A stretch of DNA of 64,000 nt, from NCBI GenBank assembly GCA_027009115.1, contig JALVDI010000386.1:6700-70699 (forward strand), given 5' to 3'. This stretch comes from Polyangiaceae bacterium (GTDB taxonomy: Bacteria > Myxococcota_A > Polyangia > Polyangiales > Houyiibacteriaceae). The notes below the pieces were generated by a model. It was not told the DNA's origin and searched no databases. It saw only the letters and a list, made by a program, of their open reading frames with translations. A program made the translations under genes and the position numbers. Positions 1 through 64,000 of this stretch are shown in pieces. Within the stretch, counting starts at the first letter, position 1; every line of letters starts with the position of its first letter.

Positions 1-442
1 CCACCCCGGACTTGATCGAGAGGGCGTCGCGGTTGTCGTCCATGAAGACCCGCGCCAGCCAGAGGGGCACCTCGCCGGCGCGCTCGTGGATCTCCTTGGG
101 CACCGTCGCCGAAAGCACGCCGTACACGGTGAAGGGGTCCATCCCGTCAAGGGCCTGGTCGAGCGTGTCGCCCTTGCCGGCGAACTTGACGATGATCCGG
201 CCACCGCTCGCCTTGAACTCGAGCTGCGCCGTCGCGACGTACCAGCGCTCGGTCGCCTCATCCGCGACGCCCCGGTCCCACGGGCCCCGCGTGTACAGGG
301 CAGCCTGCACGCTGTCCAGCTTCAGCGGGAAGTCGTGCCGCGCCATGGCCGCGACCACGCGGCGGGTCCCCTCCATCTGGAGCGGGGTCTTCAGCACCAC
401 CACGTCCTGCCGCTTCTCCCACATGCCGTTTTCGACCTTCAT
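1..442 (-). CDS. Hypothetical protein, N-terminal part only (gene continues past left edge)
   Basis: My own minus-strand translation from ATG 440-442 (MKVENGMWEKRQDVVVLKTPLQMEG...) stays open to position 1. GGAGAGG lies just upstream, and there is an ATGA overlap with gene 439..753. The ORF is absent from the track because it is truncated. No domain recognised. Confidence 0.45.
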   Translation of the reverse strand, partial: MKVENGMWEKRQDVVVLKTPLQMEGTRRVVAAMARHDFPLKLDSVQAALYTRGPWDRGVADEATERWYVATAQLEFKASGGRIIVKFAGKGDTLDQALDGMDPFTVYGVLSATVPKEIHERAGEVPLWLARVFMDDNRDALSIKSGV

Positions 443-753
443 ACCTCTCCCCCTTTCACCCAGCGCTGCAACCGCTCGGCGGCGCGCTCGATGTTGCTTC
501 GCCCCACGGGGTTCGCGGAGTGGCTTACGATCCGGGGCAGCTCGCGCAGGTCATGGGCGACCACGTAGCGCTCGAGCCAGTTGATGAAGTCGTAGCCGGT
601 CTCCCCTTCCCCGAGGTCGTGGTCGAGGCTGATCTCCTCTACCCCCTCGAGGCCGTGGCCCTCCACCCACGCCCGGAGCTCCGCGGCGGTACGGAACAAC
701 CGGTATCCCGGGGGTGGTGTGCGCAGGTCATCGAGGAACAGCCGTAGACTCAT
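439..753 (-). CDS. cREC-like receiver-type domain protein
   Basis: Track ORF 439..819 trimmed to ATG 751-753 (MSLRLFLDD...), which has a GGGAGA SD. Motifs LFLDDxRxPP, SLDHDLG, TGYDFxxWL and SHSxNPxG fit the phage-associated cyclic-phosphate-processing receiver family as I remember it. Confidence 0.55.
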   Translation of the reverse strand: MSLRLFLDDLRTPPPGYRLFRTAAELRAWVEGHGLEGVEEISLDHDLGEGETGYDFINWLERYVVAHDLRELPRIVSHSANPVGRSNIERAAERLQRWVKGGEV

Positions 754-775
754 CGTGTCTCCCTTCTGCGCGTCC

Positions 776-805
776 ATTATACCGGACAGACGGGAAATCA
801 TGCAA
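776..805 (-). promoter_or_regulatory. Sigma-70-type promoter for the 753->1 genes
   Basis: The minus strand reads TTGCAT (800-805), 18 nt, TATAAT (776-781). The spacer ends in CCGTCTGTCCGG, a motif shared with other promoters in the window. Confidence 0.5.
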
Positions 806-925
806 GCATTTTGCGGCACCTTCCCCTTACCGGGTGTTGGCCGCGCCGGTTTTAGGGGGCATACAATCGGTGGGTCTGTACGTGCCGATGTACACGGCCT
901 GCATCCGTGCTAACATGAGGCATGC

Positions 926-945
926 GCGATAATGTCTATTATCGC
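926..945. promoter_or_regulatory. Perfect palindrome GCGATAAT-gtct-ATTATCGC upstream of the recombinase gene
   Basis: 8-bp arms at 926-933 and 938-945 with a 4-bp spacer, in the intergenic region between divergent genes. This is a candidate operator or recombination core. GCGATAAT recurs in a second palindrome at 27139-27153. Confidence 0.4.
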
Positions 946-1012
946 TTCGTACACCAGGCTCCGGCCCCGGGTTTTCTCGCTCTCCTTCCACCTTGGCCCC
1001 TAGGGTGGTCAC

Positions 1013-1972
1013 ATGGCTAGAGGCGGTTACCGCGGCGAGGCGTTTCCATGGGGGGCGGTCAAGCCCGAGCGGCGAGCTGAGAAGGTGCGCGCGATGCTCG
1101 AGGCCGGCGACCGGGCCGGCCTGTGGGCCCTGGTCAAGCACCACCTCATGACCTGGGGGCGTGCGGGCGCGGCGACGAGCCCCCACACCCTGCGCACCTA
1201 CCGCACCGGGCTGAACAGCTTCCTCGACTACCTGGCCGAGCTCGGGCTCGAGGGGGAGCTGCTGGCCGAGGCGGTCCTCGATCCGTCGGAGGACCTGGGG
1301 GCTGAGTACCTGCGCCACCTGCAGCGTCACCACGCCCCCGCCACCGTGAACAACCGCCGGGCGGCGGCGCGGGCCTTCTACCGGGCGCTGCAATGGGCCC
1401 GGGCCACGCAGACCAACCCCTTCGACCTGGCCCCGACCGTGCGGGACCCGACGCCGCGCCACGAGAAGCGCCGCCCCTACGAGGACGACGAAATCAAGCG
1501 GTTGACCCGAGAAGCGGACCCGCACGAGCGGGTCATGGTGCTGCTCGGGGCCCAGGGCGGGCTGCGCATCTCGGAGGCGGCGCGGCTTCGCTGGGACGAC
1601 GTGGACCTCGGGGCGAAGCGGATCACGATCCGGGACGGCAAGGGAGGGAAGACGGCGAGCGTCCTCATCCCCAAGGGGCTGCGCGCCGCGCTCCGCGCCC
1701 TTCGCAAGGCCGAACCCGAGGGCGAGTACGTGCTGCCCTGGCGTACGCCTGCGAGCATCCGGCGCCGGCTCAAAGCGCTGTGCGACCGGGCCGGCGTACG
1801 CTACAAGGGCTACCACGCCCTGCGGCACTACTGCGGCACCTACATCTACCAGCAGACGGGCGACCTGAACACGGCCGCCCGCCAGCTGCGGCACTCCCAG
1901 CTGCAGACGACCGCGATCTACGCAAAGTGGGCTGAGGAGATGGCGCGCGAGCTCCTGGACGGCTGGGACTAG
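1013..1972 (+). CDS. int: Tyrosine recombinase / integrase (XerC/D-Cre-like)
   Basis: 319 aa. The N-terminal SAM-like core-binding region is followed by a catalytic domain with LLGAQGGLRISEAARLRWDD (Arg I), HALRHYCGTY (H-x-x-R) and the C-terminal TTAIYAKW tyrosine. Confidence 0.9.
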   Translation: MARGGYRGEAFPWGAVKPERRAEKVRAMLEAGDRAGLWALVKHHLMTWGRAGAATSPHTLRTYRTGLNSFLDYLAELGLEGELLAEAVLDPSEDLGAEYLRHLQRHHAPATVNNRRAAARAFYRALQWARATQTNPFDLAPTVRDPTPRHEKRRPYEDDEIKRLTREADPHERVMVLLGAQGGLRISEAARLRWDDVDLGAKRITIRDGKGGKTASVLIPKGLRAALRALRKAEPEGEYVLPWRTPASIRRRLKALCDRAGVRYKGYHALRHYCGTYIYQQTGDLNTAARQLRHSQLQTTAIYAKWAEEMARELLDGWD

Positions 1973-1990
1973 GCCCGGCCACAAGGGAGC

Positions 1991-2015
1991 GGGCCGCCCC
2001 GCGGGGCGGCCCTTT
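1991..2015. terminator. Bidirectional intrinsic terminator between convergent genes
   Basis: GGGCCGCCC-cgcg-GGGCGGCCC forms a 9-bp GC stem followed by TTT. It sits between the int stop (1972) and the stop of 2037..2249. Confidence 0.6.
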
Positions 2016-2036
2016 GCGCAAGAACACCGTCGGCGT

Positions 2037-2249
2037 TCACGAGAAGGCGTCGAAGCTCTTGGCGTAGCGGTAGGGGTCGTCGAGCGGCGTGTTGCTCGAC
2101 ACGTACGAGACACCGAAGCCCTTGGTGACCGGGTACTTCTTGAGCAGGCGGCTGCGCACCGTCTTGCGGTCGCCGTTGACGGGCACCACGGCCACCTTGG
2201 AACCGTCCGAGGCCCGGGTCACCACGTAGTAGTCGTAGCTCTTGCTCAT
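2037..2249 (-). CDS. Hypothetical small protein (70 aa)
   Basis: ATG preceded by a GAGGGGG SD. Ordinary amino-acid composition (MSKSYDYYVVTRASDGSK...). Last gene of the leftward train. Confidence 0.55.
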   Translation of the reverse strand: MSKSYDYYVVTRASDGSKVAVVPVNGDRKTVRSRLLKKYPVTKGFGVSYVSSNTPLDDPYRYAKSFDAFS

Positions 2250-2305
2250 CTCGTACCCCCTCTCTGCATGTCCAGTATACCAGACACCGGCCCCGTCCGC
2301 AAGCG

Positions 2306-3106
2306 TCAGTTCTGCAGCTTGTGGGCGGGGAACTCGAGCCCGTACTTCTTGACCCGCGGCGGGGCCTTGGGGAAGTCGGGGCCGATCTTGCCGCCGTTGG
2401 CGTGGAGGTGGTCGCTGACCTGCTTCATGTACGCCACGCCCTCACGCTTGACGGCCTCGCGCTCGTGCGCGGGCACCAGCTTCCGCAGGTTGTCGTCCTT
2501 GTAGAAGTTGTCGTGGGCGTGGTCGGCCCAGACGTTCTGCCAGGGGTGCCGCAGCTGCACCTCGAGCCGCTGCCCCTTGTGCCCGATGCCGTTGAAGTGC
2601 ACCGAGCGGTAGCCGTCGCGCGAGCCGTCGTGCACCTCGTGCTCCAGCACCTTGAGGTGGGGGTGGGGGTTGTCCATCAGGCTCTTGAGGCGGCGGTGGG
2701 CCTCCTCGAAGTGGGCCGGGTCGTGCACGGTCACGCGCAGGCCCACGGTATCGCCCAGGCGGTTGAAGTGGCGCGGCTGCTTGCCCGGGCGCCCCATCTT
2801 CTCCGCGACCTTGTACGGCTCCTTGATGCGGCCGCCGATCTGCACGTTCAGCCCCTGCAGCACCTTTTCCAGGTGCGCCTTGGCGCGGTCGTGGGCCTCT
2901 TCGGCGATCGGATGCAGGTGCTCGGAGATGTGCTGCTGGACTTCCGGCGCGGTGTGCGGCACCCAGCGGCGCCCGCTGGGGGTCTTCACCCGCACCATCA
3001 TCCGGCCGCTGGGAAGCACGCGCATGGCGCTCGCGCCCTGGGCCTTGGCGAGGAGCGAGAGGGCCAGCTCGACGAGCGAAAAGGAAGACGCTAGGGTGCG
3101 ATCCAT
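2306..3106 (-). CDS. RelA/SpoT-domain protein (small alarmone synthetase / toxSAS-like nucleotide pyrophosphokinase)
   Basis: 266 aa. The ordered motifs RIKEPYKVAEKM, LGDTVGLRVTV, DGYRSVHFN and LEVQLRHPWQNVWADHAHDNFYK match the RSH synthetase-domain signature (RxKxxxSxxxK, DxxGxR, GYRSxH, EhQhRTxxQxxWAxxxHxxxYK). Confidence 0.7.
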   Translation of the reverse strand: MDRTLASSFSLVELALSLLAKAQGASAMRVLPSGRMMVRVKTPSGRRWVPHTAPEVQQHISEHLHPIAEEAHDRAKAHLEKVLQGLNVQIGGRIKEPYKVAEKMGRPGKQPRHFNRLGDTVGLRVTVHDPAHFEEAHRRLKSLMDNPHPHLKVLEHEVHDGSRDGYRSVHFNGIGHKGQRLEVQLRHPWQNVWADHAHDNFYKDDNLRKLVPAHEREAVKREGVAYMKQVSDHLHANGGKIGPDFPKAPPRVKKYGLEFPAHKLQN

Positions 3107-3138
3107 GGCCGCACCCTAGCGTCGGGGACGGTGGGTCG

Positions 3139-3504
3139 TTACGCTCCGACGGCGTTGGCCGGCCCCATGTCGGGGTCGTAGAGCACGTAACCCTCGCCGG
3201 ACGGCCAGTAGCTGTGCCCCTGGTAACGCTCGCCCCAGAGCGTCTTCTGCTCGGCGTGGTGCAGCGCGGCCAGGAAGAGCGACCACTCGTCGGGGTAGAG
3301 CTGTTCGAGCCGGGCCACGGTCTCCGGCTCGTCGTGGGGGTGGGGGAGATGCACCGACGGCAGCGTCTCCGCGTCCGTTTCCCGGCGCAGCCAGCGCTTC
3401 AGCGGCCACCAGTACATGCCGTAGGCCTTGTAGCTGCCAGGATCCCGCTGGAGCAGCTGCACCACCCCGCTCAGGGCTTCACGGTCCACCTTGCGCTTGC
3501 TCAT
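3139..3504 (-). CDS. Hypothetical protein (121 aa)
   Basis: ATGA overlap with the stop of the giant gene at 3501-3504. Trp/Tyr-rich, non-degenerate sequence. No domain recognised. Confidence 0.6.
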   Translation of the reverse strand: MSKRKVDREALSGVVQLLQRDPGSYKAYGMYWWPLKRWLRRETDAETLPSVHLPHPHDEPETVARLEQLYPDEWSLFLAALHHAEQKTLWGERYQGHSYWPSGEGYVLYDPDMGPANAVGA

Positions 3505-6500
3505 CGCGTCCTCCCCGTCATTTTATGGTAAAGCTCCACGAGCGAGGCCTTCACCAGGTACTCGGCCTGCTCGGGGCGCGGTATCGCGCGCCAATGCCGC
3601 TTGCCCAGCACCCGCTCGGCGTAGAAGGGCAGCGCACCGAGGGCGTCGTAGCCCAGGTCGCGCTCGCCGTGGTGTTTCCGCCACAGCTCGATGTCCTCGG
3701 GGGTGTTGGTGAGCAGCCGCTCGCCCTCTTCAAGCGGGATGCCGGGCTTGGCGTACGAGGCGGTGCGGTGCTCGGGGACGCCCTCGCGGTTGACGACCCA
3801 GGCCCCGATGCCGCCCCGGTCCTGCTTGGCCCACTCCTTGAGCGCTTCCTGGATCCGGTCGTGGTGCCGGCGCACCACGTCGGGGTGCACCTTCTGCAAG
3901 CCGGTGACGCCCACGTGCCGCAGCCGCTGCGCCAGCTCCTGCCCCAGGGTTTCGTCGTCCACCCGCGGGCGCGCGAAGATGTTGCCCAGCTCGGCCACGT
4001 CCTCGATCTTGTAGCTCGAGGGCTTGGGCTCGGAGCCGTAGCGCTGCAGCGGCACCAGCGGGGCGATCTGCATCGTCTTGGTGACGGGGCTGACCGAGAG
4101 GATGCGGAAGTGCCGCACGCCGCCGTCCTTGGTGTGCTGCTCGATGTGGCCGCCCTCCACGAAGACCTGGCCCGACGGGGCGATCACGAAGGGACGGCCC
4201 TCGCGGATCGCGTCCAGCTGGTCCTTGCTCACCTGCTCGTTGCGCTCGAGGTCGGACATGCGCGCCCGCCACTCGCCCTCGAGGCGCTTGAGCTTGCGGC
4301 TGCGCTCCTCCAGGCGCCGGTTCCACACGGCCACCTTCTCGGGGCTCCCCTCGGCGTGCGCCTTCTCCAGGTTGGCCTGCGCCTGAGCGACCAGGCCGCG
4401 CTGCTTCTGGACGGAGTGGTGCAGGATGCTCGCCTGCTGCAGCTTCTGGACGGTGGCCTGCCACGCGGCGGCCTTGGCCTCCTCGAGGCGCTTTTTCTTC
4501 TGCTTCTCCAGGATCGCCCGCACGTCGTCGGGGTTGTCGGCCGTCTGCATGAGCATCTGGGTGTAGGGGTCGTTCTCCGGGTCCATGGCGTCGGCGTTGC
4601 GGGCGCGCTCCTCGGTGCTGTTCCACAGGATGTCGGTCCAGCCCTTCTTACCGAGCATGGTGCCGTAGGTCATGGCGTCCACGGAGCCGCGCGCCAGCAG
4701 CACGTGGTTGCGCACCTTCTCCTGGGTGTTGCCCTGCCGTACGGCGCGGCCCAGGCGCTGCCAGTAGGTGCCCGGGTCCCAGGGGATGTCCAGGTGCACC
4801 ATGTCGGTCGTGCCCGTCTGCAGGTTGAACCCCTCGCCGATGACCCCGGTGGAGCCGATGACCACGCGGATCTTGCCGGCCTTGTAGGCGGCCTCGATGT
4901 CGGCGCGGGCGGCCGAGCTCTTGGCCGTCTTCGAGGTGACGACGGCGATCTGGTCTTCGGGCACGCCCGCCTCGATGAGGTGCTGCTTAAGCCGGGCGTA
5001 GGCGTTGGTGCGGCTCTCCTCGAGGTGCTTGGCGACCAGCTTCCGCAGCTTGGCGGTGGTCATGCCCTCATGGGGGAGCTTGTTGCGCTTGGCGTACTCG
5101 CGCAGGGCGTCCTCGCCCATGTCCTCGGCGGGGTTCTCGTCCATGGACGACTGCCCCAGGTCCATGAACATGACCACCTTCCCGCCCTCGCTGAGCGCCT
5201 GTTTGGCGATCTCGCCCGCCTTCTGGAAGCGCGGGTTGGGCAGGTGCCCCAGGCGCTCGGGGTCGTAGACCGCGGGGTCGAGGGTGAGGAAACGCATGCG
5301 CGCCAGGTAGGAGAAGAAGTGCTCGTCGCCTTCGGCTTCGCGGTTGGCCGCGGCGTGCTGGGCGGCGGCGGCCAGGGCGCGGTACTCCGTGTGCTGCTCG
5401 GGGTGCATCTCGAAGATGTGCTCGTGGTCCTCGCGCTCGGGGATCTTGAGACCCACCTCCTGCGCGGTGCGCCGGAAGATGTAGCGGTTCATCAGTCCCC
5501 GAAGCTCCCCCAGGTTCTTGAACCCGAGGACGGCGGTCCGCACCTCCACGCCGCCGGGCGTGGCCACCAGGGCATTGCCGATGTCCGTGTAGCGGCTGAT
5601 GAACGCCTCCGGGGTGGGCGCGATGCGGTCTACGGCGTCGGTGACGTAGCGCAGCATGTTGTAGACCTCGAGCGGCGAGTTTTTGGTCGGGGTGGCCGTG
5701 AGGGCGTAGATCCCGCTGCCGTCGTTGTGGTCGCGCACGTGCCGCGCCTTGATCAGCATGTCGAGCGCGCGCTGCGACTCCGAGCCGGCCCCCAAAAACT
5801 TCGGCGACTCGCCGAAGACCCGCGGCGCCGCATGCAGGTTCTTGTAGGCGTGGTGCTCGTCCGAGATGAGCGCGTCCACGCCCAGGTCCTCCCAATGCAC
5901 CGCCCGCACCTGGTCGCCGAAGAGCTTGGCCGTGGCCTTCTCCATGGCCTGCTGCATCTTGCCCACCCAGTCGCGCTCGCTGCGCTTCTTGCGCTTGTCG
6001 TGCTGCGCCTCCTCGAACTCGCGGGCGCGCACCACGTCGTCCTTGACGTAGCGCTCGAGGGTTTCGGGCCGTACCGGGATGGCACCGAACTTGTCGCGGG
6101 TGATGAGCACGCGGGTGATGCTGGGGTCCGCGGCGAGGCGCGCGAGCTTGGTGGCCACGTCCTTCATTTTGTCCTCGCGCCAGACCTTCTTCTTGGGATC
6201 AAAGGTCTCGCCGATGACCATCACGTGGTCCCCGGGGACGCCCCGGGCCACGTCCGCCCGGGACAGGGCGCGCAGCGCCGCGCGGAAGCGCTCGGGCTCG
6301 AGCCCGCTGGCCTTCTCGGCGTCGTTCAGGTTGATGAGGTCGCGCTCCTTGAGCAGATCGTAGACCTTCTGCGCGTCCGCGGCGGTCTGCTCGTCGGTGC
6401 CCTCGGGGACGGCGAACTCGCCCGTGATGTACCAGCGGCCGCTACCGAGCTCGGCGTAGCTGTTGCGCCAGTTGCCCATCAGGCTCTTGGGCATGACGTG

Positions 6501-9500
6501 CATGACCCGCTTGGCCCGGCCTTCGTGCTCGAGGAGCTGGGCTAGCGCGAGGCCGGCGTACGTCTTCCCGAGACCCACGTCGAGGGCCATGATCGAGTTG
6601 CCGGTGTCGAGGGCGTGCCGCACCGCCTCCGTCTGGAAGTCATGCAGCGGCGGACCCTTCCAGTCGGGGATGTCCAGCGCCTCGTTGCTGTACTTGGGCG
6701 GGATGTAGCTGTTGTAGGTGCGGTTGTAGCCCTCTTCGAGCTCTTCGCGGTAGTCGGAGCTGGCCGCCCACGCCTTGAACTGGTCGGCCCACTCCTGCTC
6801 CTGCTTGCGGGCCTCCTCGCGGTACTGCGCCTTGAGCGCGTCCAGCTCGGCGCGGGTCATGGTCCTCGTCTGCTCGGCCGTGAGGCGCCGCACCGGGGTG
6901 TCGAAGTTGAGGTACTTGACGAACTCCTTGACGTGGTCGGGGAGACTGTAGCCCTCGGCGTGCTCCACGATGAAGATGCCGGTGTCCGTACGCCGCACAT
7001 TGTACTGGCCGCCCGGGTCCACGACCTCGCCGATGAAGTCGCGCACCACCTCCGGGCGCACGTAGTGGTCGCGGGCCGTGATCTCGACCTCCTCGAGGGG
7101 CTTGCGGGGCAGCTTCTCGCGGAACTTCTTGGCCTGGGCCCGCAGGATCTCGCGTTCGGTGTTCGAGAGGCCCGGGGCCTCGGCGGCCCGCTCCAGCGCC
7201 TCGGAGCGCTCGTACACGTCCCCGACGTAGAACTCGTCGTCGGGAATCCAGCGCCCCGACTCGTCCATGGCGTAGCCGTTCTCGGCCAGCCACTCCATGG
7301 CCTGCGTGGTGCCCCAGCCTTTCCCCGCCAGCACCGAGGCCAAGCGGGTGGGGGTGAGGCGCCGCTGCCGCGCAAGGTGCGCCGCGACGGCGTAGGGGTC
7401 GGTGTAGTCCACCCCCTCGCCGCGCTCGCCCGTGACCGGGTTGAGCAGGTGCTCGGCCACGTCGCCCTTGGGCGTGACGGCGCTGAGCAGGTGGGCGAGG
7501 CTGTGCCGGCGTTTGAGCTCGCCGGCCAAGTGTTGGTGGGGGTTGCCGTACTCCTCCAGGTAGCGCTTCAGGGACTCGACCACCGCCTTACGGCGCGCCT
7601 CGGCGTCGGCCGGGCTGCCGTTGTTGAGCACGTGCACGTACTCGCGCAGCTCGTCGGCGATGCTGACCGCGGCCGCGAGGCGCGGGTCCTCGCCCTGGAT
7701 CGTGTGCCAGCGCCCGTTGCGGAAGACCAGGCGGCCGTCCTCGCTGACCGTCCCCTCCTCGACGCGGCCGCGCTCGAGGTTCGAGGCCGCGCTCGTGGCC
7801 CAGTCGCGGGCCGATGCGTACTCGTCCCCGTAGTGGCGCTCCAGCGCCGCCATGTCCGCCGGCTGTTCGTCGGTGGGGGCCTGGGCCAGGCGCTCGAGCA
7901 GCCCGGGCTCGAGCTCGCCCTCGATCTTCTTGTAGCCGTGGTACGTGGTCTCGCCGCTCCACGTCCCGAAGAGGTGGTCGTCGCGCAGGTGCAGCTTGCC
8001 GTCCAGGAAGTCGCGCGCGGCGTCCGTGAGCACGCCCGCCTTCTCCAGGGCCTCCTCGCCGTGGCGCTGCACCAGGCGCAGGAGGGTCATCCCCTCATCG
8101 TCCGGGCGCTTGCGCACCACCAGCACCACCGGGGGCACCCCCGAGTTGGACTCCTTGAAGACGCTGGAGGGGAGCTGGTAGGCCCCCAGGACCTCCGCCC
8201 GGGCCAAGAGGCGCCGGCGGAAGTCGCGGGTCGAGGGGTTCTCGACGGGTCCCGGGTTGATCAGGTGCACGCCCACGCCGCCGTCCTTGAGGCGGTCCAG
8301 GGAGGCGTCAATGAAATACTGCTCGGCCTTGGCGAGCCACGGCTTGCCCTTGCCGATCAGGCTGCCGCGGATGCCGTAGGGCGGGTTGGCGATCACCGCG
8401 TCGTAGGTGTGCTCCTGCCCTTCGCCCTGGTTGTACTCCTCGAAGGACAGGCCGGGGTAGACCTTGTGCCCCCGGGGCTCGTGCAGCAGCTTGCCGATCT
8501 TGCCCGATACCTCGGAGAGCTCGACGCCGGTCACGCGGGTGCCGTCGGGGGCGGTGTGCAGGAAGACGCCGTTGCCCATCGAGGGCTCGAGCGCGGTCTT
8601 GGGCTGGCCGGCCACGCGGTGCAGCAGGGCCCACATGGCGGCCGCCAGCGGCGCCGGGGTGTAGTGGGCGTTCAGGTCGCCCGTCAGGCCGCCCTCGCCG
8701 GTGTAGGCGGCCAGGACCTGGCGCTCCTCCTCGGTGGGCTCGCGCTTCTCGTCTTCCAGGCGCTCCAGCAGCTCCACGGCGCGCGCGTTGGCCTTGGTGC
8801 GCTGGGCAACCGTGGCCTTGGGCAGCAGCGCGAACCCGAACCGGGGAATACGCTTCAGGATCTCGCGCAGGGGGCGCGCGTAGTTGAGTCCGCGGCCTTC
8901 GGCTTCGGCCTGGGGCGGCTCCTCGGCGGCCGGCTCGGCCTCGGCCTCGGGCTCGGTCTCGGTCGGCTTGGCCTCGGGTTCGGGCTCCGGCTCGGCCTGG
9001 GGTTCGGCCGCTCCGGCTTCCGCCTCGGGCGCGGTCGGCTTGGCCTCGGGTTCGGGCTCCGAGGTGGCCTGGGGCTCGGGTTCGGTTTCCTGCCGGGGCG
9101 CGCTCGGGGCGCTTTCGGGTTCCTCGTCCACGCGGTGCCAGCGCCCGCCCTTGAGGCGGTACGTGTGGGCCCCGTCGGCGAAGACGACCGTCTTCTCGGC
9201 ACCCTCCCGCAGGTGCTGATCGGAAGGGTCGGCCGGCAGCTCCGCGGGGGCCGGTCCCGCGGTGTCGGGCACCGACGGCTCCACCTGCGGCGCGTTCTTG
9301 CCCTCCCAGCGCTCGCGCGGCACTTCATGGTAGAAGTGGTCGGTCAGGTTCTGGGCGAAGACCCGGGCGAACTGGGGGTCGCGTCCCCGCAGCTCGTAGC
9401 CGCGGATCGGGTCGTGCGTCGCCGTCTCCTCCAGCTCGAGGGCGCCGTCGGGAGCCACCTTGTACACCAGCTCGCCGTCGAGGTAGATGTCGCTCATTGG

Positions 9501-10523
9501 GTCGTCGGGGTCGGCGTGGCGGTAGTGGGTGAGGTACAGCCGCGGCGCGCCGTCCCGCCCCGGGTGGCGCTCGATGACCAGCGGCAGGAAGGGCGGGTTG
9601 GGGATGCGCAGGTGGTAGTCGCCGTCCTCGTCCCCCTCGCGCAGGACGTGCTCACGCAGGCCGGCCCGCTCCAGGAACTCCGCCACCGCCTTGGCGTCGG
9701 CGCTCTTCTGGCGGTCGGCGGGGGCGACGGCCGGCCCCGCGTCCTGTTCGGGCTCGGCCGGCTTGGGCGGCTCCAGCTCCCCGCGGCTGGCCAGGCGGGC
9801 CGCGGCCTCGACCTTCTTGGCGAGGGCGCCCGCCGTCTTGATCAGGTTCTCCGAGCCGTGGTCCACCCGTCCCCCGGCGTCGTAGGCGAAGCTGCTCGCG
9901 GCGTACAGGTCCTTCATCGCCGCCTGCAGCTTCACCAGCATGCGCTGCAGGCGCGACAACGGGTCGTTCCCGCGGGGCAGCTTGCGCGGGCGCAGCTTCT
10001 TGCGCTCCCACTTGGGGGCCGCGTTGGAGTCGAAAACGCGCTCCACCTCGCGCTCGAGCTCGTCCAGGGCGGCCTCGGGATCGCGGCGCAGGGTCGCTTC
10101 CCAGTCGTCCGGCGCCGGCCGCTCTTCGGGTTTGGCCTCGGGTTTGGCCTCGGTCTCGGTCGGCTTGGCCTCGGCCTCGGGCTTGGGGGCGGCGGCCTGC
10201 GGCTTCGGCTTCTGCGCGGCCTCCGCCTCGCCGTCCGCCTTCTCCCAGTACGTCTGCGTGTGAACCTTGCCGCTCTTCTCGCGCACCACCTTTTTGACCG
10301 GCTTGAGGTGCGCCTTGTCGTGCCGGCGGTCGAAGAGCGACGGCTGCTCGGGCTGGCGGCCCTGCCCGTCGAAGAGTGCGGGCTGGTCGGGGGGCGGCGC
10401 CTTGCGCCGGCGCGTCCCCGCAGAGCGCCGCGTGCGGCGCGCGGACCGGCTGGGGGCTGGAGGGAGGTTGAAGAGGGCCTGGGCCTGGGCTTTGATGAGG
10501 TCGTAAATCTCGCGTAGGGTCAT
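3501..10523 (-). CDS. Giant (2340 aa) N6-adenine DNA methyltransferase + SNF2-family helicase fusion (P1 DarB-like)
   Basis: Methyltransferase motifs: EPSMGNGVF (motif I) and AVIANPPYG (motif IV; NPPY at nt 8376-8387). Helicase motifs: ALDVGLGKT (nt 6561-6581), SDEHHAYKN, LTATPTKNSP, and FNLQ...HLDIPWDPGTYWQRLGRAVRQGN. The N-terminal third carries PEAKPTETE low-complexity linkers. The long C-terminal part looks coiled-coil. Confidence 0.9.
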   Translation of the reverse strand: MTLREIYDLIKAQAQALFNLPPAPSRSARRTRRSAGTRRRKAPPPDQPALFDGQGRQPEQPSLFDRRHDKAHLKPVKKVVREKSGKVHTQTYWEKADGEAEAAQKPKPQAAAPKPEAEAKPTETEAKPEAKPEERPAPDDWEATLRRDPEAALDELEREVERVFDSNAAPKWERKKLRPRKLPRGNDPLSRLQRMLVKLQAAMKDLYAASSFAYDAGGRVDHGSENLIKTAGALAKKVEAAARLASRGELEPPKPAEPEQDAGPAVAPADRQKSADAKAVAEFLERAGLREHVLREGDEDGDYHLRIPNPPFLPLVIERHPGRDGAPRLYLTHYRHADPDDPMSDIYLDGELVYKVAPDGALELEETATHDPIRGYELRGRDPQFARVFAQNLTDHFYHEVPRERWEGKNAPQVEPSVPDTAGPAPAELPADPSDQHLREGAEKTVVFADGAHTYRLKGGRWHRVDEEPESAPSAPRQETEPEPQATSEPEPEAKPTAPEAEAGAAEPQAEPEPEPEAKPTETEPEAEAEPAAEEPPQAEAEGRGLNYARPLREILKRIPRFGFALLPKATVAQRTKANARAVELLERLEDEKREPTEEERQVLAAYTGEGGLTGDLNAHYTPAPLAAAMWALLHRVAGQPKTALEPSMGNGVFLHTAPDGTRVTGVELSEVSGKIGKLLHEPRGHKVYPGLSFEEYNQGEGQEHTYDAVIANPPYGIRGSLIGKGKPWLAKAEQYFIDASLDRLKDGGVGVHLINPGPVENPSTRDFRRRLLARAEVLGAYQLPSSVFKESNSGVPPVVLVVRKRPDDEGMTLLRLVQRHGEEALEKAGVLTDAARDFLDGKLHLRDDHLFGTWSGETTYHGYKKIEGELEPGLLERLAQAPTDEQPADMAALERHYGDEYASARDWATSAASNLERGRVEEGTVSEDGRLVFRNGRWHTIQGEDPRLAAAVSIADELREYVHVLNNGSPADAEARRKAVVESLKRYLEEYGNPHQHLAGELKRRHSLAHLLSAVTPKGDVAEHLLNPVTGERGEGVDYTDPYAVAAHLARQRRLTPTRLASVLAGKGWGTTQAMEWLAENGYAMDESGRWIPDDEFYVGDVYERSEALERAAEAPGLSNTEREILRAQAKKFREKLPRKPLEEVEITARDHYVRPEVVRDFIGEVVDPGGQYNVRRTDTGIFIVEHAEGYSLPDHVKEFVKYLNFDTPVRRLTAEQTRTMTRAELDALKAQYREEARKQEQEWADQFKAWAASSDYREELEEGYNRTYNSYIPPKYSNEALDIPDWKGPPLHDFQTEAVRHALDTGNSIMALDVGLGKTYAGLALAQLLEHEGRAKRVMHVMPKSLMGNWRNSYAELGSGRWYITGEFAVPEGTDEQTAADAQKVYDLLKERDLINLNDAEKASGLEPERFRAALRALSRADVARGVPGDHVMVIGETFDPKKKVWREDKMKDVATKLARLAADPSITRVLITRDKFGAIPVRPETLERYVKDDVVRAREFEEAQHDKRKKRSERDWVGKMQQAMEKATAKLFGDQVRAVHWEDLGVDALISDEHHAYKNLHAAPRVFGESPKFLGAGSESQRALDMLIKARHVRDHNDGSGIYALTATPTKNSPLEVYNMLRYVTDAVDRIAPTPEAFISRYTDIGNALVATPGGVEVRTAVLGFKNLGELRGLMNRYIFRRTAQEVGLKIPEREDHEHIFEMHPEQHTEYRALAAAAQHAAANREAEGDEHFFSYLARMRFLTLDPAVYDPERLGHLPNPRFQKAGEIAKQALSEGGKVVMFMDLGQSSMDENPAEDMGEDALREYAKRNKLPHEGMTTAKLRKLVAKHLEESRTNAYARLKQHLIEAGVPEDQIAVVTSKTAKSSAARADIEAAYKAGKIRVVIGSTGVIGEGFNLQTGTTDMVHLDIPWDPGTYWQRLGRAVRQGNTQEKVRNHVLLARGSVDAMTYGTMLGKKGWTDILWNSTEERARNADAMDPENDPYTQMLMQTADNPDDVRAILEKQKKKRLEEAKAAAWQATVQKLQQASILHHSVQKQRGLVAQAQANLEKAHAEGSPEKVAVWNRRLEERSRKLKRLEGEWRARMSDLERNEQVSKDQLDAIREGRPFVIAPSGQVFVEGGHIEQHTKDGGVRHFRILSVSPVTKTMQIAPLVPLQRYGSEPKPSSYKIEDVAELGNIFARPRVDDETLGQELAQRLRHVGVTGLQKVHPDVVRRHHDRIQEALKEWAKQDRGGIGAWVVNREGVPEHRTASYAKPGIPLEEGERLLTNTPEDIELWRKHHGERDLGYDALGALPFYAERVLGKRHWRAIPRPEQAEYLVKASLVELYHKMTGRTR
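8953..8978. repeat. 26-nt exact repeat (second copy 10149..10174) inside Pro/Glu/Ala/Lys low-complexity linkers of the giant gene
   Basis: ctcggtctcggtcggcttggcctcgg occurs at both positions. It encodes EAKPTETE within two PEAKP-rich linker regions (about nt 8884-9110 and 10110-10229). Confidence 0.7.
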
Positions 10524-10753
10524 TCGGTCGCCTCCACCGCGCGGGCCGTCCCGCGCTCGAGCACGTGGCTCAGGTACTCGTCTTCCAGCGCGCTTCCCCG
10601 CGGGGCGCGGATGCCGTCGGCGGCCGCGCGGGCGGCCTCCTCGTGGCGCTCGGCCACGCGACGGGCGGCACCGCGCGCTGCGGCCTCCTCCACGTGGGCG
10701 CGCGCGATCTCGGCGCTGATCTCGGCCAGCAAGCGCTTGGCGTCGTCCTTCAT
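10520..10753 (-). CDS. Hypothetical small helical protein (77 aa) between the two giant genes
   Basis: Track ORF trimmed to ATG 10751-10753 (MKDDAKRLLAEISAE...), which has an AAGGTG SD 7 nt upstream. ATGA overlap with the giant gene start at 10520-10523. Confidence 0.55.
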   Translation of the reverse strand: MKDDAKRLLAEISAEIARAHVEEAAARGAARRVAERHEEAARAAADGIRAPRGSALEDEYLSHVLERGTARAVEATE

Positions 10754-10785
10754 GGTGCGCACCTTATCCGCCGTGGTGGTCAGTC

Positions 10786-13700
10786 CTACCCGAAAAGCGT
10801 TCCCTGCTGCGCCGCGGGGTTCGGCGCCGGCGGGGGCGGGGGCGTTGGATCGTCGTCGTCGTCGCGCTCAGGGCGGGACAGGCCGGCCAGCTGCAGCTGC
10901 AGCGCGAGGCCGGTGTCGTCCATGTGTTCGTACGGCCCCTGGAAGATCTGCCCCAGGAGGCGCTTGCGCTCGAGGCGTTCCAGGTTGGCGCGGTCGTGGT
11001 CGGTGTCCGTCATGAGGGTGTGGATCTCGATCGCCTTCTTCTGCCCGAGGCGGTCAATCCGCGCCGAGCGCTGCTCCCACGTCTTGTGCGTCATGGGCAG
11101 GTCGTAGTGCACCAGCCACTCGCCGCGGTGCTGCAGGTTCGCGCCGGTCGCGCCGGCGTCGGAGGCGACGATGATGTCCACCTCGCCGCGGTCGAAGCGC
11201 TGGCGGATGCGCGCCTTGTCCTGGGCGCTGTGCCCCCCGTGCAGGACGGCGACCTTGTGCCCGGCCCGCTCGAGGGCGGCGGCGATCTCGGCCACCGCCT
11301 TGCGGTTGTGGGCGAAGACCACGCCGCCCTTCCCGCGCCGCTGCTCCGCGAGCGAGAGCAGGTGCTGGATCTTGGCGTTGCGGTCGGCGGGGGCCTCGTT
11401 GATCACGCGCGCCTTCGCGGCCTCATGCAGCACCCCGAGGCTGCGGTTGAGTTTCTGGGCGACCTGCTCGTGCTGGGCCTCGGGGACGCCCTCGAAGCTG
11501 CGGGGCGAAAGGGCCCGCAAGGCCTCCAGGTCCACGTCGCCGCGGTCGCGGGCGCGCACGGCGCGCTGGTAGGCGGCGCGCACCTCTTCCAGCTGCGCCC
11601 GCTGCTCCGGGTGCAGCGGGATCGGGGCGTGCCCGCTGGGGGTGTCGCCGCGGGTGCCGTCCGCGCCCCAGACGACGCGCTTGGTCGTCCCCGAGGGCAC
11701 CACGTCGTGGTAGACGTAGCGGTCGGCCAGCCGCTTCAGCGCCTCACGTGCGGTCAGCGCGTCCACGCCGTAGCGGCGCCGGAACTCGGCCGCGTCGCCG
11801 AAGCGCTTGGGGTCGAGCTTCTTGAGCCAGTCGCCGATCTCGGAGGCGTCGTTCTTGACCGGGCTCCCGGTCATCAGGGTGCCGTACGGCGACAGGCTCA
11901 TCGCGGTGTCGAGCACGGCCGTGAGCAGCGACTCCGCCTTGCCCTGGCGGTTCAGGGCGTCGTGGGCCTCGTCCACGGCGACGTAATGCAGGGGGATCCC
12001 GTGGGCCTCCAGGGCCTCACGCATGAGGCGCTGGCGCTCCGGCAGGTCGGCCTCGAGGAAGCGGTCCTTGAACGCCTCGAGGTCCTCCCCGTGGTGCTCC
12101 GCCATCAGCTTGAGCATGTCGTCGCGGAAGGCCTGGTGGGTAACGGCCACCATGTGCACGTCGGGGGTGGCGTAGGCGGCCCGGCGCTCTTCGTGCGTGG
12201 CCTCGCGCGCGTGCCAGCGGAAGCGGCCGGGCTCGAGCACCCGGGCCATCTCCTCGCCGAACTGGTCGCGCACGATCGAGGGCACCACGAACAGGCCCTT
12301 CTTGGCCTCGCCGCGGTGGTGGAGCTCGGTGAAGGCCCCGATCGCCACCGAGGTCTTGCCGCTCCCCGTCCCCAGGAAGGCGGCGAGCTTGCGGCCTTCG
12401 ATAATGGCCTTTATCGCCCGCTGCTGCTTCACGTACTTGGTGCCCTTGCCCATGGTCACGGGGTACATCTGCACCGGGCTCATGCCCGCGTGGACGCTGC
12501 CGGCAACCTCCGGCATGAGGGCCGCCAGCCGCTTCTCGACGGCGGGGGGCAGGGCGTGCCGCTCGAGGTGCGGCACCGGGGCCTCGGGCTCGACCGCCTC
12601 GTCGCCGGCGTTGGCGAAGAGGCTGGCCTGCGCCATGCGCGCGGCGCGCTCTTCCTCCTTCTTCTTGCGCCACGCCTCGAGCAGCGACCCCTTCCCGCCC
12701 ATGTACGCGAAGCGGCCGCCCTGACGCTCCCGCAGGCTGTGCTGCTGGCGGGCGATCTCGTCCTTGAAGCGGCGGTACCCCTCGGGGTCGCGCACCGCCC
12801 ACAGGTGCTCGCCCCAGCGGTTCGCCTCCTTCGACAGGCGTAGGGGCTGGCCGGTGAGCTTGGCGTGGTAGTGGGCGTAACGGCTCGCCAGCGACCCCCT
12901 CATGTGCTCCTGCACCGCCTCGTAGGCGCGCTGCGGCCCGCCGATGCCCTCCACGAACTTGTTCCACTCGACGAGCTCCGCCTGGTCGCCCAGCGCTTCG
13001 GTGGCCACCCGCTGGCGGTCGCGGTGCCACTTCACCCAGTCCGGGTTCAAGGGGAGGTCGCTCGCCAGCCGGTCGGGGTAGGGGTTGCCCCGCAGGTTGG
13101 CCTTGCCGTCCTCGGTGAGGGTCACGCTGCCGTCGTCGTTTTCCACGTAGTCGCCGCGGCCCAGCCCCATCGCGCGCAAAGTCTCGGCGCGGAGGTCGGG
13201 GTCGGCGGCCACATGGTCACGGAACCGCAGCGTGATGGGGGCGTCGGGGTCTACGGGGGCCGGCTCTCCGAAGAGGCCGCCGTCCTGGGGCGCGCCCCAC
13301 TTCTCCGGCATGGGGTGCTTGGCCTCGTACTCGGCCAGGGCCTTGCGCACCGCGTTCTTGCGCGCGGCCAGCTCCTCGGGGCTCTTGCCCAGGATCTCGG
13401 TCAGGTAGTAGTGCCGCAGCGCACGCTGGTCGCGGTGGTCGAGCTCGCCCAGGGGCTTGAGGGCCACCTGCGTGCGCGGATCGGCGAGCACGCTCAGGTA
13501 GAGGGCCTTGCGGACCTCCGGGGTGTCGCCCACCGTCTGGCCGTAGAAGTCGGCCTCCCCGGGGTGCTCGCGCTCCACGAAGTCACGGGCCAGGCCGCGC
13601 AGCCGCTCATGGAGCTCGGGGTGCTTCTCCTGCAGGCGGTCGTAGTCCACCGGGATCGGTACCCGGTACTCCTCGCCCTTGCGGTTCTTGCGCACCTCCT

Positions 13701-16023
13701 CGCCCGCCCACGTAGGCAGCAGCTCCTCCAGGTGGCGGTCGTACTCCTCCATCTTCTCCGGGGGCACCCAGTCACGGATGAAGCTGCTCGAGGTGAGCAG
13801 GCGCTTGACCTCCGCCGGGGTCCACCCGTCGGCCAGGCGGCTGGCCACGGCCTCCTCCAACCCCGCGCGCACGTCGTCGCGGAAGTTGGGAGCGCGGGCG
13901 AGGCGGCGGGCCTTGGGGGGCTCCTGCTGGTCGAAGGCGCTGGCCGGGTAGCGGGCGAAGCCCGCCGGCAGCCAGTCCTCTTCGTCGTGGCGGCCGGCCT
14001 TGATCGCCTTGACCCGCTCGGCGGTCTCGCGTTCGGCGGGGTCGGCGTCGGGGGTCAGCCGGTCCATGCCCTGCCGGTTGAGCCGCACCCTGAAGCGGTC
14101 GTCGTCCCACTCGTAGGTGTAGTCGCCAGGCTCCAGGCCCAGGGCGCGCAGGGCCGGGATCACGTCGCGGGCGCTCTTGGAGAACTCCAGCTCGAGGTGG
14201 TCGGCCGGGGGCTGGCTGAGGGCGAGGTTGAGCGCCGCGGACGCCTCCAGCTTCCCGAGGGCGGTACCGAGGTGCCGGTGGGCCTCTTCGAGCAGGCGCC
14301 GCTTCCGGCGCACCAGGTCCATGACCGCCGCGGCGTCGGTGGTCGAGGTGATCGCCGGGATCTCGATCGCACGCGCGGCCTCGAGGGCCTTGGTGCCCCG
14401 CTCCATCGCCTCCTTGAGCATGGGCTCGAGGGTGCGGTCGTGGTGTTCGGCCAGGGCCTTGCGGACCTTGTCCAGCTCCTCCTCGCTCAGACCCCGGCGC
14501 AGCGCGTGCGCCGTGAGCTTGACCCCCGCGTCGAGACCCAGGGCATCGAGGGCGAGCCGGTCCAGGGTGTCGCGCCCGAGGACCGCGAGCGCCACGTTGC
14601 TCAGGTGGGCGTAGGCCCCGGCGGCGTGGTGCTTGTACAGGGCCTTGCGCAACTCGCCGTAGCTCCACCCGGGCTCGGCCGCCCGGTTCACGGTGTCCAG
14701 GAAGCTGCGGGTCAGGTCTTCCTTCGCCAGGTCGTCCACCCGGGCCGCGATCTCGCGCGCCAGGTCGGGGTCCACCTCCTCCGTGTGCACGAGCAAGGGG
14801 CTGCCGTCTTCACGCGCGTGGGCCTCCTCGAGGGCGCGCACCTCTTCCTCGCTGGCGTCGGGGTCGTGACCCAGCAGCGCGCGCCGCTTGGCGCGTTGCA
14901 GCTTGCGCAGTTGGCGCGCCGCGGCAAGGAAGGCACGCACGTCCTCGGCGTGCTGGCGCAGCTCCTCCGGCGTGGGGGCCTCCGGCTTGGGGGCGGCCTC
15001 CTCGAGGGCGGCGCCCGCCTCCTGCGCGAGGGGCTGGGCCGCGCGCATGCGCTCCCGGGCGGCGAGCACCCGGGCCTGGACCTCTGGCGCGTACTGCGCG
15101 AGCCGCGCCTGGAACGCCTCTTCGGCCTCGCGCTCGAACTCGTCCTGCGTGAGGCCCCGCTCCTCGGCCAGCTGGCGCATGGAGCCCCCGTAACCGCGGC
15201 TGGCCACCGGAGCCGTCTCCGCCCCGGGGATCTCGTCGGGTTCGATCTGCCCCCGCTCGCCCAGAACCGCGCTGCGTAGGTCGGGGTCGCGCACCAGGTG
15301 CTTGAGGACCTGGCGCTCGATCCGCTTGACGGCCTGGGTCGCGGCGCGAACGTGGCGCGCGGTGGCCAGGCCGGCGGCCAGGGAGGCCGCGTCGCCCTCG
15401 CCGGCCGCCTGCTGCGCGATGGTGCGCAGTTGCTCACGGGTCTCGTCGTCGAGCATGCGCTCGAGGTGCGGGTTTCCGGTGATCCGGGCGGCCGCGGCGA
15501 GCGCGGCCCGGTGCGCGGCCTCGATGTGCTCCTGCAGCCGCTGGGCCAGCTCCTTGCGCCGCTGGCGCTCCTCGGGGGGCACGTCCGGCTTGGGAGCGCG
15601 CTCTTGCTGGCGGCCGCGTCCGATCCGCGTCAGGCGCAACCCGTGCAAACCCTTGGGCCCCGAGACGACGTGGGCCGATCCGTCGGGGTTGACCTTGATC
15701 TTGACGTGGACGTAGTCGGGGTGGTCGGGTCCGTGGGGCTTCAGCGTGATCCAGCGCTCGTTGGGCCCTAGGTCGCCCCCGTCCGCCTTGTGCACCAGCT
15801 CGGCGGGCTCGAGCCAAAACACCAGCGCGAAGCCGTTTTCGTCGTAAGCCAGGTAGTAGCCCTTGGCCAGCGCACCCTTGGCCCGGGCAATGGCGATCCG
15901 TATCGCCTCTCCCTCGTCGTACCCCTCGCGAAGCAGCGCGTTGGCGATCCGCACCGCCCGGCGCCGCACGGGGGGCGCGAGGTGCTTCATGGCATCGGGA
16001 AAGCGTTCTGCGGTCCAGGGCAT
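10786..16023 (-). CDS. Giant (1745 aa) ChaB-domain + SNF2/DEAD-like helicase protein
   Basis: Track ORF 10786..16170 trimmed to ATG 16021-16023, which has a GGTGGGGG SD and does not overlap the upstream gene. The N-terminus MPWTAERFPDAMKHLAPPVRRRAVRIANALL...AIRIAIARAK is ChaB-like. The C-terminal helicase core has LGTGSGKTSVA, VAVDEAHDALN, IIVASDAGATGANLQ and WEQRSARIDRLGQKK (about nt 10990-12480). Confidence 0.85.
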   Translation of the reverse strand: MPWTAERFPDAMKHLAPPVRRRAVRIANALLREGYDEGEAIRIAIARAKGALAKGYYLAYDENGFALVFWLEPAELVHKADGGDLGPNERWITLKPHGPDHPDYVHVKIKVNPDGSAHVVSGPKGLHGLRLTRIGRGRQQERAPKPDVPPEERQRRKELAQRLQEHIEAAHRAALAAAARITGNPHLERMLDDETREQLRTIAQQAAGEGDAASLAAGLATARHVRAATQAVKRIERQVLKHLVRDPDLRSAVLGERGQIEPDEIPGAETAPVASRGYGGSMRQLAEERGLTQDEFEREAEEAFQARLAQYAPEVQARVLAARERMRAAQPLAQEAGAALEEAAPKPEAPTPEELRQHAEDVRAFLAAARQLRKLQRAKRRALLGHDPDASEEEVRALEEAHAREDGSPLLVHTEEVDPDLAREIAARVDDLAKEDLTRSFLDTVNRAAEPGWSYGELRKALYKHHAAGAYAHLSNVALAVLGRDTLDRLALDALGLDAGVKLTAHALRRGLSEEELDKVRKALAEHHDRTLEPMLKEAMERGTKALEAARAIEIPAITSTTDAAAVMDLVRRKRRLLEEAHRHLGTALGKLEASAALNLALSQPPADHLELEFSKSARDVIPALRALGLEPGDYTYEWDDDRFRVRLNRQGMDRLTPDADPAERETAERVKAIKAGRHDEEDWLPAGFARYPASAFDQQEPPKARRLARAPNFRDDVRAGLEEAVASRLADGWTPAEVKRLLTSSSFIRDWVPPEKMEEYDRHLEELLPTWAGEEVRKNRKGEEYRVPIPVDYDRLQEKHPELHERLRGLARDFVEREHPGEADFYGQTVGDTPEVRKALYLSVLADPRTQVALKPLGELDHRDQRALRHYYLTEILGKSPEELAARKNAVRKALAEYEAKHPMPEKWGAPQDGGLFGEPAPVDPDAPITLRFRDHVAADPDLRAETLRAMGLGRGDYVENDDGSVTLTEDGKANLRGNPYPDRLASDLPLNPDWVKWHRDRQRVATEALGDQAELVEWNKFVEGIGGPQRAYEAVQEHMRGSLASRYAHYHAKLTGQPLRLSKEANRWGEHLWAVRDPEGYRRFKDEIARQQHSLRERQGGRFAYMGGKGSLLEAWRKKKEEERAARMAQASLFANAGDEAVEPEAPVPHLERHALPPAVEKRLAALMPEVAGSVHAGMSPVQMYPVTMGKGTKYVKQQRAIKAIIEGRKLAAFLGTGSGKTSVAIGAFTELHHRGEAKKGLFVVPSIVRDQFGEEMARVLEPGRFRWHAREATHEERRAAYATPDVHMVAVTHQAFRDDMLKLMAEHHGEDLEAFKDRFLEADLPERQRLMREALEAHGIPLHYVAVDEAHDALNRQGKAESLLTAVLDTAMSLSPYGTLMTGSPVKNDASEIGDWLKKLDPKRFGDAAEFRRRYGVDALTAREALKRLADRYVYHDVVPSGTTKRVVWGADGTRGDTPSGHAPIPLHPEQRAQLEEVRAAYQRAVRARDRGDVDLEALRALSPRSFEGVPEAQHEQVAQKLNRSLGVLHEAAKARVINEAPADRNAKIQHLLSLAEQRRGKGGVVFAHNRKAVAEIAAALERAGHKVAVLHGGHSAQDKARIRQRFDRGEVDIIVASDAGATGANLQHRGEWLVHYDLPMTHKTWEQRSARIDRLGQKKAIEIHTLMTDTDHDRANLERLERKRLLGQIFQGPYEHMDDTGLALQLQLAGLSRPERDDDDDPTPPPPPAPNPAAQQGTLFG

Positions 16024-16082
16024 CGCCCCCACCGTAGCGGCGGGGGCGGTTGGGGTGCGGGCCCGGTCGGGGCGTCGTCGCG

Positions 16083-16847
16083 CTACGGCTGCCCAGCCAG
16101 CAGCGAGGCCCAGAAGTCCGCGATCGGGATGCGCCGGGTGACCCGGCCCGAGCCGTCGCACACGTGGCACTTCACCTCTTCGGGCTCGGGCTGGTCGTAG
16201 CCGTGCTCGGACCAGAACCTACGTACGAGCTCGTTCACCTGCTCCACGGTGAGCCCGTGACGCTCCTTTGGGGGGTGGGCGGCGTAGAAGGCCTCCCACA
16301 GGGGATGCGCGACGATCCCCTGCCCCCGGCACTCGTCGCACCTGGACTTGGTGACGACGTGGGTGACGGTGCCGCCGTAGGCGTCCTCGACCGCGCCCTT
16401 GACGGCTCGGACCGCGTCGTGCACGTCGCAGGCGTCTTCGTCGCGCGCTTGTCGCTCGAGCTCGGCCAGGGTCAGCCCATGCCGGCGCGCGAGCCAGTTG
16501 GCGAGTTTGCGGGGCATGGGGTTCCGGGTTTTTTCCGGGTCCACGAGCCCCGGGAGGTCGTCGAGGTCATAGGCGCCGAAAAAGTCCTCAAGCGGCTCGT
16601 TGAAGCTGGTCTCGCAACCGTACCCCACCTGGAGGTTCCAATCCACGAGCTCAGCGCAGCGGCCGCAGATCTTGTACGTGCTCCACTTGTGGCCGTCCTC
16701 GTCCAGAACGTCGTGGCGGTAGTAGGTGGCCTTCGGGGGAATCACGCCGCCGCACGAGCTGCACGTATGCTGCCGGCGCGCCTTCAGGCGCTGTTCCTTG
16801 TGGAGCCGTACGTCGCAGTTATCCGTGTAGACCGTCACAGTAGCCAT
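16083..16847 (-). CDS. Cys-rich protein with zinc-ribbon and DnaJ-type CxxCxGxG motifs
   Basis: Trimmed to MATVTVY (ATG 16847) behind an AAGGGGGGGG SD. It contains CSSCGG...CGRC plus CDECRGQG and CHVCDGSG. Confidence 0.6.
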   Translation of the reverse strand: MATVTVYTDNCDVRLHKEQRLKARRQHTCSSCGGVIPPKATYYRHDVLDEDGHKWSTYKICGRCAELVDWNLQVGYGCETSFNEPLEDFFGAYDLDDLPGLVDPEKTRNPMPRKLANWLARRHGLTLAELERQARDEDACDVHDAVRAVKGAVEDAYGGTVTHVVTKSRCDECRGQGIVAHPLWEAFYAAHPPKERHGLTVEQVNELVRRFWSEHGYDQPEPEEVKCHVCDGSGRVTRRIPIADFWASLLAGQP

Positions 16848-16861
16848 CCGTGCCCCCCCCT

Positions 16862-17227
16862 TCACGCCAGCGGCCGCCTCGGATCGCGCCCCCCGGCCGA
16901 TTCGGCCAGCGCCTCCGCCATCATCCCGGCGGTTTTCAGCAGCATCGAGGCGAACCGCAGCGCCTTAACCCGCGTCTCATCGCACGGGTCGTCACCCCCG
17001 AGCTCGTCCGCGGCGTCCAAGAACGCTGCGGAGGCGCGCGTGTAGGCTTCGGCCGCCCCGCGCATGAAGATCTCCAGCGTGCCAAGGTGGTCGCCCAGAA
17101 CAACGCCGGCGGGCACGAGCTCAGCGGCCACGTCCACCAGCTTCTCGGCGACCTCCTGCTCCATGCCACCGTGCTTGAGAATGTTGACGAGCGACGCCTT
17201 GCTTGCGCTCCCCTGTTCGGTCGTCAC
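16862..17227 (-). CDS. Hypothetical protein (121 aa)
   Basis: ATGA overlap with upstream gene 17224..18237. Acidic, helical composition. Confidence 0.55.
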   Translation of the reverse strand: MTTEQGSASKASLVNILKHGGMEQEVAEKLVDVAAELVPAGVVLGDHLGTLEIFMRGAAEAYTRASAAFLDAADELGGDDPCDETRVKALRFASMLLKTAGMMAEALAESAGGRDPRRPLA

Positions 17228-18237
17228 GCCACCACCTCCTCAGCCTCCGGGTACTCCTCGTACAGCCGCCCGTCCAGTTCCCGGCCGGCCGCCCTGCGAC
17301 CGACGCGCGACATGACGACCGGGCGGTCGAGGTCGGCCGTCCCCCCGAGCTCCACCGGGACAACCTGACCGTCCACGTCGAGCAGGAAGGGCGTCCGCGA
17401 GGGTGCCTCCCCCGGGGCGAACTCGCCCCATTGCTTGAAGAAGAAGGCGGCGCCGTACCGGTGCGCCTGGGTGCGCAGGGACCGCACCCAGGCCGGATGC
17501 ATGGGGCGCGCGCCGCGGCCGGTCTCGCCCCCCACGATCACCCAGCTCACCCGTCCCGGGAGCTGCTGGCCCGGGCGGTCCAGTCGCTCCCCGGTCAGCA
17601 CGTTGTACAGACCGCCCCCGTCCCGGTCGTCGGCCTGCACGTGGTCCAGCCACAGGCTGCCCAGCAACGGCTCGGCGCTGACGAACCGCACGAGCGGCAC
17701 CGGGCTGCGGATGCTGGCCAGGTCGAGGGCCCGCTGCGCGAACTCCTGCCGCCCCACCGACACGCCGAACCAGATTGAGGCGGCCCCAATCGGCGCGACG
17801 CGGTGCTCCAGGAACTCGTCGAACCAGGTCTCCAGGATGTCCCGCATGCGCCTGGACCGCTTGGTCAGCACCATGAAGCGGTGCGGCTTCTGACCGGCGT
17901 GGACGCGGTTCGCGTTAACCTGCTCCATAGTGTTCAGGATCCGCAGGATGGTGCGCGCGGGCAGGTCCTCATGGAAGAGGTCGCCCATCGAGCAGCAAAA
18001 CACGGCCCGGGGCGCGCGCCACCGCGCGGGGACGCTCAGGCGGTCCTCCAGGAACTGCACTTCGGTAAACGGGCGGCCGTACTGCGCCGGGGCCCCCCTC
18101 CACTCCCCCCGCTTCCAGGCGCGGTGCCGCTTCGTATGCAGGCGCTCGGCGTAGCAATGCTTGCACTCGGTGCTGACCTTGGTGCAGCCCACCACGGGGT
18201 TCCAGGTCTCCTCCGCCCATTCGATCTTCGTTGGCAT
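17224..18237 (-). CDS. Phage Gp37/Gp68 family protein (DUF5131)
   Basis: The N-terminus MPTKIEWAEETWNPVVGCTKVSTECKHCYAE is the hallmark IxWxxxTWNPxxGCxxxSxGCxxCYA signature of this family. 337 aa. Confidence 0.8.
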   Translation of the reverse strand: MPTKIEWAEETWNPVVGCTKVSTECKHCYAERLHTKRHRAWKRGEWRGAPAQYGRPFTEVQFLEDRLSVPARWRAPRAVFCCSMGDLFHEDLPARTILRILNTMEQVNANRVHAGQKPHRFMVLTKRSRRMRDILETWFDEFLEHRVAPIGAASIWFGVSVGRQEFAQRALDLASIRSPVPLVRFVSAEPLLGSLWLDHVQADDRDGGGLYNVLTGERLDRPGQQLPGRVSWVIVGGETGRGARPMHPAWVRSLRTQAHRYGAAFFFKQWGEFAPGEAPSRTPFLLDVDGQVVPVELGGTADLDRPVVMSRVGRRAAGRELDGRLYEEYPEAEEVVA

Positions 18238-18249
18238 GATGCCCCCCTT

Positions 18250-18504
18250 CTACCTTTCCGTCAGCGGGACCAACGCCGTGACCTTCCGGGTTTCGTAGTC
18301 CACGTGTACGAAGTCGAGGGCGCTGAAGTGTTCCCGCACCACCTGCGCGATCCGGTCGAGAACGTCGGCCGTCGAGGCGTCGAACATGACCTGCTCGTCG
18401 TGCTCGTCCACGAGCGTGGGCACGTTCGTCACGATGAGGACGGGACCGCCGTCGGGCAGCTGCCACGCGTGCACCGTGCGCTCCTCGCGCAGGCTAGCGT
18501 GCAT
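18250..18504 (-). CDS. Hypothetical protein (84 aa)
   Basis: Trimmed to ATG 18502-18504 (MHASLREERTVHAWQLPDGG...), preceded by GAGGGAGG. Confidence 0.5.
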   Translation of the reverse strand: MHASLREERTVHAWQLPDGGPVLIVTNVPTLVDEHDEQVMFDASTADVLDRIAQVVREHFSALDFVHVDYETRKVTALVPLTER

Positions 18505-18736
18505 CGCCCTGACCTCCCTCACCCGCCTCGGGAAACAGCTCCACCGTCACCACCGCGCGCATTCCGACGGCGAGCTCCCGCACCGCGCCTTCGTCCGTGG
18601 GGATGGTGGCGATCACGCGGTCGTGTTCGTCGGTCAGCACGAGCTCGGGGTCGCCGTTGCACCCCTCGATGACCTCGGACAGGCGCGCGGGGATGACGTA
18701 CGTGGTCGGGGTCGGTTTAGTCTTGGTCCTGGTCAC
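18494..18736 (-). CDS. Hypothetical protein (about 80 aa, GTG start)
   Basis: Only the 3' part of track ORF 18494..18886 has protein-like composition (TYVIPARLSEVIEGCNGDPELVLTDEHDRVIATIP...). GTG at 18734-18736 is preceded by GGGAGGAGGAG. Confidence 0.45.
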   Translation of the reverse strand: MTRTKTKPTPTTYVIPARLSEVIEGCNGDPELVLTDEHDRVIATIPTDEGAVRELAVGMRAVVTVELFPEAGEGGQGDAR

Positions 18737-19010
18737 GCTGCTCCTCCTCCCGCTGCATGGCGACCCGCAGGCTGCGCAGGGCCGTCTCGGTCGCGCGCAT
18801 CTGGCCGTAGGTGTCCGCGGCCAGCTCGCGCGCCACCGTGAGGGCTGACTGCACCTCCGGGCCCCGGGTTCCTTCCGTGGCCGCATCGGCGACCCGGATC
18901 GCGTCGAGCGCGCGCTCGATCGCTTCCTTACCGCGCGTGCGCAGCTCCTCCTCGGCCCGCAGCAGCATGCGGTGCGCGTCGGTGAAGCTGGTCGGTTCGT
19001 GCTTGGTCAT
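18717..19010 (-). CDS. Hypothetical coiled-coil protein (97 aa)
   Basis: Trimmed to ATG 19008-19010 (MTKHEPTSFTDAHRMLLRAEEE...) behind an AAGGAGGG SD. The upstream part of the track ORF is an Arg/Gly-rich shadow of the overlapping HTH gene. Confidence 0.5.
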   Translation of the reverse strand: MTKHEPTSFTDAHRMLLRAEEELRTRGKEAIERALDAIRVADAATEGTRGPEVQSALTVARELAADTYGQMRATETALRSLRVAMQREEEQRDQDQD

Positions 19011-20106
19011 CCCTGCCCTCCTTTCTGTCGCTGCTCTTTCGGCGGCTCCGCCGCGTACGCCACTCCACGTAGGCCCGCCACGCCTCCGGGGAACAGTAGC
19101 GGACGGGCGTGGCCTTCGGGTCGTCGGGCTGACGCACGGGCACCGTCTTGTGCCCGTAACGGCGCAGCCAGTTGTGGGTAGCGCCCACGCTCCACCCGTT
19201 CCGCTCGGCCTCCTCCGACACGTGCACCCAGCCCTCCGGTGGGCGCTCGAGGATGCCCGCCTCCCACCGCTCACGCCACTCCACGTAAGCCTGCCAAGAC
19301 TCCGGCGGGCAGTAGCGGGAAGGAGCGACCCGCGCATCGGGCTGGCGCGCCAGCACCGTGGGGTGCCCATACCGGCGGAGCCAGTTCTGGACCGCGCCTG
19401 CGCTCCATCCCCTCCGCTCGGCCTCTTCCGACACGTGCACCCAGCCCTCCGGTGGGCGCTCGAGGATGTCCTTGTACTCGATGATCTGGGCGGCGTCCAG
19501 CGGTGCGTACCAGTTGACGCGCCGCCCGCCCGCGCGCGGATCGGGTGCCACGCGCGCCTGAATGCCCAGCGCCTTAGCGCGCGAGAGCACCGTCCGGGTG
19601 TGCAGCCCGGTGCGGCGCGCGATGTCGGCCAGCGACAGCCACCCCTCGGGGATGGAGCGCCGTCGCAGGTACGCCTGGAACAAATCGGGCTCGAAGTACA
19701 GCCGCCCCTTGTACTTCACCGCGCGCAGCTCCCCCCGGCGCGCCGCGGCGGTCAAGGTGTCCACGTGCTGCCCCGAAAGCTCCTGGGCCCGCTGGCTGGT
19801 GAGCCAGCGGGCGGGGCGCTTGGCCACGCGGGGCACGCCGTCGTTGTCCAGGTACTCCTTGGCCACTTCGGCGCGCACGTACGCGCACTTCCCGACTTTG
19901 CGGTAGTACGGGCATCGGGTGTAGTTGCGTTCCAGGCGCCACTCGCGGAACGCCGCGTGGCTGACCCCGGCTTCACGCAGCACCCATTGGACCGGTACGA
20001 AGATCCCGCTGCGGCGCCCGCACAGATCTTCCGGCGGAGCCGGGCACGGCTTCCGGCGACCATCGGACCGGCGGTCACGCATCGAAGAGCGGCTGCGAGC
20101 CGTCAC
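18928..20106 (-). CDS. Multi-HTH DNA-binding protein with tandemly duplicated excisionase/MerR-type (HTH_17-like) modules
   Basis: Two near-identical 71-aa modules are present: ILERPPEGWVHVSEEAERRGWSAGAVQNWLRRYGHPTV...YVEWRERW and ILERPPEGWVHVSEEAERNGWSVGATHNWLRRYGHKTV...YVEWRTRR. Three more diverged copies lie upstream, for example WLTSQRAQELSGQHVDTLTAAARRGELRAVKYKGRLYF. The start may instead be the Met at 20082. Confidence 0.65.
   Translation of the reverse strand: MTARSRSSMRDRRSDGRRKPCPAPPEDLCGRRSGIFVPVQWVLREAGVSHAAFREWRLERNYTRCPYYRKVGKCAYVRAEVAKEYLDNDGVPRVAKRPARWLTSQRAQELSGQHVDTLTAAARRGELRAVKYKGRLYFEPDLFQAYLRRRSIPEGWLSLADIARRTGLHTRTVLSRAKALGIQARVAPDPRAGGRRVNWYAPLDAAQIIEYKDILERPPEGWVHVSEEAERRGWSAGAVQNWLRRYGHPTVLARQPDARVAPSRYCPPESWQAYVEWRERWEAGILERPPEGWVHVSEEAERNGWSVGATHNWLRRYGHKTVPVRQPDDPKATPVRYCSPEAWRAYVEWRTRRSRRKSSDRKEGRDDQARTDQLHRRAPHAAAGRGGAAHAR
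19057..19468. repeat. Tandem direct repeat, two units of about 200 bp (period 213-216 bp), inside the multi-HTH gene
   Basis: The 37-mer cacgtgcacccagccctccggtgggcgctcgaggatg occurs at 19219-19255 and 19432-19468. acgccactccacgta occurs at 19057 and 19273. The intervening sequence is clearly homologous. Confidence 0.8.
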
Positions 20107-21373
20107 GTCGCGCCACCTCCTCCCCCGCCTCGGCGGCCGTCACCAGGGCCTCCAGCCGGTCCAGGTCGTAGGCGTCCTCACTCGTCTTCGGGGGTATGAG
20201 GGCCGGGTCCACGGCCGCCAGCCGCCCGATCAGCTCGCGCCAGCGGGCCACGACCTTCTCGGCGGTCTGGACGGTGTGCGCGGCCATCTCCTCATCGGCA
20301 CGCTCCAGCAGCTCCTTGAGGCTGTCCGTGGCGCCGCCCGTCGCGTACGCGATCAGCCACGCACGCCCCGGGCGCTCCCGGTACGGGGTGCCCTGCGTGA
20401 CGGCGTAGTAGCGCTTGCGCCAGTCGTCGGGGTTGAACCCTCGTTCCACCCGCAGGAGCTGGGCGTCGCTGACCTCCAGACCCTCGTCTTCGTCGCCGGC
20501 GATGAGGGTCGTCTCGCTCACGGGCGGCGGGGGTTCGAGCGTGAGCGCCTGCGCCTCCTGGGTCGCCGCCTGCACGATGGTCGAGAACACCCGGCTGGTG
20601 AGGCGCATGGCCTTCGGGTCCGGGGTGCTCATCCGCAGCCCCCAGATGGGTGCGTTGAACCGCCCACCGTCAGGGGTGGTTGTGTTCTCGATCTTGGTGT
20701 AGAGCTCGAAGGGAATGCCCGCGATGCGCCCCCGCGTGATCTGGGCCGTCTGGTTGATCATGCTCAGGATGTTCCGGGCTCCGCGCGAGCTGGTGGTGCG
20801 CAGGCGGTAGTACCCGTAGCCGTCCGGGAAAACGATCATGGGGCGGCCGTCCTCATCCCACTCGGCGAGCAGGAAGTAGACGAACGTGGCCACCTTGCAC
20901 TCCCGTACGGTGCGCTCGTATTCGGGGGTGCCTTTGAGGTACACCTCCCGTTTGTTGGCCCCCCGGATCACGGTGATCTGCTTGTCGTCACCGTAGGCGG
21001 CGAGCTTGGTTGCCGTGTAGTACACGTAGCGCTGGTGAAAGAACAGCGACGGGCGGTCGAACGGAAACGTGATGATGAGCGACTTACCGCCGCGGCGCTT
21101 CAGCGCCTCCACCAGGCCTGGGGCGCGCTCCGCGCCGTGCACGATGATCTTGCCGTCGCGGGACACGCGCGGGCGGCCGTCGCCCGTGCGCTCCCCGAGG
21201 CTGATCGTCGCCATTGCGTCGAGGTGGTAAGCCACGTCCTGCACGTCCATGGCGTACTGGTCCAGGACCGTGGCGGGCTCGGGGGTGTAGGGCGGCAGCA
21301 CCAGGTCTGGCGCGCCGTCGTCCTGGGGCTCCGCCGGAACCGCGTGTACGAGCTCTCCTGCGATGGGTTTCAT
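20075..21373 (-). CDS. Hypothetical protein (432 aa)
   Basis: Clean protein-like composition and operon position. It ends in ...GSQPLFDA. No domain recognised. Confidence 0.7.
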   Translation of the reverse strand: MKPIAGELVHAVPAEPQDDGAPDLVLPPYTPEPATVLDQYAMDVQDVAYHLDAMATISLGERTGDGRPRVSRDGKIIVHGAERAPGLVEALKRRGGKSLIITFPFDRPSLFFHQRYVYYTATKLAAYGDDKQITVIRGANKREVYLKGTPEYERTVRECKVATFVYFLLAEWDEDGRPMIVFPDGYGYYRLRTTSSRGARNILSMINQTAQITRGRIAGIPFELYTKIENTTTPDGGRFNAPIWGLRMSTPDPKAMRLTSRVFSTIVQAATQEAQALTLEPPPPVSETTLIAGDEDEGLEVSDAQLLRVERGFNPDDWRKRYYAVTQGTPYRERPGRAWLIAYATGGATDSLKELLERADEEMAAHTVQTAEKVVARWRELIGRLAAVDPALIPPKTSEDAYDLDRLEALVTAAEAGEEVARRDGSQPLFDA

Positions 21374-21437
21374 ACGTCCTCCTTTCCGTTGGTCTGCGTG
21401 TGCTGGGGGTGGACGGTGGGGGCGCGGCCGGGCGGCG

Positions 21438-21788
21438 TCATGCGAGCATGCCCCGGCAACGGCGTCTCAGGCACCGCGCCAGCGACCGCAGCACCGACTC
21501 CCGGTCGCGCTGGCGGTTGGTCTTGCAGATACGCCCGTCGCGGGCCTCGGCCTCGCCGTAGTAGCCGAGCTCCGTGTCGTAGCGCACGAAGTGACGGCGG
21601 GAAAGCGCGCGCACCTCCGCCTCGTGCGGGTTGGTGCCGATCCGGGCGTCGGCGAAATCCTGCGCCAGCTCGCGCAGCTCCTCATGCGTTCCCCGGGCGC
21701 GGTAGGTCCAACCCTGTTCCGTGGACCACAGCACCAGGGTCGCGTCGTTCCGAGGGCCCGTAATGGCCCACCCGATCGCCAGACCCAT
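21438..21788 (-). CDS. Hypothetical protein (116 aa)
   Basis: Trimmed to MGLAIGWAITGPRN (ATG 21786-21788). 1-nt TGATG overlap with the upstream gene. Confidence 0.5.
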   Translation of the reverse strand: MGLAIGWAITGPRNDATLVLWSTEQGWTYRARGTHEELRELAQDFADARIGTNPHEAEVRALSRRHFVRYDTELGYYGEAEARDGRICKTNRQRDRESVLRSLARCLRRRCRGMLA

Positions 21789-22213
21789 CACTCGACCTCC
21801 CCGAACCCGAAGTCGCGCTCCATCGTGCGGCGCTCCAGGTCCTTCTTCCATTGCTCCCAGACGTTGAGAGCGCGCTTGCGGGCCTTGGGCGCCTCGACGA
21901 AGCCCACGACCCGGATGGTGAGCAGGTCCTCCTCCGGGCGCTCGATGGCGACGCGGATGCCGCCCTGCCGCAGGCGCTCCACCAGCGCCTCGATCTGCTT
22001 CACGCGCTCGGGGCCCTCCTCCCGGCGAACCACCAACCCGCCGGTGCTGTAGAGCATCCCCGCGTCGTGCTCCTCGAGCACATGCTCATAGGCCGCGAAC
22101 TTGGCGAAACACTTCGGCCCCAGGGCCCCGATGCCGGGAATCTCCCGCCCCTGGCCCTTGAGCAAGCGCCCGCACGCGGCACAACGGTCTCCGGCTTTTC
22201 TGGGTGTCTTCAT
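21788..22213 (-). CDS. Hypothetical protein (141 aa), first gene behind an internal promoter
   Basis: Trimmed to MKTPRKAGDRCAACGR (ATG 22211-22213), with a GGGAGG SD 5 nt upstream. Confidence 0.55.
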   Translation of the reverse strand: MKTPRKAGDRCAACGRLLKGQGREIPGIGALGPKCFAKFAAYEHVLEEHDAGMLYSTGGLVVRREEGPERVKQIEALVERLRQGGIRVAIERPEEDLLTIRVVGFVEAPKARKRALNVWEQWKKDLERRTMERDFGFGEVE

Positions 22214-22233
22214 GGCAACCTCCCACGTGTCCA

Positions 22234-22262
22234 GTTTATCGGACACGCGAGAAAGCTGTCAA
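22234..22262 (-). promoter_or_regulatory. Sigma-70-type promoter
   Basis: The minus strand reads TTGACA (22257-22262), 17 nt, ATAAAC (22234-22239). It is embedded in CTTGACAGCTT and has GACAGACAG (22273-22281) just upstream. The same 11-mer and upstream motif occur at 26873-26894. Confidence 0.45.
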
Positions 22263-22280
22263 GCTGTACACCCTGTCTGT

Positions 22281-23303
22281 CTACTTGCTGGCCGCGGCGA
22301 TCAGCGCCTGCAGCTTCTCCTCGAAGTCGGGGTCCGCCTCAGCGCCGCGGTCGGTCGGGGTGCCGGCGTGCGTGACCAGGATCCAGCGGCAACGGCAATG
22401 CGGGTGCAGCGGGATGGCCGCGTGTTCGACGGGGTCGCGGCGGCCGATCGGGTTCTTGCCCACCCATACGTCGAGCTTGGGGTCGCCCGGGCCTGGGTGC
22501 ACCACCGTGAACCGCCGACCATGCAGCGCCCGGCACTTGTCGCAGGCGTCCCGGGCGGCGCTCCACTCCACCAGAGCCCCCTCGGGCAGGGCGGCGATGA
22601 AGCCGGCCGAGCGGTTGCGCGCCGTCTCGGTGAGGGCGACGCGCCGCCAGTCCCGGTTGAGGACTCCGAAGCGGTCGGCAAGTGCCCGGGCCAGGTCTAT
22701 GGGCTGGCGCCGGTCCTCCTCCCACGCGTAGATCGTCTGCAGGATGGCGTGCCGAGTCTGGTCGTCCAGGAAGCGCACGTGCTCGGCAGCGCGCGCCCGC
22801 GCGAACTCGATGCGCGCCGCGTGGCGCTCGCCCAGCAACCCCGTGTAGCGCTCGAGCATCACCTCGGGCCGCACTCGCAGGGCGTAACCGCCCTGCACCA
22901 ACCCGACGATGTAGCTCGCCACGGCGCGCTGCTGCGCGCGTGTCTCGAGCTTGCCCCGCCCGTACCACTCCTCGGTGATCACGCGTACGAGGTCCCGGTA
23001 AGCCTCCGGGGGCACGTCCCCGGGGGCGTAGCCGGCCAGGCGCTCCTGGAAGAGGCGCTGCGCGCGCTCAAGGGCGCGCCGGCGCGCCTCGGCCTGGCTC
23101 GCCTTGGCCAGGGTCTCGACGTGGTACGTGGACCGGATGAGGTCGGCCGGCAGGCTGGGCAGCCCGAGCACCCGGTGCAGGTCGCGGTGGACATGGTACA
23201 GGTACGTGGTCCCCAAAGCGGTCATGGACCGCTCGAGGGCTGCCACCAGCGGGTCGGGGTCCGGGCTCCAAACGTCGCGCTCGGAGGCGGCCGCGGGCCT
23301 CAT
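22281..23303 (-). CDS. Head morphogenesis protein, MuF / SPP1 gp7 family
   Basis: 340 aa. RVALTETARNRSAGFIAAL and the C-terminal IPLHPHCRCRW match the MuF-domain signature (xxTExxRAxNxG ... PPxHxNCRC). It lies downstream of the portal. Confidence 0.8.
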   Translation of the reverse strand: MRPAAASERDVWSPDPDPLVAALERSMTALGTTYLYHVHRDLHRVLGLPSLPADLIRSTYHVETLAKASQAEARRRALERAQRLFQERLAGYAPGDVPPEAYRDLVRVITEEWYGRGKLETRAQQRAVASYIVGLVQGGYALRVRPEVMLERYTGLLGERHAARIEFARARAAEHVRFLDDQTRHAILQTIYAWEEDRRQPIDLARALADRFGVLNRDWRRVALTETARNRSAGFIAALPEGALVEWSAARDACDKCRALHGRRFTVVHPGPGDPKLDVWVGKNPIGRRDPVEHAAIPLHPHCRCRWILVTHAGTPTDRGAEADPDFEEKLQALIAAASK

Positions 23304-23878
23304 GCCTCTCCCCCATCGGGCACCCGCACCAGGCGGCCCTTGCGGGCGATCTCGACCAGCGTGCGCAGCTCCCGGCTCCGTGCCTCCGGCAGCGGCTCGC
23401 CCATGACGACGCGCCCTCGGAGCCTCCCCTCACGCGCCAGTCGGACGAAGGTCTCGGCGGGGATGCGGGTCATCCCCCCGTAGTAGCTCCGGGGGATGTG
23501 GGCGAGGTAGGCGGCCTTTGCCTCCCGTGCCGATCGGAACCCCAGCATTACCTTGTCCTCGTCGTGCTCCCCGGTGTCGGGCCGGACCTGGTGCACCACG
23601 TAGACGTAGCGCGCGTTCTCGTAGGGGCCTACGTACACGTCGAGGTGATCCGGCCGCTTCTTGCCCGGCTCGCGGTCCACGCCTTCCGTGCCGCGGATGT
23701 AGCCGTAGTCGTAGCGCATGAGGGTCTTGCCCTCACGCCCGTTTTCGTCGCGCCACGGGCGGTACTGCCCCTTCTTGGCCTCGATGCTGATCTCCAGCCC
23801 GCGCCAGCGGCGCCGGCCGGCGAGTGGGTACCCCGTCGCGTGCGCCTTGGCGAGACGCACCACCAGACGCGGCATCAT
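23300..23878 (-). CDS. Hypothetical protein with inorganic-pyrophosphatase-like motif
   Basis: 192 aa, between portal and MuF, with ATGA-type overlaps on both sides. YDYGYIRGTEGVDRE...DHLDVYVGP resembles the family-I PPase core NYGFIPxTxxxDGDPxDVLV. Confidence 0.55.
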   Translation of the reverse strand: MMPRLVVRLAKAHATGYPLAGRRRWRGLEISIEAKKGQYRPWRDENGREGKTLMRYDYGYIRGTEGVDREPGKKRPDHLDVYVGPYENARYVYVVHQVRPDTGEHDEDKVMLGFRSAREAKAAYLAHIPRSYYGGMTRIPAETFVRLAREGRLRGRVVMGEPLPEARSRELRTLVEIARKGRLVRVPDGGEA

Positions 23879-25713
23879 TCGACCTCCTCCGGCCAGTCCT
23901 CGATGGCCGTCACGCTCACGGCCTTGGCGGCCAGGTCCTCATCGCCGCGGCCCGGAGCCCTGGGGACATGGTGCTCGAGGGCCCACTCCTCCTCATCGGG
24001 TGACGCGGGGCCCTCCTCTCCCCCGGCACCTTCGGGCGGCGCGCCTTCGCCCTCCTCTTCCGCCGGGGGCATACCCTCCTGCTCGGCCCCCGGCGGCACC
24101 TCGCCCCCCTGCGGCTCCGGGGGAACGCCCTGCGCCTGAGCCTGCTCCTGCTGCTCCTGCTGCAGCGCGAGCTGGTACACCGAGAGCAGCGCCGGGTTCA
24201 TGGGCGCGTTCGCCAGGATCGGCGACTCGGGCTCGGACTCGCCGCGGCTGCGGCGGAACTCGCCCAGCGTGAGCATCTTCTCCTCGTCAGCCTTGGCGAG
24301 CTGCTGGTCCTGCTCGAGCCCCGTCCAGTAGAGCTCGACCTCCGGGTCCACCGTGTACAGGATCTCGTTCAGCGTCTGCCCCAGGAACTGCAGCAGGGGC
24401 CACAGGCCCTTGTCCTTCGAGCTCGCCAGCCGCTCCTCGGTGTCGGAGCCTGAAAGCGTTGAGGGCCGGGCCGAAAACGACTCGAAGTTGATCTCCTCCG
24501 GGTCCATCCCGTAGAGCGCCGCCTTGATCGCTACCAGGAACGTCATCCAGCGGGCAAAGTACATTTCGTTGAAGTCCTGCCCGATGGGCACGAAGCTCAC
24601 GCCCGCGTTCTGCGCGTCGCTGGAGATCATCACCGGCATCCGCCAGCGGTTGCTGAGACCGGTGACGTAGGCGTCCCACTCCATGCGGAACTGCTCGATG
24701 TCCTGCTCGTTGAAGTCCCCCCAGACCGTGAGGACGCCCTTGGGGATGGAGTTATGCGTGAAGCCGCGCAGGTTGAGCGTCAGGGCGTTGACGAAGCCGG
24801 TCACGATACGGATCAGGTCCTCCGGCTCGGGCTGCCCGTACCCGAGCGCCAGGGCCTCCGAGCGCGGCCGCCTGACGCGGTAGAGCAGGTCGTCGTGCGT
24901 GTACCACGCCTGGACGCGCCCCTCGTGCGCCAGGATCGCCACGACCTCGGTAGGGTCGGGGATGTCCAGGCCGTACCGCTGGTGCAGGCTGGGCGGCTCG
25001 CGGTCCGTGGCGCCGTAGTTGGGGTCCACCAGGTAGACCATCCCGCCGTCCACATGCACCCAGCCGTGCGTGCGACCCGACGGGGTGGGGATCAGCTCGA
25101 CCGGTGCCGCGTCGAGCGTGAGGGAGTCCTGAAGGTGTTTCGAGGTCCAGTCCCAGAGGTTGTCGCGCCGCAGCGCGCGGCGCTTGCGGGGGTCGAACTC
25201 CGCCCCCGCGTTGAGGACGTACTGCTCGAGCCACGAAATCCGCGCACGGTCTTCTGGGGTGGTCTTGCGGTGCCGGTCGCGGAAACGGATGCGGTACCCC
25301 GGCTTCCACTCTTGCAGCGAGGGGCGCAGGAAGCGCTGGACCTGCGAAATGCGGGTCCAGATCACGCTTTTCAGGACCGGGTCCTCGCGTACGATGCTGC
25401 GCAGCTGCGGCCAGTCCAGGCCCACGGGGCGCACCAGCCACACCGTGCGCGCGTTGGGGTCCTCGAGGTCGAGGGACACCCGCGCCATGCGCTGCAGTTT
25501 CTGGCCGGGGATCTCCTTCGGGGCGAAGGCCTGCGCCCACCGCATGACCTCGTTTACGGGTACAGCTTTCGCCATGGGGGCAAGCTCTCGGGCAGCCGCC
25601 GCAACGGCCTCGGCGCGTTCGTCGGCGGGCGCGTCCGGGGTCGCGGCCACGCGGGCCGCGCCCAGGTACTCCTTCGTGGGGTCGTACAGGCGGCGCGCCT
25701 TGGGCTTCTTCAT
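23875..25713 (-). CDS. Portal protein
   Basis: About 612 aa, with an acidic Glu/Gln-rich C-terminal tail, directly upstream of the MuF-like gene. ATG 25713 has an AGGGTG SD. The track start at 25722 is a GTG. The call rests on size, synteny and overall character, not on a diagnostic motif. Confidence 0.65.
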   Translation of the reverse strand: MKKPKARRLYDPTKEYLGAARVAATPDAPADERAEAVAAAARELAPMAKAVPVNEVMRWAQAFAPKEIPGQKLQRMARVSLDLEDPNARTVWLVRPVGLDWPQLRSIVREDPVLKSVIWTRISQVQRFLRPSLQEWKPGYRIRFRDRHRKTTPEDRARISWLEQYVLNAGAEFDPRKRRALRRDNLWDWTSKHLQDSLTLDAAPVELIPTPSGRTHGWVHVDGGMVYLVDPNYGATDREPPSLHQRYGLDIPDPTEVVAILAHEGRVQAWYTHDDLLYRVRRPRSEALALGYGQPEPEDLIRIVTGFVNALTLNLRGFTHNSIPKGVLTVWGDFNEQDIEQFRMEWDAYVTGLSNRWRMPVMISSDAQNAGVSFVPIGQDFNEMYFARWMTFLVAIKAALYGMDPEEINFESFSARPSTLSGSDTEERLASSKDKGLWPLLQFLGQTLNEILYTVDPEVELYWTGLEQDQQLAKADEEKMLTLGEFRRSRGESEPESPILANAPMNPALLSVYQLALQQEQQEQAQAQGVPPEPQGGEVPPGAEQEGMPPAEEEGEGAPPEGAGGEEGPASPDEEEWALEHHVPRAPGRGDEDLAAKAVSVTAIEDWPEEVE

Positions 25714-25743
25714 ACCGGACACCCTAGGTGCTGCGGCCGTCGG

Positions 25744-26334
25744 TCAACGCATCCGCACTACCGTGAGGACGTTGCCGGCGCGGTCCACGAACAGGCCGTA
25801 GCGCACACCGCTCACGACGACCGTCCAAACGCCCTCCGCGGGGGGCTGTGGGCGCACGCGCTCCGCCTCGGCCACGGTAGCCGGGATGGCGTCGCGCAGC
25901 AGCCCCTCCAGCTCCTCCTCCGCGGCGCGCAGGGAGCCGCGCCCACCGAGCACGCGCTGGCGGTAACGCACCACCGCATGCCGGGTCAGGCGCGCCGGCG
26001 GGACCACGATCCTGGGCTCGGGGGCAGGGGCATGCACCACCAGGGTGTGGCGGTCGCGCACGGCCACGACCTGCGCCACCCGGTTGGCGGGCAGCGTGTA
26101 CCGGCCCGAGTTGTGCACCTCCAGGACGGCCTCCGCGTCCCCGTCGTAGGGATGCAGGTCCATGCCCGCAATCGCGCCGTCGGCGTCGTAGAACGGCGTG
26201 GCCACCACACGGTCGTTGCCGCGCAGGGAAACCCGCGAGCGAAGCTCGAACGGGCCCATGCGGTAGGTGTACAAGCGCCCCCTGCCGCGGTGCGCTCGCG
26301 GGACTCCACGGACCTCGACGGGTACGGCGATCAT
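25744..26334 (-). CDS. Hypothetical protein (197 aa)
   Basis: Track ORF 25744..26568 trimmed to MIAVPVEV (ATG 26332-26334). ATGA overlap with the upstream gene. Confidence 0.55.
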   Translation of the reverse strand: MIAVPVEVRGVPRAHRGRGRLYTYRMGPFELRSRVSLRGNDRVVATPFYDADGAIAGMDLHPYDGDAEAVLEVHNSGRYTLPANRVAQVVAVRDRHTLVVHAPAPEPRIVVPPARLTRHAVVRYRQRVLGGRGSLRAAEEELEGLLRDAIPATVAEAERVRPQPPAEGVWTVVVSGVRYGLFVDRAGNVLTVVRMR

Positions 26335-26846
26335 TGCGCCATCACCTCCAGGTAGCCCCGCTTGACCCCGTACGCCAGCGCCGGCTCGTGCGGCGCGACG
26401 AGCACGTCCACGGTGCGCCGCCACCGCGGCGCCATGGTGTCCCACACCACCGCCTCGACGACGGTGCCGTCCTCCATGACGACCTTCACCCGCGCGCCGC
26501 AGCCGAGCTGCCGGAACAGGTCGCGCGATACCGCCACCTGGGTCCAGGGACTCCGCGTCGGCCCGCACGCGGAGTATTCCGGGTCGTGGTCCGTCTGCGA
26601 GGGGACCGCCTGGTAAAAGCTAATGCGCCGGACCTCGATCCGGCGCGTCGGGTCGTCCACGTCGGGGGGCGTGGCGGGTGGCTCCGGGACGGGAACCAGG
26701 GTGATGACGGTCGTGCTGTCGCCCGCCGCCTTGGTCCTGTCCGGGACCATCGCGAGCAGGGCCGATAGGAACGAGAGAATGGACACGGCCAGCACGACCA
26801 GAACCAGGAGGGCCAGAAGTCGGAGGGTGTACAGTAGGTTGTCCAT
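26331..26846 (-). CDS. Membrane-anchored 3D-domain (RlpA/MltA-like double-psi beta-barrel) protein, putative cell-wall hydrolase
   Basis: N-terminal TM helix (LLYTLRLLALLVLVVLAVSILSFLSALLAM). The C-terminus FYQAVPSQTDHDPEYSACG...QVAVSRDLF..GARVKVVMEDGTVVEAVVWDTM...VDVLV fits the 3D-domain pattern (TAY...QTD...G...VAVD...G..V.....G...V.D.G...IDV). Confidence 0.6.
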   Translation of the reverse strand: MDNLLYTLRLLALLVLVVLAVSILSFLSALLAMVPDRTKAAGDSTTVITLVPVPEPPATPPDVDDPTRRIEVRRISFYQAVPSQTDHDPEYSACGPTRSPWTQVAVSRDLFRQLGCGARVKVVMEDGTVVEAVVWDTMAPRWRRTVDVLVAPHEPALAYGVKRGYLEVMAQ

Positions 26847-26851
26847 GATTC

Positions 26852-26894
26852 TAGACTAACGAGCAAGCATTCAAGCTGTCAAGGTTGTCTGTCC
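26852..26894 (-). promoter_or_regulatory. Candidate promoter of the 3D-domain/portal operon
   Basis: The minus strand reads GGACAGACAA-CCTTGACAGCTT, then 17 nt, TTAGTC, 7 nt and ATG 26846. The -35 context is identical to that at 22253-22263. The -10 is weak. Confidence 0.35.
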
Positions 26895-27067
26895 GCTTCC
26901 TCTACCCCTCGCGTTTGGCCACCCACCACCGCCGCAGCTACGCTGGGGGTGTGGCAGGGGCCCTACCCCCCTACGCCGAACCCGTGGCTGGATACCACGT
27001 TGCCGCCTGGCTGACCCCCAGGCCGGATAGGCGCAGGGGCGAACGGGCCCCGCCAACCCTGTAAAGG

Positions 27068-27089
27068 CGGCCCGCCTTGCGGCGGGCCG
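27068..27089. terminator. GC-rich hairpin terminator downstream of gene 27157..27597
   Basis: CGGCCCGCC-ttgc-GGCGGGCCG. On the minus strand it is followed by CCTTTAC. Confidence 0.5.
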
Positions 27090-27101
27090 TTCCGGCTGTG
27101 G

Positions 27102-27136
27102 CCTTACATGGGCTAGGCCTCGGCGTGTAAGGTTTC
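27102..27136. repeat. Conserved hairpin element, copy A (inverted copy B at 39141..39179)
   Basis: ccttacatgggctaggcctcggcgtgtaaggtttc aligns with the reverse complement of 39143-39179 (ccttacacccgcagggcctcggggtgtaaggttcc) at about 28 of 35 positions by my hand alignment. The CCTTACA/TGTAAGG stem and GGCCTCGG loop core are identical. Confidence 0.6.
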
Positions 27137-27156
27137 AGGGGCGATAATCGCCCTTA

Positions 27157-27597
27157 TCAGACCAGGGACACCTCAATCACCGTCCACTCCCCCTCGGCCC
27201 AGGGCCGCTCGGACGCTTCGCGCAACGCCCGCGACTTGGGGCTCTCCCACAGGACCGGCTGCCCTTCGTCGTCAAGCGGGCGGCGGTCCACCACCCAGAT
27301 CGGGGTTCGGCCGTTGCGCAAAAGCGCCAGCGCCACCGAGGACGCGGTCTGCTCCTCGACGGGGCCGATCACCTCGTACCCCTCCCCCTCCTGGCAGCGC
27401 ACCGCGACGTACTGGGCCGGCTCGGCGTCGAAGCCGGGCTCCAGGAGCTCGGAGCAGCCGCTCTCCCAGCGGTACAGGGGGCCGCGGGGGTACTCGAACA
27501 CATGCCTCACCGGCGGGAGCTCGGGGTGAAAGCGAAGGCTCCGGCGCGTGAAAAAGACCCTCCCGCTTATCTTGCGTCTGTCTCGTTTGCCGTCCAC
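27157..27597 (-). CDS. Hypothetical protein (146 aa, GTG start)
   Basis: Best-composed of three overlapping track ORFs. The start codon is GTG (27595-27597), 6 nt after a TAGATT -10 box. Confidence 0.45.
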   Translation of the reverse strand: MDGKRDRRKISGRVFFTRRSLRFHPELPPVRHVFEYPRGPLYRWESGCSELLEPGFDAEPAQYVAVRCQEGEGYEVIGPVEEQTASSVALALLRNGRTPIWVVDRRPLDDEGQPVLWESPKSRALREASERPWAEGEWTVIEVSLV

Positions 27598-27603
27598 GCC
27601 TGC

Positions 27604-27633
27604 AATCTAGCCCAGCGCCTAGGCATCTGTCAA
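27604..27633 (-). promoter_or_regulatory. Leftward promoter of a back-to-back pair
   Basis: The minus strand reads TTGACA (27628-27633), 18 nt, TAGATT (27604-27609). Confidence 0.55.
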
Positions 27634-27639
27634 CCCCCG

Positions 27640-27669
27640 TTGACAAACCGCTGCATCTGTGCGTAGGAT
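27640..27669 (+). promoter_or_regulatory. Rightward promoter of a back-to-back pair (replication operon)
   Basis: TTGACA (27640-27645), 18 nt, TAGGAT (27664-27669), with ATG 27679 only 9 nt after the -10. The two -35 boxes form the palindrome TGTCAA-cccccg-TTGACA. Confidence 0.55.
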
Positions 27670-27678
27670 GGTCTCGCA

Positions 27679-28113
27679 ATGGAGACAAACGTCAAAGCGT
27701 CGGAAAATAGTCGCACTCCAACTGCGGCGATTCGTGTTACCGGGGTCAGACCCGGCCCCGACCTGCAGATGCGCGTCGGCCCACACGCCGGCTTCACCGC
27801 CATCGCACGGCGTGACCTGGGGCGCTACTACGCGCTGCTCGACCACGTGCGCGACGGCATGCGTGGGCGCTTCACCGCCGATGAACTCGACGCGCTCGCG
27901 GACCACCTCACCGCGACGCCCATGTTGGACCTCCCCGAAGCGCTGGCCGTCGTGCCCCACATTCTACTGGAGGCCGCCGAACGCGGCCTGCTCGACGAAG
28001 GCCTAGCCGAGCGGGTGCGGCAACTGACCCACGCGGAGCGCTGGGCGCTCGTGGACGCGGCCGAGGTGGTGTCCTCCGGCACGGCCTCCTGGGCCGATCT
28101 AGGGATGGTCTGA
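27679..28113 (+). CDS. Hypothetical regulator-like protein, paralog of 37522..37983
   Basis: IARRDLGRYYALLDHVRDGMRGRFTADELDALADHL and RVRQLTHAERWALVDAAE align with IARRDLARYYSMLERAMRGLRDRFSVAELEALAYAL and RVRELSLAERYALVDAIG in the other protein. Confidence 0.65.
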   Translation: METNVKASENSRTPTAAIRVTGVRPGPDLQMRVGPHAGFTAIARRDLGRYYALLDHVRDGMRGRFTADELDALADHLTATPMLDLPEALAVVPHILLEAAERGLLDEGLAERVRQLTHAERWALVDAAEVVSSGTASWADLGMV

Positions 28114-28115
28114 TC

Positions 28116-29123
28116 ATGGGCAGCCTCCACGACGGCCGAATCAAAAACTTCTGGTGGGGACCCAACGCCCTGGTAGACGACGGGCATCTCGAGCGCATGG
28201 GTCCCCACGCCGTTTCGGTGTACGTGGCGCTGCTGCGCTACTCGGACAACGACCGCCGCTCGTGGCCCAAGGTCGAAACCCTGGAGCGCCTGACCGGCAT
28301 CTCTCGCGCCCAGGTCTACCGCGCGCTCGCGCGCCTCGAAGAGCTGGGCTACGTATCCCGCGAGCGTGACGGCCGGCGCAACGTCTACCATCTGCTGCAG
28401 CTCCCCACGGCATCCCCCGCCGACCCGCCCGTGAAACAGGTCTCAGGCAGAGACGTTTCCAGCGAAAAGGTCTCAGAGGGAGACCCTTCGGGGGAAAGGG
28501 TCTCAGACAGAGACAAAAAGGGTCTCAGACAGAGACGTGTAAGGTCTCAGACAGAGACGTATGGTGACACCGAGAGCGCGCGTCCTGGACGGGAAAAACT
28601 CCCCCAAAATGCAGGCCGAAGAAAACAAATAGAAAAAGACCTAGGGAAGAAAACAACACAAGAAGAAGAAGAAGAAGAAGCGGCCGCTCACGAAAATCTC
28701 AGAAAGGAACCGCCCCCCTACGCCTCGGTGTTCGCCACCCCGGCCGCGATGAAGGACGCGGTGTTGCATGCGGCGCTGCGCGGTGCCCCCGAGCGCCGCA
28801 TCCGTATGCTGGCGGACCTCGTCGAGGCTGGGGTGTGGGAAAAGTTGCGCGCGCTCGCGCGCGAAAACCGCCGCGGCGCGCGCGCGTGGCACGACTGGCT
28901 CGATCAGCTGTCGCGGCAGCTCGAGGGCCGGCCGGACGGCCTCGAGCGGCTGCGCCAGGCTCTCGAGGCGCTTACCCCGGACATCGAACGCCCCTTTGCG
29001 TGGGTGACGCGGTTCCTGAGCACCGAGGCCCCGACGCCGGCGCCTAAGCGGGCGCCGGCGCGGAACGCAGGCGTAGGCGACGGCGTGGAAGTGGACATGC
29101 GCGGTGTGTACATGGAGGACTGA
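28116..29123 (+). CDS. Replication initiator with N-terminal winged-HTH (lambda O-like organisation)
   Basis: wHTH segment: SWPKVETLERLTGISRAQVYRALARLEELGYVSRERDGRRNVY. The gene contains the iteron array and A/T-rich tract and is followed by a DnaC-like loader. Confidence 0.7.
   Translation: MGSLHDGRIKNFWWGPNALVDDGHLERMGPHAVSVYVALLRYSDNDRRSWPKVETLERLTGISRAQVYRALARLEELGYVSRERDGRRNVYHLLQLPTASPADPPVKQVSGRDVSSEKVSEGDPSGERVSDRDKKGLRQRRVRSQTETYGDTESARPGREKLPQNAGRRKQIEKDLGKKTTQEEEEEEAAAHENLRKEPPPYASVFATPAAMKDAVLHAALRGAPERRIRMLADLVEAGVWEKLRALARENRRGARAWHDWLDQLSRQLEGRPDGLERLRQALEALTPDIERPFAWVTRFLSTEAPTPAPKRAPARNAGVGDGVEVDMRGVYMED
28439..28558 (+). repeat. Five iterons GGTCTCAGACAGAGAC (putative replication origin)
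   Basis: Copies lie at 28439-28454 (GGTCTCAGGCAGAGAC), 28469-28484 (GGTCTCAGAGGGAGAC), 28499-28514, 28521-28536 and 28543-28558 (the last three exact). Spacing is 30, 30, 22 and 22 bp. Each unit is itself a dyad, GTCTC-N5-GAGAC. Confidence 0.8.
28593..28680 (+). other. A/T- and purine-rich tract next to the iterons (candidate DNA-unwinding element), ending in a (GAA)7 run
   Basis: gggaaaaactcccccaaaatgcaggccgaagaaaacaaatagaaaaagacctagggaagaaaacaacacaagaagaagaagaagaagaag is conspicuously AT-rich in a GC-rich genome. It is still in frame within the initiator gene. Confidence 0.6.
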
Positions 29124-29124
29124 C

Positions 29125-29916
29125 ATGGGCGACGCCCCGGAGAAGGATCAGGAGAACCCCTTTCTGGCGCTGGTCGAGGAAATCCGCTCGAAGAACCCGC
29201 CGGCGGCGCGGGTCGAGTCCGACCACGAGTGCTTCGACGGGATGGTCGAGGACGACAAGGGCCGCTGGGTGCCGTGCCCGGTGTGCAAGGCGCGGCGCGA
29301 CGAAGCCATGCTGCGCATGCGCCTCCAGTCGTCGGGGATCGCGGAGCGCTACCTCGACGTGGGCTGGGACGACCTCGAGATGCTGCCGCCCTTCCCGCTG
29401 GTGCGAAGCGTGGCCGAGCGCATCGGCGACCTGATCCACGCCGGCGAGTCCGCGGTGTTTACGGGGCCGGTGGGGACGGGCAAGACCCAGGCCGGGCTGC
29501 TCCTGGTGCGGGCTGCGGTGCGCGCCGGGTTCGAGGCGCGGGTCGTCAACGTCGGCTGGCTGGGGGTTGAGGTGCGCTCCACCTGGAACGGCGGTGAGGG
29601 CATCACGGAAAACGAGGCCGTGCGCCTCATGGCTCAGCCCGACCTGCTGCTGCTCGACGACGTGGGGGCCGGCGAAACCCGCAACGCCGAGCTCGAGCGC
29701 CGCCTCCTCTACCTCGCCCTCGAGGCGCGGAACCAGAACCGGCGCCCGACGATCATCACGACCAACCTCGGGGTTGGGTCAAAATCGGCCTCGCGCGCCA
29801 CATTGGAGCAGTACCTTGGAGGGCGGATATGGGACCGCCTCAAGCCGCTCCGGGTGGTGGCCTTCAAGCACGGGAAAAACTTCAGGGAGCGGGAGATTAG
29901 CGTATGGGCAAACTGA
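29125..29916 (+). CDS. DnaC/IstB-like AAA+ helicase loader
   Basis: Trimmed to MGDAPEK (ATG 29125) behind GGAGGA. Walker A is FTGPVGTGKTQAG, Walker B is LLLLDDVGAGE, followed by RRPTIITTNL. The N-terminal Cys cluster is CFDG...CPVCKARR. Confidence 0.8.
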   Translation: MGDAPEKDQENPFLALVEEIRSKNPPAARVESDHECFDGMVEDDKGRWVPCPVCKARRDEAMLRMRLQSSGIAERYLDVGWDDLEMLPPFPLVRSVAERIGDLIHAGESAVFTGPVGTGKTQAGLLLVRAAVRAGFEARVVNVGWLGVEVRSTWNGGEGITENEAVRLMAQPDLLLLDDVGAGETRNAELERRLLYLALEARNQNRRPTIITTNLGVGSKSASRATLEQYLGGRIWDRLKPLRVVAFKHGKNFREREISVWAN

Positions 29917-31334
29917 GCTATGACGACCTGGTCGATCCGGCCCGCTGGGACGTGGTGGGCTACGAGATCGGCTTGGATGACCTGGGCGAGTTTGAACCCG
30001 ACGACATCGTGCGCAGCCGTCGCGCTCAGCTGCTGATGCGTCAGGAACGTTATGAAGAAGCGCTCCTCGAGCTCGACCGCGTAGAGGGACCTCCGGGATC
30101 GGGGTTGCGCCGGCTGGCGCGGCTGGGCCTTGGGCTCTACGAGCGGGTGCTGCAATCCGAACCCACGCCCGCGGAAACCCTGAACCCCATCGAGCTCGAG
30201 GAGCAGTTCTACTTCGCCTTTGCCCGGGCGGGTGCGGCCAGCCAGCTCGGCAAGCTGGACCTGGCGCTGCAGCACAACGCCGTGGCGGAGTTCATCGCCC
30301 GCACCCTGCGCATGGAGCGCCGTCTCCACGTCGTTCATGCGGACATCCTGCGCATTCGCAACCTGATGGGCGACCCCCAGCCCGAGGAAATGGCCGGACT
30401 CTACGCGATCATGGGGCGCTGGAACCGGCGCCTGAGCCTGTGGGGGCGGCGCACCCTCGTGGAGATGCACCTGGCGCGCGGGGACTACACCAGGGCGCAC
30501 CGTGACGCTCGGGGCGATTCGGCCCTCGAGGCGTTCACCGGCATGCTGGCCTGCGACGGAACCGCGCGCCCCAGCAACGGCGATCACGGGGCCATCGCCA
30601 ACATCGCGCAAAGCGTTCTGGGCGGCCACTACCTGCCCGATGACGTTGCCTCGCAGCCGTACAGCGACTACGCCCGGGTGATCCGCGCCTACGGGCTGCT
30701 GCGCCGGGGGCATCCGACGGCCGCCATGCGCCACCTGGGACCCAAGCCCCCGGGCTTCCCCGACCAGCGCGTCTACTGGGGCGGGGTCGCGCTGCTGGCG
30801 CTGGCGCACGCCGGCAGCAGCGGACTTCCCCCGTTCGACCCCCTGTCCATCGCGGACGTAGTGCACGAGGGCGTGGCGAGGATGATCTCCACCGACGGAG
30901 TGGTGTGCGTGATGCGGCGGTACATGCCCGACGCCCTGGCCGCCCTGGCCGTGCATCCCGAGACCCACCCGCACCTGGCCGGCGGGCTGGCCGAAGTACC
31001 CCTGCTGGTCGGTGGGTGGGTGGAATACCGCGGCGACCGCGTCAAGGTCCCCCCCACCCTTGGCGAGGCTGCGATCTTGCGCGCGCTGGGCGTGTCCAAC
31101 GGCCGCCTGCCTACGGTCCACGCCGCCCAGGAGTCACGCTACCGGTCGTACCTTGGGCGGATGGGGCTGTCCCCGGACGAAGTCGTGAACGTGGGCGTGC
31201 TCTACCGCCTAGCGCGCACCATGGAGGGCATCGCCAACGGCGACAACGTGCGAAGCGCCCGCGCGTGGCGGCGCGTCGCCGAAGAGCTGGCCTCCAAGGC
31301 CCCGGTCTTGCAGTCCTACGACACCGGGCACTAA
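29904..31334 (+). CDS. Hypothetical helical-repeat protein (476 aa)
   Basis: The ATG overlaps the end of the loader gene by 13 nt. Leu/Ala/Arg-rich helical composition. No catalytic motif recognised. Confidence 0.65.
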   Translation: MGKLSYDDLVDPARWDVVGYEIGLDDLGEFEPDDIVRSRRAQLLMRQERYEEALLELDRVEGPPGSGLRRLARLGLGLYERVLQSEPTPAETLNPIELEEQFYFAFARAGAASQLGKLDLALQHNAVAEFIARTLRMERRLHVVHADILRIRNLMGDPQPEEMAGLYAIMGRWNRRLSLWGRRTLVEMHLARGDYTRAHRDARGDSALEAFTGMLACDGTARPSNGDHGAIANIAQSVLGGHYLPDDVASQPYSDYARVIRAYGLLRRGHPTAAMRHLGPKPPGFPDQRVYWGGVALLALAHAGSSGLPPFDPLSIADVVHEGVARMISTDGVVCVMRRYMPDALAALAVHPETHPHLAGGLAEVPLLVGGWVEYRGDRVKVPPTLGEAAILRALGVSNGRLPTVHAAQESRYRSYLGRMGLSPDEVVNVGVLYRLARTMEGIANGDNVRSARAWRRVAEELASKAPVLQSYDTGH

Positions 31335-31343
31335 GGTGCAGGC

Positions 31344-31442
31344 ATGAAAAAGTACAGAAAGTACCTCCCCGCGCTTTTGGTCCTCGGAATCCTGCTTTGG
31401 GCCGCCATCGCCAACGCTGACCCCTGTCCGGGTTGCGTGTAG
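31344..31442 (+). CDS. Possible 32-aa membrane/secreted peptide MKKYRKYLPALLVLGILLWAAIANADPCPGCV
   Basis: My own translation (below the track length cutoff). AAGGTG SD 5 nt upstream. It has a basic N-terminus, a hydrophobic helix, A-x-A and a C-terminal CPGC. Confidence 0.35.
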   Translation: MKKYRKYLPALLVLGILLWAAIANADPCPGCV

Positions 31443-31513
31443 CGCCTCTGGGTGTTAGTCGAGTGTTACCAAAAGCCACCCATTCCCGGTAAGGGGCGCG
31501 GTAAAATCCGAAC

Positions 31514-31705
31514 ATGGCATTGACTATGAAAACACCCACTCAGCAGGAGGCCCGAAACCGGCTCATCAAGGCCACGGAGGGCGACCTGGACAGCGAAATC
31601 GCCGCGTTTTCGATCATCGCCAAAGCCAACGAAATCGGCCAGCTGCTCCAGCAGCTGGCCCCCGAGGCGCGCGAGACCGCGCGCGAGCTTCTAAGAGCCT
31701 TGTAG
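31514..31705 (+). CDS. Hypothetical small protein (63 aa), apparently leaderless
   Basis: TAAAAT (31502-31507) lies 6 nt before ATG 31514 and there is no SD. The 3' end overlaps the convergent RHH gene by 15 nt. Confidence 0.45.
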   Translation: MALTMKTPTQQEARNRLIKATEGDLDSEIAAFSIIAKANEIGQLLQQLAPEARETARELLRAL

Positions 31706-32116
31706 CGTCTTCTGGCCCTTCGGGGCCGCACGCAAGGCCCGATCCAGGGCCGTGAGGATCACGCTGTTCTGCGTGATCTTTTCTTTGCGGGACTGGTTCA
31801 GCCGCTCCACCGTGTCGTGGAGGACCCGGACCAGCTCCACGGGCAGCCGTTGGCTGCGCACCGGGTCGTACGGACGCGGGTTACGCCAGTACCGGGGCAG
31901 CGCGTCCGGGCGGCGCCGCGCCTCCCGCAGGAAGGCGGCGAGCGCGCGCTCAACGTAGCCCTGGATCGTGAGCCCTTCGGCCATGGCCGCGATCTTCAGC
32001 TCCTGGTACATGTCGTCCGGCATTTTGTAGGACACGATCCGCCGCAACTGCTGTTTCGGGCCGACCGGCTTCGCGCTGTGCTCCATCAGCCCCTCGTACT
32101 GGTGTTTGTTGGGCAT
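31691..32116 (-). CDS. Tandem ribbon-helix-helix protein, ParG-like centromere-binding candidate
   Basis: AGGAGGAG SD. There are two RHH-like segments: RIVSYKMPDDMYQELKIAAMAEGLTIQGYVERALAAFL and QRLPVELVRVLHDTVERLNQSRKEKITQNSVILTALDRAL. It lies immediately downstream of parA. Confidence 0.55.
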   Translation of the reverse strand: MPNKHQYEGLMEHSAKPVGPKQQLRRIVSYKMPDDMYQELKIAAMAEGLTIQGYVERALAAFLREARRRPDALPRYWRNPRPYDPVRSQRLPVELVRVLHDTVERLNQSRKEKITQNSVILTALDRALRAAPKGQKTLQGS

Positions 32117-32127
32117 GGCTCCTCCTG

Positions 32128-32925
32128 TTAGCGGCTGGGCACCAGCTCGGCCCGTTCCGCGACCCAGTCCCCCAGCGCCATGTAGTCAATCGCGCCCGGG
32201 GACCGGGGCTTGTACTCGAAGATGGTCAGCCCGCGCTCCGGCGCTTCGGCGAGGTGGACGTTGCGCCGGATGTGACCGGCGTAGGTGGGCCCGTAGGCCT
32301 CCTGCAGGTCGGGCACGAGGTTGCGGGACAGACGTTCGCGTCGGTCGATCATCGTGGCCAGCACGCCCATCAGCGCCGGCGCGTAACCGAGGCGGTCGCG
32401 CATGGCGCGCAGGCGCGTTCGCAGCCCCTCCACCCCGGCCCGGGTGGCCGCACCGGGGGCCACGGGCACGATGACGGCGTCGGCCGCGTAGAGGGCGAGC
32501 AGGCTGGCCAGGTTGACGGTGGGGCCCACGTCTATGATCACGAGCTGGTAGCGGTCGCTGACCTCCTTAAGCCGCTCGGCCAGGATCATGTGCCGGTCTT
32601 CGCGGCCGGCGATCTCGAGCTCGGCTTGGGCGATGCGGGGGTTGTTGGGGATGAGGTCGAGCCCGTCGCGCACGTTCAGGGTGATGAGCTCGTCGGCGGG
32701 GCGGTAGGTCGGGTCGAGCGGGTCCGAAAACACCAGCATCTCGTACATCCCCGCGCGGTCCTCCCCCTCCGTGGTGAACCCCAGGAACATGCCCGCCTGC
32801 CCCTGCGAGTCCATGTCCACGAGCAGCACCTTGCCTACGCGGTCGGCCAGGTAGGCCGCAAGGTTGACCGCGGTGGTGGTCTTCCCCACCCCGCCCTTTT
32901 CAGCAGCGATAGCCAGGACCATCAT
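32128..32925 (-). CDS. parA: ParA/Soj-family partition ATPase
   Basis: Deviant Walker A VLAIAAEKGGVGKTTTAVNLAAYLA, plus VLLVDMDSQG and YQLVIIDVGP. 265 aa. Confidence 0.9.
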   Translation of the reverse strand: MMVLAIAAEKGGVGKTTTAVNLAAYLADRVGKVLLVDMDSQGQAGMFLGFTTEGEDRAGMYEMLVFSDPLDPTYRPADELITLNVRDGLDLIPNNPRIAQAELEIAGREDRHMILAERLKEVSDRYQLVIIDVGPTVNLASLLALYAADAVIVPVAPGAATRAGVEGLRTRLRAMRDRLGYAPALMGVLATMIDRRERLSRNLVPDLQEAYGPTYAGHIRRNVHLAEAPERGLTIFEYKPRSPGAIDYMALGDWVAERAELVPSR

Positions 32926-33563
32926 GACACCCGCTTAGGCCGCACCCACGTCACCACACCAATCACCTTGTCGCTCGGCTTGGGCGGCGGGGCCTCTTCG
33001 TCGTCGTACACGTAGCCGCCCTTGGTGGCCCACACGGCCTCGAGGCCGCTACCCAGCCGCTCGAGCACCACGAGGTCGCCCTCTTCGATCCGCTCGGTCG
33101 CCCGCACCCCCACCGGCTCGTTGAGCGGCAGACAGGCGATCCTGCCCGACGTGGGAACGAAGAGCAGGTCGCAGGGCAGCGCCGGCTCCTCGCGCCGCGC
33201 GGCGGGGCCCTGGGCGGACTCCCCCTCGAGGTAGACGGGCACCGTCACGGCGACCTTGGCCGCCGGTTCGCCGTTGGCGGGCGCCACCACGGCGAGCCCG
33301 GTCTCCTCCACGAACCCCTGGTAGTCCCCGTCCCACAGGAGGGCGACCAGGGTACGCAGCCGGGCCGGCGAGAGGGTGCGCACGGCTACGTCGGGCTGCG
33401 TGATCAGCGTATGCAGCGTCGGGCGCGACACGCGCTCGTAGATACCGGGTTCGCGCTCGGCCAGGTCCTGGCTAAGCGCGTCCACGTCCCGCAGGCTCAG
33501 CTTGCGGGCCTTCATCCGCTGGTGTATCGCGTCCGAAAGAGACTTGGTTTTGACTGCTCCCAC
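32922..33563 (-). CDS. cI-like repressor candidate (N-terminal HTH, C-terminal beta-rich domain)
   Basis: GTG start at 33563. The N-terminus SLSDAIHQRMKARKLSLRDVDALSQ is XRE-type HTH-like. The gene is divergent from a cro-like gene and has an ATGA overlap with parA. The C-terminus (EEGDLVVLERL...VIGVVTWVRPK) is reminiscent of an S24/LexA-like fold, but I could not locate a Ser/Lys dyad. Confidence 0.55.
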   Translation of the reverse strand: MGAVKTKSLSDAIHQRMKARKLSLRDVDALSQDLAEREPGIYERVSRPTLHTLITQPDVAVRTLSPARLRTLVALLWDGDYQGFVEETGLAVVAPANGEPAAKVAVTVPVYLEGESAQGPAARREEPALPCDLLFVPTSGRIACLPLNEPVGVRATERIEEGDLVVLERLGSGLEAVWATKGGYVYDDEEAPPPKPSDKVIGVVTWVRPKRVS

Positions 33564-33613
33564 CTAACTCCACCCCCGTAAATGCGTGTGCCTCTTCCCT
33601 CCGTATAGTGCTT

Positions 33614-33642
33614 ATTGTAGTCCAGAATATTGGATAACGCAA
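33614..33642 (-). promoter_or_regulatory. Promoter of the cI-like/parA/RHH operon
   Basis: The minus strand reads TTGCGT (33637-33642), 17 nt, TACAAT (33614-33619). Confidence 0.55.
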
Positions 33643-33644
33643 AT

Positions 33645-33697
33645 GGACAGACAGCACGGCTGGCCAGCTTGCCCCCTTGTCCGTCTGTCTGTAAAAT
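33645..33697 (+). promoter_or_regulatory. cro-side promoter flanked by inverted ACAGACAG / CTGTCTGT repeats
   Basis: TTGCCC (33669-33674), 17 nt, TAAAAT (33692-33697), with ATG 33705 lying 7 nt after the -10 (leaderless). GGACAGACAG at 33645-33654 and CTGTCTGT at 33685-33692 bracket the -35 box. Confidence 0.55.
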
Positions 33698-33704
33698 GAG
33701 ACAC

Positions 33705-33908
33705 ATGGAGACGATCCGCCTCAGCGAAATCCACACGCGCCTGAGCGAGCTGTCCGGCGAGCAGATCCTCGAGCTCGCTCGCCGAACCGGCATCGGCCGC
33801 TCGACCCTGTACCAGTACCGCGCCAGCCCGGAGGCGCTGAAGCGGGCTCGAGGCTCCACCCTGCTGGCCATCCAGAGGGCCCTGGATGAGGTGCGCGATG
33901 CTGCCTAG
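33705..33908 (+). CDS. Cro-like small HTH protein (67 aa)
   Basis: Trimmed to METIRLSEIHTRLSELSGEQILELARRTGIGRSTLYQYR (HTH). It is divergent from the cI-like gene. Confidence 0.55.
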   Translation: METIRLSEIHTRLSELSGEQILELARRTGIGRSTLYQYRASPEALKRARGSTLLAIQRALDEVRDAA

Positions 33909-34551
33909 GGACCTGGACCCGTGGGGCGAGTGGCGCAACCCGGGCCTGAACCCCGACGTGGCCGAGTTCCTGGTGACCCACCGACCCACCTACGCGCAGT
34001 CGGTGGGTTTCATCCGAGCGGAGCGGCCGCGCGAGAACAATCATGAGGCCACCGCGTGGTGGAGCACCACCCCTGCCCGCGCGCACCTCATCAACGCGCT
34101 GCTGCGCCGGGGCGATCGCACCGTCGAGGCGGTCGAGCGGGAGCTGGGCATCCCCTCGTCCAAGATTTACTACTACCTGCGCGAGTTCCGCATGGCCTTC
34201 CAGCCCCGTCCGGGCTCGTCGGTGGTCATCATCGGCTACAGGGGCGAGTTCTACGAGGGGTGGGTGCTCAAGGACTACGGGAACGGCCGGGCGCGCCTGG
34301 TCGTGCCCGAGCACGGGGCGGTGGTCGAGGGCGAATGGAGCCGCACCAACCAGGCGTTCCGTTTGTCGCAGCCGTTACCGCGCACGGTGCCGCTTCGTGC
34401 CGCGGCGGAAAGCATGGGCGTCAAGGACTCCACGCTGCGCAAAGCCCTCAAGGCGCTGGGGGTGCCGGTCTACCAGCGGGCCCCTGTGCCGCTGCTCCAG
34501 CGCATGCTGCCTGAGCGAGCCCGCTACCTGGGAGGGCTATGGGGGAGCTAA
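33898..34551 (+). CDS. Hypothetical DNA-binding protein (two HTH-like segments)
   Basis: ATG 33898 behind GAGGTG. HTH-like segments: RTVEAVERELGIPSSKIYYYLREF and AAESMGVKDSTLRKALKALGV. Confidence 0.55.
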   Translation: MLPRDLDPWGEWRNPGLNPDVAEFLVTHRPTYAQSVGFIRAERPRENNHEATAWWSTTPARAHLINALLRRGDRTVEAVERELGIPSSKIYYYLREFRMAFQPRPGSSVVIIGYRGEFYEGWVLKDYGNGRARLVVPEHGAVVEGEWSRTNQAFRLSQPLPRTVPLRAAAESMGVKDSTLRKALKALGVPVYQRAPVPLLQRMLPERARYLGGLWGS

Positions 34552-34754
34552 TCGCGCTCATCGAGCGGCTGGATCTGGCCAATGGGCTGCCCTACCTGCT
34601 GGCGGCGCGCGCCGGTGAGCTAGATAACCCGCCGTTGATCTGGCTCCTGTGGGAAGTGGAGGGCCTGGTCGAGGGGTCCAAGCTCACCGCGAAGGGTGAG
34701 AAGGTGGTGCACCACCTTCTCGGGCTGGCCGATGCCCTGGACATAGCCATCTGA
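34539..34754 (+). CDS. Hypothetical protein (71 aa)
   Basis: Overlaps the upstream gene by 13 nt. Ordinary composition. Confidence 0.5.
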   Translation: MGELIALIERLDLANGLPYLLAARAGELDNPPLIWLLWEVEGLVEGSKLTAKGEKVVHHLLGLADALDIAI

Positions 34755-34781
34755 GACGGACAAGCAAGCAAGGGAGACTGC

Positions 34782-35252
34782 ATGTACATTCAACGGGACA
34801 GACGCACCGGGGAGCTGGGGCTCGTCCTGTGCGCTGCGGTGCTGGTGCTCACCCGCTACCGCTACGGGGGCGAGTATTGGCACATGGACATGAACGGCCT
34901 CGGCCTCGCGGCGCTTTGGCGGGCGCGGGAGCTGGAGCAGGCCGGCTACTACGTGCACCTCCGCCCAACCCGCACGGTGGTGCCCTCGCGCTGGCTGCTC
35001 GTAGCCCAGCTGCTGCTGGCGGCTTGGGTCGAGCGCGTCAGCGACCGAATCGGCCGGTGGGCAGAGGCCATATGGCACCGCAGCTGGAAGCACCACGTCC
35101 GGGCCGGCCGGCAGCTGGCACGCCGGGTCGCCTCGAGGTTGTGGCGGCGCGTGCGTGCGGCGGCCGGGGTGGCGCTTGGAGAACGACTCGAGCGCGCGGC
35201 GCCGAAACCGCGGGCATGGCCGCGGTACCGGAAGCCCTGGAAGCGGTGGTAG
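34782..35252 (+). CDS. Hypothetical protein, probably membrane-associated (156 aa)
   Basis: AAGGGAGA SD. It has hydrophobic segments (LGLVLCAAVLVLT, WLLVAQLLLAAWV) and a basic Trp/Arg-rich tail. Confidence 0.45.
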   Translation: MYIQRDRRTGELGLVLCAAVLVLTRYRYGGEYWHMDMNGLGLAALWRARELEQAGYYVHLRPTRTVVPSRWLLVAQLLLAAWVERVSDRIGRWAEAIWHRSWKHHVRAGRQLARRVASRLWRRVRAAAGVALGERLERAAPKPRAWPRYRKPWKRW

Positions 35253-35275
35253 GGAAGAGGGACAGGCAAGCCAGC

Positions 35276-35305
35276 TTGACGGCTTTGTCAGCCGTCCGGT
35301 ATCCT
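35276..35305 (+). promoter_or_regulatory. Candidate promoter upstream of 35333
   Basis: GGACAGGCAAGCCAGC-TTGACG (35276-35281), 18 nt, TATCCT (35300-35305). The spacer ends in CAGCCGTCCGG, like other promoters here. Confidence 0.4.
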
Positions 35306-35332
35306 AGACACGCAAGGCGAGGAGGTTAAGCC

Positions 35333-35587
35333 ATGAAGACACCCGAAGCAGTTCTCCAGCACGCACCCGCCGCCGCTCACGGCGCCGCGTCGGCGGCCGT
35401 GACGCTCTTGCCGGCTGACGGCTGGCGCGCCGTCTATGAAGGCGGGGACGCGCGACCGTTGGTAGCTTGGCGCTTCGTCGGAGACCGCGGCGAGGGCATC
35501 GTGCTCAACGAAGCGGGGGAGACGGTAGCGGCCCCGATGCTCCCGGGGTTCAAACGCTACCTGTACGTCCAGCGGAGGAGCGCATGA
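35333..35587 (+). CDS. Hypothetical protein (84 aa)
   Basis: GAGGAGG SD. ATGA overlap with dnaN. Confidence 0.5.
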   Translation: MKTPEAVLQHAPAAAHGAASAAVTLLPADGWRAVYEGGDARPLVAWRFVGDRGEGIVLNEAGETVAAPMLPGFKRYLYVQRRSA

Positions 35588-36654
35588 AGTTCGCCCAGGC
35601 CGTCTCACTCCTGGCGGGCCTCGTGCCTACCCGCGCCAGCAACCCGGCGCTGGGCCACATCCACCTCGATACCAAAGACGGGGTGCTCGTCGGCCGCGCG
35701 TCCAACGGGGAAGTGGACCTCGAAATCATGACGACGGAGGCGGCCCTCGAGCTGGATCCGGGCGGGGTGCTGGTGCCCCCGGCGGGGTTTGCGCGGTTTG
35801 TCGCTAGCCTGAAAGAACCTGCGCTGGGATACGACCCCGAGACGCGCGAGCTGGTCGTCAGCGGCGGCGCAGCCTCGGCCCGTTTCCGCACCGGCCGCGC
35901 CGACGACTTCCCCGAGATGCGCGCCTTTGGGGGCGAGGTTCCGCGCGTGCGCATCCCTGCCGGCGAGCTTCGCCGGGCGCTGTCCGTGCGCTTCGCAAGC
36001 TCGGCCGAAGACTACCGCGCGATCTTCCGCGGGGTGCAGTTCGAGTTCCGCGAGAAAGGCTTCCGCACCGCGGCCTCGGACGGGTTCCGCCTCGCGGTCT
36101 ACGACTTCCCCGAAAGCGAGGGCGAGGTCGAACGCCTGTTCGTCATCGCCCGAAAGTCGCTCGACGTGCTGAGCAAGCTCCTTCCCGGGGACGAGTCGCC
36201 CGTAGAGGTGGCCGTCCAAGGCCCGCAGGTGCAGTTCGTGTGGGAAGGCGTGCGCCTGGTCCTCACGGCCATGGAGGGGCAGTTTCCCGACTACGAGCGG
36301 GTCGTGCCCAAGGAGATCACCCACACCATCGAAGCGCCGCGTGACGACCTCCTGACCGCGCTCAAGCGGCTGGCGCCGCTCACGGACCCGAACACGGCCC
36401 GGGTGGACGTGCGGTTCGAGGACGGGGCCGCCACACTCACCGCCGAGGGCGACTACGGTAAGGCCAACGACCGGGTGGAGCTCCTGGCGGTCCAGGGCGA
36501 ACCCGTCCTGCAGTCGTACAACCTGCATTACCTGCAGGAGGCGCTGCAGCACGTGGACACCGATCGTGCCACCCTCGAGCTCAGCGGTCCCGTGACCCCT
36601 GCGGTCATCCGCGGAGAAAGCACCTGGAGCATCGTGGTACCGCTGCGAACCTAG
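35584..36654 (+). CDS. dnaN: DNA polymerase III beta sliding clamp homolog
   Basis: Trimmed to MKFAQAVSLLAGLVPTRASNPALGHIHLDTKDGVLVGRASNGEVDLE. The 356-aa length and the internal ...FRTAASDGFRLAV... and ...FPDYERVVP... motifs are typical of DnaN. Confidence 0.8.
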   Translation: MKFAQAVSLLAGLVPTRASNPALGHIHLDTKDGVLVGRASNGEVDLEIMTTEAALELDPGGVLVPPAGFARFVASLKEPALGYDPETRELVVSGGAASARFRTGRADDFPEMRAFGGEVPRVRIPAGELRRALSVRFASSAEDYRAIFRGVQFEFREKGFRTAASDGFRLAVYDFPESEGEVERLFVIARKSLDVLSKLLPGDESPVEVAVQGPQVQFVWEGVRLVLTAMEGQFPDYERVVPKEITHTIEAPRDDLLTALKRLAPLTDPNTARVDVRFEDGAATLTAEGDYGKANDRVELLAVQGEPVLQSYNLHYLQEALQHVDTDRATLELSGPVTPAVIRGESTWSIVVPLRT

Positions 36655-36684
36655 CGGTTAACCGGCCGTCCTACCCTCCTAGGG

Positions 36685-36724
36685 CGGTACCCCCGCGGTT
36701 CCTACCGTGGGGGTACCGTTTGTT
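36685..36724 (+). terminator. Intrinsic terminator after dnaN
   Basis: CGGTACCCCC (36685-36694), 14-nt loop, GGGGGTACCG (36709-36718), followed by TTTGTT. Confidence 0.6.
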
Positions 36725-36790
36725 ACCGCTACCCATGTACCGCTCGAGGCCGGAAAAACTCCCACGGTATCGACGCGTACGGTAGGTGCG

Positions 36791-37525
36791 ATGGGTGACC
36801 GTTCCGACGACTACATCCAGCTCCCCAACGGCGGGCGGGCGCTGCGCTGCAAGGCCACCCTCAAGAACGGCAAGCGCTGCTCCAACCCGGCCCGCAAGGG
36901 CTTCGAGGTCTGCTGGAAGCACGGCGCCGGATCGGGCAAGCGCGAAAAGGAGGGCACGCGTAAGCCCCCGGGCCGGCCGCCCGTGCATGGCCTCTACTCC
37001 AAGCACGGGCTCACCTCGATCCGGGAGCTGCGGGATCAGCTGCTCGAGCTCGGGGGAGAGCTCGACAACACCGACGCGGCGCTGGCCACCCTCAAGGCCA
37101 CCCTCGAGTGGCTGCTCAGCCTCGCGGACAACCAGAAGGACAAGGCGGAGAAGTTCGAGAAGCTGGCCGATACGCTCGCCGCGGCGGCCTCGGAGGCGAG
37201 GTCGTACGGCGACGTGGAAACGGCCGTCGAGCTGGGTCGGGACGTGCGCGCGGCCCTGCGGCTCGCCACCGAGCTGTCGTCCTGGACGGACCGCCTCGTC
37301 GAGGCCGCCCTCAAGGTGATCAACGCGGTCAAGCAGCGCGCCGAAACCCGGGCCAAGCTGGCCGAAACCAGGGCGCTCGAGCAGTTCGTCAAGCTGGCCG
37401 CGGGCGTCCGCGACATCGTTTGGGACCTGATGGACGAGGAAACCCTGAACGTCTTCGAGGACCGCTTGCGCCGGGAGCTGCTGGCCCCGAAGCGCCTGCA
37501 GCTCCCGGAACGCACGCAGGACTAG
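36791..37525 (+). CDS. Hypothetical protein with Cys-rich HGGxSTG-like N-terminus and coiled-coil C-terminus
   Basis: Trimmed to MGDRSDDY (ATG 36791), because the track start at 36707 lies inside the dnaN terminator. The motif is RCKATLKNGKRCSNPARKGFEVCWKHGAGSGKR. Confidence 0.55.
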   Translation: MGDRSDDYIQLPNGGRALRCKATLKNGKRCSNPARKGFEVCWKHGAGSGKREKEGTRKPPGRPPVHGLYSKHGLTSIRELRDQLLELGGELDNTDAALATLKATLEWLLSLADNQKDKAEKFEKLADTLAAAASEARSYGDVETAVELGRDVRAALRLATELSSWTDRLVEAALKVINAVKQRAETRAKLAETRALEQFVKLAAGVRDIVWDLMDEETLNVFEDRLRRELLAPKRLQLPERTQD

Positions 37526-37983
37526 CTCGAGCGCAGACCCAAACCGACCCAGCCCTCCTCGCCGCGTTGGTCACGCGGGAGCTCCAGGTACTGGCCGATC
37601 GCGTCCACCAGCGCGTAGCGCTCCGCCAGGCTCAGCTCCCGGACCCGCCGCAGCAGGCCCTCGCAGTCGTCCAGTCCGGCCTGCTCGCACAGGCGCTCGT
37701 GCTGCTCGGCCTCCTCGACCGTCGCCGGCACTAGGTAGATCAGCTCGGGAGCCTCCACGGACGCCATCGAGCTGAGGGCGTACGCCAGCGCCTCGAGCTC
37801 AGCAACGGAGAAGCGGTCGCGCAACCCGCGCATGGCGCGCTCGAGCATGGAGTAGTAGCGCGCGAGGTCGCGGCGCGCGATCTCAGTCGGGGTGGCGGAG
37901 CGCGCCCGCTGGACCAGGTCGGCCCCCGGACGCACGTCCGGGCTCAGCGACGTGTTAACCCGCAAGGCGTTTTTCATGGGCAT
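37522..37983 (-). CDS. Hypothetical regulator-like protein, paralog of 27679..28113
   Basis: See the paralog alignment under 27679..28113. GGAGGTG SD. The N-terminal ALRVNTSLSPDV could be an RHH beta-strand. Confidence 0.65.
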   Translation of the reverse strand: MPMKNALRVNTSLSPDVRPGADLVQRARSATPTEIARRDLARYYSMLERAMRGLRDRFSVAELEALAYALSSMASVEAPELIYLVPATVEEAEQHERLCEQAGLDDCEGLLRRVRELSLAERYALVDAIGQYLELPRDQRGEEGWVGLGLRSS

Positions 37984-38001
37984 TTCAGCACCTCCGCCGC
38001 C

Positions 38002-38031
38002 ATCCTAGCACGGTACGCGGACCGCGCGCAA
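38002..38031 (-). promoter_or_regulatory. Leftward promoter of second back-to-back pair
   Basis: The minus strand reads TTGCGC (38026-38031), 18 nt, TAGGAT (38002-38007). The spacer contains GCACGGTACGCG (38009-38020). Confidence 0.55.
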
Positions 38032-38036
38032 TAGGA

Positions 38037-38065
38037 TTGCAAGGGTACGCGTACCGTGCTACAAT
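38037..38065 (+). promoter_or_regulatory. Rightward near-consensus promoter of second back-to-back pair
   Basis: TTGCAA (38037-38042), 17 nt, TACAAT (38060-38065). The spacer contains the 12-bp palindrome GGTACGCGTACC (38044-38055) and CGCGTACCGTGC (38048-38059), which is the inverted partner of 38009-38020. Confidence 0.65.
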
Positions 38066-38085
38066 ACGGGTGTGGGAGGTATGCG

Positions 38086-38760
38086 ATGAAGAAAGCGGAA
38101 ATGAGCGCGAAACTGTTGGCGGCCCTGAGCGAGCTCGGTGACTCCTTGGCCCCGCTGCACGTGATGCTTGGCAACGAGCTCGAGCCCCGCCCGGCCTACC
38201 TGTTCCTCGGCGAGGACGAGGTGGGGTTCCGGGTGGCGTACTCCGACGGTACGCCGGAGGCCGTCTGGAACGGCCGCGTCCGTGAGTGGTCGCTCCACCC
38301 GCGGCTCTCCGCGGACGCCCTGCGCCGGTTGGCCGAAGACGACCGCGTGCTGTCCCTGCTCGAGCGCGTGGCGGCCGGCCTCAGCGTGGAGTGGGACGGC
38401 AGCAACCGCGTGGGCCGCCTCTCGCCCGACGCCGCGGCCGCCGAGGAGGAGCTGGGCGACCTGCTCGAGCGCGAGTACGGGCTCGACGGCGACCTGGTGC
38501 CGTCCTACGACGCCGATGAGGTTGTCTGGGGCGTGAACGTGCCGTCGCGCGAAAAGCTCGCTGAGGTCTGGCCCCCGGAAAAATCCCTCGACGAGGCCGT
38601 GAGTGCGCTGGAAGAGCTGGCCCGGTCTGAGGGCTTTCTCGTCCGCGGCGACCTCGAGCGGGTGCTCCTGGACGCCCTGGAATCGCTGGGCGACGAAGAC
38701 CCCGACGCCCTCACGGGCGAGCACCGGCGGGAGTACGAAGCGCGCTTCGCCGCGGCCTGA
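38086..38760 (+). CDS. Highly acidic hypothetical protein (224 aa)
   Basis: Trimmed to MKKAEMSAKLL (ATG 38086) behind GGGAGG. Asp/Glu-rich throughout (for example DAAAAEEELGDLLEREYGLDGDLVPSYDADE). Confidence 0.6.
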   Translation: MKKAEMSAKLLAALSELGDSLAPLHVMLGNELEPRPAYLFLGEDEVGFRVAYSDGTPEAVWNGRVREWSLHPRLSADALRRLAEDDRVLSLLERVAAGLSVEWDGSNRVGRLSPDAAAAEEELGDLLEREYGLDGDLVPSYDADEVVWGVNVPSREKLAEVWPPEKSLDEAVSALEELARSEGFLVRGDLERVLLDALESLGDEDPDALTGEHRREYEARFAAA

Positions 38761-38778
38761 TCCGGTCTCGACTCCTCA

Positions 38779-38804
38779 AAGGCCGCCCTGGGAAGGGCGG
38801 CCTT
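38779..38804. terminator. Hairpin terminator after 38086..38760
   Basis: AAGGCCGCCC-tgggaa-GGGCGGCCTT, a perfect 10-bp stem. Confidence 0.6.
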
Positions 38805-38894
38805 GCTCATGGGCCCGCCACCGGGACGGCTTTGTGCGCGTGTGGGGCGCAGCTTCCATTGTTCACCGGCCTTTACTAAAATCTATATCGGTAC

Positions 38895-39077
38895 TCAAAA
38901 ATGTATCAAAAGCCAAAATACAAGAAGAGCAATCGTAAGGAAAATCAGACCCGTAAGCCCTGTCCAGACCGCCACCCTGGCCTCTTCGAGCGCGTGTCGC
39001 TCCTGCTGCAGATAGCGCGCCTGGTGGTGGCCCTCCTGCAACTCCTGCTGCGCTGATGGTCTGGTGTTACAGACCAC
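38895..39077 (-). CDS. Possible small tail-anchored membrane peptide (60 aa from GTG, or 26 aa from internal GTG)
   Basis: C-terminal TM segment TGLTGLIFLTIALLVFWLLIHF, encoded in an unusually AT-rich patch. An alternative GTG (VAVWTGL...) lies behind GAGG. No strong SD at the long start. Confidence 0.3.
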   Translation of the reverse strand: MVCNTRPSAQQELQEGHHQARYLQQERHALEEARVAVWTGLTGLIFLTIALLVFWLLIHF

Positions 39078-39105
39078 GCAGCAAGCATGTTGGCTGGACC
39101 GTCTA

Positions 39106-39137
39106 ATATTCCCGCTAATAGAAATAAACGGGAATAT
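39106..39137. repeat. Inverted repeat ATATTCCCG / CGGGAATAT with A/T-rich 14-nt spacer
   Basis: Arms at 39106-39114 and 39129-39137. It lies in the noncoding region upstream of the RuvC-like/terminase genes. Confidence 0.5.
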
Positions 39138-39140
39138 CCC

Positions 39141-39179
39141 GGAACCTTACACCCCGAGGCCCTGCGGGTGTAAGGTTCC
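39141..39179. repeat. Conserved hairpin element, copy B (14-bp perfect stem)
   Basis: GGAACCTTACACCC (39141-39154), 11-nt loop, GGGTGTAAGGTTCC (39166-39179). Its reverse complement matches copy A at 27102-27136. Confidence 0.6.
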
Positions 39180-39235
39180 CGCCCTGGGCGTCCCGGGCGG
39201 CCGCTTCTGACCGCCCCCGCGCCTAGCGTGGGGGT

Positions 39236-39754
39236 ATGAGCCCTGCGCATCGCATCTACGCCGTGGACCCCGGGGGCACCACCGGGCACGCCGTCGTCGA
39301 AGGGGGAACCGTGCGTATGGCGGGCGCCGTCCCGCGCTCCGACGCCCTCGAGGTCCTGACGGCCGCCTTCGTGGACTACCGCCCGCACCTGGTGGTGCTC
39401 GAGGGCTGGGAGAATCAGGGCCGCCGCCCGAACATCCACGCCGCCTACGCCAATCAGGTCCTGGGGTACGTCAAGGCCCTAGCCCACGTCTACAAGGTGC
39501 CGCTCGTCGAGACCTACGCCTCGGTCTGGAAGCCCGCCATGCGGGCCGGCGCCATGGCGATCCCCGGGGACCGCTACGGGGTGCCGACGGTGCGCAAGGA
39601 AAGCCGGGCGCTCGCCCTGCGGCTCGCCCTCGAGCTCGGCGGCTGGCCGGCGGACACCTTCGAGGGCCTGCCCCGGCGCGACTGGCCGCACGTCATTGAC
39701 GCGCTCGCCCTGGCCGTCTGGGGGTGGAAGTATGGCGCCCGCCCTCGAGCCTGA
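39236..39754 (+). CDS. RuvC-like Holliday junction resolvase
   Basis: IYAVDPGGTTGHAV (first Asp), HLVVLEGW (Glu) and HVIDALALAVWG (C-terminal Asp). 172 aa. GGGGG SD. Confidence 0.7.
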   Translation: MSPAHRIYAVDPGGTTGHAVVEGGTVRMAGAVPRSDALEVLTAAFVDYRPHLVVLEGWENQGRRPNIHAAYANQVLGYVKALAHVYKVPLVETYASVWKPAMRAGAMAIPGDRYGVPTVRKESRALALRLALELGGWPADTFEGLPRRDWPHVIDALALAVWGWKYGARPRA

Positions 39755-41753
39755 GTTTGCACGCGCGGCGAGCGAGGTCCTGTTTCGCCCGCCGCCGGTC
39801 TTCAGCGCCGATGAGCTCGAGACCCTAGCCGGCTTCGCGCACGCGTCGGGGATCCGCCCCGAGGGGGTCGGGGGGCCGCGGTTCTCCCTCGAGGGGCGCC
39901 CCTACCTGGAAGCGCTGTACGGCGAGCGCCGGGACAAGCCGTTCACCCGGCTGGTGATCATGAAGGCCGCCCAGATGGGCCTCACCGTGAAGCTGCTGTA
40001 CCGCGCCGGCTGGCTCACCGCGGACGCGAACACCCGCTTCAACGTCGCCCTCATGTTCCCGACGCTCGAGGCCGTCCTCGACCTGCACAAGTCGCGTTTC
40101 CGGCCGATGATGCAGTCGTCGAGCAAGATGATGAAGCTGATCGGGGACGTGGACGCCGTGGGCCTGGTGCGCGTCGGGGTTTCCACGATGCGCTTCCGCG
40201 GCATGCGCTCGGGGATCGGGGTGGACTCCTTCCCGGCGGACGCCCTGCTCTTCGACGAGGTGCGCCTCATGGACCTGGCCACCATCGAGCGCACCTTCGT
40301 GCGCGTCTCGGCCTCGAGGTTCGAGTGGGAGGGCCGCCGCGGGCTGATCGAGCTGAACTCCACCGCCGGTTTCCCGGGCATGGACATAGACCGCTGGTTC
40401 CAGCGCTCGACCATGAACTACTGGCGGACGCCCTGCCCCAACCCCGCCTGCAAGCTCCACCACGAGGGGATCGTCATGCCCCTGCGCTGGCCGGACGTGG
40501 TGGGCCGGGACGGCTCGAGGCTCTACTACCAATGCCCCGAGTGCAAGACCGAGATCACCGACGACGTGCTGCTCAAGCACGGGTTCTACGTGCCCGAAAA
40601 CCCCGGCGCCGAATGGGAGGGCTACCAGTTTTCGCAGATCCTGCGGGGCAACCGCTACCTGCCCGAGCTGTGGGCGGCCTGGGAGCGTGGCGACAACCTG
40701 CCCGAGTTTTACAACTCGCGCCTCGGGCTGCCCTACCGCGACCCCGACGCCGTGCCGGCGCCGCGCGAGACCGTCGAGGCCTGCATGGACCCCGAGTACC
40801 GCTGGCCCGACCCCGAGGACCTGAAGGGGGAGTGGGTGGCCGTGGGCGTAGACCAGCGCGCCCCCGAAAAGCACGCCGTCGTCTACAAGCTGGGCCACGG
40901 GAGCACCTTCGACCTGGTGCACCTTGAGGTCCTGGAGGTCAGCGGTGAGGACGCCGTGCGCGCGCTCGAGCTCCTGGCCCGCCGCTGGCACGCCAAGATC
41001 GTGGTGATTGACGGCGAGCCCTCCTACGACCTGGCCGTCGGCCTCGCCCGCCGCCTGCCCAAGGGGGTGGTCTGGCTGGCGGACTACGCGGACTCGCCCC
41101 ACGCGATCACGTGGAAAGACGAGCGCACCCGCAAGGACATCCAGAAGTCCACCGGTGAGGTCAAGTACGAGTACCGGGTGCTGCTGGACCGCTACAAGGC
41201 CCTCGACTGGGCCCTCACGCAGTTTCAGCGGCGCCGCATCCGCGTGCCCGTGGACTTCTACGAGAAGCACCAGACCCGGCGCATCGGCGGGGTGGCGCAG
41301 AAGTGGCCGGTGGCGAAGGAGTACGTGACCCACCTCGAGAACATTGCCCGGGCCACCATCCCGGTCTACCGCACGCTGCCCACCGGCGAGCGCGTGCACT
41401 CCGGCGAGGTGCGCCAGATCTACCGCCACCTGGCCCTCGACCCCCACTTCGCCCACGCCCACGTCTACGCCCTCGTCGGGCTGGCCCGCCGGATGGGGGA
41501 CACGACCATCCACATGGGGGCCGAGGCCTCGCTCAAGCCCCCGTCGCCGCTCGAGGCCGCCACCCCCCAAGGCCTGAGGCCGGGCGACCTGGCGCTCGAG
41601 CGTCAGCGGGCGCTCAGCCGCACCTGCGGGGTCTGCCGCTACTACTCCGCGCTGTCGGGGGGCAAGGGGCGGTGCAATCACCCCAGCAACGCCGCGATCA
41701 ACCTGCGGGTGGGCGAAAGCGACCCCCATTGCCCGCTGTGGCGGCGCAAGTAG
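39732..41753 (+). CDS. terL: Terminase large subunit, lambda GpA-like
   Basis: ATG 39732 behind GGGGGTGGAAG (the track start at 39696 is also possible). It has VIMKAAQMGLTVK (GpA-type Walker A), ADALLFDEV (Walker B) and the Cys cluster CPNPACK...YYQCPECK. About 674 aa. Confidence 0.8.
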   Translation: MAPALEPEFARAASEVLFRPPPVFSADELETLAGFAHASGIRPEGVGGPRFSLEGRPYLEALYGERRDKPFTRLVIMKAAQMGLTVKLLYRAGWLTADANTRFNVALMFPTLEAVLDLHKSRFRPMMQSSSKMMKLIGDVDAVGLVRVGVSTMRFRGMRSGIGVDSFPADALLFDEVRLMDLATIERTFVRVSASRFEWEGRRGLIELNSTAGFPGMDIDRWFQRSTMNYWRTPCPNPACKLHHEGIVMPLRWPDVVGRDGSRLYYQCPECKTEITDDVLLKHGFYVPENPGAEWEGYQFSQILRGNRYLPELWAAWERGDNLPEFYNSRLGLPYRDPDAVPAPRETVEACMDPEYRWPDPEDLKGEWVAVGVDQRAPEKHAVVYKLGHGSTFDLVHLEVLEVSGEDAVRALELLARRWHAKIVVIDGEPSYDLAVGLARRLPKGVVWLADYADSPHAITWKDERTRKDIQKSTGEVKYEYRVLLDRYKALDWALTQFQRRRIRVPVDFYEKHQTRRIGGVAQKWPVAKEYVTHLENIARATIPVYRTLPTGERVHSGEVRQIYRHLALDPHFAHAHVYALVGLARRMGDTTIHMGAEASLKPPSPLEAATPQGLRPGDLALERQRALSRTCGVCRYYSALSGGKGRCNHPSNAAINLRVGESDPHCPLWRRK

Positions 41754-41757
41754 CCGA

Positions 41758-41800
41758 ACAGACGAACGCCCGGGCCAGCATACGAGCCCGGGCGTCTGTC
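41758..41800. terminator. Bidirectional hairpin between convergent terL and the minus-strand late genes
   Basis: CGCCCGGGC (41767-41775), 10-nt loop, GCCCGGGCG (41786-41794). The stem is extended by ACAGA/TCTGT with a bulge. Confidence 0.55.
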
Positions 41801-41814
41801 TAACCTACGTGCCG

Positions 41815-42615
41815 CTATGCGCCGGCCAGGTAGTCCTCGACCGGTCCGAAGAGCTCGTCGCCGGCCGCCTTGAGCTCGACGAGGGACGCGGCCCTCACCG
41901 TGTGGTCGGGCTCCACCGCGTCCACCATGCGCTCGCTGGCGTGCTTCTGCGCCTCGGGATCCAGGACCTCCGGGGCGTTGTCCCGCACCACCCGCACCAC
42001 CTCGCCCAGGCCGGGCGGGGGGAGAAGGCCGCCCTCCTCGTCCCAGGTATGGGTGAGCGCGTGCCGCACCACGTCCAGCGTGGGACCGTCGTGCTGCTCG
42101 TAGTAGGCCCGCATGCGCTCCACGTCGCCCTGGATCGCGTACGCCTCGTTCGGGAAGCGCACATCCGTCACGGCCACCCGCCCGCCGGCGGCGAGCACCC
42201 GGCGCGCCTCGGTGAGGGCCGGGACCAGCCAGAGGCCCGGGTCAATGCTGCGGCCGATCTCGGTGCCCAGGTGCTGCAGCAGGCGCCGCTCCCGCGGGGC
42301 CTTGTTCGCGCCGAAGTAGGCGTAGTAGCGCTCGAGCACCATCGAGAGCGTGGGCTTGAGGTAGATCCCGACGATCTCCCGCGGCTCGGGGGCGCGGCCC
42401 TCGTCCTTGGCGACCTTCTTGGTGTACGCGGCCACCTGCTCCGCCAGCCCCGGCGTGACCATGGGCACCGTCAGCCCCTCGAGCACCAGCGCCAGACCCT
42501 TCAGGGGGTCGGCCAGGGCGATGCGGGTGTAGCCCCGAGGGGCCAGCACCATGCCGTAGAAGCTGTCCTTGCCCGCGCGCGCTTTGCCGGTGATGCCGAT
42601 CAGTCTTGGTTTCAT
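41815..42615 (-). CDS. Deoxynucleoside monophosphate kinase-like P-loop protein
   Basis: Track ORF 41815..43011 trimmed to MKPRLIGITGKARAGKDSF (ATG 42615, ATGA overlap). It has a P-loop plus the VTDVRFPNEA motif typical of phage dNMP kinases. Confidence 0.65.
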   Translation of the reverse strand: MKPRLIGITGKARAGKDSFYGMVLAPRGYTRIALADPLKGLALVLEGLTVPMVTPGLAEQVAAYTKKVAKDEGRAPEPREIVGIYLKPTLSMVLERYYAYFGANKAPRERRLLQHLGTEIGRSIDPGLWLVPALTEARRVLAAGGRVAVTDVRFPNEAYAIQGDVERMRAYYEQHDGPTLDVVRHALTHTWDEEGGLLPPPGLGEVVRVVRDNAPEVLDPEAQKHASERMVDAVEPDHTVRAASLVELKAAGDELFGPVEDYLAGA

Positions 42616-43262
42616 GCGTTCCTCCCGTGCTGTCCGCGTTTGTTGCCGTACCCGAGCGGGTCGCGCCGCTCGCGGTAGTCCAGGGGTAGGCGCTCGAGCA
42701 GACCGCGCAGCGCCTCCCAGCTGCCCGCCCGCAGCACCCACGGCTCCGTGAGGCTGCGGTTGTAGCGGTGCTCGATCAGGATCGGGGTGAGGCCGGCCTC
42801 GGCGAACTCGCGGGCCTCCCGGGGGCTGTCCTCGACCAGGATCGAGACCCCGAGGCGCGCGGCCACCTCCGCCTTGGTCTCGGGGCGCTCCACGTGATGC
42901 ACGGGGCGCATGGGGAAGCCGCGCTCGCGCAGCCACTCCAGGGTCACGTCCCGGGTGTGGGGCTTGCGCCGGGTGATGTAGGCGGTGAGCAGCTTGCGCC
43001 GCGCGAGCCATTGGGCGGCCTCGAGGGCGTGCGGCATGGGATGGGCTTCCCGGTAGGTCTCCGGGTCGCCGTAGATCTCCGAGAGGATCCGCTCCGCCTC
43101 CGGGGTCCGTACGCGCTCGGGGAACTCGGCCAGCACGTCGTCGTAGTGCTCGGGGTCCCAGTAGCGCACGTCCGCGGGCTCGAGCCCCAGCCGCTCCACT
43201 AGGCGCCGCATGACGACGGGGGTGAGGTTGGCGACCACGCCGTCGAGGTCGAGGGCGATCAT
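42612..43262 (-). CDS. HAD-superfamily 5'(3')-deoxyribonucleotidase-like phosphatase
   Basis: MIALDLDGVVAN (DxDxV nucleophile motif), ...YITRR (Thr/Ser motif II region), and ILVEDSP late Asp motif. Confidence 0.6.
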   Translation of the reverse strand: MIALDLDGVVANLTPVVMRRLVERLGLEPADVRYWDPEHYDDVLAEFPERVRTPEAERILSEIYGDPETYREAHPMPHALEAAQWLARRKLLTAYITRRKPHTRDVTLEWLRERGFPMRPVHHVERPETKAEVAARLGVSILVEDSPREAREFAEAGLTPILIEHRYNRSLTEPWVLRAGSWEALRGLLERLPLDYRERRDPLGYGNKRGQHGRNA

Positions 43263-43603
43263 GCCTGCACCCCCGAGGGGGCCGGCGCCGCCTGCGCGCC
43301 GTGGACGAGAACCAGGGCGGGGGTGGTGCCCATGCTCGAGGTCAGCCCGATCATGTCGGGGGCCAGCGCCCGCACCAGCTCGAGGTTTTCCATGACCAGC
43401 TCGTCGTAGGCCGCGGCGGCCCGGTAGAGGGCGTTCGTGTTGTTCAGGTGTTCCGAGCTGGGGTAGTTGGGATCGGCGTGGGCCTTCAGGAAGGTGCTAC
43501 GGATGCCCAGGTAGGTACGGGCGCGCCGGCCCAGCTCCCGGACGATCCACGCTTCGGGGTAGAGGCCCAGGGCGGCTCGCAGCCGGTGGTACGCCTTCTT
43601 CAT
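43259..43603 (-). CDS. Hypothetical protein (114 aa)
   Basis: ATGA overlaps on both sides. No domain recognised. Confidence 0.55.
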   Translation of the reverse strand: MKKAYHRLRAALGLYPEAWIVRELGRRARTYLGIRSTFLKAHADPNYPSSEHLNNTNALYRAAAAYDELVMENLELVRALAPDMIGLTSSMGTTPALVLVHGAQAAPAPSGVQA

Positions 43604-45060
43604 GCGGTCTCCTTTCGGGGCTCGAGCCCGTCCCCGTCTGCGAAGAACGGGAACATGGCCACGTAGCCGCGTTCACGGTGGAATACGTGCGCCTCGGCCG
43701 AGCGCAGGTTGGCGATGAAGCCCTTCTTGTGGTGCCAGGCGTCCGTCGCGGAGAGGGACGGCAGCACGCGCACGCGCACCCCGCCGTTCTCGGCGAGGGG
43801 CTGGAACGCCGCCTCGCTCTTCCGGTGCAGGTGCCCCACGTGCCACTCGCGGTAGCGGGTCTGCGACCAGTCCTCGGGGCGCTCGTTCGCCATGATGAGG
43901 GGCAGGTCGCGGTGCTTCTCCTCGTTGCCGTGGGTGTAGCCGATCAGCACCCGCCCCCAGCGCAGGTACTTGCGCGGGGTGGCGCCATTGTCCACGTGCA
44001 CGTCCTCCGTGGCGCGGTAGTAGGCCCGCAGCACCTCTCCGAGGTAGAAGGTGCGCTGGTGGTCGTGGTTGCCCGGCACCATGAGCAGCCGCACCGGGGC
44101 GATGGCCCGGGCGCGGTCAATCAGGTCGGTAATGAGCAGGTCCACCACCCGCCGGAAGGCGGTCTGCCAGCGGGTGTCCACGTCCACCCGCGTGCCCTTC
44201 GTGGTGGTGTTGTCGAGGGTGTCTATGTGGAAAAGGTCGTTGCCCAGGGGGATGACGATCTCGTCCAGGGGGTAGAGGGCGGCCTGCTCGAGCAGGTACT
44301 CGACGGCCTCCTTCCACACCGCGATGGCCCGCTTGGTGTCGTAGGCGTTCCCCGTCTCCTCGGCCGCGGCCAGCTTGCCCACGTGCAGGTCGTAGACGCT
44401 GATCTCGGCGAGGTACCCCGAGTTGCGCTCGAGCCGGCGGACGCGTACCGGGGGTTGCCCCGTGGGTCGGGGTACGGCCCGGGCGGCCAGGTCCTCGATC
44501 AGCCCCTCGAAGATGGCCTTGAGGTCCACGTCCCGCTTGCGCCGCAGCCAGACCTTGATCTGCCACAGGGGAGCCTTCTTGATCTCGCCCTCGTCTTCGA
44601 TGATGCCGCTCATGCGGCTGTCTTCCCACTCGAGGGACTTCTTGGTCTTGGCCCGCCCCATCTCCCAGGTGTTCACGACGTAGCGCTCGACCTCCCACAC
44701 GTCGGGGTCCACCTGGGCGATCCGCAGCACGTCCTCGAGGCTGAGCGGCCGCTCGCCCTTGTAGGCCAGGGTCGCGTTGCCGGTGGCCGTCTCCTCGAAG
44801 CGCACGTCGGGGCGCTTGGGCTCCTGGACCTTGGGCGGCTCCGGGGGGCGCTTGGGGGCCGGCGCCGGCATGCCCTCGGGGGTGTAGGCGGTCACGAAGT
44901 GGTAGAGCTCCCGGGAGCGGTAGTAGGTGAGCTCGTGGCCGATGGAGGCCAGGTGGTTCTTCAGGTACTGGGGCCCGTGGCCCGGGTTGGCCTCGAGGTA
45001 GGCCCGGGCGGCGGCCTCGAGCTCGGGGGTGAGCCACTTGGGGCGCTTGGGTCCGGCCAC
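43600..45060 (-). CDS. Calcineurin-like metallophosphoesterase
   Basis: The ordered motifs SVYDLHVGK, PLGNDLFH, MVPGNHDH, GYTHGNE and WHVGHLHRK follow the DxH / GD / GNH[DE] / H / GHxH pattern. Confidence 0.7.
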   Translation of the reverse strand: MAGPKRPKWLTPELEAAARAYLEANPGHGPQYLKNHLASIGHELTYYRSRELYHFVTAYTPEGMPAPAPKRPPEPPKVQEPKRPDVRFEETATGNATLAYKGERPLSLEDVLRIAQVDPDVWEVERYVVNTWEMGRAKTKKSLEWEDSRMSGIIEDEGEIKKAPLWQIKVWLRRKRDVDLKAIFEGLIEDLAARAVPRPTGQPPVRVRRLERNSGYLAEISVYDLHVGKLAAAEETGNAYDTKRAIAVWKEAVEYLLEQAALYPLDEIVIPLGNDLFHIDTLDNTTTKGTRVDVDTRWQTAFRRVVDLLITDLIDRARAIAPVRLLMVPGNHDHQRTFYLGEVLRAYYRATEDVHVDNGATPRKYLRWGRVLIGYTHGNEEKHRDLPLIMANERPEDWSQTRYREWHVGHLHRKSEAAFQPLAENGGVRVRVLPSLSATDAWHHKKGFIANLRSAEAHVFHRERGYVAMFPFFADGDGLEPRKETA

Positions 45061-45449
45061 TACCTACCCCCCAGGCGTGCGAAGGCGCGGAACACGTAGG
45101 TGCCTGCGGGGCGGTACTGGGCCTCGAGCCCCAGCGTCACGCGGGGGCCGTCCGCTAGGGCCTGCACCCCCACCCAGGAGCGCTCGAGCGCGCCCGGGTA
45201 GAAGGCTAGCTGGGGCATGAGGTAGGCGTCCACGTCCCAGCTCGAGCCCAGCCAGTAGTAGGCGTCCAGGCGCACGTAGTGGCCCGAGAACGGTGCGCGG
45301 TCGGCTGAGGGCTCCGTCGCGGCCGGCGCGGGGCCGCTCCACTCCCAACCGAGCTCCACGTCCCAGCCGGTCCAGCCGGTGCCGCCGGCGCCGGTGGCGA
45401 AGGCGAGTCCGGCGGCCAGCACCAGGGGAGCGATAAGGTGCTTTATCAT
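45060..45449 (-). CDS. Secreted beta-rich protein with signal peptide (outer-membrane-protein-like moron)
   Basis: Trimmed to MIKHLIAPLVLAAGLAFATGAGG (ATG 45447-45449). The mature part is rich in Trp/Tyr/Gly and ends ...YVFRAFARLGGR. It has its own TAGAAT box (45457-45462) 7 nt before the ATG and no SD. Confidence 0.55.
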   Translation of the reverse strand: MIKHLIAPLVLAAGLAFATGAGGTGWTGWDVELGWEWSGPAPAATEPSADRAPFSGHYVRLDAYYWLGSSWDVDAYLMPQLAFYPGALERSWVGVQALADGPRVTLGLEAQYRPAGTYVFRAFARLGGR

Positions 45450-45605
45450 GCGTCTTATTCTACAGACGGGCACGGGTGGGGTAGAGAAAGGGCCTAACGG
45501 TTCAGTAACAGACCCGGGGAATAGCAGAGGCGGCGGGCTCGAGCCCGCCACCGGTCTACCTGCGCAATCCTCGCCGTCGGGGTCGCCGGCGCACCTGCCC
45601 CGCCC

Positions 45606-45878
45606 CTAGGTAGGCGGCGCGCCGGACTTCTCGAAAAAACCCGTGGCGTTGAAAAAAGCGACGACGGCGCGGATGACCATGCGCGCGATGATGTCGTAGC
45701 TGTCGCGGAAGGCCTCCGGGAGCATTTCCGGGGGGAAGAGCTCCCGCATCTGCGCCACCGCCTTGTCCTCCTTTGCCTTGCCCTTCTCACCGGTCCCCTC
45801 GGCGGTGAGCTCCACCAGGGTGACGGCGAGGCCGGCCGCCTGAATGATCGCCTGCAGGATCGAGAGCAGCTTCTTCAT
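45606..45878 (-). CDS. Small membrane protein, LL-H-type holin-like
   Basis: Trimmed to MKKLLSILQAIIQAAGLAVTLV (ATG 45878) behind GGAGGT. One N-terminal TM segment, then TGEKGKAKEDKAVAQM. It lies directly downstream of the lysozyme-like gene. Confidence 0.45.
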   Translation of the reverse strand: MKKLLSILQAIIQAAGLAVTLVELTAEGTGEKGKAKEDKAVAQMRELFPPEMLPEAFRDSYDIIARMVIRAVVAFFNATGFFEKSGAPPT

Positions 45879-45897
45879 CGTTACCTCCGCGGCCACC

Positions 45898-46629
45898 CTA
45901 GGCGCTGGGGCGGTCGGGGTCCTCCCACCACTTGCGCCAGTAGCTGATGCCGAAGTCGCGCTCGAGCTCGTAGCGCCGGCCGTGCACGGTGCCGCGGCCC
46001 ACGGCGATCGTGAGCTTGCGGCTCAGCACGTCGTCGCGCCAGCGGGGGTTGGCGCTGTCGGCCACCACCTGGGCCAGCAGCTTGAGGCGCTGCCACTCCA
46101 TGGGGTAGCGCGTCCCCGCCCCGAGGCGGCGCCGGTAGCGGCGGATGTGGTCGCGGCGCGGCGCGCCGTTCTGCACGGCGATGTCCACCCCGAGGGCGTA
46201 GGCGCGCTCGGTCGTGAACCCCAGGGCCTCCACGAGCCTCCGGCCGCGGTCCAGGTACGGCTGGGCGGCCTCGCGGAACGCCTGCTGGGTGCCGGGCAGC
46301 TCCTCGAGGCGGTGGAAGGCGTTGCGCCACTCCCACGTCGGCCGGCCGCGGCGGTCCAGGATACGCGCCCGGGCGAAATCCACGAGCGCCGCGTTGCCGC
46401 GCCGGGCGGCCTCGACGAACTCCTCGCCCATGATGCGGGCGGCCTGCTCGGGCTCGAGCTCGACGATGCGCGCCAGCACCGGGCCCAGCGTCCCCTGCCC
46501 GAGGTTCCATTGCAGCGGCCCCCAGGAGAGCACCTGGCCGTCGAAGTCGCCGGCCAGGTGCCCCCCCTCGAACGCGTGCACCATGCGGAGCACGCGGGTC
46601 TGGAGGGTGGGGTGGGGTTTGCGGTTCAT
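45898..46629 (-). CDS. Putative endolysin (lysozyme-like)
   Basis: AFEGGHLAGDFDGQVLSWG has Glu, Asp at +9 and Ser/Thr near +14, close to T4-lysozyme E11/D20/T26 spacing. The gene sits between two holin-like genes. Confidence 0.45.
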   Translation of the reverse strand: MNRKPHPTLQTRVLRMVHAFEGGHLAGDFDGQVLSWGPLQWNLGQGTLGPVLARIVELEPEQAARIMGEEFVEAARRGNAALVDFARARILDRRGRPTWEWRNAFHRLEELPGTQQAFREAAQPYLDRGRRLVEALGFTTERAYALGVDIAVQNGAPRRDHIRRYRRRLGAGTRYPMEWQRLKLLAQVVADSANPRWRDDVLSRKLTIAVGRGTVHGRRYELERDFGISYWRKWWEDPDRPSA

Positions 46630-46634
46630 GGACG

Positions 46635-47126
46635 TTAGAGCATGCCGATGACGCCGTAGTTGCCGCCGCCGGCAACGATCGGACCGGGCATTTCGCTCGG
46701 ATCGGCGGGCTCGAGCTGCAGGGTGAAGGCGATGTCGCCGATGGACGTGTCGGCCGTCGCGGGGGCGGTGATGACGAGGGTGTCGCCGGGGGCGAGGTAC
46801 ACGTCCCCCATGGGGAAGTCGAACGCGCCGTCCGACTGCCCGGCGAGGAGGGCCGCCGCGATCGAGCCGCTGCCGCCCGAGATGTCGGCTACCCAGTCGG
46901 CCGCCGGGGGCAGGTCGGCGTAGAGCCGGTGGTTGCCGTTCGCGGGGATCTTGACGTGCTCGGCCGCCACGTAGATGAACAGGACGGCGTCGGCGGCGGG
47001 GGTGCCGGGTACGAAGACGCGAAGCTCGCTGGGGCCGCTGCCTAGGTCGGCGAGCTCCGACGCCTGCTCGAGCTGCTTGAGAAAGCGGGTGTTGGTACCG
47101 GGTAGGTGTCTGCGCTCCTTTGCCAT
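46635..47126 (-). CDS. Hypothetical protein sharing a C-terminal-type module with tail fibre 47640..48509
   Basis: GDVYLAPGDTLVITAP resembles GMVYLAPGDRLRITYA in the fibre C-terminus. Confidence 0.5.
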   Translation of the reverse strand: MAKERRHLPGTNTRFLKQLEQASELADLGSGPSELRVFVPGTPAADAVLFIYVAAEHVKIPANGNHRLYADLPPAADWVADISGGSGSIAAALLAGQSDGAFDFPMGDVYLAPGDTLVITAPATADTSIGDIAFTLQLEPADPSEMPGPIVAGGGNYGVIGML

Positions 47127-47156
47127 GCCGCCACCGTAGAAACGGTGGCGGTAAGG

Positions 47157-47606
47157 CTACACGTCGGACCTGGGCGCGCGCTCGCGCAATAGGGACTCGA
47201 GCCGTTGCAGGATGGGGAGGTCGGGGTAGATGCGCTGCAGGTTCTCCAGGATGGACAGCGCCTCGGTGACGATCAGCATGCCCAGGCCCACGCCGGTGAA
47301 GAGGGCCCCCATGCCGATGCCGCGCTCGGCGAGGTTGATGGCGGCGAGCGCCGTCCCGTAGACCACGAGCTTGGCCCCCGTCTTGGTGGCCATGATGGCG
47401 CTGGTGATGTGGTGCCCGCGGTAGCGGGCGGCGATCACCCCCGTCAGAAAGTCGAGGGCCACGAGCGCCCCCAGGATGCCGTACGCCTCACGCCACGGCG
47501 AGTAGATCCAGATCACCAACCCCACGAGCAGCTTGACGATGAGGAGGTCGGTGAGGCGGCTCAGGATGTCGGCGATCGAGAGAAAGAAGGTCGTGAGGCG
47601 TTCCAT
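47157..47606 (-). CDS. Holin (Phage_holin_4_1 / TcdE-like family)
   Basis: Three or four hydrophobic helices. ALDFLTGVIAA, KTGAKLVVY and IVTEALSILENL match the family signature (D..TG, KK..., E.xSIxEN). Confidence 0.65.
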   Translation of the reverse strand: MERLTTFFLSIADILSRLTDLLIVKLLVGLVIWIYSPWREAYGILGALVALDFLTGVIAARYRGHHITSAIMATKTGAKLVVYGTALAAINLAERGIGMGALFTGVGLGMLIVTEALSILENLQRIYPDLPILQRLESLLRERAPRSDV

Positions 47607-47639
47607 GCCCGCACCCTCGAACCCGTAGCCGTCAGACGG

Positions 47640-48509
47640 CTAGAGCGGGACCACCGTGGCGTTGGGGGCGGTGGTGGCGTAGGTGATGCGCAGACGGTCC
47701 CCGGGGGCGAGGTAGACCATGCCGGCCGTGACTCCGAGGTCGTAGTACGTCGCGCCGTCGCGGCTGAACTCGAGCAGGCTCGGGTCGCCGCCCTGCACGA
47801 TCACGGCCACGGGGTTGGTCCCGGGGTTCTGGTACTCGAAGGGGCTGGCGCCCACCGTGAGCGCAGAGGGGGCGGTGGCCGTGTCCGTGAGGGCGTAGCG
47901 GGCGTCGCCTTCGGCCTGGGTCAGGTACTGGGGGTGCGGGTCGGCGTCGGCGACGTGGGCGTCCAGCGCCGCCTGGTCGGCCTTGCCGTCGAGCTGGGTC
48001 TGGATGGGGCCGGTGACGCCGTCGAGGTAGCCGAGCTCGGTCGCGTCCACGCCCGCGGGCCAGTCGCTGATCTCGGCGAGGGGGTGGGTGTGGGCCTCCG
48101 GGGCGAAGGTGGTGGGCTTGTTCTGCACGTCGTCCCAGCCGATGCCGTCGCCGGCGGGGTCGGCCGTCGCCGCCCAGGACTCGAGCGTGTCCATGCGGTC
48201 CGAGAGCGACCCCACGGCGGCGTTCAGGGCGTCCAGGTCCACGGCCTCGAGGGCGCTCAGGCGCGCGTCCGCGTTGACGGCCTCGAGGGCGTCCAGGCGG
48301 GCTCCGATGTTCAGGGCCTCGAGGGCGGCCACCCGCGGGGCCAGGCCCCCGGTGCCGCCCAGCTCCTGCACCATGCGGTAGAGGATCGCGTCGTTGGTGA
48401 TCAGGTCCTGGAACTGCGGGTTCCAGGTGTCCGGGTGCGCGGGGTCGGTGGTCTCGAGCGCGCGTACGCGGTCGGTAAAGGTGCCGTTTTCGTTGCCGAT
48501 CAGGTCCAT
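47640..48509 (-). CDS. Tail fibre protein (paralog 1)
   Basis: The N-terminus is homologous to 48518..49537 (TTDPAHPDTWNPQFQDLITNDAIL vs TTDPVHPSTINPQLLQLVTNDAVL). It has RLDALEAVNADARL-type repeats and a distinct C-terminal domain. Confidence 0.7.
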   Translation of the reverse strand: MDLIGNENGTFTDRVRALETTDPAHPDTWNPQFQDLITNDAILYRMVQELGGTGGLAPRVAALEALNIGARLDALEAVNADARLSALEAVDLDALNAAVGSLSDRMDTLESWAATADPAGDGIGWDDVQNKPTTFAPEAHTHPLAEISDWPAGVDATELGYLDGVTGPIQTQLDGKADQAALDAHVADADPHPQYLTQAEGDARYALTDTATAPSALTVGASPFEYQNPGTNPVAVIVQGGDPSLLEFSRDGATYYDLGVTAGMVYLAPGDRLRITYATTAPNATVVPL

Positions 48510-48517
48510 GGGTTCTC

Positions 48518-49537
48518 CTACTGCTGCTCAAGGGTGATGAGGAGGGTCGCGTCGAGGAAGATTTCCACGTGCCCCGAGGGGTGGTTGTCGCCGGGCCACT
48601 TGGTGTCACGGAAGGCGCGGACCCAGATCATGCGGCTGGGAAGAAGCGGGCTCACGGTGGTCGGGTCAATCTCAGCCTGGACGTGGTGGTCGGTCTTCGC
48701 GCCCTCGCCGGTGGAGCGGTTGACGATGGTCTGGGCCCCCGAGGTGGTGCTGGGTGCGCCTTCGTCCCCGGGGTCGTTCCAGCGGCTGACGACGCCCTTC
48801 GGGCTCGCGTTGCCGTCCACGTTCCACCAGGCCTGCGCCTTGTAGCGGAAGTCGCCCTGGTTGGACTGCGCGATGTACTTGTACCGCAGCATGAGCGGCA
48901 CGGCGTGCACCACCTTGAGGCCGTACATCATGGTCTGCAGTTGCCAGCGGTCGCTGACGCCGCTGTCGAACATGATGGCCGCCGCGCGCAGCTGCACGCT
49001 CAGGGGCTCCATGCGCCAGAGGTTCTTCCCGTTGCTGGTGCCGATCTTGGTCAGGATGATGTGGGTGCCGTTCCAGGACTTGAGCCAGCGCGAGCCCACG
49101 GCCGCGTCGGCGGGGGGATCGCTGGTGTAGACCGTGATCGCCAGGGTGGCCTGCTCGAGGGCGTCCAGCCTGGCGTCGGCGTTGACGGCCTCGAGGGTGG
49201 ACACGCGGGAACCCAGGGTGATGATGGACTGCTCCACGGTCCCCAGGCGGGCGTCGGCGTTGACGGCCTCGAGCGCGTCCAGGCGCGGCCCGGCGCCGAT
49301 GCTTTCGAGGGCGTCGAGGCGAGAGCCGGCGTTCACCGCCTCGAGCGCGCTCACGCGGCCGGGCAGGGCCAGCACCCCCGCCGCCTCGATGATGTCCAGG
49401 CGCTTCTTGAGCACCGCGTCGTTCGTCACCAGCTGCAGCAGCTGGGGGTTGATCGTCGAGGGGTGCACGGGGTCGGTCGTCTGGATCTCGTAGAGGTCCA
49501 GCGCGATGGTCCCGTTGGGGTCGCCGGTGAGTGCCAT
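48518..49537 (-). CDS. Tail fibre protein (paralog 2)
   Basis: Shared N-terminus. It carries six approximately 12-aa repeats (RVSALEAVNAGS, RLDALESIGAGP, RLDALEAVNADA, ...) and a unique C-terminal domain of about 200 aa. Confidence 0.7.
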   Translation of the reverse strand: MALTGDPNGTIALDLYEIQTTDPVHPSTINPQLLQLVTNDAVLKKRLDIIEAAGVLALPGRVSALEAVNAGSRLDALESIGAGPRLDALEAVNADARLGTVEQSIITLGSRVSTLEAVNADARLDALEQATLAITVYTSDPPADAAVGSRWLKSWNGTHIILTKIGTSNGKNLWRMEPLSVQLRAAAIMFDSGVSDRWQLQTMMYGLKVVHAVPLMLRYKYIAQSNQGDFRYKAQAWWNVDGNASPKGVVSRWNDPGDEGAPSTTSGAQTIVNRSTGEGAKTDHHVQAEIDPTTVSPLLPSRMIWVRAFRDTKWPGDNHPSGHVEIFLDATLLITLEQQ

Positions 49538-49562
49538 GACTGCACCCTAGGCGTGGGCGCGG

Positions 49563-50288
49563 TCAGGCGGAGTTGAGCACCCAGTTGCCGTTGAGGATGC
49601 GCGTACCGTCGAGCGGGATGGTGCTCGAGCCCATGACCTCGTAGTGGGGGAGGGTGCCGGCGGGGCGGAAGCGGTCCACGATGGAACGCACCACGGCGAG
49701 GTCGTAGGGGCCGCCCTCGAGCCGCACGATCAGCACCCCGAGGTAATACTTCAGGTTCTCGTACGGCCCGCCGGGGTTGAAGCGCACGCTCCCGTCCCAG
49801 GTCTGCACGCCGTCCCAGCGGCGGATGGTGTACCCGCCCTTGGTCTCCACCGTGGTCCAGTCGAAGACGGTGGCCGTGGTGCCCGGGAAGGCGCGCTCGA
49901 TGGCCTGTTCGATGGCCTCCGGGGTGGTGCGCGGCAGGCGCAGCTCGCCCAGGATGCGCTCGCGCAGGGTCTCGTCGGTCTCCCCGGGGAAGCGGGGCTC
50001 GAGCCCGTAGAGGCGCGCGTGGAAGTCCAGCCACTCCCACGTCGCCAGCTGCACGTCGAGCTGGCCGAGGGCGCTCAGGTCCACCCGCTGCAGGCCGGCG
50101 TCGAGCGCGTCCATGAGGTCCGCGGTGACGCCGCGCAGCGGCAGCCAGGGGGGCAGGCGCCAGACCCTCCCCGAGCTCGCGCCGCCGTCCGCCGCCCCCG
50201 TGGGGGGCTGCAGGGGCAGGGTGACGACCACATGGTCCTGTCCGGGACCCGTGAGGGGGTTGGGGTCGGGGTTGAAGGTCTGCGCCAT
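49563..50288 (-). CDS. Tail/baseplate-associated protein (P2 gpI / Mu gp48-like?)
   Basis: Position within the tail module. The segment GETDETLRERILGELRLPRTTPEAIEQAIERAF resembles the ...ETDxxLRxRI...GT... segment of that family. Confidence 0.4.
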   Translation of the reverse strand: MAQTFNPDPNPLTGPGQDHVVVTLPLQPPTGAADGGASSGRVWRLPPWLPLRGVTADLMDALDAGLQRVDLSALGQLDVQLATWEWLDFHARLYGLEPRFPGETDETLRERILGELRLPRTTPEAIEQAIERAFPGTTATVFDWTTVETKGGYTIRRWDGVQTWDGSVRFNPGGPYENLKYYLGVLIVRLEGGPYDLAVVRSIVDRFRPAGTLPHYEVMGSSTIPLDGTRILNGNWVLNSA

Positions 50289-50314
50289 GTCCGTACCCTA
50301 GCGTCCGTGACCGG

Positions 50315-52555
50315 CTACATGTACTGGTAGCCGTCGGCCGGAGCGTCGCCCGAGGGTCCGTCCTCGAGGTTGCTCAGCTCCACGTGCAGGTACACCTCGT
50401 CCACGTTGGGCACCAGCGGGAACGAGAACTCGTGGATGGTCTGCGGGTTCAGGGACTCGAGCACGCTCCCGATCTGGTTCCCGTCCTTGTCGGTGACGAA
50501 GAGCAGCACCCCCTCCGGGCGGCTGAGCTCCACCTCGACGTGGGCCGTGAACGTCTGCGGGTCGTAGTTGCGGGTCACGCGGACGATGTGCCCGCCGGCG
50601 TACCCTTCCTGCAGGGCGGCGATGAAGTCGGGCTCGAGGTCGGCGTAGTAGCTCGCCTGCTTCTGGGCGCGGTCGAAGGTGAACCCGAACGGCTCGGCCA
50701 GCGGGTAGATGCGGTCGCGGTAGACGTAGATCACCCCGGACTCGTAGACGCGGGTGAAGAAGTCGCCCTCGAGCGCGCGCAGCTGCTGGGCCAGCGCGTC
50801 GAGGTACTGGGTGCGGGTGACGTAGCTGGGGTCGCGGATGGCCGGGTAGCTGGTGAGGTCGTTGAAGTAGGTGCTGTCCCCCAGGTCGTAGGTCTCCTGC
50901 AGGGCCGAGGTCACGGCGTAGGAGTAGACCGCGGTGAGGAAGCTGTCCTTGAGCGAGCTCAGGGCGGCGGCGTCGAGCTGGGGGTCGTAGCTGAACTTGA
51001 AGAGGCTCACGCCCACGTCGTAGAGCTCGCGGTAGCCGTCGGCGCGGCCGGTGTCGTAGACCGTGGTCACGGCGCCGTTGCGCTCGCCCTCGAGGTAGGT
51101 GGTGTAAGCGGCGTCGTCGAGGCCGGCCGTGTTGTCCGCGTCGTAGCTGTACGCGGGGTACTGGGCGGCGATGTAGTCGAGGAAGAAGCGCAGACCGGCG
51201 ATCTTGCCCGTGGCTTGCATCTTGTCCTTGTACGGCGCGGCCTGGTCGCGGTACTGGGTCTGGTACCCGGCGTCCCCGGGCTCGAGCGCGGGGTCCACGC
51301 TCACGCGCCAGTCATAGCCGTCCGCGAGGCCCTGGTCGTAGATCTCCTGCGCGGCTCGAGCGAAGCCGGCCTCGTAGACGTGCTTGGCGACGGCGTCCGC
51401 CTGGCCGGAGGTGGTGCTGGTCGGCCAGGCCGTCGCCCCCTCGGGGAGGCCGCCGGTGATCTCCGCGTCGTGGGCGGCCTGGTAGACCTCGCCGTAGGCG
51501 CGGTCGTACCCCGCGGCGTCGCCGTCCCCCTGGATCTGGGCGATGAAGCTCGACTTGAGCCCCGAGAGGTAGGTCCCGTCCTGGCTGGTGGTGTCGTAGG
51601 TGAACGCGGGGTAGGCGCCGTACACGTCGTGGTAAGCCCCGACGCCGCCCGCCTGGTACACCTCGTCGGCCGCCGGCACCGCAAGGTTCTTGTAGTAGTT
51701 GGGGTCGGTGTTGGCGCCGTCGTAGGGCGACGCGCCCTTGGCGACCATGGCGTCGAGGAAGCGCTTGGACGTGTCAATGCTCGAGCGGTCGGCGATGGCC
51801 TGCACCATGGCCTGACGGGTGGCGTCGGTGTCCCAGTCGGGGCCCGCCAGCACCGCGGCCGAGTCGAAGCCGTAGGGGTCGGCGAGCGGGTAGATGGCCT
51901 GCGCGAAGGCGAGACGGCCGTCCGCGACCCCGGTCTGGTAGCTGCCGCCCATCACATCGTCGGTGGGGGAGGCGTACGTGGAGAGCGCTGTGGTGGCCAC
52001 GTCGCCGTCGTAGTCGCGGGCGTACTTGGTCATGCCGGCCCGCACCACGATCCGGTAGAGGCCGTCCTGCCGGGGGAAGTCCATGGTCAGGGTCTTGGAG
52101 CCGGTGCCGTCCGCCCCGTCGCCGGCGGTGATGAGCCCGGTCTCGTTGCCGTTGGCGTCGAGGCCCTTGAGGAACATGCTGATGGACCCCGGCTTGTCCA
52201 GGACCACGGTCAGCCGGGACGTGTCGGCGTCGAGCGGGGTGACCTCGAGGCTGAGCACCGCGGGCTCGAGCGCCGCCACCAGGCCCGCCCGCAGCGAGAG
52301 GGCCTTGCGCAGCGCCACGGCGGGGTAGAGGGTGGGCTGCGTCGGCGGCGATGCGTAGAGCCACGCCAGCTTCGCCACCCCGTCGCCGGTGAGGTGGCGA
52401 AAGGCCAGGTGGAAGGTGGTGCCCGTCCCGTCGTCCATGAGGCCGGGCGTGCTGGCGTTGCGCCAGTAGCGCGCCTGCGTCCGCACGCGCGGGCTGGCGA
52501 ACGGGCGCTGCGCGAGCAGGTCGGCGTCGGTCAGGTTCTGGCTCCAGAGAGGCAT
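50315..52555 (-). CDS. Large distal tail / fibre protein (746 aa)
   Basis: Tail-module position. It has many degenerate Y-D/E-x-G-x-A-D-G-Y type repeats. Confidence 0.6.
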   Translation of the reverse strand: MPLWSQNLTDADLLAQRPFASPRVRTQARYWRNASTPGLMDDGTGTTFHLAFRHLTGDGVAKLAWLYASPPTQPTLYPAVALRKALSLRAGLVAALEPAVLSLEVTPLDADTSRLTVVLDKPGSISMFLKGLDANGNETGLITAGDGADGTGSKTLTMDFPRQDGLYRIVVRAGMTKYARDYDGDVATTALSTYASPTDDVMGGSYQTGVADGRLAFAQAIYPLADPYGFDSAAVLAGPDWDTDATRQAMVQAIADRSSIDTSKRFLDAMVAKGASPYDGANTDPNYYKNLAVPAADEVYQAGGVGAYHDVYGAYPAFTYDTTSQDGTYLSGLKSSFIAQIQGDGDAAGYDRAYGEVYQAAHDAEITGGLPEGATAWPTSTTSGQADAVAKHVYEAGFARAAQEIYDQGLADGYDWRVSVDPALEPGDAGYQTQYRDQAAPYKDKMQATGKIAGLRFFLDYIAAQYPAYSYDADNTAGLDDAAYTTYLEGERNGAVTTVYDTGRADGYRELYDVGVSLFKFSYDPQLDAAALSSLKDSFLTAVYSYAVTSALQETYDLGDSTYFNDLTSYPAIRDPSYVTRTQYLDALAQQLRALEGDFFTRVYESGVIYVYRDRIYPLAEPFGFTFDRAQKQASYYADLEPDFIAALQEGYAGGHIVRVTRNYDPQTFTAHVEVELSRPEGVLLFVTDKDGNQIGSVLESLNPQTIHEFSFPLVPNVDEVYLHVELSNLEDGPSGDAPADGYQYM

Positions 52556-52565
52556 GCGCTACTCC

Positions 52566-54707
52566 TTACGGCTCCGTGTGGAAGCAGACGCTCCAGGGGC
52601 TGTTCCCGTCGGCTCGGCTGATGAAGGTCACCAGGTCCTCCGAGCCGTCGCTGTTGGCGTAGCTGTTGCCGGCCGCCACGTCCTTCGTCGGCCGCATGAC
52701 GGTCCGCTCGAGGGGCAGGCTGAAGCGGTAGGGCCGGTCCATCCAGGCCGGGAAGCGCCCCTGCACGTCGGGCTCGAACTCGAGCGTGGGGGCGGACTTG
52801 GCGGTGGTGTACCGCTTCCGGGTGCCGCTGAACCAGCCGGGGAGCGGCGAGAGCTGCCATACCTGCCCCGCCTCCACGCTGGCGAGCGCCACGTCCACCC
52901 CGAGGGGGAGGCAGGCGCCGTAGGCCCACTTACCGTTGCTGCTGTTCTCGGTGGACTCCGTAGGCGCGACCTCGTAGAGCTGGGGGTTGGGGCTGCTGTC
53001 GCCCGGGGAGCGGGTGACCATCATCAGCCCTTCCCCGAAGGCGCTCGTGCCGCTCGTGGGGGTGTCGCCCACCTCGAACTCGAGCCACAGGCTGAGGCTC
53101 ATGTGCACCGCGGCGTTGTTGGGGGCGATGGTGAAGTCGGCGCCGGTCACGTTGAGCACGGTCGAGCCCTGGACCCAGGCGGTGTCGTCGCTCAGGTCGC
53201 GGCAGACCACCGGCCCGAGCATGCGCGCGCCGGTGCCGATGGGGCTGCGCACCGTCGGCACGCCGCGGTAGCTTTGGGTCTTCACGTTGGTGGGAGGCAC
53301 GAGCAGGTAGTAGCCGGGGGCAAGGTCCAGGTTCAGGTCCTCGGCGAGCAGCGACCCCGAGCTGCTGCTGCCGTCGCCGACCATGGGAACGTCGGCCACC
53401 TTCTGCTCGTAGACCAGGTCGCCGTTCGTGAGGCTGACCTTGTAGAGGCGGAAGGTGTAGGTGTTCGAGTAGCTGCCGTACACCAGGTCGAGCCGCGCCT
53501 GCGTGAGCTTGCGGTTCTGCCCCTCGACCTTGAAGAGCAGCCCGACGTGCTGGGGGGCGCGGGTGAGGCTCGTGACGTTGCTCGCGTCGGCCTCGAGCCA
53601 GCGCGCGCGCTCGCGGCGCTCGGGGATCGTGGTGGGCGCGGCGGGGAAGACGCTTTTGTCCACCCGGTCGGCGTGGATGTGGATGGTGCTCGAGCCCGCC
53701 TGCGCGCTGCGCAGGAAGAAACCGCGGTGGTCGCCGTTGGAGGCGAGCAGCACGCTGAGGTCGGCACCGTAGGAGTAGTGCTTGACCACCGCGTAGGTGG
53801 GCAGGTGCTCGTTGACCACGCCGATCTGCTGGAGGCCGTCGTCGCGGAAGGCGTTGAAGAGGTGGCCGAAGAGCTGGGTGGGCCGCCAGTAGCTCGTCGA
53901 GGAGGGGACGCTCGATTCGTAGTTGAGGTAGGGCGGCAGGAGCAGCACCCGCGGCCGGTAGGCGTCCTGGATGGGCAGCGGGCGCATGTAGCCGTGGGCG
54001 TAGCCCGCCCCGTCGAGGAAGCGGAACTCGAACAGCGGGCCGTCGAGGTTGGGCCCCTGCACGCCGAAGGCGTCGGGGGTCACGATGTACTCGATCTGGT
54101 CAATGCGCAGAATGACGTTCTTGGCGTAGATGAGGGCGTGCGTCGCCACTTCGGCGACACCGCTCAGGGCGTCGGGGTGGCTCCAGAGGGTGGTGTAGGA
54201 CTGGCCCACGGTGTAGCTCGAGCCCCAGGCCGGATCTTTGAGGCTGGCGGCGCGGGTGGAGCTGGTGATCTGGGAGGGATTGGTGCTGACGGCCCCCTCG
54301 ACCACGTGCATCTCGATGTCCGTGAAGGCGCCGGTGGTGGCCCCGTCGGCGCGGTAGACCGGGGTGAAGGTGATGCGGAACGCCTTGAGGCCGGGCAGGT
54401 AGAAGAGCAGCGGCCAGCGGTGCCGGCCGTCCTGCGTGGGGTAGACGTAGGCCTTGCCGGCGAGGTTGTCCACCCAGTCCACCGCGGTCACGTTGGTCAC
54501 CGAGGACGGCGCCGTCACGCTGCCGTCGGGGCGGACCGCGATGGGGCTCGCCTCGGTGTCGGTGGCCTGCTGGGCGGTGAAGCGGTAGCCGCCCTGGATG
54601 CTGACTTTACCGGTCCCCCACCCGAGGGTGTCGAAGGCGGTCTTGTACTGGTCGGCCAGCTGACCGATCGTGAAGGGGGATGCGAGGTTGGCGGAATACT
54701 TGGGCAT
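52566..54707 (-). CDS. Large distal tail protein (713 aa)
   Basis: Tail-module position. Beta-rich Ser/Thr/Gly/Tyr composition. Confidence 0.6.
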   Translation of the reverse strand: MPKYSANLASPFTIGQLADQYKTAFDTLGWGTGKVSIQGGYRFTAQQATDTEASPIAVRPDGSVTAPSSVTNVTAVDWVDNLAGKAYVYPTQDGRHRWPLLFYLPGLKAFRITFTPVYRADGATTGAFTDIEMHVVEGAVSTNPSQITSSTRAASLKDPAWGSSYTVGQSYTTLWSHPDALSGVAEVATHALIYAKNVILRIDQIEYIVTPDAFGVQGPNLDGPLFEFRFLDGAGYAHGYMRPLPIQDAYRPRVLLLPPYLNYESSVPSSTSYWRPTQLFGHLFNAFRDDGLQQIGVVNEHLPTYAVVKHYSYGADLSVLLASNGDHRGFFLRSAQAGSSTIHIHADRVDKSVFPAAPTTIPERRERARWLEADASNVTSLTRAPQHVGLLFKVEGQNRKLTQARLDLVYGSYSNTYTFRLYKVSLTNGDLVYEQKVADVPMVGDGSSSSGSLLAEDLNLDLAPGYYLLVPPTNVKTQSYRGVPTVRSPIGTGARMLGPVVCRDLSDDTAWVQGSTVLNVTGADFTIAPNNAAVHMSLSLWLEFEVGDTPTSGTSAFGEGLMMVTRSPGDSSPNPQLYEVAPTESTENSSNGKWAYGACLPLGVDVALASVEAGQVWQLSPLPGWFSGTRKRYTTAKSAPTLEFEPDVQGRFPAWMDRPYRFSLPLERTVMRPTKDVAAGNSYANSDGSEDLVTFISRADGNSPWSVCFHTEP

Positions 54708-54716
54708 GGGTCTCTC

Positions 54717-56687
54717 CTAGGGCTTGACGAGGAGCAGGTGCGCCTCGGCCTGGTTCGAGTAGATCGTCTGCCGCCAGACGAAGACGTAACGGTTGCCGTC
54801 CTCGGCGAGCCAGCTGTCGCCCAGGTTGGCCGAGAAGGCCGCGTCGCGCGCGAGGTAGACGTTGGCGAGGCGGCCGCGGTTGGAGGCTACGCTGTCCGAA
54901 CGGGCGACGTGGGTCTCGGTGAGGGCCATTCGGTCGAGCAGCCGCGTGCCCAGCGCGACCTCGTAGTAGGGCACCGCAGGCTGGCCGGCGTCGTAGGCGT
55001 TGTTCCACCCGGGCGGGGTGTGGAAGTTGGGACCCCAGGCCAGCTGGTAGGACTTCGCCAGCGGCCCGGTGGCGGCCACGACGTAGCCCACGCGGTCGTC
55101 GGGGACGAGCAGCCCCCAGCGCGCCCAGGCGCTACCGTCGTCGGCCGACGAGGGGGGGTCCAGGAAGTCCGCGATGACGACGGGGGCTTTGTACGCGCCG
55201 GCCTGGTAGAAGGCCAGCGCCAGCCCCTGCGCGTTGCCGATGGCGTCAATGAAGAGGTCCTCGTCCTGGGTCATGGCCAGCGTGATCGCGCCCAGGCTTG
55301 CATGCGGCCGCACGTACGAGGTCGAGGCGGTCGAGCTTTGGCTGTTGTCGAAGATGTCGCCGTTGGCCCCGCCGTACCACTTCAGCGCCACGGCGTCGCC
55401 GTGCTCGAAGCCGGAAGCGGCCACCGTGGTGGCGACCTTGAGCTTGAAGGAGGGGGCGCCGGCGTCCACGACGCGCCACGCCAGCGCCTTGTTGTGGCCG
55501 GCCCCGGAAGTGGCGTTGGTGTCCGCGCGAAGCAGCCCCCCGATGGGCTTGTGCCGCACCCACACTCCGTGCACCTCGAACTTGAGGTGCGACGTGTAGT
55601 TGGAGTAGCGCACCACCGAGAAATACTGCACGCCCAGCCCCGGCTCGCGCGGCTCGAGGAGGAGGAGCAGGGGGTGCTGCGCGTTCCCTGCGTACCACTC
55701 GGGAACGATGACCGCGGTTTGGTCGGAGCTGGTCGAGACGGGAGAGCTCCAGTTCCGGCGCGTGTGGTCGTAGAGGGAGACCCCCGTCCAGTCGGGGCGG
55801 GCGTCCAGCTTGAACGCCACCGCGCTTCCCGGGAGCGCCAGCGCGAGCATGGAGGCGTAGTTGTTGGTGCTGTCGATCGTCTCGTCCACAGCCACCGGGG
55901 TCGGCAGGGGGTGGTAGACCCAGAAGCGCGGGGGCTGCCAGGCGGTCGCGGTCGCGCCCTTCTCCAGCTGCGGGAAGGCGAGGCGCAGGCCCCGCTCACG
56001 CTGGGTCCCGTCCCACGATCCGCGGCCGCCCAGGTGGATGTACACGACGCCGCTCGAGCCCGTGGTGAAGGTGATGACCTTGCGCGCCCACACCCCGAGG
56101 CCCGCGGTCAGCCCGTCGGCGTCCTGGAAGAGGTCGTAGGCGGCCGTGCCGCTGCTCCCGGTGCCCGCGTCCACGTACAGGCTCCAGTCGGCGCTGCCCA
56201 GCTTCTTGTAGTAGAAGCTGAACGTGTAGGTGGTGTTGGGCTCGAGGCCAAACTCCCACCAGAGCACGTTGTCGTTGTTGTAGTTCCACAGGTCGGCCGA
56301 GCCGCCCTTGTACCAGGCGGGCGGCGCCGGCTCGCTGGGCAGGTCGGCGGTCGCCCCGTAGTTTTCTCCGATCAGGCGCACGCTGTAGGCCTTGCGCGGC
56401 GTCCAGTTCTTCGCCGCGCCCGGGGTGGGGTCGAACCCGCTGGTGCGGTCGAAGACGGTCAGGGAGAAGTTGGCGGGCCCGACCGCGAAGAAGGTGTGGT
56501 CGGGGTGGTCGAGCAGGTTGGGGCTGCCGTTGTCCAGGTCGGTGTCGCTGGGGAAGTAGGCGCTTTGCAGACCCACGCCGGCCGCGACCTCGAGCAGGCG
56601 GCTGGTGAACACCTCGGCGGGGTCGCCGTAGGTGTCGTCCGGCGACTTCTTGAAGGGAGCGGGTACGTACTTCGACGACTGGGGCAT
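54717..56687 (-). CDS. Large distal tail protein with carbohydrate-binding-module-like region (656 aa)
   Basis: It lies directly downstream of baseplate J. The segment ...WWEFGLEPNTTYTFSFYYKKLGSADWSLYVDAG... looks like a CBM/jelly-roll domain. Confidence 0.6.
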   Translation of the reverse strand: MPQSSKYVPAPFKKSPDDTYGDPAEVFTSRLLEVAAGVGLQSAYFPSDTDLDNGSPNLLDHPDHTFFAVGPANFSLTVFDRTSGFDPTPGAAKNWTPRKAYSVRLIGENYGATADLPSEPAPPAWYKGGSADLWNYNNDNVLWWEFGLEPNTTYTFSFYYKKLGSADWSLYVDAGTGSSGTAAYDLFQDADGLTAGLGVWARKVITFTTGSSGVVYIHLGGRGSWDGTQRERGLRLAFPQLEKGATATAWQPPRFWVYHPLPTPVAVDETIDSTNNYASMLALALPGSAVAFKLDARPDWTGVSLYDHTRRNWSSPVSTSSDQTAVIVPEWYAGNAQHPLLLLLEPREPGLGVQYFSVVRYSNYTSHLKFEVHGVWVRHKPIGGLLRADTNATSGAGHNKALAWRVVDAGAPSFKLKVATTVAASGFEHGDAVALKWYGGANGDIFDNSQSSTASTSYVRPHASLGAITLAMTQDEDLFIDAIGNAQGLALAFYQAGAYKAPVVIADFLDPPSSADDGSAWARWGLLVPDDRVGYVVAATGPLAKSYQLAWGPNFHTPPGWNNAYDAGQPAVPYYEVALGTRLLDRMALTETHVARSDSVASNRGRLANVYLARDAAFSANLGDSWLAEDGNRYVFVWRQTIYSNQAEAHLLLVKP

Positions 56688-56696
56688 GGCGTCTCC

Positions 56697-57758
56697 TTAG
56701 CTGGTGCTACCCTCGAGCACGCCCACCACGGCGCGCTCGCCGGGGGCGACGGGCACGTCGGCCGCGGGTTCGATGAGGGTGATCTCGCGCACGTCGGGAT
56801 GGGCCACGGTGAGGGCGGCGATGAGGTTTTCCCGGCTCAGCTTCTGCCCGATCTGCAGGTCGCGCACGTGCTGGCGGGCGGCCTCGTAGCAGGCGGCCAG
56901 GGCCTCGTCGCTGCCGTCCACCTGGAAGCGGATGTCCACGTACTTCGGTGCCGCGGCGATGACCTCGAGGGACACCCCGGCGGGGCGTCCGGCGTCGAGC
57001 GCGGTGCGCAGGTAGTCCACCATCTCGGGGGTGACGCTGGCCGAGCCGTTGTCCACGTACAGGCGCACCACCGCCGGCGGGAGGCTGGGGTCGCGGGTGA
57101 TGTCGCGCGCGAGCACCTGGGTTACGCGCTCGCCCGCGGGGCTGGTGGCCTCGAGCGCGGCGGCCTCGAGGGACTGCAGGGTACCCTTCTGCAGGCCGGT
57201 AAAGAAGCGGGCGAAGCGGGCGATCTGGTCTTCGAGGGCTTCCTCGTCACGGCCGCCTACGGCGGGCTGGGGGTTGGTCACCTGCTCCACGCCCGGGATG
57301 AGGTCCACGAGCTCGGTCACGGTGCCCGCGGGCACGTTGCCGGCGGAACCCGGCTCGACGGCGCGCGCCGGCACGTCCACAAAGGTCTCGTTCAGGGGGA
57401 TGGTGGCGTCGCTGGTCGTCTCGAAGCGAACCCCGCTGGGCGTCTGGGCCCGGGTGCCCGCGGGGATGAGGTACGGCTCGGGGGCCGCGCTCGAGCGCGA
57501 GAAACGCAGGGTGGTCACGGCGGCTACGGCGGTCTCGCGCGGCAGCCCGAAGGCGCGGAACGCGGCCTCGGGTACGGCGCGCTCGAGCTCCTGGTCGAAG
57601 CGGGCGGTAAGGTCCTCGATCTCGAACCCCACGGCCTCGAAGATGGTGCGCAGCACGTCCCCCTCGACCGCGCTCGGTTGGATCCCGGTACGGTAGAAGA
57701 ACCACCGCAGCATGTCCAGGGTGGCTTCGTCGAGTGGGGTGTACGTCGCGTTCGGCAT
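56697..57758 (-). CDS. Baseplate J-like protein (Mu gp47 / P2 gpJ family)
   Basis: EPGSAGNVPAGTVTELVDLIPGVEQVTNPQPAVGGRDEEALEDQIARF matches the family hallmark (G..GN......I....GV..V.N.....GG.D.E.D..LR.R). 353 aa. Adjacent to the gp25-like gene. Confidence 0.8.
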   Translation of the reverse strand: MPNATYTPLDEATLDMLRWFFYRTGIQPSAVEGDVLRTIFEAVGFEIEDLTARFDQELERAVPEAAFRAFGLPRETAVAAVTTLRFSRSSAAPEPYLIPAGTRAQTPSGVRFETTSDATIPLNETFVDVPARAVEPGSAGNVPAGTVTELVDLIPGVEQVTNPQPAVGGRDEEALEDQIARFARFFTGLQKGTLQSLEAAALEATSPAGERVTQVLARDITRDPSLPPAVVRLYVDNGSASVTPEMVDYLRTALDAGRPAGVSLEVIAAAPKYVDIRFQVDGSDEALAACYEAARQHVRDLQIGQKLSRENLIAALTVAHPDVREITLIEPAADVPVAPGERAVVGVLEGSTS

Positions 57759-58135
57759 TATCCCTCCACGATGATCGTCATGTTCAGGTCGTCGCCCTCG
57801 ACGGGCTCGACCGTGACGGTGATCTCAAGCGCTCCGTCGGATCGGTACTGGGCGGTGCTGGCGCGAACGGACCGCACCCGCGGATCGGCTTCCAGGGACA
57901 CCTTAGCCTCGAGGGCCGCCAGGCGCGCCCGCCACTCCTCGGCCACCTCGCCCACGTAGTCGCGCAAGCGGCTGCCGTACTGCGGGTGCGCCGGCAGCTC
58001 GCCCGGGTAGGTGATGAGGCGGCGGTACAGGGCCTTCGCCAGCTGCTGGGCGCCGCCCTCCATGGCGGGCCTCGAGCCCTCCATGATGAGGACCAGGTCC
58101 TTGCTGTCCCAGCCCAGGTCGCGCTGGGCGCTCAT
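57758..58135 (-). CDS. Baseplate wedge protein, GPW/gp25-like
   Basis: Trimmed to MSAQRDLGWDS (ATG 58135, ATGA overlap). LAKALYRRLITYPGELPAHPQYGSRLRDYVGE fits the gp25 signature. Confidence 0.65.
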   Translation of the reverse strand: MSAQRDLGWDSKDLVLIMEGSRPAMEGGAQQLAKALYRRLITYPGELPAHPQYGSRLRDYVGEVAEEWRARLAALEAKVSLEADPRVRSVRASTAQYRSDGALEITVTVEPVEGDDLNMTIIVEG

Positions 58136-58764
58136 GTTCCACCTCCGAGGCGCACCTGCTGGCGCCATGCCCACCCGAGGGTGAGCTCCACGCGGACGTT
58201 TTCGCCGGCCTCCCAGCGGAAGAGGCCGCGGAAGGCCACGTACTGCAGGAAGGGCAGCTGCACCCCCAGACCCCAGTCGAGACCGCGGGCCTCGGCGCGG
58301 ACGGCCAGGCTGAGCAGGCGGTCCACCAGGCGGTAGCTCACCCGCAGCGAGGCGTCCACGGCCACCTCATTGCGGGCGCTCGTGAGCGCGGTGATGGCTG
58401 TGGCCAGGTCGCGCGTCTCGAGGGTCAGGCCCGCCCCGGCGCCGAAGACGAGCTCGGGGGGCTGCCCGCTGCGAAGCTCCAGCGAGGCGTCGGTCATGAG
58501 CGAGGCCATGGCGCTCAGGATGCCCTGGGCCTCGGTGTTGGTCACGGAGCCCGCCGCCTGCGTGAGGAGCTGCGCGGCGGCCTCGAGCTTGACCGCCCCC
58601 GTCAGCCGCACGCGGCCGCTCCGGTCGCTACGGAGGCCCAGGGCCGCGCGTGCGCGGGTGCGGGCCTGTGCCCGGGGGACGACGGCGGCCTCCACCGCGG
58701 CGGCGGTCTCGGGGCTGGTGGACGTGGGGCAGAGACTGCACTTAGGCACCGGCCACCTCCTCAC
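58132..58764 (-). CDS. Hypothetical baseplate-module protein (210 aa)
   Basis: Operon position only. Confidence 0.5.
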   Translation of the reverse strand: MRRWPVPKCSLCPTSTSPETAAAVEAAVVPRAQARTRARAALGLRSDRSGRVRLTGAVKLEAAAQLLTQAAGSVTNTEAQGILSAMASLMTDASLELRSGQPPELVFGAGAGLTLETRDLATAITALTSARNEVAVDASLRVSYRLVDRLLSLAVRAEARGLDWGLGVQLPFLQYVAFRGLFRWEAGENVRVELTLGWAWRQQVRLGGGT

Positions 58765-59371
58765 GCTCCGCGCAGAACGCGGCGATGACCTGCTCGGGAT
58801 CGGCCTCGAGCCCGCCGGATACCGTGTCGGCGGCCGCCTGCGGCGGGCCTACGGGACGCAACCCCTTGAGCTTGAGGGTCCAGCGCTCGACGAGGGGGGA
58901 GGCGTTCGAGCGCTGCCCGAGGGGGACGAGCAGCGGCACGACCTCCCAGCTGTGGCCCTGGTAGGTGTCGTGCCACTCGAGGGTGAGCAGGGGCTGCTGC
59001 GCCCGGGCGCGCTCGCGGTTGGTCTCCAGGTAGTAGCGGATGTAGGCCTCGAGCGCCCGCTGCGCGGTGTAGGCGTCCAGGGTGACGCCCTCGACGCTGC
59101 GCGCCGAAAGCAGGAACTGGCCCTCGATGTCCCATTGGGGCGGGGCCGCCCCCTGCTCGTCGGCCACCGCGCCGTAGGGCGTGTCCATCACGCCGATGCG
59201 GGTCGGCTGATTGACCCGGATGGACTGCGGGGGGATCGGCAAGGGAAACACCCCGTCCCGCCCGGCGACGGGGTGGCCGGGCACGGGATGGGCGGCGCCG
59301 TTCTCGCGGATGCGCAGGATGAACGCCGCCTCCTGCAGGCGCTGGCGGTGGGTCGAGGTCGGGTGCGCCAT
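58742..59371 (-). CDS. Hypothetical baseplate-module protein (209 aa)
   Basis: Operon position only. Confidence 0.5.
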   Translation of the reverse strand: MAHPTSTHRQRLQEAAFILRIRENGAAHPVPGHPVAGRDGVFPLPIPPQSIRVNQPTRIGVMDTPYGAVADEQGAAPPQWDIEGQFLLSARSVEGVTLDAYTAQRALEAYIRYYLETNRERARAQQPLLTLEWHDTYQGHSWEVVPLLVPLGQRSNASPLVERWTLKLKGLRPVGPPQAAADTVSGGLEADPEQVIAAFCAEREEVAGA

Positions 59372-59404
59372 GTCTGCACCCTAGGTCCCCGTGCGGTGGG
59401 TAGC

Positions 59405-60418
59405 CTATTCGGACTTGGCCTTGCTCGAGCCGCTGGTGATGGTGCCGGTGGCCGTGCCCGAGACCGTGCCCCCCGAGGTGCAGGGGAGGGCCGCAATCGT
59501 GACCTCCACGCTGTCCCCGACCCGGGCCAGGGGTACGCCGCCCTCGCCCGCGAGCAGCACCTCCGGGGCGTCCAGCACGATCTTGGCGGGGTCGCTGACC
59601 GTGGTCACGCCGGCCTCGTCGTCGAGCAGCACCTTGCGCCCGCCCTTGGTCATGACCTCGGCGAAGCCGTCCCCGTCGTCGAGCGTCACGGCGTGCCCGC
59701 CCGCGGTGCGCAGGCGTACGGCCGCCTTGGTTCCGTCGCCCCGGGCCGTCACGTCGCCGGTCTCGGGGTCGCGGGCCGCTTCGGTGTCGTCGTCGAGCTC
59801 GAGCGTGTGCCCGCCCGCGGTGCGTACCCAGAGGCTGCCGTCGGCGCTGAGGTGCACCTCGGCGCCGCTCGAGTGCCGCAGGTAGAGGTCCACCGGGGGA
59901 CTTTCCGGCGGGGACCAGGCCGCGCGCTCCGGCGGGTTCCAGGGACGGGAGGGGCGGCGGGTGACGAACCGCTCCCAGAGGCGGCCCAGCCAGCTTCGGT
60001 TGCCGATCTGGCCGTCCTTCTTGCTCAGGACCTGCAACGCGGTCCCGTCGGGCCAGACCGTCTCGCTCGAGCCGTCGCCCTCGGTGATCGTATACCGCCC
60101 GGAAGGGTGCTGCTCGAGGCGGGCGTGGGGGTCGCGCTGCATGAGCTCGTTGGGGACGGCGTTCCAGGCCCGGTCGGGAAGGGCGGCGATCCAGACCCCT
60201 GAGCGCTCGTCGTCGGCGTAGAACGCCACCAGGCCCCAGTCTCCGGGCTGGGGCAGCTCGAACTGCCCGCTTTCCGGGTGCGCCGGCGCGGCCAGGCTGG
60301 CGACGCGTACCCGCACCCCCTTACCCGACAGGGCGACCATGTGGGGAAAGACGACGCTCACCGCGTACTCCCCGGGGTGCACGTCCACGACCTGCGCGAG
60401 CTGAATGCCCTTGATCAT
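59405..60418 (-). CDS. Baseplate central spike (gpV / Mu gp45 / VgrG-like)
   Basis: N-terminal OB-fold pattern (GIQLAQVVDVHPGEYAVSVVFP...PQPGDWGLVAFYADDERSGVWIAAL), followed by beta-helix-like repeats (GGHTLELDDD, GGHAVTLDDGDG, GGRKVLLDDEAG). Confidence 0.7.
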   Translation of the reverse strand: MIKGIQLAQVVDVHPGEYAVSVVFPHMVALSGKGVRVRVASLAAPAHPESGQFELPQPGDWGLVAFYADDERSGVWIAALPDRAWNAVPNELMQRDPHARLEQHPSGRYTITEGDGSSETVWPDGTALQVLSKKDGQIGNRSWLGRLWERFVTRRPSRPWNPPERAAWSPPESPPVDLYLRHSSGAEVHLSADGSLWVRTAGGHTLELDDDTEAARDPETGDVTARGDGTKAAVRLRTAGGHAVTLDDGDGFAEVMTKGGRKVLLDDEAGVTTVSDPAKIVLDAPEVLLAGEGGVPLARVGDSVEVTIAALPCTSGGTVSGTATGTITSGSSKAKSE

Positions 60419-60445
60419 GCCCCCACCGTAGCGGCGGGGGCGGTG

Positions 60446-60901
60446 TTAGGGGCTTATCCTGCAGGCAAAGAGCAGCAACCCGGAGCCTTCGTAAGCGGCG
60501 AGGCCGATTGCGGCAAGGTGGCGCGTCGAACCCTGCGCGAACACGCCGAACGCTCCTGTATCGGCTTTCGGAAAGTAAAGGGGGAAGGCGTCCACGTTCC
60601 ATTGCCCCACCCAGCCAGCTTCGGCAATGGAGCGCGCCACCTCTTTGGCGATGGTGAGGATACGCTCGTTGTCCCGCTCGGGCCATGCGTACAGCTCGCC
60701 TTCTTCGCAGCGTTGCCCCTGGTACATGAGCACCGACGCCTGGAAGGCCAGCAAGGATTTCTGCGCGCCATAGACGGAGGACGATTCAGGGTGCGGGGGC
60801 GTTGGCCACCGCACCCCGAGCAGGGGAGAGTAGGCGCCGGCCGCGGCCAGCGCGAAGGCGGCGAGCAACCCGGCCGCCGCAAGGGTCCACGCGCGTTTCA
60901 T
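60446..60901 (-). CDS. Secreted protein with signal peptide inserted in the tail operon (moron)
   Basis: MKRAWTLAAAGLLAAFALAAAGA signal-like N-terminus. The codon third positions are visibly less GC-rich than in flanking genes. Confidence 0.55.
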   Translation of the reverse strand: MKRAWTLAAAGLLAAFALAAAGAYSPLLGVRWPTPPHPESSSVYGAQKSLLAFQASVLMYQGQRCEEGELYAWPERDNERILTIAKEVARSIAEAGWVGQWNVDAFPLYFPKADTGAFGVFAQGSTRHLAAIGLAAYEGSGLLLFACRISP

Positions 60902-60910
60902 GGGGTCAGT

Positions 60911-62314
60911 CTACCGCGTCTCCCGGCGCGCGAAGGGTCGCGCGTAGATGTCGCTGCCCACCCGCACAGGCTCGAGCCCCTGCACGAACCAGTCGGCGTC
61001 CCGGTAGACCCCGACCGGCAGACCGCGCTCGACGGCCAGGCTCATCGAACCGCCGCGCTCGGGCTGCCACGTCAGCTGACGGCCGCGCACGTGGTACTCG
61101 GCCAGCTCCTCAGCGTCCCACAGGCTCGGCGCCCGCACGCGTTCGCCGGGGCGGATCCAGGGGTAAAAGGGAGCCTGCAGGGTGCCGCTCATCATCTCGT
61201 GCAGGCGGTTCCATTGCCCCGCGAGCCGGTAGGTGAGCGCGAACATGAAGTCGGCCACCGTGCTGCGGTCGAGGCCGTCGTTGAGCACGAGGTGGGTGCG
61301 GATGTTCATGGGCCGGTACCCGAAGCGCTGGATGGAAGCGCGGTGCGCCACCACGGCCCCGAGCCCGAAGAGGAACTGGTCGTCGCTGAACGAGAGCGCG
61401 GGGTAGGCCATGAAGAAGTTGCGCACGGCGGTGTCGGTGCGCGCCCGGCTTTGCCCGCGCACCAGGTGCAGGTCGTGGTCCAGGGTGTGCAGCGGCAGCG
61501 CCTGCCACGCCGTAAGGACGCCGCGGCCGCCGGGGTCGGCGTACGGGTAGGGGGCCGCGCGCCAGCGTACGGTCGTCGCGCCCTCCTCGTCCCCGGGGGC
61601 GCTCGAGGCGCGGTGCCGCCAGCGCCCCCGCAGCTCCCCGGCCTTCGCCGTGGTGACGTACAGCTCGTGGAAGGGGTAGTCCAGGATGCGGCTGATGATC
61701 TCGAGGTGGGTTCCCTCGGCCGCGGTGAGCTCGGTGAAGAGCGGCCCCACGGCCTCGAGCCCGTCAAAGTCCAGGTGCACCAGGTCGCCGAGGCTGCGCC
61801 CCTGATGGCGGTACATGGCGTTGTGGAAGGCCACCCGGGTGAGGTAGCGGAAGGCCACCTCGGCGGGCACGCCGCTCATCTCGGCCGTCGTGAGCCGGCT
61901 TTGCACGGGCTGCCACCCCTCGACCGAACCCAGGTACATCCATTGCCGTACCGCGTCCTGCGCCAGGATGTGGGCCATGGAGGCCACGGTCAGCTGCACC
62001 GTGGCCTGGAGGCCGTCGCTGACGGCCTCGGTGTCGGCCACCGCGATTACGGGCCCGTGCAACAGGGGCTCCCAGCCGCCCCGGCTGCCGGTCCACGCGT
62101 ACGCCTCGATCGTCACCAGGTCGCCCACGCGCACGAGCGCGGTGTAGGGACGCCGCGACCGGCCGCTCAGGGTGCGGTAGCGGGGGAGGGTGACGCTGCC
62201 CTGGGGCAGGGCCTCCTGGCCTACGCCGTCGGAGACCTGCACGCCCAGGACGTGCTCGGTGAGCTCGAGCTCGCCGTCGTCGGTCAGCACGCGCACGCGA
62301 ACGTCCGAGACCAT
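60911..62314 (-). CDS. Tail/baseplate hub-region protein (467 aa)
   Basis: It lies between the tape measure and the spike, where Mu gp43/gp44 or P2 gpD homologs sit. No motif recognised. Confidence 0.55.
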   Translation of the reverse strand: MVSDVRVRVLTDDGELELTEHVLGVQVSDGVGQEALPQGSVTLPRYRTLSGRSRRPYTALVRVGDLVTIEAYAWTGSRGGWEPLLHGPVIAVADTEAVSDGLQATVQLTVASMAHILAQDAVRQWMYLGSVEGWQPVQSRLTTAEMSGVPAEVAFRYLTRVAFHNAMYRHQGRSLGDLVHLDFDGLEAVGPLFTELTAAEGTHLEIISRILDYPFHELYVTTAKAGELRGRWRHRASSAPGDEEGATTVRWRAAPYPYADPGGRGVLTAWQALPLHTLDHDLHLVRGQSRARTDTAVRNFFMAYPALSFSDDQFLFGLGAVVAHRASIQRFGYRPMNIRTHLVLNDGLDRSTVADFMFALTYRLAGQWNRLHEMMSGTLQAPFYPWIRPGERVRAPSLWDAEELAEYHVRGRQLTWQPERGGSMSLAVERGLPVGVYRDADWFVQGLEPVRVGSDIYARPFARRETR

Positions 62315-62317
62315 GGT

Positions 62318-64000
62318 CTACGCCCCCCGGTGGTTCTGGGGCACGGCCGCCCCCAGGATCATTTCAAGCCCTTCACGGATGCGGTCGGCCTGGGGCCCGC
62401 TCACGCCCTCCACGCGGATGTTCTCGAGCCCGCGCACCTCGACGAGCACCCGCCGCTCCTGCGGCTCGGTGGTGCTGCCTTGCGGGCGGCCCAGGTACTG
62501 CTCGAAGAGCTTCTGCCAGTCCAGCGGGTCGGTGACCGGCTTGCCCCCGCGGATCATCTCCATGTGGAGGTGGGGCCCGGTCGCCGCCCCCGTCTGCCCC
62601 TCGAGCCCGATCCGGTCGCCGGCGCGCAGGCGCTGCCCTTCCTTGAGGTCGGTCGCCTGCAGGTGGGCGAACCGGGCCTGGGTGCCGTCCCCGAGGTCGA
62701 GGATCACGTAGGTGCCGTAGCCCTTGGGGTCCTTCCCGACCTTGGCCACGGTGGCCCGGGCAAAGGGGTTGACGATCGGGTCGCCCCCGACCCCGGGCTT
62801 GCCGATCGAGAAGTCGTAACCGGTGTGGCGGCGGGGCAGCGCGTCGGGGTCCACGCCCCGGGCGCGTAGCTGCGCGCGGGTGGCGGCGTCGTACTCGGCC
62901 CCCGGGGCGAGGGTGACGGCCACGCCCTCGGGGGAGAGCATCCCCAAGGCCCCGGCGCCGGCGGGGCGGCCGGGTGCTTCCCCGGGCACGTAGGCCCCGG
63001 TGGGGATCTCGCCGGCGAAGCCGCTCATGTCGGCGTCGGAGGAGAGGGAGCGGTCGCCGAAGCCGCGCGAGAAGCGCGAGAGGCCGATCGAGAAGCGGCC
63101 GTGTACCGAGCGCAGGCCGGCCTCGAAGTTACCGGTGAGCTCGAGGCTCGCCAGGCTGCGCAGCCCGCGGGCCTCCTCGCCCAGAGCCCCCAGCTGGCGC
63201 GACTGCCAGTAGAAGCGGTTGGCCCCCTGCACGTCCTCGGCCAGGTCCTGCCCCTCGGCGAAGACGGGGGCGCGTTCGGCCGCCTGGGTCACGAAGGCCT
63301 CGAGCCCGCCGGCGCCCAGGATGGTCAGCAGCTGCTCGTTGTCCACCCCGTACTGCTGCAGCAACGCCGCCTGCAGGGACAGACCCTGCGGTGAGCCCCC
63401 CAGGTTGCGCTGCAGGCGCCGGACCATCGCCGCCAGCTTCTCGGGCGCGCGCCCCTCAGCCAAGGCGCGCAGCGCGATCGGCAACGCCTGGATGGGGTTG
63501 GCCCGGGCCAGCTGCTCGTAGCCTCGAGCGGTGGCCCCGGAAAGGCCCAGCTCCTCGGCGGTGGGCAGCTCGCCGCCCATGGCGTCCAGCATGAGCATCT
63601 GCAGCCCGAAGTCGCCCTCCGCGGCGAGGGCCGATTTGATCCCCGACTGCGCCTGCGCCCCCGCCTGCCCCTGGAGCAGCCGGTTGCCGGTCTGGGCGAG
63701 CGCCTGCTGCAGCGCGGCGTTGAAGGCCAGGGTGCCCTGGGTGGCCTGCACGCCGCGGGCGGCGCTTTCCTGGGTGACGCGCAGGATGGCCTGCAGCGTG
63801 TCGGACTTGCTCACCCCGAGACGCACCCCCTCGGCGAGGGCCAGCTTCAGGGTCTCGAGCGGCTGCCCCATCTGGCCGCGGGCAAAGGTGCCGCTCATCC
63901 CCAGCTGGTGCATCAGCTGGGCGGTCTGCTCCTCGCCGATGCCGGTGGTGGCCGAAAACTGCAGCAGCGAGTACACGTCGCCGCGCATCCCGCCCGGAAG
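62318..64000 (-). CDS. Tape measure protein, C-terminal part, with M23 (LytM) peptidase domain; gene continues past right edge
   Basis: Ala/Gly/Gln/Leu-rich helical body. The C-terminal region (about nt 62480-62780) reads HTGYDFSI...GYGTYVILDLGDGTQARFAHL...GDRIGLEGQTGAATGPHLHMEM (HxxxD ... HxH M23 motifs). The reading frame is open to the window edge. Confidence 0.75.
   Translation of the reverse strand, partial: LPGGMRGDVYSLLQFSATTGIGEEQTAQLMHQLGMSGTFARGQMGQPLETLKLALAEGVRLGVSKSDTLQAILRVTQESAARGVQATQGTLAFNAALQQALAQTGNRLLQGQAGAQAQSGIKSALAAEGDFGLQMLMLDAMGGELPTAEELGLSGATARGYEQLARANPIQALPIALRALAEGRAPEKLAAMVRRLQRNLGGSPQGLSLQAALLQQYGVDNEQLLTILGAGGLEAFVTQAAERAPVFAEGQDLAEDVQGANRFYWQSRQLGALGEEARGLRSLASLELTGNFEAGLRSVHGRFSIGLSRFSRGFGDRSLSSDADMSGFAGEIPTGAYVPGEAPGRPAGAGALGMLSPEGVAVTLAPGAEYDAATRAQLRARGVDPDALPRRHTGYDFSIGKPGVGGDPIVNPFARATVAKVGKDPKGYGTYVILDLGDGTQARFAHLQATDLKEGQRLRAGDRIGLEGQTGAATGPHLHMEMIRGGKPVTDPLDWQKLFEQYLGRPQGSTTEPQERRVLVEVRGLENIRVEGVSGPQADRIREGLEMILGAAVPQNHRGA

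Follow-up and report, generated by a model that had tools for sequence, protein, structure and literature searches.

Why should three proteins of one phage carry short peptides of the Q-P-x-L-F-D type at or near their ends, in an element that also encodes a beta sliding clamp? The original prediction for this locus offered two readings, a tether to the host or phage clamp and a capsid-targeting signal. The element in the window (the whole stretch of 64,000 nucleotides analysed here) is a Lalka-like temperate myophage from a heat spring, with P1-style plasmid functions, and near-identical DNA was not found in the phage collection. Its closest cultured relatives are the Thermus phages Lalka8, Lalka27a and Lalka27b, whose structural proteins are 45-73% identical to its own (PMC11437467) and which share the DarB-like/Ulx pair, the helicase, DnaN and the absence of a DNA polymerase. 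The phage host is probably a member of the Thermales. The contig was probably mis-binned into its metagenome-assembled genome (MAG), because the chromosomal DnaN of the MAG is proteobacteria-like and the phage clamp is Deinococcota-like. That same mismatch led us to reject the rest of the MAG as a "host" proteome, and it served as a compositional background only.

The first carrier is a DarB-like protein of 2340 aa (P0001; 3501..10523, minus strand). Pfam finds N6_Mtase, SNF2-rel_dom, Helicase_C and DUF6908 domains in it and its PHROG match is DarB-like; it is an EcoKI/TaqI-like N6-adenine methyltransferase (MTase) fused to an SF2/SNF2 helicase. It is 52% identical to the DarB-like protein of Thermus phage Lalka, and in tblastn its catalytic part (residues 644-2066) is 30% identical to P1 darB. 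Directly 3' of it lies a Ulx-like gene (3139..3504, minus strand), 44% identical to a Lalka27a stretch annotated as a Ulx-like anti-restriction protein and weakly matched by the Ulx-like gene of phage PHB04, so the adjacent Ulx-like gene of a P1 DarB-type system is present here as well. P1 has the same order, an MTase and SNF2 helicase dyad followed by Ulx, near the portal gene (PMC9024508; Iyer et al. 2017, PMC5512222). The difference lies at the N-terminus. P1 DarB starts about 70 residues before its MTase domain where the protein here has about 600; it lacks an extension of some 560 residues and has neither Q-x-x-L-F copies nor DUF6908. Between the two giant genes there is an 80-aa ORF with high GC3 (10520..10762, minus strand), whose stop codon overlaps the start codon of the DarB-like gene; it has an 80-aa counterpart in a sibling phage and no match in a Pfam search.

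The peptides sit in this extension. The two tandem copies originally placed within the first 65 residues were reproduced by translation: DQPALFD at residues 46-52 (copy 2; 10368..10388, minus strand) and EQPSLFD at residues 59-65 (copy 3; 10329..10349, minus strand). Copy 2 is kept as QPALFG in the sibling phage, and the position of copy 3 there reads QPALPFG, which is like a hexapeptide clamp motif. Residues 24-69 have an AF2 pLDDT below 50, so both copies fall in a predicted disordered linker. A degenerate copy 1, QAQALF, at residues 13-18 (10470..10487, minus strand) had been missed. It is one residue off the Q-x-x-[LM]-F pattern and aligns with the canonical K-[AS]-Q-x-x-L-F-D-x-P of homologues, and it lies at the end of a helix predicted for residues 3-17, so that the prediction for it is helical rather than disordered.

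The second carrier is an SF2/SNF2-type helicase from a large phage family. Its ORF (P0002) spans 10786..16170 on the minus strand, and translation probably begins at M50 (16023), yielding the 1745 aa of the database form (P0130; 10786..16023). Pfam detects Helicase_C, DEAD, ResIII and SNF2; a ChaB domain, the label once given to this protein, was not detected in its N-terminus at E<=0.1. It is 57% identical to the "putative helicase" of Lalka, and its homologues comprise 120 proteins, 79 IMG/VR loci and 46 loci in genomes of many phyla. Translation confirms that it ends ...AAQQGTLFG-stop, with QGTLFG at the free C-terminus (10789..10806, minus strand) preceded by an acidic, proline-rich (D5/P-rich) linker, DDDDDPTPPPPPAPNPAAQ. 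A further copy that had gone unnoticed is the internal QASLF at residues 1132-1136 of the 1745-aa form (12616..12630, minus strand), in a variable linker upstream of the helicase core.

The third carrier (P0003; 432 aa; 20075..21373, minus strand) is Gp3-like. It matches PF18897 with E=2.5e-13, its C-terminal half is helical, and its AF2 model (mean pLDDT 88) hits the phiC31 RDF in 9teh chain I by Foldseek with E=2.2e-6 and a TM of 0.52 normalised to the target; it has the phiC31 gp3-type fold. The sole recombinase identified among the ORFs scanned is a tyrosine recombinase (1013..1972). As predicted, the protein ends ...GSQPLFDA-stop (QPLFDA at 20078..20095, minus strand), and the last block of the model has a pLDDT of 43, with the tip disordered after a helix at 404-424. 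The peptide is one residue shorter than the Q-x-x-L-F pentapeptide, and a comparable tail is absent from the other 149 Gp3-like homologues examined. The sibling phage, Lalka and PHB04 have no homologue of the gene. Judged from these comparisons, the gene is a recent insertion whose tail is in this phage's own QP-LFD style. The description of the peptides as a Q-P-x-L-F-D type at the extreme termini of three proteins is confirmed, with caveats: copies 2 and 3 and the helicase fit Q-x-x-L-F and the Gp3-like peptide is shorter, while the C-terminal peptides of the helicase and the Gp3-like protein are at the very end and those of the DarB-like protein are not.

Could such short peptides simply be by-products of composition, arising by chance in low-complexity Pro/Ala/Gln-rich linkers of a 70% G+C genome? 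A pentapeptide is short, and Q..LF occurs 118 times in the MAG background. The stricter pattern QP.?LFD, however, occurs three times in the roughly 24,000 aa of the contig and once in the other 1.47 million or so aa of the MAG, and is more than chance would give. That one other occurrence, a QP.LFD, is in a 1609-aa protein on another contig (C46), which is unrelated to the three carriers and has no Pfam match in its first 120 residues. The strongest evidence that the pattern is not chance is conservation in homologues. In 120 DarB-like proteins the first 130 residues hold Q-x-x-[LM]-[FW] at 11.9 times the density of the remainder (39 versus 58 matches, binomial p=2e-24, counts that are not phylogenetically independent), while reversed or near-miss patterns used as negative controls gave 0.3-2.7 times. 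Copy 1 is always at residues ~9-18 in the alignment, and L17 and F18 are the sole invariant N-terminal columns of a 23-sequence alignment whose members are only 14-40% identical across the segment. The family has one to three tandem copies, and its N-terminal instances give the consensus K-A-x-Q-[PGL]-[STAGD]-L-F-[DGAE].

The helicase family tells the same story. Of 167 distinct tails, again not phylogenetically independent, 73 end Q..[LM][FLIW](G/A)?-COOH, with the logo [DE]-[ESQ]-Q-[GAD]-[GSA]-[LM]-F-COOH. These L-F tails span Deinococcota, Proteobacteria, Actinomycetota and Spirochaetes, with the same tail in loci from Deinococcaceae, Burkholderiales, Acetobacteraceae, Nitrosomonas, Solirubrobacterales and Spirochaetales, and identical tails occur in phages of ~64-70% G+C from different phyla. 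The internal Q-x-x-[LMF]-F is kept in 24 of 29 aligned helicases (as AQMGFF, AQMGLF or AQSALF), and the other five are degenerate at one position. The motif is thus kept while its flanks vary in the DarB-like and helicase families and not in the Gp3-like family. We believe that conservation effectively refutes a chance origin for the DarB-like protein and the helicase, and that chance may account for the Gp3-like tail alone, which is not conserved; as an account of the peptides as a whole we regard chance as very improbable.

If the peptides are not chance, what do they bind? The established clamp-binding consensus is the QL[SD]LF pentapeptide of Pol II, Pol IV and Pol V, with QLSLPL as the hexapeptide of Hda. 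Dalrymple et al. reportedly described the clients that carry this bacterial motif in 2001. The fit to the consensus that had been predicted is borne out. QPALF and QPSLF (copies 2 and 3) and the terminal QGTLF and internal QASLF of the helicase match Q-x-x-[LM]-F, often at a free terminus or in a predicted disordered segment, as in known clients. Canonical QLSLF, QLALFD and QLGLFD occur among the homologues of the two giants, and the QPALPF of the sibling phage is hexapeptide-like. Known clients are polymerases and repair factors, whereas the carriers here are a virion-type anti-restriction methyltransferase-translocase and a phage SF2 helicase of ~1,500-1,750 aa; up to three copies stand in tandem, P or G usually replaces L at position 2, and binding is putative. 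A proline at position 2 has a precedent in phage Mu. The MuC peptides QPDLF and QHDLF are experimentally proven clamp binders, with binding and function lost on L-to-A substitution, and the MuC family consensus is QPDLF (PMC12867686). The Mu MuC/Mor late-transcription activators are also non-replication phage proteins with terminal clamp motifs at both ends (PMC12867686), but MuC is a small transcription factor and the carriers here are giant DNA-modifying or translocating enzymes whose clamp interaction is putative. No paper connecting the clamp with DarB-like proteins or with this helicase family came up in our literature searches, and the published description of Lalka (PMC11437467) does not mention the peptides. 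The Lalka DarB-like protein has QPALFA followed by two copies of QPTLWE.

The phage does have a clamp to offer them, as had been predicted. Its DnaN (356 aa; 35584..36654, plus strand) has three Pfam clamp domains, and among solved structures the D. radiodurans clamp 4trt matches it best (E=7e-47). In the peptide-binding cleft it has, in E. coli numbering, the same residues as E. coli at R152, G174, R176, L177, P242, R246, V247, N320, Y323, P363 and R365, with the substitutions L155F, T172S, H175F, M362V and M364L; by this comparison the cleft is intact. The link between the peptides and a phage-encoded clamp is not general, since among 25 near-complete genomes of related phages with the helicase only 3 have a DnaN gene. 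The general partner would then be the host clamp and the phage clamp an optional extra. Here both clamps are candidates, since this phage, like the Lalka phages, encodes a clamp of its own but no polymerase. The prediction of a tether to the host or phage clamp thus gains from the consensus, the disorder, the conservation in two of the three families and the cleft residues, and loses its tie to the element's own clamp as a general rule as well as the third protein, whose tail is not conserved. A comparison with the clamp-motif dialect of possible hosts, through DnaE and Y-family polymerases of Calidithermus and a Deinococcaceae MAG, carries no weight here, as the loci were too short to cover the genes and the one Q..[LF] among them was in a PHP domain. 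We lean, with moderate confidence, toward reading the peptides as candidate multivalent beta-sliding-clamp-binding motifs. The conservation of the tail across distant hosts points to a universal bacterial receptor.

The main rival, already named as the alternative in the original prediction, is a role of the peptides in capsid targeting or packaging. They would then attach the giant proteins to a conserved head component, such as the coat interior, the portal or a Dar-like partner such as Ulx, so that these proteins are packaged and ejected later with the DNA. It is a live rival, although in our judgement an unlikely one. In P1, capsid targeting is proven for the first 30 residues of DarB, which suffice for it, and both DarB and Ulx belong to the head (PMC9024508). 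The DarB-Ulx pair is present in the window phage, and copy 1, predicted helical, occupies the same N-terminal position with an invariant L-F, which counts against the clamp. So does gene order. The DarB-like and helicase genes are in or beside the head-gene block, downstream of genes for a portal, an InPase-domain protein and a MuF-like minor head protein on the same strand (22281..25722, minus strand; Phage_portal and Phage_Mu_F both below the curated cut-off in Pfam, and InPase); the portal and minor head protein are 73% and 48% identical to their Lalka counterparts. PHB04 has its DarB-like, Ulx and helicase genes between portal and protease/MCP, and the Lalka helicase gene is inside the tail module. 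Coat and portal proteins are homologous among the related phages, which makes a conserved phage receptor conceivable too. We found no virion proteomics of PHB04 or Mecenats66 in the literature.

Against a capsid signal, the one in P1 DarB is unrelated in sequence and has no Q-x-x-L-F, and the whole extension is missing from P1 DarB. The same peptide is not found on other prohead-entering proteins of the window phage: no terminal or near-terminal Q-x-x-L-F occurs in its portal, protease, scaffold-like, MuF-like and InPase proteins, nor in those of the corresponding PHB04 and Lalka head proteins that were examined. In relatives, proteins encoded away from the head genes do carry it. The N6_N4 methyltransferase gp50 of PHB04, an orphan MTase, ends PQAELFGSVA, and a Cys-rich family of ~175 aa ends Q-x-R-L-[FW]-COOH in three genomes. 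Both observations favour the clamp. Every residue of the peptide also corresponds to the clamp consensus, the Gln and the free C-terminal L-F among them. The alternative helicase ending ...E-x-A-A, found in the cultured Lalka helicases and in 29 of the 167 tails, cuts both ways. It occurs in otherwise similar phages, which is awkward for a packaging signal, and it equally disfavours the clamp, because part of the family can do without the L-F tail; the helicase of Lalka lacks L-F at its end, which reads ...GKGVEHVA. The Gp3-like gene is missing from Lalka, and its peptide, one residue short and unique in its family, also speaks against the clamp, whereas the QP-LFD style of this tail on a recent insertion counts in its favour.

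A different replication or repair partner is a further alternative, in the manner of SSB-type tails. Acidic tails ending in Phe, as in SSB (DDDIPF), T7 gp4 and T7 gp2.5, bring in polymerases or helicase loaders. Those of the helicase family here are likewise acidic with a free Phe at the end, and about 17 of 150 Gp3-like family representatives end acidic-x-[PA]-F like an SSB tip, which shows that tails in that family are swappable docking tips. However, the invariant Gln at -5 and the Leu/Met at -2 fit the clamp motif, where an SSB tip has Pro at -2 and Ile at -3, and the N-terminal and internal copies lack the free C-terminus that SSB-type tips require. We consider this partner quite improbable.

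Returning to the clamp, what we show are the sequences, their conservation, their disordered context and the intact phage cleft, and what we infer are the binding and its consequence for the enzymes. Each clamp protomer has a hydrophobic cleft where its domains II and III meet; the L-F pair would insert there and the Gln would occupy the neighbouring subsite. On a flexible N-terminal leash the DarB-like methyltransferase-translocase would present as many as three copies in tandem and the partner helicase one internal copy and one at its free C-terminus, and the acquired Gp3-like protein would have picked up a related tail. At least two copies per polypeptide could fill both clefts of a clamp dimer. 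DNA-tracking enzymes might in this way be tethered to clamps loaded on phage DNA, coupling protective methylation or remodelling to replication or to primer-template junctions. Alternatively or additionally, the copies may compete with host clamp clients. One difficulty weighs against the clamp here, since a DarB-like protein is thought to act on incoming, unreplicated DNA, for which the need of a clamp is puzzling.

A bolder version of this idea, which we offer as possible but somewhat doubtful, is that myophages of ~70-100 kb from many phyla use multivalent peptides to hitch a DarB-like enzyme and a giant helicase onto the host clamp. Protective methylation and remodelling would be coupled to clamp loading and replication, and the tandem copies would displace host clients. 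The orphan MTase, the Cys-rich ~175-aa protein ending Q-x-R-L-[FW] and here the Gp3-like protein might belong to the same clamp "tool-belt". Eukaryotes have a similar arrangement, in that DNMT1 and the SNF2-family translocases ZRANB3 and SMARCAD1 are recruited to the sliding clamp by PCNA-interacting peptides. The likeness is one of logic only: a maintenance methyltransferase and SNF2 translocases are brought to a clamp by a short Gln-containing hydrophobic peptide, but the clamp (PCNA) and the motif (PIP box or APIM) are others and the peptides are not homologous. If the idea is true, clamp hitching by myophages would be a viral, bacterial counterpart of DNMT1/SNF2-PCNA coupling, and bacterial clamp clients would extend to DNA methyltransferases and SNF2-type translocases, in parallel with eukaryotic PCNA biology.

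The P1 Dar system has been known since the 1980s, and to our knowledge how it acts in cis on phage DNA is still unsettled. If clamp binding is real, Dar-type anti-restriction would gain a mechanistic handle not described before, and the tether would account for the way in which a methyltransferase-translocase of 250 kDa locates phage DNA and follows it. It would also give a reason why many temperate phages encode a beta clamp without a polymerase. Because the same N-terminal copies occur in the cultured Lalka phages, whose host Thermus thermophilus is genetically tractable and non-pathogenic, the idea is directly testable.

The original prediction took short terminal peptides in three proteins of the window phage for possible tethers to the sliding clamp. 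These are a DarB-like protein with an N6-adenine methyltransferase and an SNF2 helicase (2340 aa, 3501..10523, minus strand), a giant SF2/SNF2-type helicase (1745 aa, 10786..16023, minus strand) and a Gp3-like protein (432 aa, 20075..21373, minus strand). Translation recovered every peptide where it had been placed, and we add two copies, QAQALF at residues 13-18 of the DarB-like protein and an internal QASLF in the helicase. The contig's ~24,000 aa contain 3 instances of the pattern QP.?LFD versus one in the MAG's other ~1.47 million aa, which serve as a compositional background only, given that the contig is probably mis-binned. The sole other QP.LFD in the MAG is PRQPDLFD, twelve residues before the C-terminus of a 1609-aa protein (G000 C46:3780-8609); this protein was considered as kin of the phage giants and ruled out as unrelated.

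The window element is a Lalka-like myophage by gene content and by tblastn against annotated phages. Identity to the Thermus phage Lalka27a is 45-73% for the coat protein, protease, portal, TerL, sheath and baseplate proteins. The contig (C386, 79,030 bp, with the window at 6700-70699) is the longest among the MAG's 702, and an Oceanithermus sp. entry holds a 99%-identical copy. The MAG's chromosomal DnaN (contig C650, L001:622-1767, minus strand) is proteobacteria-like (E about 1e-52 to 1e-54 to proteobacterial clamps, E=4e-27 to a Deinococcus clamp) and the phage DnaN (35584-36654) is nearest to the D. radiodurans clamp (E=7e-47), so the contig was probably mis-binned in this 5.4-Mb MAG. The phage also encodes an inorganic-pyrophosphatase-domain protein (PF18823, 23300-23878), flanked by portal and MuF-like genes. 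In the same leftward block, downstream of the Ulx-like gene, lies the gene of a RelA/SpoT-domain protein (2306-3106). Domains of both types are familiar from phage polyvalent or ejected proteins.

The motif is kept in the DarB-like and helicase families but not in the Gp3-like family, where 0 of 149 other homologues examined has a comparable tail. Across 120 DarB-like homologues found by search, residues 1-130 hold 39 instances of Q..[LM][FW] versus 58 in the other ~276,000 residues, an 11.9-fold N-terminal enrichment (binomial p=2e-24, which overstates independence since the sequences are kin). Reversed or near-miss patterns give 0.3-2.7 fold, without such bias. One to three copies are carried by 21 of the 36 closest homologues, the consensus is K-A-x-Q-[PGL]-[STAGD]-L-F-[DGAE]-A-P, and L17 and F18 are the sole invariant columns before the methyltransferase region in a 23-sequence alignment. 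The Lalka protein has QPALFA and then two QPTLWE copies, that of Bordetella phage PHB04 has QLALFD and QGSLFA, and that of the sibling phage (an 80,753-bp IMG/VR contig) has QPALFG and QPALPFG. The AF2 model of the window protein has a helix at 3-17 and then disorder at 24-69, the stretch holding copies 2 and 3. P1 DarB, in contrast, lacks both the ~560-residue extension of the window protein and any copy of the peptide.

A less probable reading is that the peptides are instead a packaging signal directing these proteins to the capsid. In P1 DarB, residues 1-30 are proven to target the capsid (PMC9024508), copy 1 sits at the equivalent N-terminal place, and the genes are found within head-gene blocks or next to them. 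However, the P1 sequence bears no relation to the peptide, and the peptide is missing from the protease, scaffold-like, MuF-like, InPase and portal proteins. It matches the clamp consensus at every defining position, and QPDLF of phage Mu MuC is a validated clamp binder (PMC12867686). PHB04-type phages also carry the peptide on two protein types outside the head-gene block, which again argues against packaging. One is PHB04 gp50 (49469-50485), an orphan N6_N4 methyltransferase ending ...SPSPQAELFGSVA, a clamp-motif-like tail (PQAELFGSVA) on one more DNA-modifying enzyme. The other is a Cys-rich, zinc-ribbon-like family of ~175 aa with no match in Pfam (PHB04 gp72, 61034-61555, and two other genomes, G002:C1:84621-85154 and G014:C1:2920-3444), which ends exactly in Q-[LA]-R-L-[FW]-COOH (QLRLW, QLRLF, QARLW); MuC offers an analogy for a possible role as a regulator coupled to the clamp.

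For the helicase, the protein database, 79 IMG/VR loci and 46 loci from genomes of many phyla gave 167 distinct tails. Q..[LM][FLIW](G/A)?-COOH ends 73 of them, 58 with strict Q..[LM]F; the logo is [DE]-[ESQ]-Q-[GAD]-[GSA]-[LM]-F, as in EEEQLSLF. A further 19 lack the Gln but still finish on a hydrophobic pair, and 29, those of Lalka among them, end in ...[AV][AD]. These 29 make up a second tail class, ...[EK]-x-[AV]-A-COOH (GGEDEAA, KGVEHVA, TPEELAA; among proteins P0132-P0166, loci L009, L012, L090 and others), which is mutually exclusive with the first and looks like ssrA-type ...AA ends. At the internal copy (AQMGFF, AQMGLF, AQSALF), 24 of 29 aligned homologues retain Q-x-x-[LMF]-F, and a variable acidic linker comes after it. 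The helicase family is a marker of ~75-100-kb phages that are very widespread (IMG/VR and genome loci L008-L134); many of their contigs measure 80-98 kb, several have direct terminal repeats, and CheckV puts completeness at ~100%. They range over Deinococcota, Alpha-, Beta- and Gammaproteobacteria, Actinomycetota, Spirochaetes, Abditibacteriota and others, and cultured members are Lalka, phiMa/Cumys, Bordetella PHB04 and Morganella Mecenats66.

The Gp3-like protein has the phiC31 RDF fold with a tip predicted to be disordered. Its gene and the neighbouring multi-HTH (excisionase-type) gene are absent from the sibling phage, which is 71-86% identical and otherwise collinear; the two make up an inserted module (18928-21373). 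Since the sibling lacks the gene, an acquired gene bears the window phage's own QP-LFD tail style, a single but suggestive case. About 17 of 150 Gp3-like representatives (P0250-P0397) have an SSB-tip-like ending, acidic-x-[PA]-F (LLDDMPF, TVEPAF, LQDVPF, DQLVDAF), and the window protein's model gives weak Foldseek matches to SSB OB folds; members of this 'RDF' family may act in replication or in an SSB-like way.

We found no literature link between the clamp and either DarB-like proteins or this helicase family, and the clamp is absent from the text of a polyvalent-protein survey. The phage encodes ParA, a winged-helix initiator, an IstB-like loader, a Xer-like tyrosine recombinase and DnaN, with no DNA polymerase among its genes; the Lalka phages are reported to have the same set, likewise without a polymerase (PMC11437467). 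The proposed link to the element's own clamp holds in that DnaN is present with its cleft residues retained, but DnaN passes the Pfam cut-off in only 3 of 25 near-complete helicase-carrying relatives, in a search that detected the sibling's clamp as positive control. Because of this the peptides are independent of a phage-encoded clamp. The clamp interpretation is thus partly supported: the general target would be the host clamp, and on balance we lean towards multivalent motifs that bind it; in the window phage its own clamp would be an optional second partner.

Follow-up and report, generated by a model that had tools for sequence, protein, structure and literature searches.

The window, by which we mean the whole 64,000-nt stretch of DNA analysed, belongs to a 79-kb contig that represents the near-complete genome of a Lalka-like (Thermus-type) phage. 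Its early/replication module contains a lambda-like origin at 28440-28680 and two regulator paralogs, which are 42% identical (E = 3e-25). To the left lie the portal gene and a MuF-like minor-head gene, and to the right a RuvC-like gene and a gpA-type TerL gene, as already noted in a preliminary description of this DNA. The features at the two borders are the following.

27066-27091, no strand assigned: canonical G+C-rich hairpin with a 9-bp core stem (27068-27089), two flanking pairs and a tetraloop, 11 nt beyond copy A
27098-27136, plus strand: hairpin copy A, with GGCCTCGG on the plus strand (model R1, 56.1 bits, E = 2.8e-13)
27143-27158, no strand assigned: palindrome GATAA-TCGCCC-TTATC, separated from copy A by 6-8 nt and overlapping the 146-aa gene at its TGA stop
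27157-27597, minus strand: 146-aa gene of the leftward outward unit, leaderless behind TTGACA-N18-TAGATT (27633-27604)
27604-27669, no strand assigned: left pair of back-to-back sigma-A-type promoters, the rightward one leading to regulator paralog 1 (27679-28113), an O-like initiator and the origin
38002-38065, no strand assigned: right pair of back-to-back promoters, the leftward one leading to regulator paralog 2 (37983-37522) and the rightward one to a 224-aa acidic protein (38086-38760)
38779-38804, plus strand: canonical terminator with an 11-bp stem, immediately 3' of the 224-aa gene and 340 nt before copy B
38901-39056, plus strand: 51-codon ORF in an A+T-rich islet, with a basic N-terminus and a hydrophobic tail, its stop 88 nt before copy B
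39123-39138, no strand assigned: AATAA-ACGGGA-ATATC, a degenerate form of the GATAA-N6-TTATC palindrome (8/10 specified positions), 4 nt from copy B, overlapping CGGGA-ata-TCCCG
39141-39179, minus strand: hairpin copy B, inverted, with GGCCTCGG on the minus strand (model R1, 57.2 bits)
39179-39200, plus strand: second G+C-rich hairpin, directly after copy B
39210-39238, plus strand: late-type leaderless promoter of the RuvC-like/TerL operon, ACCG-N10-TAGCGT-N6-ATG

The pattern CCTTACA-N9/10-GGCCTCGG(C/G)GTGTAAGGT occurs at 27102-27132 (copy A, core CCTTACATGGGCTAGGCCTCGGCGTGTAAGG) and, inverted, at 39145-39175 (copy B, core CCTTACACCCCGAGGCCCTGCGGGTGTAAGG), so that the two hairpins described earlier are present, in mirror orientation, one at each edge of the early/replication module. 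The looser pattern CCTTACA-N8-30-TGTAAGG has two matches in the window compared to 0.00 in 100 dinucleotide shuffles. The family is larger than first noted and comprises five copies. A third copy lies outside the window at C386:936-974, 5.7 kb to its left on the same contig and in the orientation of copy A, and the closest relative, a collinear phage genome of 78% nucleotide identity, contributes two more. In a strain with 97% overall identity, copies A and B are identical. Beyond the three on the phage contig, no copies were found in the 5.4-Mb assembly; the hairpin was absent from the 150 related genomes searched, and when a 23-nt pattern was compared with viral, metagenome and genome collections, one close relative was the sole match. 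The hairpin is a cis element specific to this phage lineage.

The hairpins span 31-39 nt, with arms CCTTACA/TGTAAGG and a fixed 3' half of the loop, GGCCTCGG(C/G)G. The phage genome has 70% G+C, yet the arms are A+T-rich and fixed in sequence. Across the five copies, 24 of the 25 core positions are invariant, compared to one of seven in the 5' half of the loop (Fisher p = 5e-5); a comparison of the two loop halves likewise showed asymmetry, one half of the spacer being fixed (p = 0.009). Copy A and the reverse complement of copy B match at 28 of 35 positions, the figure reported from a hand alignment (29/39 with flanks), and copy A and the third copy are 89% alike over 46 nt, flank included. 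Copy B forms the perfect 14-bp stem attributed to it, with an 11-nt loop, and copy A a perfect 7-bp stem, which is extended by G.U pairs on the plus strand, with a 17-nt loop. Flanking complementarity that is specific to each copy lengthens the stem to 14 bp in B and to 16 bp in the third copy and, given this extension, base pairing itself looks to be under selection. Covariation in relatives, suggested earlier as a check of the hairpin, is lacking in the 7-bp core among the aligned copies. The 91-101-nt regions around A and B, neighbouring hairpins included, fold better than their shuffles (z = -3.3 to -4.5); the predicted stability at 65 C is marginal in three of the five hairpins (-2 to -7 kcal/mol). 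With a stem core of CCUUACA, loops of 11-17 nt and tails such as CCACAG, UUCCCG and UUUCGG, the hairpins show no U tract in either direction. In alignment A1, columns 4 and 12 are G.T wobbles; they pair on the strand bearing GGCCTCGG, which is antisense to the flanking genes.

All five copies are found at junctions of transcription units that differ in temporal class. At the four with same-strand neighbours, the orientation relative to the genes is identical, and the sense transcript reads CCUUACAC-CCGAGGCC. Copy A begins 24 nt past the stop codon of the sigma-A-driven leaderless 146-aa gene, the product of which had no match in Pfam, PHROG or PDB, and is followed by the G+C-rich hairpin at 27066-27091, likely a real, bidirectional terminator of the leftward unit, before the 3D-domain/portal genes. 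Copy B is located 31 nt before the late promoter of the RuvC-like/TerL operon and 550 nt upstream of TerL; the terminator at 38779-38804 is the probable end of the rightward early unit. On either side of the third copy, in the late region, are a late tail-region gene and a leaderless promoter of sigma-A-like type (motif identified by eye) that belongs to a DNA methyltransferase-like gene. Of the relative's two copies, one is preceded by a gene and its terminator and followed by the late promoter of the protease/capsid operon; the other is at the convergent TerL junction. A separate G+C-rich hairpin lies within about 60 nt of four of the five copies and at most 20 nt away from three of them (A and both copies of the relative). 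Termination may therefore not need the hairpins. The order relative to the canonical terminator varies: copy A precedes it, and both copies of the relative follow it.

Beyond the hairpin itself, the flanks of the five copies have nothing in common except, at three of them, a GATAA palindrome. The two palindromes of the preliminary description (27139-27153 and 39129-39141) are both present; the one beside copy A is better read as GATAA-N6-TTATC than as GGGCGAT-a-ATCGCCC. This element forms a five-copy family of its own, with positions conserved in the relative, and itself looks like a protein site. In the phage of the window, a palindrome of this type lies 4-8 nt from each of the three hairpin copies.

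Comparison with the relative points to a turnover of hairpin positions. The relative retains both regulator paralogs, the outward genes, the replication genes and the ParA cassette, that is, the same mirror-image early region, and no hairpin of the family was found at either of its two early-region borders; the A/B pair is not conserved in position at 78% identity. The two collinear genomes share no hairpin site, their five copies occupying five non-orthologous sites, of which the two in the relative are intergenic. Three of the five slots are filled, in the genome that lacks the copy, by a hairpin unrelated to the family. Where the third copy would lie, the relative has a weak one, and the position corresponding to copy B is taken by a different hairpin, upstream of its RuvC-like gene; the phage of the window carries a G+C-rich one in place of the relative's first copy. 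Neither target-site duplications nor clean edges of insertion were found, and whole intergenic stretches differ between the two genomes. The number of copies, their restriction to the lineage, the constraint on their sequence, their orientation, their location at the borders of units and their lack of positional conservation can be read directly from these genomes.

We tentatively favour, at somewhat less than even chances, the interpretation that the element is a sequence-specifically recognised hairpin that insulates neighbouring units and spreads by copy-and-paste, i.e. a movable boundary element. It would act single-stranded and folded; in the simplest case, the incoming transcript would carry it at its 3' end as an RNA hairpin, and it might serve as an accessory insulator or 3'-end element beside the neighbouring G+C-rich terminators. 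A phage or host factor would read the fixed loop and arm sequence. New copies would arise within a genome when short patches are copied into intergenic slots already occupied by terminators, and both gain and loss would be rapid. That the element acts as RNA, that it insulates and that some factor recognises it are inferences from the features described above. The earlier proposal of a terminator pair that insulates late operons agrees with this reading in placement, each hairpin lying downstream of an outward unit and upstream of late genes. Like intrinsic (Rho-independent) terminators, including tandem or bidirectional ones at phage operon borders, the hairpins are intergenic, located just 3' of genes and replaced by unrelated hairpins in the relative. 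They differ in their A+T-rich stems, long loops, lack of a U tract and conservation of sequence rather than of structure only. The ordinary terminators of this phage have 9-12-bp G+C-rich stems and 4-5-nt loops, and a consensus terminator scan made no call at the hairpins, which we consequently do not classify as intrinsic terminators.

Several observations count against insulation. The hairpins are unlike the phage's own terminators, and three of five are only marginally stable; termination may proceed without them, and their order relative to the canonical terminator is not constant. The G.T wobbles pair on the strand antisense to the flanking genes, and A+T-rich, sequence-fixed arms resemble a protein-binding DNA site as much as an RNA stem. 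A more elaborate version, which we consider quite improbable, is a "plug-in" regulated insulator: a mobile cis element with a site for a phage factor, recombined next to Xer/dif-like GATAA-N6-TTATC sites or other terminator slots, so that borders become switchable. If true, it would make a temporal-class border tight in the plasmid-prophage state and open in lytic growth, or the reverse, and would constitute a portable factor-dependent terminator/antiterminator module of a kind not described for phages.

The main competitor of the insulator, unlikely but to be taken seriously, is a site at which a phage protein would bind double-stranded DNA, for example a dispersed centromere for a ParA/RHH partition cassette or a dispersed operator. 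On this view, the place in the genome would be of little importance, and the ability to form a hairpin would simply follow from dyad symmetry. This would account for A+T-rich fixed arms in a 70% G+C genome, for a 7-bp core without covariation, for copy numbers and positions that differ between relatives, and for the proximity of all three copies to a palindrome that is protein-site-like itself. Moreover, ParA (Pfam AAA_31, E = 3e-37) and a small partner protein are encoded in both hairpin-bearing phages, and Lalka8, which has an integrase and no hairpin, has no ParA homologue (BLASTP, E <= 1e-4); this correlation compares two lineages with one. The phage-plasmid N15 carries four scattered sopC-like dispersed centromere sites, and P1 has dispersed C1 operators. 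The similarity consists in a temperate phage with plasmid-type maintenance genes and a few dyad-symmetric sites scattered in the genome; the differences are the asymmetric conservation, the long spacer and a partner protein that is not an HTH ParB, the site here being a putative one recognised from its sequence. Known RHH-type centromeres are arrays of short repeats adjoining the par operon, and the par promoter in this phage has no related motif. A symmetric dimer site would also not be expected to have only one spacer half fixed (p = 0.009), a 15-17-bp spacer between 7-10-bp arms is unusual, and stem extension specific to copy B and the third copy is not expected of a duplex site.

Five non-orthologous sites in two collinear genomes of 78% identity, and strong constraint on sequence without constraint on position, could also reflect a selfish or neutral miniature palindromic element of the REP or MITE kind, the fixed sequence being what a mobilising enzyme or copying mechanism requires, with no benefit to the phage. 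We consider this improbable. REP/BIME elements and other short intergenic palindromes include the repeated palindromes reported for some mycobacteriophage clusters. The hairpins share with them a size of ~35 nt, an intergenic and often 3' untranslated location, the organisation in sequence families and variable positions, and the similarity of copy A and the third copy extends into the flank. They differ in having two to three copies per genome in one phage lineage and none in bacterial genomes, with no RAYT-type gene seen. No HUH, RAYT or transposase domain was detected in the ~40 proteins scanned (about half of the proteome), there are no copies in any host-type genome or outside the phage contig, and neither target-site duplications nor clean insertion edges mark the copies; a REP/RAYT element proper would have many chromosomal copies in the host and a cognate HUH (RAYT) gene. 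In addition, all five copies are at temporal-class borders rather than in random intergenic DNA.

The preliminary description had placed most weight on a nut/put-like role, in which the RNA sites would load antitermination on RNA polymerase leaving the early region both ways. Lambda nutL/nutR and HK022 putL/putR are indeed fixed-sequence RNA hairpins placed symmetrically on leftward and rightward early transcripts, A and B are alike in orientation on the outward transcripts, and a fixed loop sequence is expected of RNA that contacts a protein or polymerase. Like lambda nutR between cro and tR1, copy A separates the first leftward gene from a strong terminator, and a G+C-rich hairpin follows copy B. 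By position, A and B precede a terminator on a predicted early transcript; both copies of the relative come after theirs. The relative, with the same regulators, lacks a copy at both borders, and a third copy is found in the late region of the phage of the window. No boxA-type linear element is common to the flanks of the five copies, and Rfam had no match for the hairpin. The element is one stem-loop of 31-39 nt with an 11-17-nt loop, in contrast to the 15-nt boxB or to put, which needs two adjacent stem-loops of ~70 nt acting in cis. On the rightward side, the early unit is served by a terminator of its own, 340 nt ahead of B, and the late genes have their own ACCG-N10-TAGGGT promoters, of which 15 were found in this phage; the operon beyond copy B likewise has a late-type promoter. 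Moreover, in an RNA-seq study on the cultured relative Lalka27a, the authors conclude that antitermination is not what this phage group relies on (10.64898/2026.04.20.719267). We regard such a role as very unlikely.

A polar role in replication, for instance that of a DNA fork barrier or strand-specific signal placed symmetrically about the origin, is equally hard to credit. The origin is flanked by A and B in opposite orientations, and the third copy and one copy of the relative are on the left arm in the orientation of A, but the relative's copy right of the origin has the "left-arm" orientation, so that only four of five copies agree; orientation is also fully confounded with gene direction, and no Tus- or RTP-like protein was seen. 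A packaging signal (pac/cos) for the gpA-type terminase is barely credible, even with copy B 550 nt upstream of TerL: a single site, conserved in position beside the terminase genes and coinciding with DNA ends, would be required, the genome has three copies, the relative has none upstream of its terminase genes, the contig breaks inside a gene and not at a hairpin, and cultured relatives assemble as circles, which their authors interpret as terminally redundant, headful-type genomes.

Two further sequence resemblances were followed up. In the 3' arm, every copy has TAAGGT, which corresponds to the -10 element of Lalka-type late promoters, defined by ACCG at -26 to -23, TA(G/A)GGT at -12 to -7 and a start codon 6-7 nt later. 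In the PWM built from 15 training promoters, of which 14 score 8.9-17.5 and the 15th -8.7, the hairpins reach -11.7 to +1.2 and no start codon follows, whereas the RuvC-like/TerL promoter, with an upstream score of 11.1, falls inside the range of the 14. ACCTTAC/GTAAGGT matches, at 6/7 positions by eye, the R''/R' boxes of integron attC sites (RYYYAAC...GTTRRRY), which form the base of a folded strand 3' of every cassette gene; the neighbours include conserved structural genes and do not form a cassette array. Finally, the 51-codon ORF upstream of copy B has a longer version in the closest relative, and the gene calls for the 97% relative include one of 51 residues.

The hairpins A and B, which the preliminary description had recognised at the two borders of the early region, were both confirmed. 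Their stem pattern occurs twice in the window (0.00 expected) and three times in the 5.4-Mb assembly, exclusively on contig C386 (JALVDI010000386.1), as follows:

27102-27132, plus strand: hairpin copy A
39145-39175, inverted: hairpin copy B
C386:936-974, oriented as copy A: hairpin copy C, 5.7 kb left of the window

Two further copies are carried by a close relative (IMGVR_UViG_3300026531_000001), both in the A orientation once the two genomes are read in the same direction. An ungapped alignment of all five copies spans 39 columns and reads CCTTACA, seven variable positions and GGCCTCGG(C/G)GTGTAAGGT. Searches with a 23-nt hairpin pattern returned the relative alone from viral and metagenome collections and nothing from 185,579 species genomes, and 150 related genomes contained chance stems only, which lack the loop of the hairpin. 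A covariance model of the five copies found no further member in the window's phage, the relative, the cultured Thermus phage Lalka8 or seven further terminase-related contigs; a single match of 21 bits, within a Lalka8 gene, was a G+C-rich coding hairpin. Rfam gave no match at the gathering score and noise alone at E < 5. The element is thus known from two lineages only, so that comparative power is low. A genome-wide or host REP-like repeat was rejected, since the hairpin is restricted to the phage contig, is absent from the 150 relatives and was not found in a scan of genome contigs.

C386 (79,030 bp), of which the window covers bases 6700-70699, is the longest of the 702 contigs in its assembly. 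The relative (80,753 bp) is collinear with it from the first to the last base at about 78% nucleotide identity, and the ends of its record overlap by 127 nt, as is typical of circular assemblies. Because of this end-to-end collinearity, C386 is a near-complete circular phage genome of about 79 kb, of which about 60 bp are missing; a gene spans the break. Its terminase is 72% identical to those of the Thermus phages Lalka8, Lalka27a and Lalka27b, and about 40 of its predicted proteins have Lalka8 counterparts, including DarB-like, Ulx-like, large virion helicase, portal, capsid, sheath and baseplate proteins. BLASTP revealed no counterpart of the Lalka integrase and TnpB/Cas12r. The phage encodes ParA with a small partner (31691-32116) as well as a cI-like protein (32922-33563). 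Contig WIAK01000224.1 (assembly GCA_015520015.1) is 97% identical to C386 over the 20 kb examined. Relatives of the terminase were also seen in Deinococcus, Meiothermus and Calidithermus genomes besides the Thermus phages. Since a phage of Deinococcus-Thermus type sits in an assembly labelled as a myxobacterium, its binning with the uncultured myxobacterium is probably wrong.

Conservation within the hairpin is strict and uneven. Of the 25 positions that make up the arms and the 3' loop half, 24 are identical in all five copies; of the seven in the 5' loop half, six vary (Fisher p = 5e-5; p = 0.009 when the loop halves alone are compared). The flanks are unrelated between copies, yet they lengthen the stem to 14 bp in copy B and 16 bp in copy C, which suggests that base pairing itself is under selection. 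In the 97% identical strain, A and B are unchanged in the alignment while neighbouring intergenic bases differ; this is a weak sign of constraint, because about two substitutions would be expected. Covariation, which the preliminary description had named as a check, was not seen in the arms of the five copies. Apart from two transversions, the only changes are A-to-G and C-to-T in the left arm, and these preserve G.T pairs on the GGCCTCGG strand. The changes that preserve G.T pairs, two or three events, may hint at the antisense strand of the adjacent genes.

All five copies lie at a border of units that differ in promoter type. The early region is mirror-symmetric, with two paralogous regulator-like proteins (27679-28113 and 37983-37522, 42% identical), each encoded at the head of one side of a back-to-back pair of sigma-A-type promoters. 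The features next to copies A and B are:

27597 to 27157: leaderless 146-aa gene, outward from the left promoter pair, with its stop codon within a GATAA-N6-TTATC palindrome
27066-27091: canonical G+C-rich hairpin, 11 nt beyond copy A
38779-38804: terminator (11-bp stem) of the 224-aa acidic protein gene, which runs outward from the right promoter pair

Copy A lies 24 nt past the stop codon of the 146-aa gene, and about 200 nt beyond the adjacent G+C-rich hairpin, a sigma-A-type leaderless promoter precedes the 3D-domain gene, which leads to portal and MuF. On the right, an A+T-rich islet that contains a 51-codon ORF lies past the terminator of the 224-aa gene; then come a 9-bp inverted repeat, a GATAA-type palindrome in degenerate form, copy B and a G+C-rich hairpin, and 10 nt past the latter lies the late-type promoter of the RuvC-like and terminase genes (ACCG-N10-TAGCGT-N6-ATG). 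Copy C is located 20 nt past the stop of a late tail-region gene and about 45 nt ahead of a leaderless promoter (TTGCGG-N17-TATAGT) of a DNA-methyltransferase-like gene, which breaks up the late block. In the relative, one copy is preceded by a gene that has its own canonical terminator and is followed by the late promoter of the protease/capsid operon; the other is found 10 nt past the stop codon of the terminase gene, where this meets a converging operon, and adjoins a canonical terminator. The sense transcript at the four copies with same-strand neighbours reads CCUUACAC-CCGAGGCC. The 9-bp inverted repeat of the islet (39106-39137; ATATTCCCG-N14-CGGGAATAT), located before the terminase region, is a candidate packaging or regulatory site; the relative has a similar repeat (AAAATCCCG-N14-CGGGATTTT), but upstream of the small basic ORF.

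Ordinary terminators and promoters do not account for the family. G+C-rich stems of 9-12 bp with loops of 4-5 nt characterise the phage's own terminators. In the family hairpins, by contrast, the core is A+T-rich, the loop measures 11-17 nt and a U tract is lacking; at 65 C, three of the five have only marginal stability. A separate G+C-rich hairpin lies within about 60 nt of four of the five copies, and within 20 nt in three. The invariant TAAGGT raised the idea of a late promoter, which was discarded as there is no upstream element and no start codon, and PWM values are -11.7 to +1.2 compared to 8.9-17.5.

We tentatively favour, at somewhat less than even odds, a folded element that would be recognised by a factor and that, jointly with the adjacent terminators, would isolate neighbouring units or cap incoming transcripts at the 3' end. 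Of the readings considered, this one best accommodates the strict sequence, the evidence for selected pairing and the placement at temporal-class borders, which need a joint explanation. It is the anatomy of the hairpins that was observed; action at the RNA level, an effect on read-through and a factor are what we infer from it.

The main rival, a protein site on duplex DNA and perhaps a dispersed centromere, is unlikely, though it deserves serious weight. Both hairpin-bearing phages contain a ParA cassette, Lalka8, which integrates and is free of the hairpin, has no ParA homologue by BLASTP, and the fixed A+T-rich arms resemble half-sites; however, neither the asymmetric conservation nor the copy-specific stem extensions are in line with such a site. 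Homologues of the ParA partner were restricted to the same two phage lineages among 5.8 billion proteins. A search via the paralogous regulator led to one unrelated contig without hairpins, and PDB sequence searches with the 146-aa protein, the second paralog and the RuvC-like protein gave nothing useful. A site for a Xer/Cre-like recombinase was rejected, since 10-bp arms with a 15-nt spacer do not suit a tyrosine-recombinase core and recombination between direct copies would delete 33-43 kb. Likewise, a solitary CRISPR repeat or RNA anti-CRISPR was dismissed, as no array with the hairpin repeat exists in any collection and the element is unlike the 29-nt Lalka repeat.

Comparison with the relative revealed turnover of the sites. 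The relative has both regulator paralogs, a diverged gene of the 146-aa type, the 224-aa gene, the RuvC-like gene, the initiator, and ParA with its partner. Neither of its family hairpins occupies the place of A, B or C, so that the pair at the early borders is not conserved; conversely, the two sites used in the relative lack the element in the window's phage. Three of the five orthologous slots are filled in the other genome by a different hairpin: a weak one in the C slot of the relative, another upstream of the RuvC-like gene in its B slot, and the G+C-rich CCCCCGCGGGCCTTACCCGCGGGGG of the window's phage in the slot of the relative's first copy. Junctions have been replaced as whole intergenic stretches, and no clean insertion edges or target duplications were found at hairpin sites in the two phages compared. 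A selfish palindrome would account for this turnover, but it leaves the consistent placement unexplained, and no mobilising enzyme was seen in the roughly half of the proteome scanned against Pfam; we consider it improbable. The sequence CGTGTAAGGTCTCA (28536-28549), located in the spacer between two origin iterons, is identical to the 3' end and flank of one relative copy, probably by chance, because it is absent from the relative's own origin.

In the relative, the place of copy A is taken by four tRNA genes on the opposite strand, with a bidirectional terminator after them:

33980-34470 of the reverse-complemented relative: tRNA cluster (Ser, Ala, Ser, Met) between the 3D-domain gene and the 146-aa-type gene

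About 100 nt of inter-tRNA spacer homology is kept at 26900-27060 of the window's phage, which points to a recent loss or gain of the cluster. No tRNA or tmRNA was found in the window, nor any relation of these to the hairpins. Two overlapping tmRNA-like ARAGORN calls in the tail-sheath-side region (3584-4398 of the locus C386:70700-79030) are probably false positives, because their lengths and tags look implausible.

The nut/put-like role proposed in the preliminary description is very improbable, given that the hairpin is not kept in place in the relative, that hairpin and terminator stand in another order there, that boxA is missing and that late genes have promoters of their own. The packaging (pac/cos) role considered alongside it did not hold either, as there are three copies and none is conserved beside the terminase. 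This Lalka branch combines plasmid-type maintenance genes with a sequence-fixed hairpin at temporal-class borders that is relocated between close relatives. If it is a recognised insulator, it would offer a compact, thermostable and portable part to control read-through in Thermus and would show how phage operon borders are rebuilt in mosaic evolution; a centromere or selfish palindrome would be a small addition to the known kinds. Under either outcome, the lambda nut analogy should be kept out of the annotation.

The palindrome reported beside copy A proved to be a member of a GATAA-N6-TTATC family of 16-bp palindromes, often beginning gcGATAA:

928-943: adjoins the Xer/Cre-like recombinase gene (1013-1972); GCGCGATAA-TGTCTA-TTATCGC
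12400-12415: palindrome
27143-27158: palindrome beside copy A
45432-45447: overlaps the 5' end (first codons) of a leaderless gene preceded by TAGAAT
C386:980-995: palindrome outside the window

The window's phage has exactly these five, and the relative has five at orthologous positions; Lalka8 contains five GATAA-N5/6-TTATC palindromes (0.0-0.1 in shuffles). We take the palindrome at 928 to resemble the inner part or core of bacterial dif sites. The family may represent a set of Xer-type sites or, as in P1, dispersed operators. Copies A and C adjoin such palindromes at nearly equal spacing and therefore share 46 nt at 89%; copy B adjoins a degenerate one. The palindromes are ancestral, unlike the hairpins, which were therefore probably copied in beside them, perhaps anchored on the shared GGCGATAA.

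Three accessory genes (439-819, 2306-3106 and 23300-23878) match the Pfam families cREC_REC (cyclic-phosphate-processing receiver domain), RelA/SpoT and InPase (inorganic pyrophosphatase), which may point to nucleotide-signal or RNA-end chemistry carried by the phage.

Lalka-type Thermus phages were described as a group only recently, and their first transcription map, itself new, shows many late promoters and few terminators. The late promoter of Lalka27a has the motif TAGGGT with a conserved C at -25 (10.64898/2026.04.20.719267). By pattern (ACCG-N10-TA(G/A)GGT-N6/7-ATG/GTG), we collected 15 late-type leaderless promoters in the window's phage, with -10 hexamers in the window that start, for example, at:

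1001, 3118, 10766, 25726, 31332, 49549, 50300 and 59383

By its score, one of the 15 sites, that at 3092, is likely to be a false member. The RuvC-like/TerL promoter at 39224, identified independently of the pattern, has a late-type score. The 15 promoters agree with the reported motif, which thus extends to a group member without integrase and Cas12r. A second short dispersed hairpin-like repeat, the exact 26-nt GCCCCCACCGTAGCGGCGGGGGCGGT, occurs at 16025-16050 and 60419-60444.

Follow-up and report, generated by a model that had tools for sequence, protein, structure and literature searches.

Type Ib partition systems, among them ParF/ParG of TP228, delta/omega of pSM19035 and par2 of pB171, pair a small ParA ATPase bearing a deviant Walker A motif with a small ribbon-helix-helix (RHH) DNA-binding protein that has a flexible N-terminal tail; the RHH protein binds repeats upstream of the operon, which act as both operator and centromere. 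The ParA of phage P1 is of type Ia and carries an N-terminal HTH; P1 further encodes a large ParB, its parS lies next to repA, and its c1 repressor belongs to a separate immunity region. The ParB of cluster A mycobacteriophages is not an RHH protein, and their partition cassette stands apart from the repressor gene. Some phages of this cluster carry an integration cassette and others, at the collinear position, a partition cassette described as a parABS system with parS repeats, the latter phages being extrachromosomal prophages (PMC7157519). P1 combines its own replicon and partition system with Cre, for cyclisation and dimer resolution, and with packaged anti-restriction proteins of the DarB/Ulx type (bioRxiv 10.1101/2024.08.14.607894; 10.64898/2026.04.20.719267). 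The Thermus phages Lalka8, Lalka27a and Lalka27b (PQ109075-PQ109077) have a LexA-like regulator that is co-transcribed with the integrase and divergent from a regulator gene heading the replication genes; the isolates are described as lytic on laboratory hosts, the integrating ones also assemble as circles, via terminal redundancy, and a P1-like life for the integrase-less Lalka27b is only a speculation of the authors (bioRxiv 10.1101/2024.08.14.607894; 10.64898/2026.04.20.719267).

Here, we describe a Lalka-like phage in which a repressor gene is joined to partition genes. We put the probability that its three genes form the lysogeny-maintenance operon of a plasmid prophage (phage-plasmid) at roughly 0.7.

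The element and its kinship

The window, that is, the whole stretch of 64,000 nucleotides that was analysed and to which all coordinates refer, lies in contig JALVDI010000386.1 (79,030 bp), which is phage genome throughout. Virion and packaging genes are spread across the whole contig (portal, MuF-like protein, TerL, capsid homologue, sheath, baseplate J, holin and M23 peptidase), and most structural modules share 24-73% amino-acid identity with the Lalka phages (TerL 72%, portal 73%, major capsid protein 69%, sheath 66%). This Lalka-related myovirus of about 79.1 kb also has DarB-like and Ulx-like genes, a giant helicase, an XerD-like recombinase and a beta clamp in common with these phages. 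It resembles P1 as well, being a myovirus with its own replicon, partition genes, a tyrosine recombinase and DarB/Ulx-type genes, but its cassette has no detectable sequence relationship to that of P1.

Circular closure had been named in the first-pass annotation as a check on an extrachromosomal life, and the contig proved to be self-closing. A single N6/N4 methylase gene is cut in two, with the halves at opposite termini, and the two ends map 56 bp apart on a sister genome (G001; 80,753 bp, assembled as a circle with a 127-bp end overlap, 100% complete by CheckV) with which the contig is collinear over its whole length. Given the split gene and the adjacency of the ends on the circular sister, the contig has no host flanks. 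No host genes were found on it, none of the other contigs of its metagenome bin shares DNA with it, and it is a compositional outlier within that bin; the host is probably a member of Deinococcota.

A repressor, ParA and RHH operon

The leftward locus comprises the following features:

32922-33563, minus strand: repressor, 213 aa, first gene of the operon, with an N-terminal HTH and a C-terminal S24-like (cI/LexA-fold) domain
32128-32925, minus strand: ParA ATPase, type Ib-style, 265 aa, deviant Walker A motif EKGGVGKT from residue 9, no N-terminal HTH
31691-32116, minus strand: RHH protein, 141 aa, AGGAGG box 5 nt before the ATG
31637..31660, minus strand: terminator-like hairpin from a consensus scan, 10-bp stem with 8 G-C pairs, about 30 nt past the RHH stop

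The three genes form one tight unit. The ATG of parA overlaps the TGA of the repressor gene as ATGA (GTG TCA TGA / ATG ATG GTC), the RHH gene starts 11 nt past the parA stop, and the hairpin, found also as a perfect 11-nt inverted repeat, is the likely end of the operon. A leftward operon of a cI-like HTH gene, a ParA gene with an ATGA overlap and a gene for a two-RHH protein had been described from a first reading of the DNA: all three genes are where that reading put them and the overlap is real, but the second RHH segment is only suggested (see below).

Queried alone, the repressor has no match in Pfam or PHROG. An exhaustive HMMER search gave 33 matches, about 29 of them full-length relatives; among 21 aligned members of this family, Peptidase_S24 was recognized in six (best E 3.8e-6) and HTH_31 in three. 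An AlphaFold model built from the family alignment has a mean pLDDT of 90.2, and the fold search returned lambda cI and LexA as the top PDB matches (probability 1.0), with the N-terminal domain matching the HTH domains of TP901-1 CI and DdrO. No sequence similarity to Lalka gp82 is detectable. When the repressor is aligned with the LexA-like protein of Lalka8, the GDSM motif of the latter falls on SGRI (family consensus S-x-R-M) and T-L-K on A-V-W (family consensus L-A-W), the catalytic Ser and Lys positions being Arg and Trp, and the linker contains no Ala-Gly cleavage site. Judged by this alignment, the protease residues look dead, and the protein would be a non-cleaving relative rather than a canonical cI/LexA (S24) member; such degenerate residues make classical SOS induction unlikely.

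ParA matches AAA_31 (E 2.9e-37), phrog_164, "ParA-like partition protein" (E 7.9e-53), and NCBIfam ParA_partition at E 1e-24, a score below that model's cut-off. Its length falls within the range of type Ib ParA proteins (about 200-270 aa), with which it shares the deviant Walker A motif and the lack of an N-terminal DNA-binding domain. Phage-collection matches do not exceed 37% identity, and P1 is not among them. The RHH protein, presumed to be the centromere-binding and ParA-stimulating partner, shows a conserved N-terminal Y-x-G-L motif in the family alignment. Its first segment (residues ~18-66) scores weakly against Pfam RHH_10 (E 0.014) and the PHROG Arc-like family (E 1.8e-4), and the family profile of this segment weakly matches solved RHH proteins (HP0222, E 8e-4; CopG; ParG); these weak, consistent HMM scores point to an RHH fold. 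A second RHH-like segment (~89-128), the portion kept in all relatives, is only suggested by its hhalign match to the first (probability 63%, E 7e-5). The order of a small deviant-Walker-A ParA and a small RHH protein is that of type Ib systems, from which the locus differs in that the operon is headed by an extra cI-like gene overlapping parA and in that a single chain of the RHH protein seems to contain both RHH-like segments. Purifying selection acts on the cassette: dN/dS against the sister genome is 0.16 for the repressor, 0.086 for ParA (91% identical) and 0.17 for the RHH gene, compared with 0.105 for TerL.

The operon faces a divergent gene across a short control region:

33614..33642, minus strand: candidate promoter of the repressor-ParA-RHH operon, TTGCGT, 17 nt, TACAAT, read from the sequence
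33619-33636: dyad O2, TATCCAATATTCTGGACT, filling the spacer of the candidate operon promoter
33669-33697, plus strand: promoter of the divergent Cro-like gene from the promoter scan, TTGCCC, 17 nt, TAAAAT
33686-33703: dyad operator O1 (TGTCT-N8-AGACA), covering the -10 box of the Cro-like gene promoter
33705..33908, plus strand: Cro-like small HTH gene, about 67 aa, from the ATG at 33705

The -35 box of the operon promoter has three of six consensus matches and was hence not called by the consensus scan. The longer ORF of the divergent gene (33630-33908) matches HTH_7 (E 2.1e-5) and HTH_26 (E 5.8e-4); the mRNA is probably leaderless, the gene heads a rightward early operon running towards the clamp, and a small divergent HTH gene is found in the relatives too. 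Promoter-overlapping dyad operators are conserved in five elements: the O1 consensus, TGTCY-nATTTTAC-RGACA, is kept in our contig, the sister genome, Deinococcus cellulosilyticus and the relatives L022 and L023, and O2-like dyads occur at the same place in the sister genome, D. cellulosilyticus and L022. O1 and O2 are thus predicted operators of a cI/Cro-type switch, the assignment of each protein to its site being likewise predicted. From the overlap, the spacing, the one promoter-like site and the one terminator-like hairpin we infer that the three genes are co-transcribed.

Around the cassette we found no repeat array of centromere-like character or of the kind seen at parH or omega sites, and none lies downstream of the operon in our contig or in the sister genome; only the (ACAG)n/GGACA repeats of the upstream control region are enriched (sister genome, p about 0.01), the (ACAG)n repeats adjoining O1 and the Cro-side promoter (33669..33706).

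Replication genes and recombinase

Functions of the plasmid type extend beyond ParA and the RHH protein to an initiator with iterons and an A/T-rich tract, and a loader:

28116-29123, plus strand: winged-helix replication initiator (O-like), matching phrog_270 (E 3.3e-19) and O-like families
29104-29916, plus strand: IstB/DnaC-like helicase loader, PF01695 (E 1.6e-10)
35467-36654, plus strand: phage-encoded DNA polymerase III beta clamp with all three beta-clamp Pfam domains
1013-1972, plus strand: XerC/XerD-like tyrosine recombinase, Phage_integrase (E 3.6e-23) and SAM-like N domain
926-945: inverted repeat GCGATAAT-GTCT-ATTATCGC (8-4-8), 67 nt upstream of the recombinase start

The initiator gene itself contains the origin, which consists of five GGTCTCAGACAGAGAC iterons (28433-28558) followed by the A/T-rich tract (~28590-28690), which ends in (GAA)7. 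In contrast to the O-like protein, DnaB and primase of the Lalka phages, the replication module here comprises an O-like initiator with internal iterons and an IstB-like loader; the beta clamp is 37% identical to the Lalka8 processivity factor. Profile matches identify all three of the initiator, loader and clamp with which the element had already been credited, and the same holds for the Xer/Cre-like recombinase at 1013..1972, which is the element's only recombinase. The latter matches the XerA/C/D models, in all cases below cut-off, is 95% identical to its counterpart in the sister genome (dN/dS 0.045), and is the orthologue (54.5%) of the "recombinase" gp59 of Lalka8, where a separate integrase coexists. 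Because of this coexistence, the Xer-like orthologue is not the integrase of Lalka8 and Lalka27a, and for our element it is a candidate Cre-like enzyme that would circularise the DNA or resolve dimers. What had been called a perfect palindrome at 926-945 is actually the 8-4-8 inverted repeat listed above; it is kept in the sister genome with 7-bp arms and might function as an operator or as the core site of recombination.

Partition genes in the place of an integrase

The switch of our contig is built as in the Lalka phages, with a Cro-like gene divergent from a cI/LexA-like one and lysogeny genes behind the repressor, co-transcribed with it in Lalka and presumably here too. The difference lies in what follows: an integrase and a tRNA-Ala attP in Lalka8 and Lalka27a, ParA and the RHH protein here. 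Since the equivalent Lalka switch carries repressor, integrase and attP, ParA-RHH occupies the integrase slot. The first-pass annotation had judged the coupling of immunity to partition in one transcript unusual; co-transcription of the repressor with maintenance functions is in fact the rule in this phage group, and it is partition instead of integration that sets the element apart. Compared with the collinear exchange in cluster A mycobacteriophages, our element has an RHH protein as the partner of ParA and places both genes within the repressor operon, with a stop/start overlap.

This arrangement recurs in ten other elements and is far beyond chance. The order of repressor, ParA (KGGxGKT) and small protein was found in 10 of 10 ParA-carrying relatives examined, whose repressors are 29-68% identical to ours. 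They include contigs of about 80-91 kb with a phage context, some of them phage-only contigs of 83-91 kb in Deinococcota genomes; in the D. cellulosilyticus type strain, a 91-kb contig with the cassette and mobile-element genes only is present in two deposited assemblies. Members of the repressor family also occur without ParA, with only an RHH-like gene in a circular 53.7-kb element (G102), and beside an integrase, a tRNA-Arg gene and host genes in a 703-kb contig (G373), the latter showing two alternative modes of maintenance.

A dedicated integration module is absent from our contig. No orthologue of the Lalka-type integrase was found, the sole match being the Xer-like gene at 27% identity, and gp82 and gp84 of Lalka8 have no match. 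The window holds no tRNA gene, and the contig no attP-like tRNA fragment; the Lalka attP segment matches a single place, at the tRNA-like end of a tmRNA gene that the phage itself encodes, complete and outside the window. The earlier remark that no tRNA-like att target lies near the recombinase therefore holds for tRNA genes, with the tmRNA gene as a qualification, and att junctions, proposed at the same time as a check, did not emerge: there are no host flanks. Gene identities, folds, operon anatomy, contig closure, the absence of a Lalka-type integrase, cassette conservation and purifying selection are computed results; episomal maintenance we infer from them. Circular assembly alone is no proof of a plasmid state, as integrating Lalka phages do likewise. 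Persistence of the element in its host as a free plasmid is nevertheless most likely, because partition genes replace the relatives' integrase in the operon, and the early suggestion that it may persist extrachromosomally is favoured also by self-closure and by the lack of host genes, tRNA and Lalka-type integrase.

It is improbable that the element is an integrating temperate phage, inserted by the Xer-like recombinase or by host Xer at a dif-like site such as 926-945, with ParA-RHH serving otherwise, for example in positioning excised or replicating DNA as in some ParA-carrying integrative elements. A tyrosine recombinase with a conserved upstream inverted repeat is present, a ParA gene by itself does not prove plasmid maintenance, and integrating relatives yield circular assemblies too; yet the recombinase orthologue coexists with a dedicated integrase in Lalka8 and Lalka27a, no host flank is seen in our contig, the sister genome or the D. 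cellulosilyticus contig, and neither shared DNA in the bin nor a tRNA target other than the tmRNA-end match came to light. An effectively lytic or carrier state (pseudolysogeny), in which the contigs would be virion or replicating DNA and ParA-RHH would organise phage DNA during infection, has a smaller chance still. Our contig, the sister genome and several relatives do come from metagenomes or bins, and the Lalka isolates are lytic in the laboratory, but the cI/Cro-type switch is complete, with conserved operators, and the par genes follow the repressor instead of following the early lytic promoter; furthermore, one relative takes up all of a 91-kb contig in each of two assemblies from an axenic type strain, and all Deinococcota matches are in cellular genome assemblies.

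We consider it slightly less probable again that the 213-aa protein belongs to a par module of three genes, as a dedicated third component or as its regulator, and that immunity is set elsewhere. The constant company of the three genes in every ParA-carrying relative examined and the degenerate protease residues would suit such a role, but the gene sits at a divergent switch facing the Cro-like head of the early operon, as in Lalka and lambda, a dyad operator lies over the -10 box of the early promoter, and ParA is missing beside family members in G373, where an integrase is the neighbour, and in G102, where there is only an RHH-like gene. A linear plasmid prophage with hairpin telomeres, as in N15, is very improbable: permuted linear molecules in mixture would assemble just as a circle does, but no protelomerase-like protein was found among the proteins scanned, and the recombinase is Xer/Cre-like instead, as in P1.

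A model of lysogeny maintenance and its significance

In the phage-plasmid reading, the cI/LexA-fold repressor would be made from the weak promoter facing the Cro-like gene and would bind O1, which covers the -10 box for Cro and the early genes, and O2, which fills the spacer of the repressor's own promoter, keeping lytic genes off. The same transcript would yield ParA, translationally coupled to the repressor via ATGA, and the RHH protein, which together would act as a type Ib partition system segregating the circular prophage at cell division. The phage's initiator, iteron origin, loader and clamp would replicate the prophage, and the Xer-like recombinase would circularise incoming DNA, resolve dimers, or both. 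A bolder extension, which we regard as improbable, is that one stretch of DNA serves as immunity operators and as centromere, with both the RHH protein and the repressor loading on O1, O2 and the (ACAG)n region, so that partition complex and lysis-lysogeny switch would be one nucleoprotein assembly. If true, prophage copy number or segregation status could feed directly into staying lysogenic, and both the lost self-cleavage residues of the repressor and the translational coupling of parA would be explained.

The phage-plasmid lifestyle itself is not new, as such elements make up an accepted class and mycobacteriophages are known to exchange integration and partition cassettes; the lineage and the gene layout are new. 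A full-text search for phage-plasmid together with Deinococcus gave incidental mentions only. What is new is a coherent lineage of ~80-91-kb Lalka-like myoviruses, apparently phages of Deinococcota, with partition genes inside a cI/Cro-type repressor operon and coupled by a stop/start overlap to an apparently non-cleaving repressor. These elements provide natural relatives for the idea of P1-like persistence put forward by the Lalka authors for an integrase-less phage, and D. cellulosilyticus DSM 18568 is a culturable strain in which the plasmid state is testable. The three genes might also serve as a compact stability cassette for thermophile and Deinococcus vectors, and the locus offers a tractable case for the co-regulation of immunity and segregation.

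Operon Layout and Protein Assignments

The minus strand between positions 31691 and 33563 carries three genes, followed by a hairpin at the likely operon end, and the high third-position G+C of the genes is typical of real genes in this DNA.

32922-33563, minus strand: repressor gene (213 aa), first in the operon
32128-32925, minus strand: ParA gene (265 aa), second in the operon
31691-32116, minus strand: RHH gene (141 aa), third in the operon
about 30 nt past the RHH stop, minus strand: 10-bp G+C-rich hairpin at the likely operon end

The ATGA overlap between repressor and parA reported in the first-pass annotation is present in the sequence read, the TGA of the former overlapping the ATG of the latter (GTGTCATGATGG), and the RHH gene starts 11 nt past the parA TAA, with an AGGAGG box ahead of it. 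A relatively G+C-poor region of about 140 bp separates the operon from a small HTH gene that diverges from it and most likely starts at the ATG at 33705; the two share this region. At the opposite end, a plus-strand ORF (31514-31705) encoding a helical 63-aa product converges on the RHH gene and overlaps its final 15 nt; its codon bias is gene-like, and tblastn gave no counterpart for it in the sister genome.

The 213-aa product of the first gene had no direct match to any library model searched, and a pattern scan of the genome-contig and viral-contig collections gave no close relatives. The family alignment is too divergent for pattern scanning; an exhaustive HMMER search, together with a search of whole Deinococcota genomes, succeeded, the former returning 33 hits of which about 29 are full-length relatives. 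Among 21 aligned family members, six match Peptidase_S24 (best E 3.8e-6) and three HTH_31. Structure prediction from the single sequence was uninformative (pLDDT 48), and an AlphaFold model built from the family alignment reached a mean pLDDT of 90.2. Its best PDB matches in a fold search are lambda cI and LexA (probability 1.0), and its N-terminal domain resembles the HTH domains of TP901-1 CI and DdrO. Model and family matches thus show that this protein was correctly labeled cI-like. Direct sequence similarity to the LexA-like repressor of the Thermus phage Lalka8 is not significant, and the proposed homology between the two rests on fold and transitive Pfam hits. When both are aligned, the position of the nucleophile Ser is occupied by Arg in the C386 protein (C386 being the contig that carries the operon), that of the general-base Lys by Trp, which is the family consensus, and the Ala-Gly site is absent, from which we infer that this repressor would not cleave itself. 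The cI/LexA fold is present and, by this alignment, the catalytic dyad is not.

The middle protein is unambiguously a ParA, matching AAA_31 (E 2.9e-37) and phrog_164, "ParA-like partition protein" (E 7.9e-53), with a deviant Walker A box, EKGGVGKT, from residue 9 and no N-terminal DNA-binding domain. Its best annotated ParA match in the phage collection, from an Acinetobacter "phage", is really a chromosomal gidB-soj-parB locus and was set aside as uninformative. The RHH identity of the third protein is the weakest of the three assignments. RHH models fit residues 18-66 poorly (E 0.014 for Pfam, 1.8e-4 for the PHROG Arc-like model), and a family profile of the same segment finds solved RHH proteins, namely HP0222 (E 8e-4), CopG, and ParG. 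A second, RHH-like segment (89-128) aligns to the first in the RHH register with an hhalign probability of 63%; together with an N-terminal Y-x-G-L motif it is kept in all seven RHH homologues, two of which lack segment 1. ParA thus has the features of a type Ib system, and its RHH partner has them weakly; the putative cassette would work like a type Ib partition system, with its genes in the operon on the lysogenic side of a cI/Cro switch.

Control Region and Centromere Candidates

Two candidate promoters face outward from the region between the repressor operon and the divergent Cro-like gene.

Plus strand: candidate promoter TTGCCC-17-TAAAAT, facing the Cro-like gene
Minus strand: weaker candidate promoter TTGCGT-17-TACAAT on the repressor-operon side, its spacer filled by a second dyad

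The -10 box of the Cro-side candidate is covered by an 18-bp dyad, TGTCT-CATTTTAC-AGACA, and a consensus dyad, TGTCY-nATTTTAC-RGACA, occupies the same position in the sister genome, in Deinococcus cellulosilyticus, and in two metagenomic relatives. The second dyad, TATCCAATATTCTGGACT in C386, also has counterparts in relatives. With these dyads as candidate operators O1 and O2, the control region is built like a bistable cI/Cro switch, whose lysogenic candidate promoter would drive parA and the RHH gene along with the repressor. An inverted repeat of the same region, ACAGACAGAC ... GTCTGTCTGT, was set aside as not conserved in the sister genome.

Elsewhere in the window (765-800), an operator-like dyad, GTCC-ATTATACC-GGAC, is centered on a minus-strand TATAAT box, just 5' of what looks like a small ORF (start codon near 752, absent from the gene calls) that runs leftward and faces the recombinase gene. 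Because the sister genome has TGTCT-AATATATC-AGACA at that position, the operon's repressor may act on this dyad as well.

No convincing centromere-like repeat array was found 3' of the RHH gene, or in the control region of seven elements, the sole exception being (ACAG)n/GGACA repeats adjoining O1. Type Ib centromeres are commonly also the operators 5' of their operons, and by analogy the upstream control region would be the best centromere candidate. The iterons were ruled out for this role: the five GGTCTCAGACAGAGAC repeats lie within the initiator gene beside an A/T-rich tract, which is the layout of an origin. A CAGACAGA core common to iterons and operator region is not significant alone, its 4 matches being attained in 4 of 100 shuffles.

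Recurrence of the Cassette in Relatives

The genomic context was examined for repressor homologues spanning 68% to about 29% identity (tblastn). The succession of repressor and ParA genes, first noticed from the sequence alone, is confirmed as a recurrent arrangement: a KGGxGKT gene directly follows the repressor in every one of the ten ParA-carrying relatives. The two genes overlap by at most 8 nt (in three relatives by the 4-nt ATGA) or lie up to 52 nt apart. Wherever the contig continues, a protein of 101-138 aa comes after ParA; on its other side the repressor has a small HTH gene as divergent neighbor, and on the long contigs (about 80-91 kb) the surroundings are those of the same kind of phage. 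In comparison with the sister genome, ParA has a dN/dS of 0.086, the repressor one of 0.16, and RHH one of 0.17, against 0.105 in TerL and 0.114 in portal; these values are rough, with dS near saturation, and their direction is clear.

Among 364 Deinococcota species genomes, the repressor search gave six strong matches, three of them on contigs (83, 88, and 91 kb) that are phage throughout and have the repressor-ParA cassette. The largest, at 91 kb, also exists in identical form as a contig of D. cellulosilyticus DSM 18568, and its proteins have been deposited from two assemblies of this type strain. These assemblies differ by exactly 127 bp per end, and the one readable extra end segment of the longer is absent from the shorter contig. 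The stretch unmatched by C386 proteins encodes an SSB and a Crp-like regulator as well as a type I restriction-modification system, with no host housekeeping genes; the restriction-modification cargo is complete (hsdS, hsdM, hsdR; L058:2928-8763 of this element). A fourth match is a longer repressor variant on a 703-kb contig, where an integrase lies about 4 kb 3', followed by tRNA-Arg and host genes including that of ribosomal protein S20; this locus is the integrating alternative. The fifth, G102:C21 (L068-L070), is circular (53,690 bp, its ends overlapping by 128 bp) and has a repressor-family gene directly followed by an RHH-like gene (116 aa), without ParA.

A Closed Element with Its Own Replication Functions

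C386, a contig of 79,030 bp of which the window covers bases 6700-70699, is the longest of the 702 contigs in its bin, shares no DNA with the others, and encodes phage functions in every part. Its ends cut a single N6/N4 DNA methylase gene: at the left end (L001:2-868) the gene leaves the contig with 288 N-terminal residues encoded, and the C-terminal motif (VLDPFAGSGT...) begins in the last ~170 nt of the right end (L002). The sister genome (IMG/VR, 80,753 bp), rated 100% complete and with a 127-bp end overlap, is collinear with C386 throughout; on it the two ends fall 56 bp apart inside an intact methylase gene, about 19 codons being missing from C386. The circular closure that had been proposed for checking is thus borne out: C386 is a complete genome that closes into a circle of about 79.1 kb, without host DNA. 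The split methylase is direct evidence that this genome is either circularly closed or permuted; a circular assembly alone fits a virion genome with terminal redundancy as well as it fits a plasmid.

Judged from its genes, the element has its own replication functions.

Initiator gene: O-like winged-helix initiator (phrog_270, E 3e-19), the gene itself containing five iterons as well as an A/T-rich tract
Directly after the initiator: IstB/DnaC-like loader
Rightward operon: beta clamp

The Xer-like gene is the most conserved of those measured against the sister genome (95% identity, dN/dS 0.045). Both phage genomes also encode a full-length tmRNA (C386:74821-75097, that is L002:4222-4498, minus strand, outside the window; sister L016:4663-4958), matching the whole Rfam RF00023 model at 134-136 bits, with predicted tag peptides GNTQPQLRAA and GNPMLKAA (ARAGORN); a 28-nt match to the Lalka8 tRNA-Ala attP segment falls within the tRNA-like end of the phage tmRNA. 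Four tRNA genes (Met, Ser, Ala, Ser) of the sister genome (G001 46305-46732, L018) are absent from the window's element. A stand-alone RelA/SpoT-domain gene (2306-3106, minus strand; PF04607, E 8e-15) at the end of the giant-protein operon is kept in the sister genome (87%) and absent from Lalka8, and an HTH_17 gene (18928-20106) contains a tandemly duplicated 213-nt unit (19057-19468; 1.9 copies, 80% identical).

Host of the Element

The window's own bin is doubtful as host: the repressor family occurs in none of 40 genomes related to it, and C386 lies about 3.4 SD off the tetranucleotide centroid of the bin (0.0185 against a mean of 0.0078, SD 0.0031). A TerL scan of named genomes, matching only a Thermus bin (54%) and, distantly, Binatia, was uninformative on the host. 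The closest relatives of C386 are Thermus phages and Deinococcota-borne elements. Taken together, these relatives, the absence from the 40 genomes, and the tetranucleotide distance indicate that C386 was probably mis-binned; we think that its G+C content placed it in this bin and that the true host is a member of the Deinococcota.

Partition Genes in the Integrase Slot

The closest characterized relatives are the Thermus phages Lalka8, Lalka27a, and Lalka27b, whose TerL is 72% identical to that of C386 and which share with it, at 24-73%, the portal, capsid, sheath, baseplate, DarB-like, and Ulx-like genes, as well as the giant helicase, the clamp, and the XerD-like recombinase. [quoted passage not shown] The separate XerD-like recombinase was proposed by the same authors to be Cre-like, and a P1-like plasmid state of the integrase-less Lalka27b is their speculation only (bioRxiv 10.1101/2024.08.14.607894; 10.64898/2026.04.20.719267). 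The anatomy of the switch is alike in C386; yet where the Lalka phages have an integrase behind the repressor, C386 has ParA and RHH instead, with the Xer-like gene retained. No orthologue of the Lalka-type integrase or attP was found in C386, and host DNA is absent. The closest precedent is found in the mycobacteriophages of cluster A, where parABS replaces integration cassettes (PMC7157519).

Overall, the closed phage-only contig, the lack of a Lalka-type integrase or attP, and the position of ParA and RHH behind the repressor support the proposed phage-plasmid lifestyle, to which we assign a probability of about 0.7. In cluster A mycobacteriophages the parABS cassette stands apart from the repressor, whereas in C386 the ParA and RHH genes lie inside the repressor operon itself.
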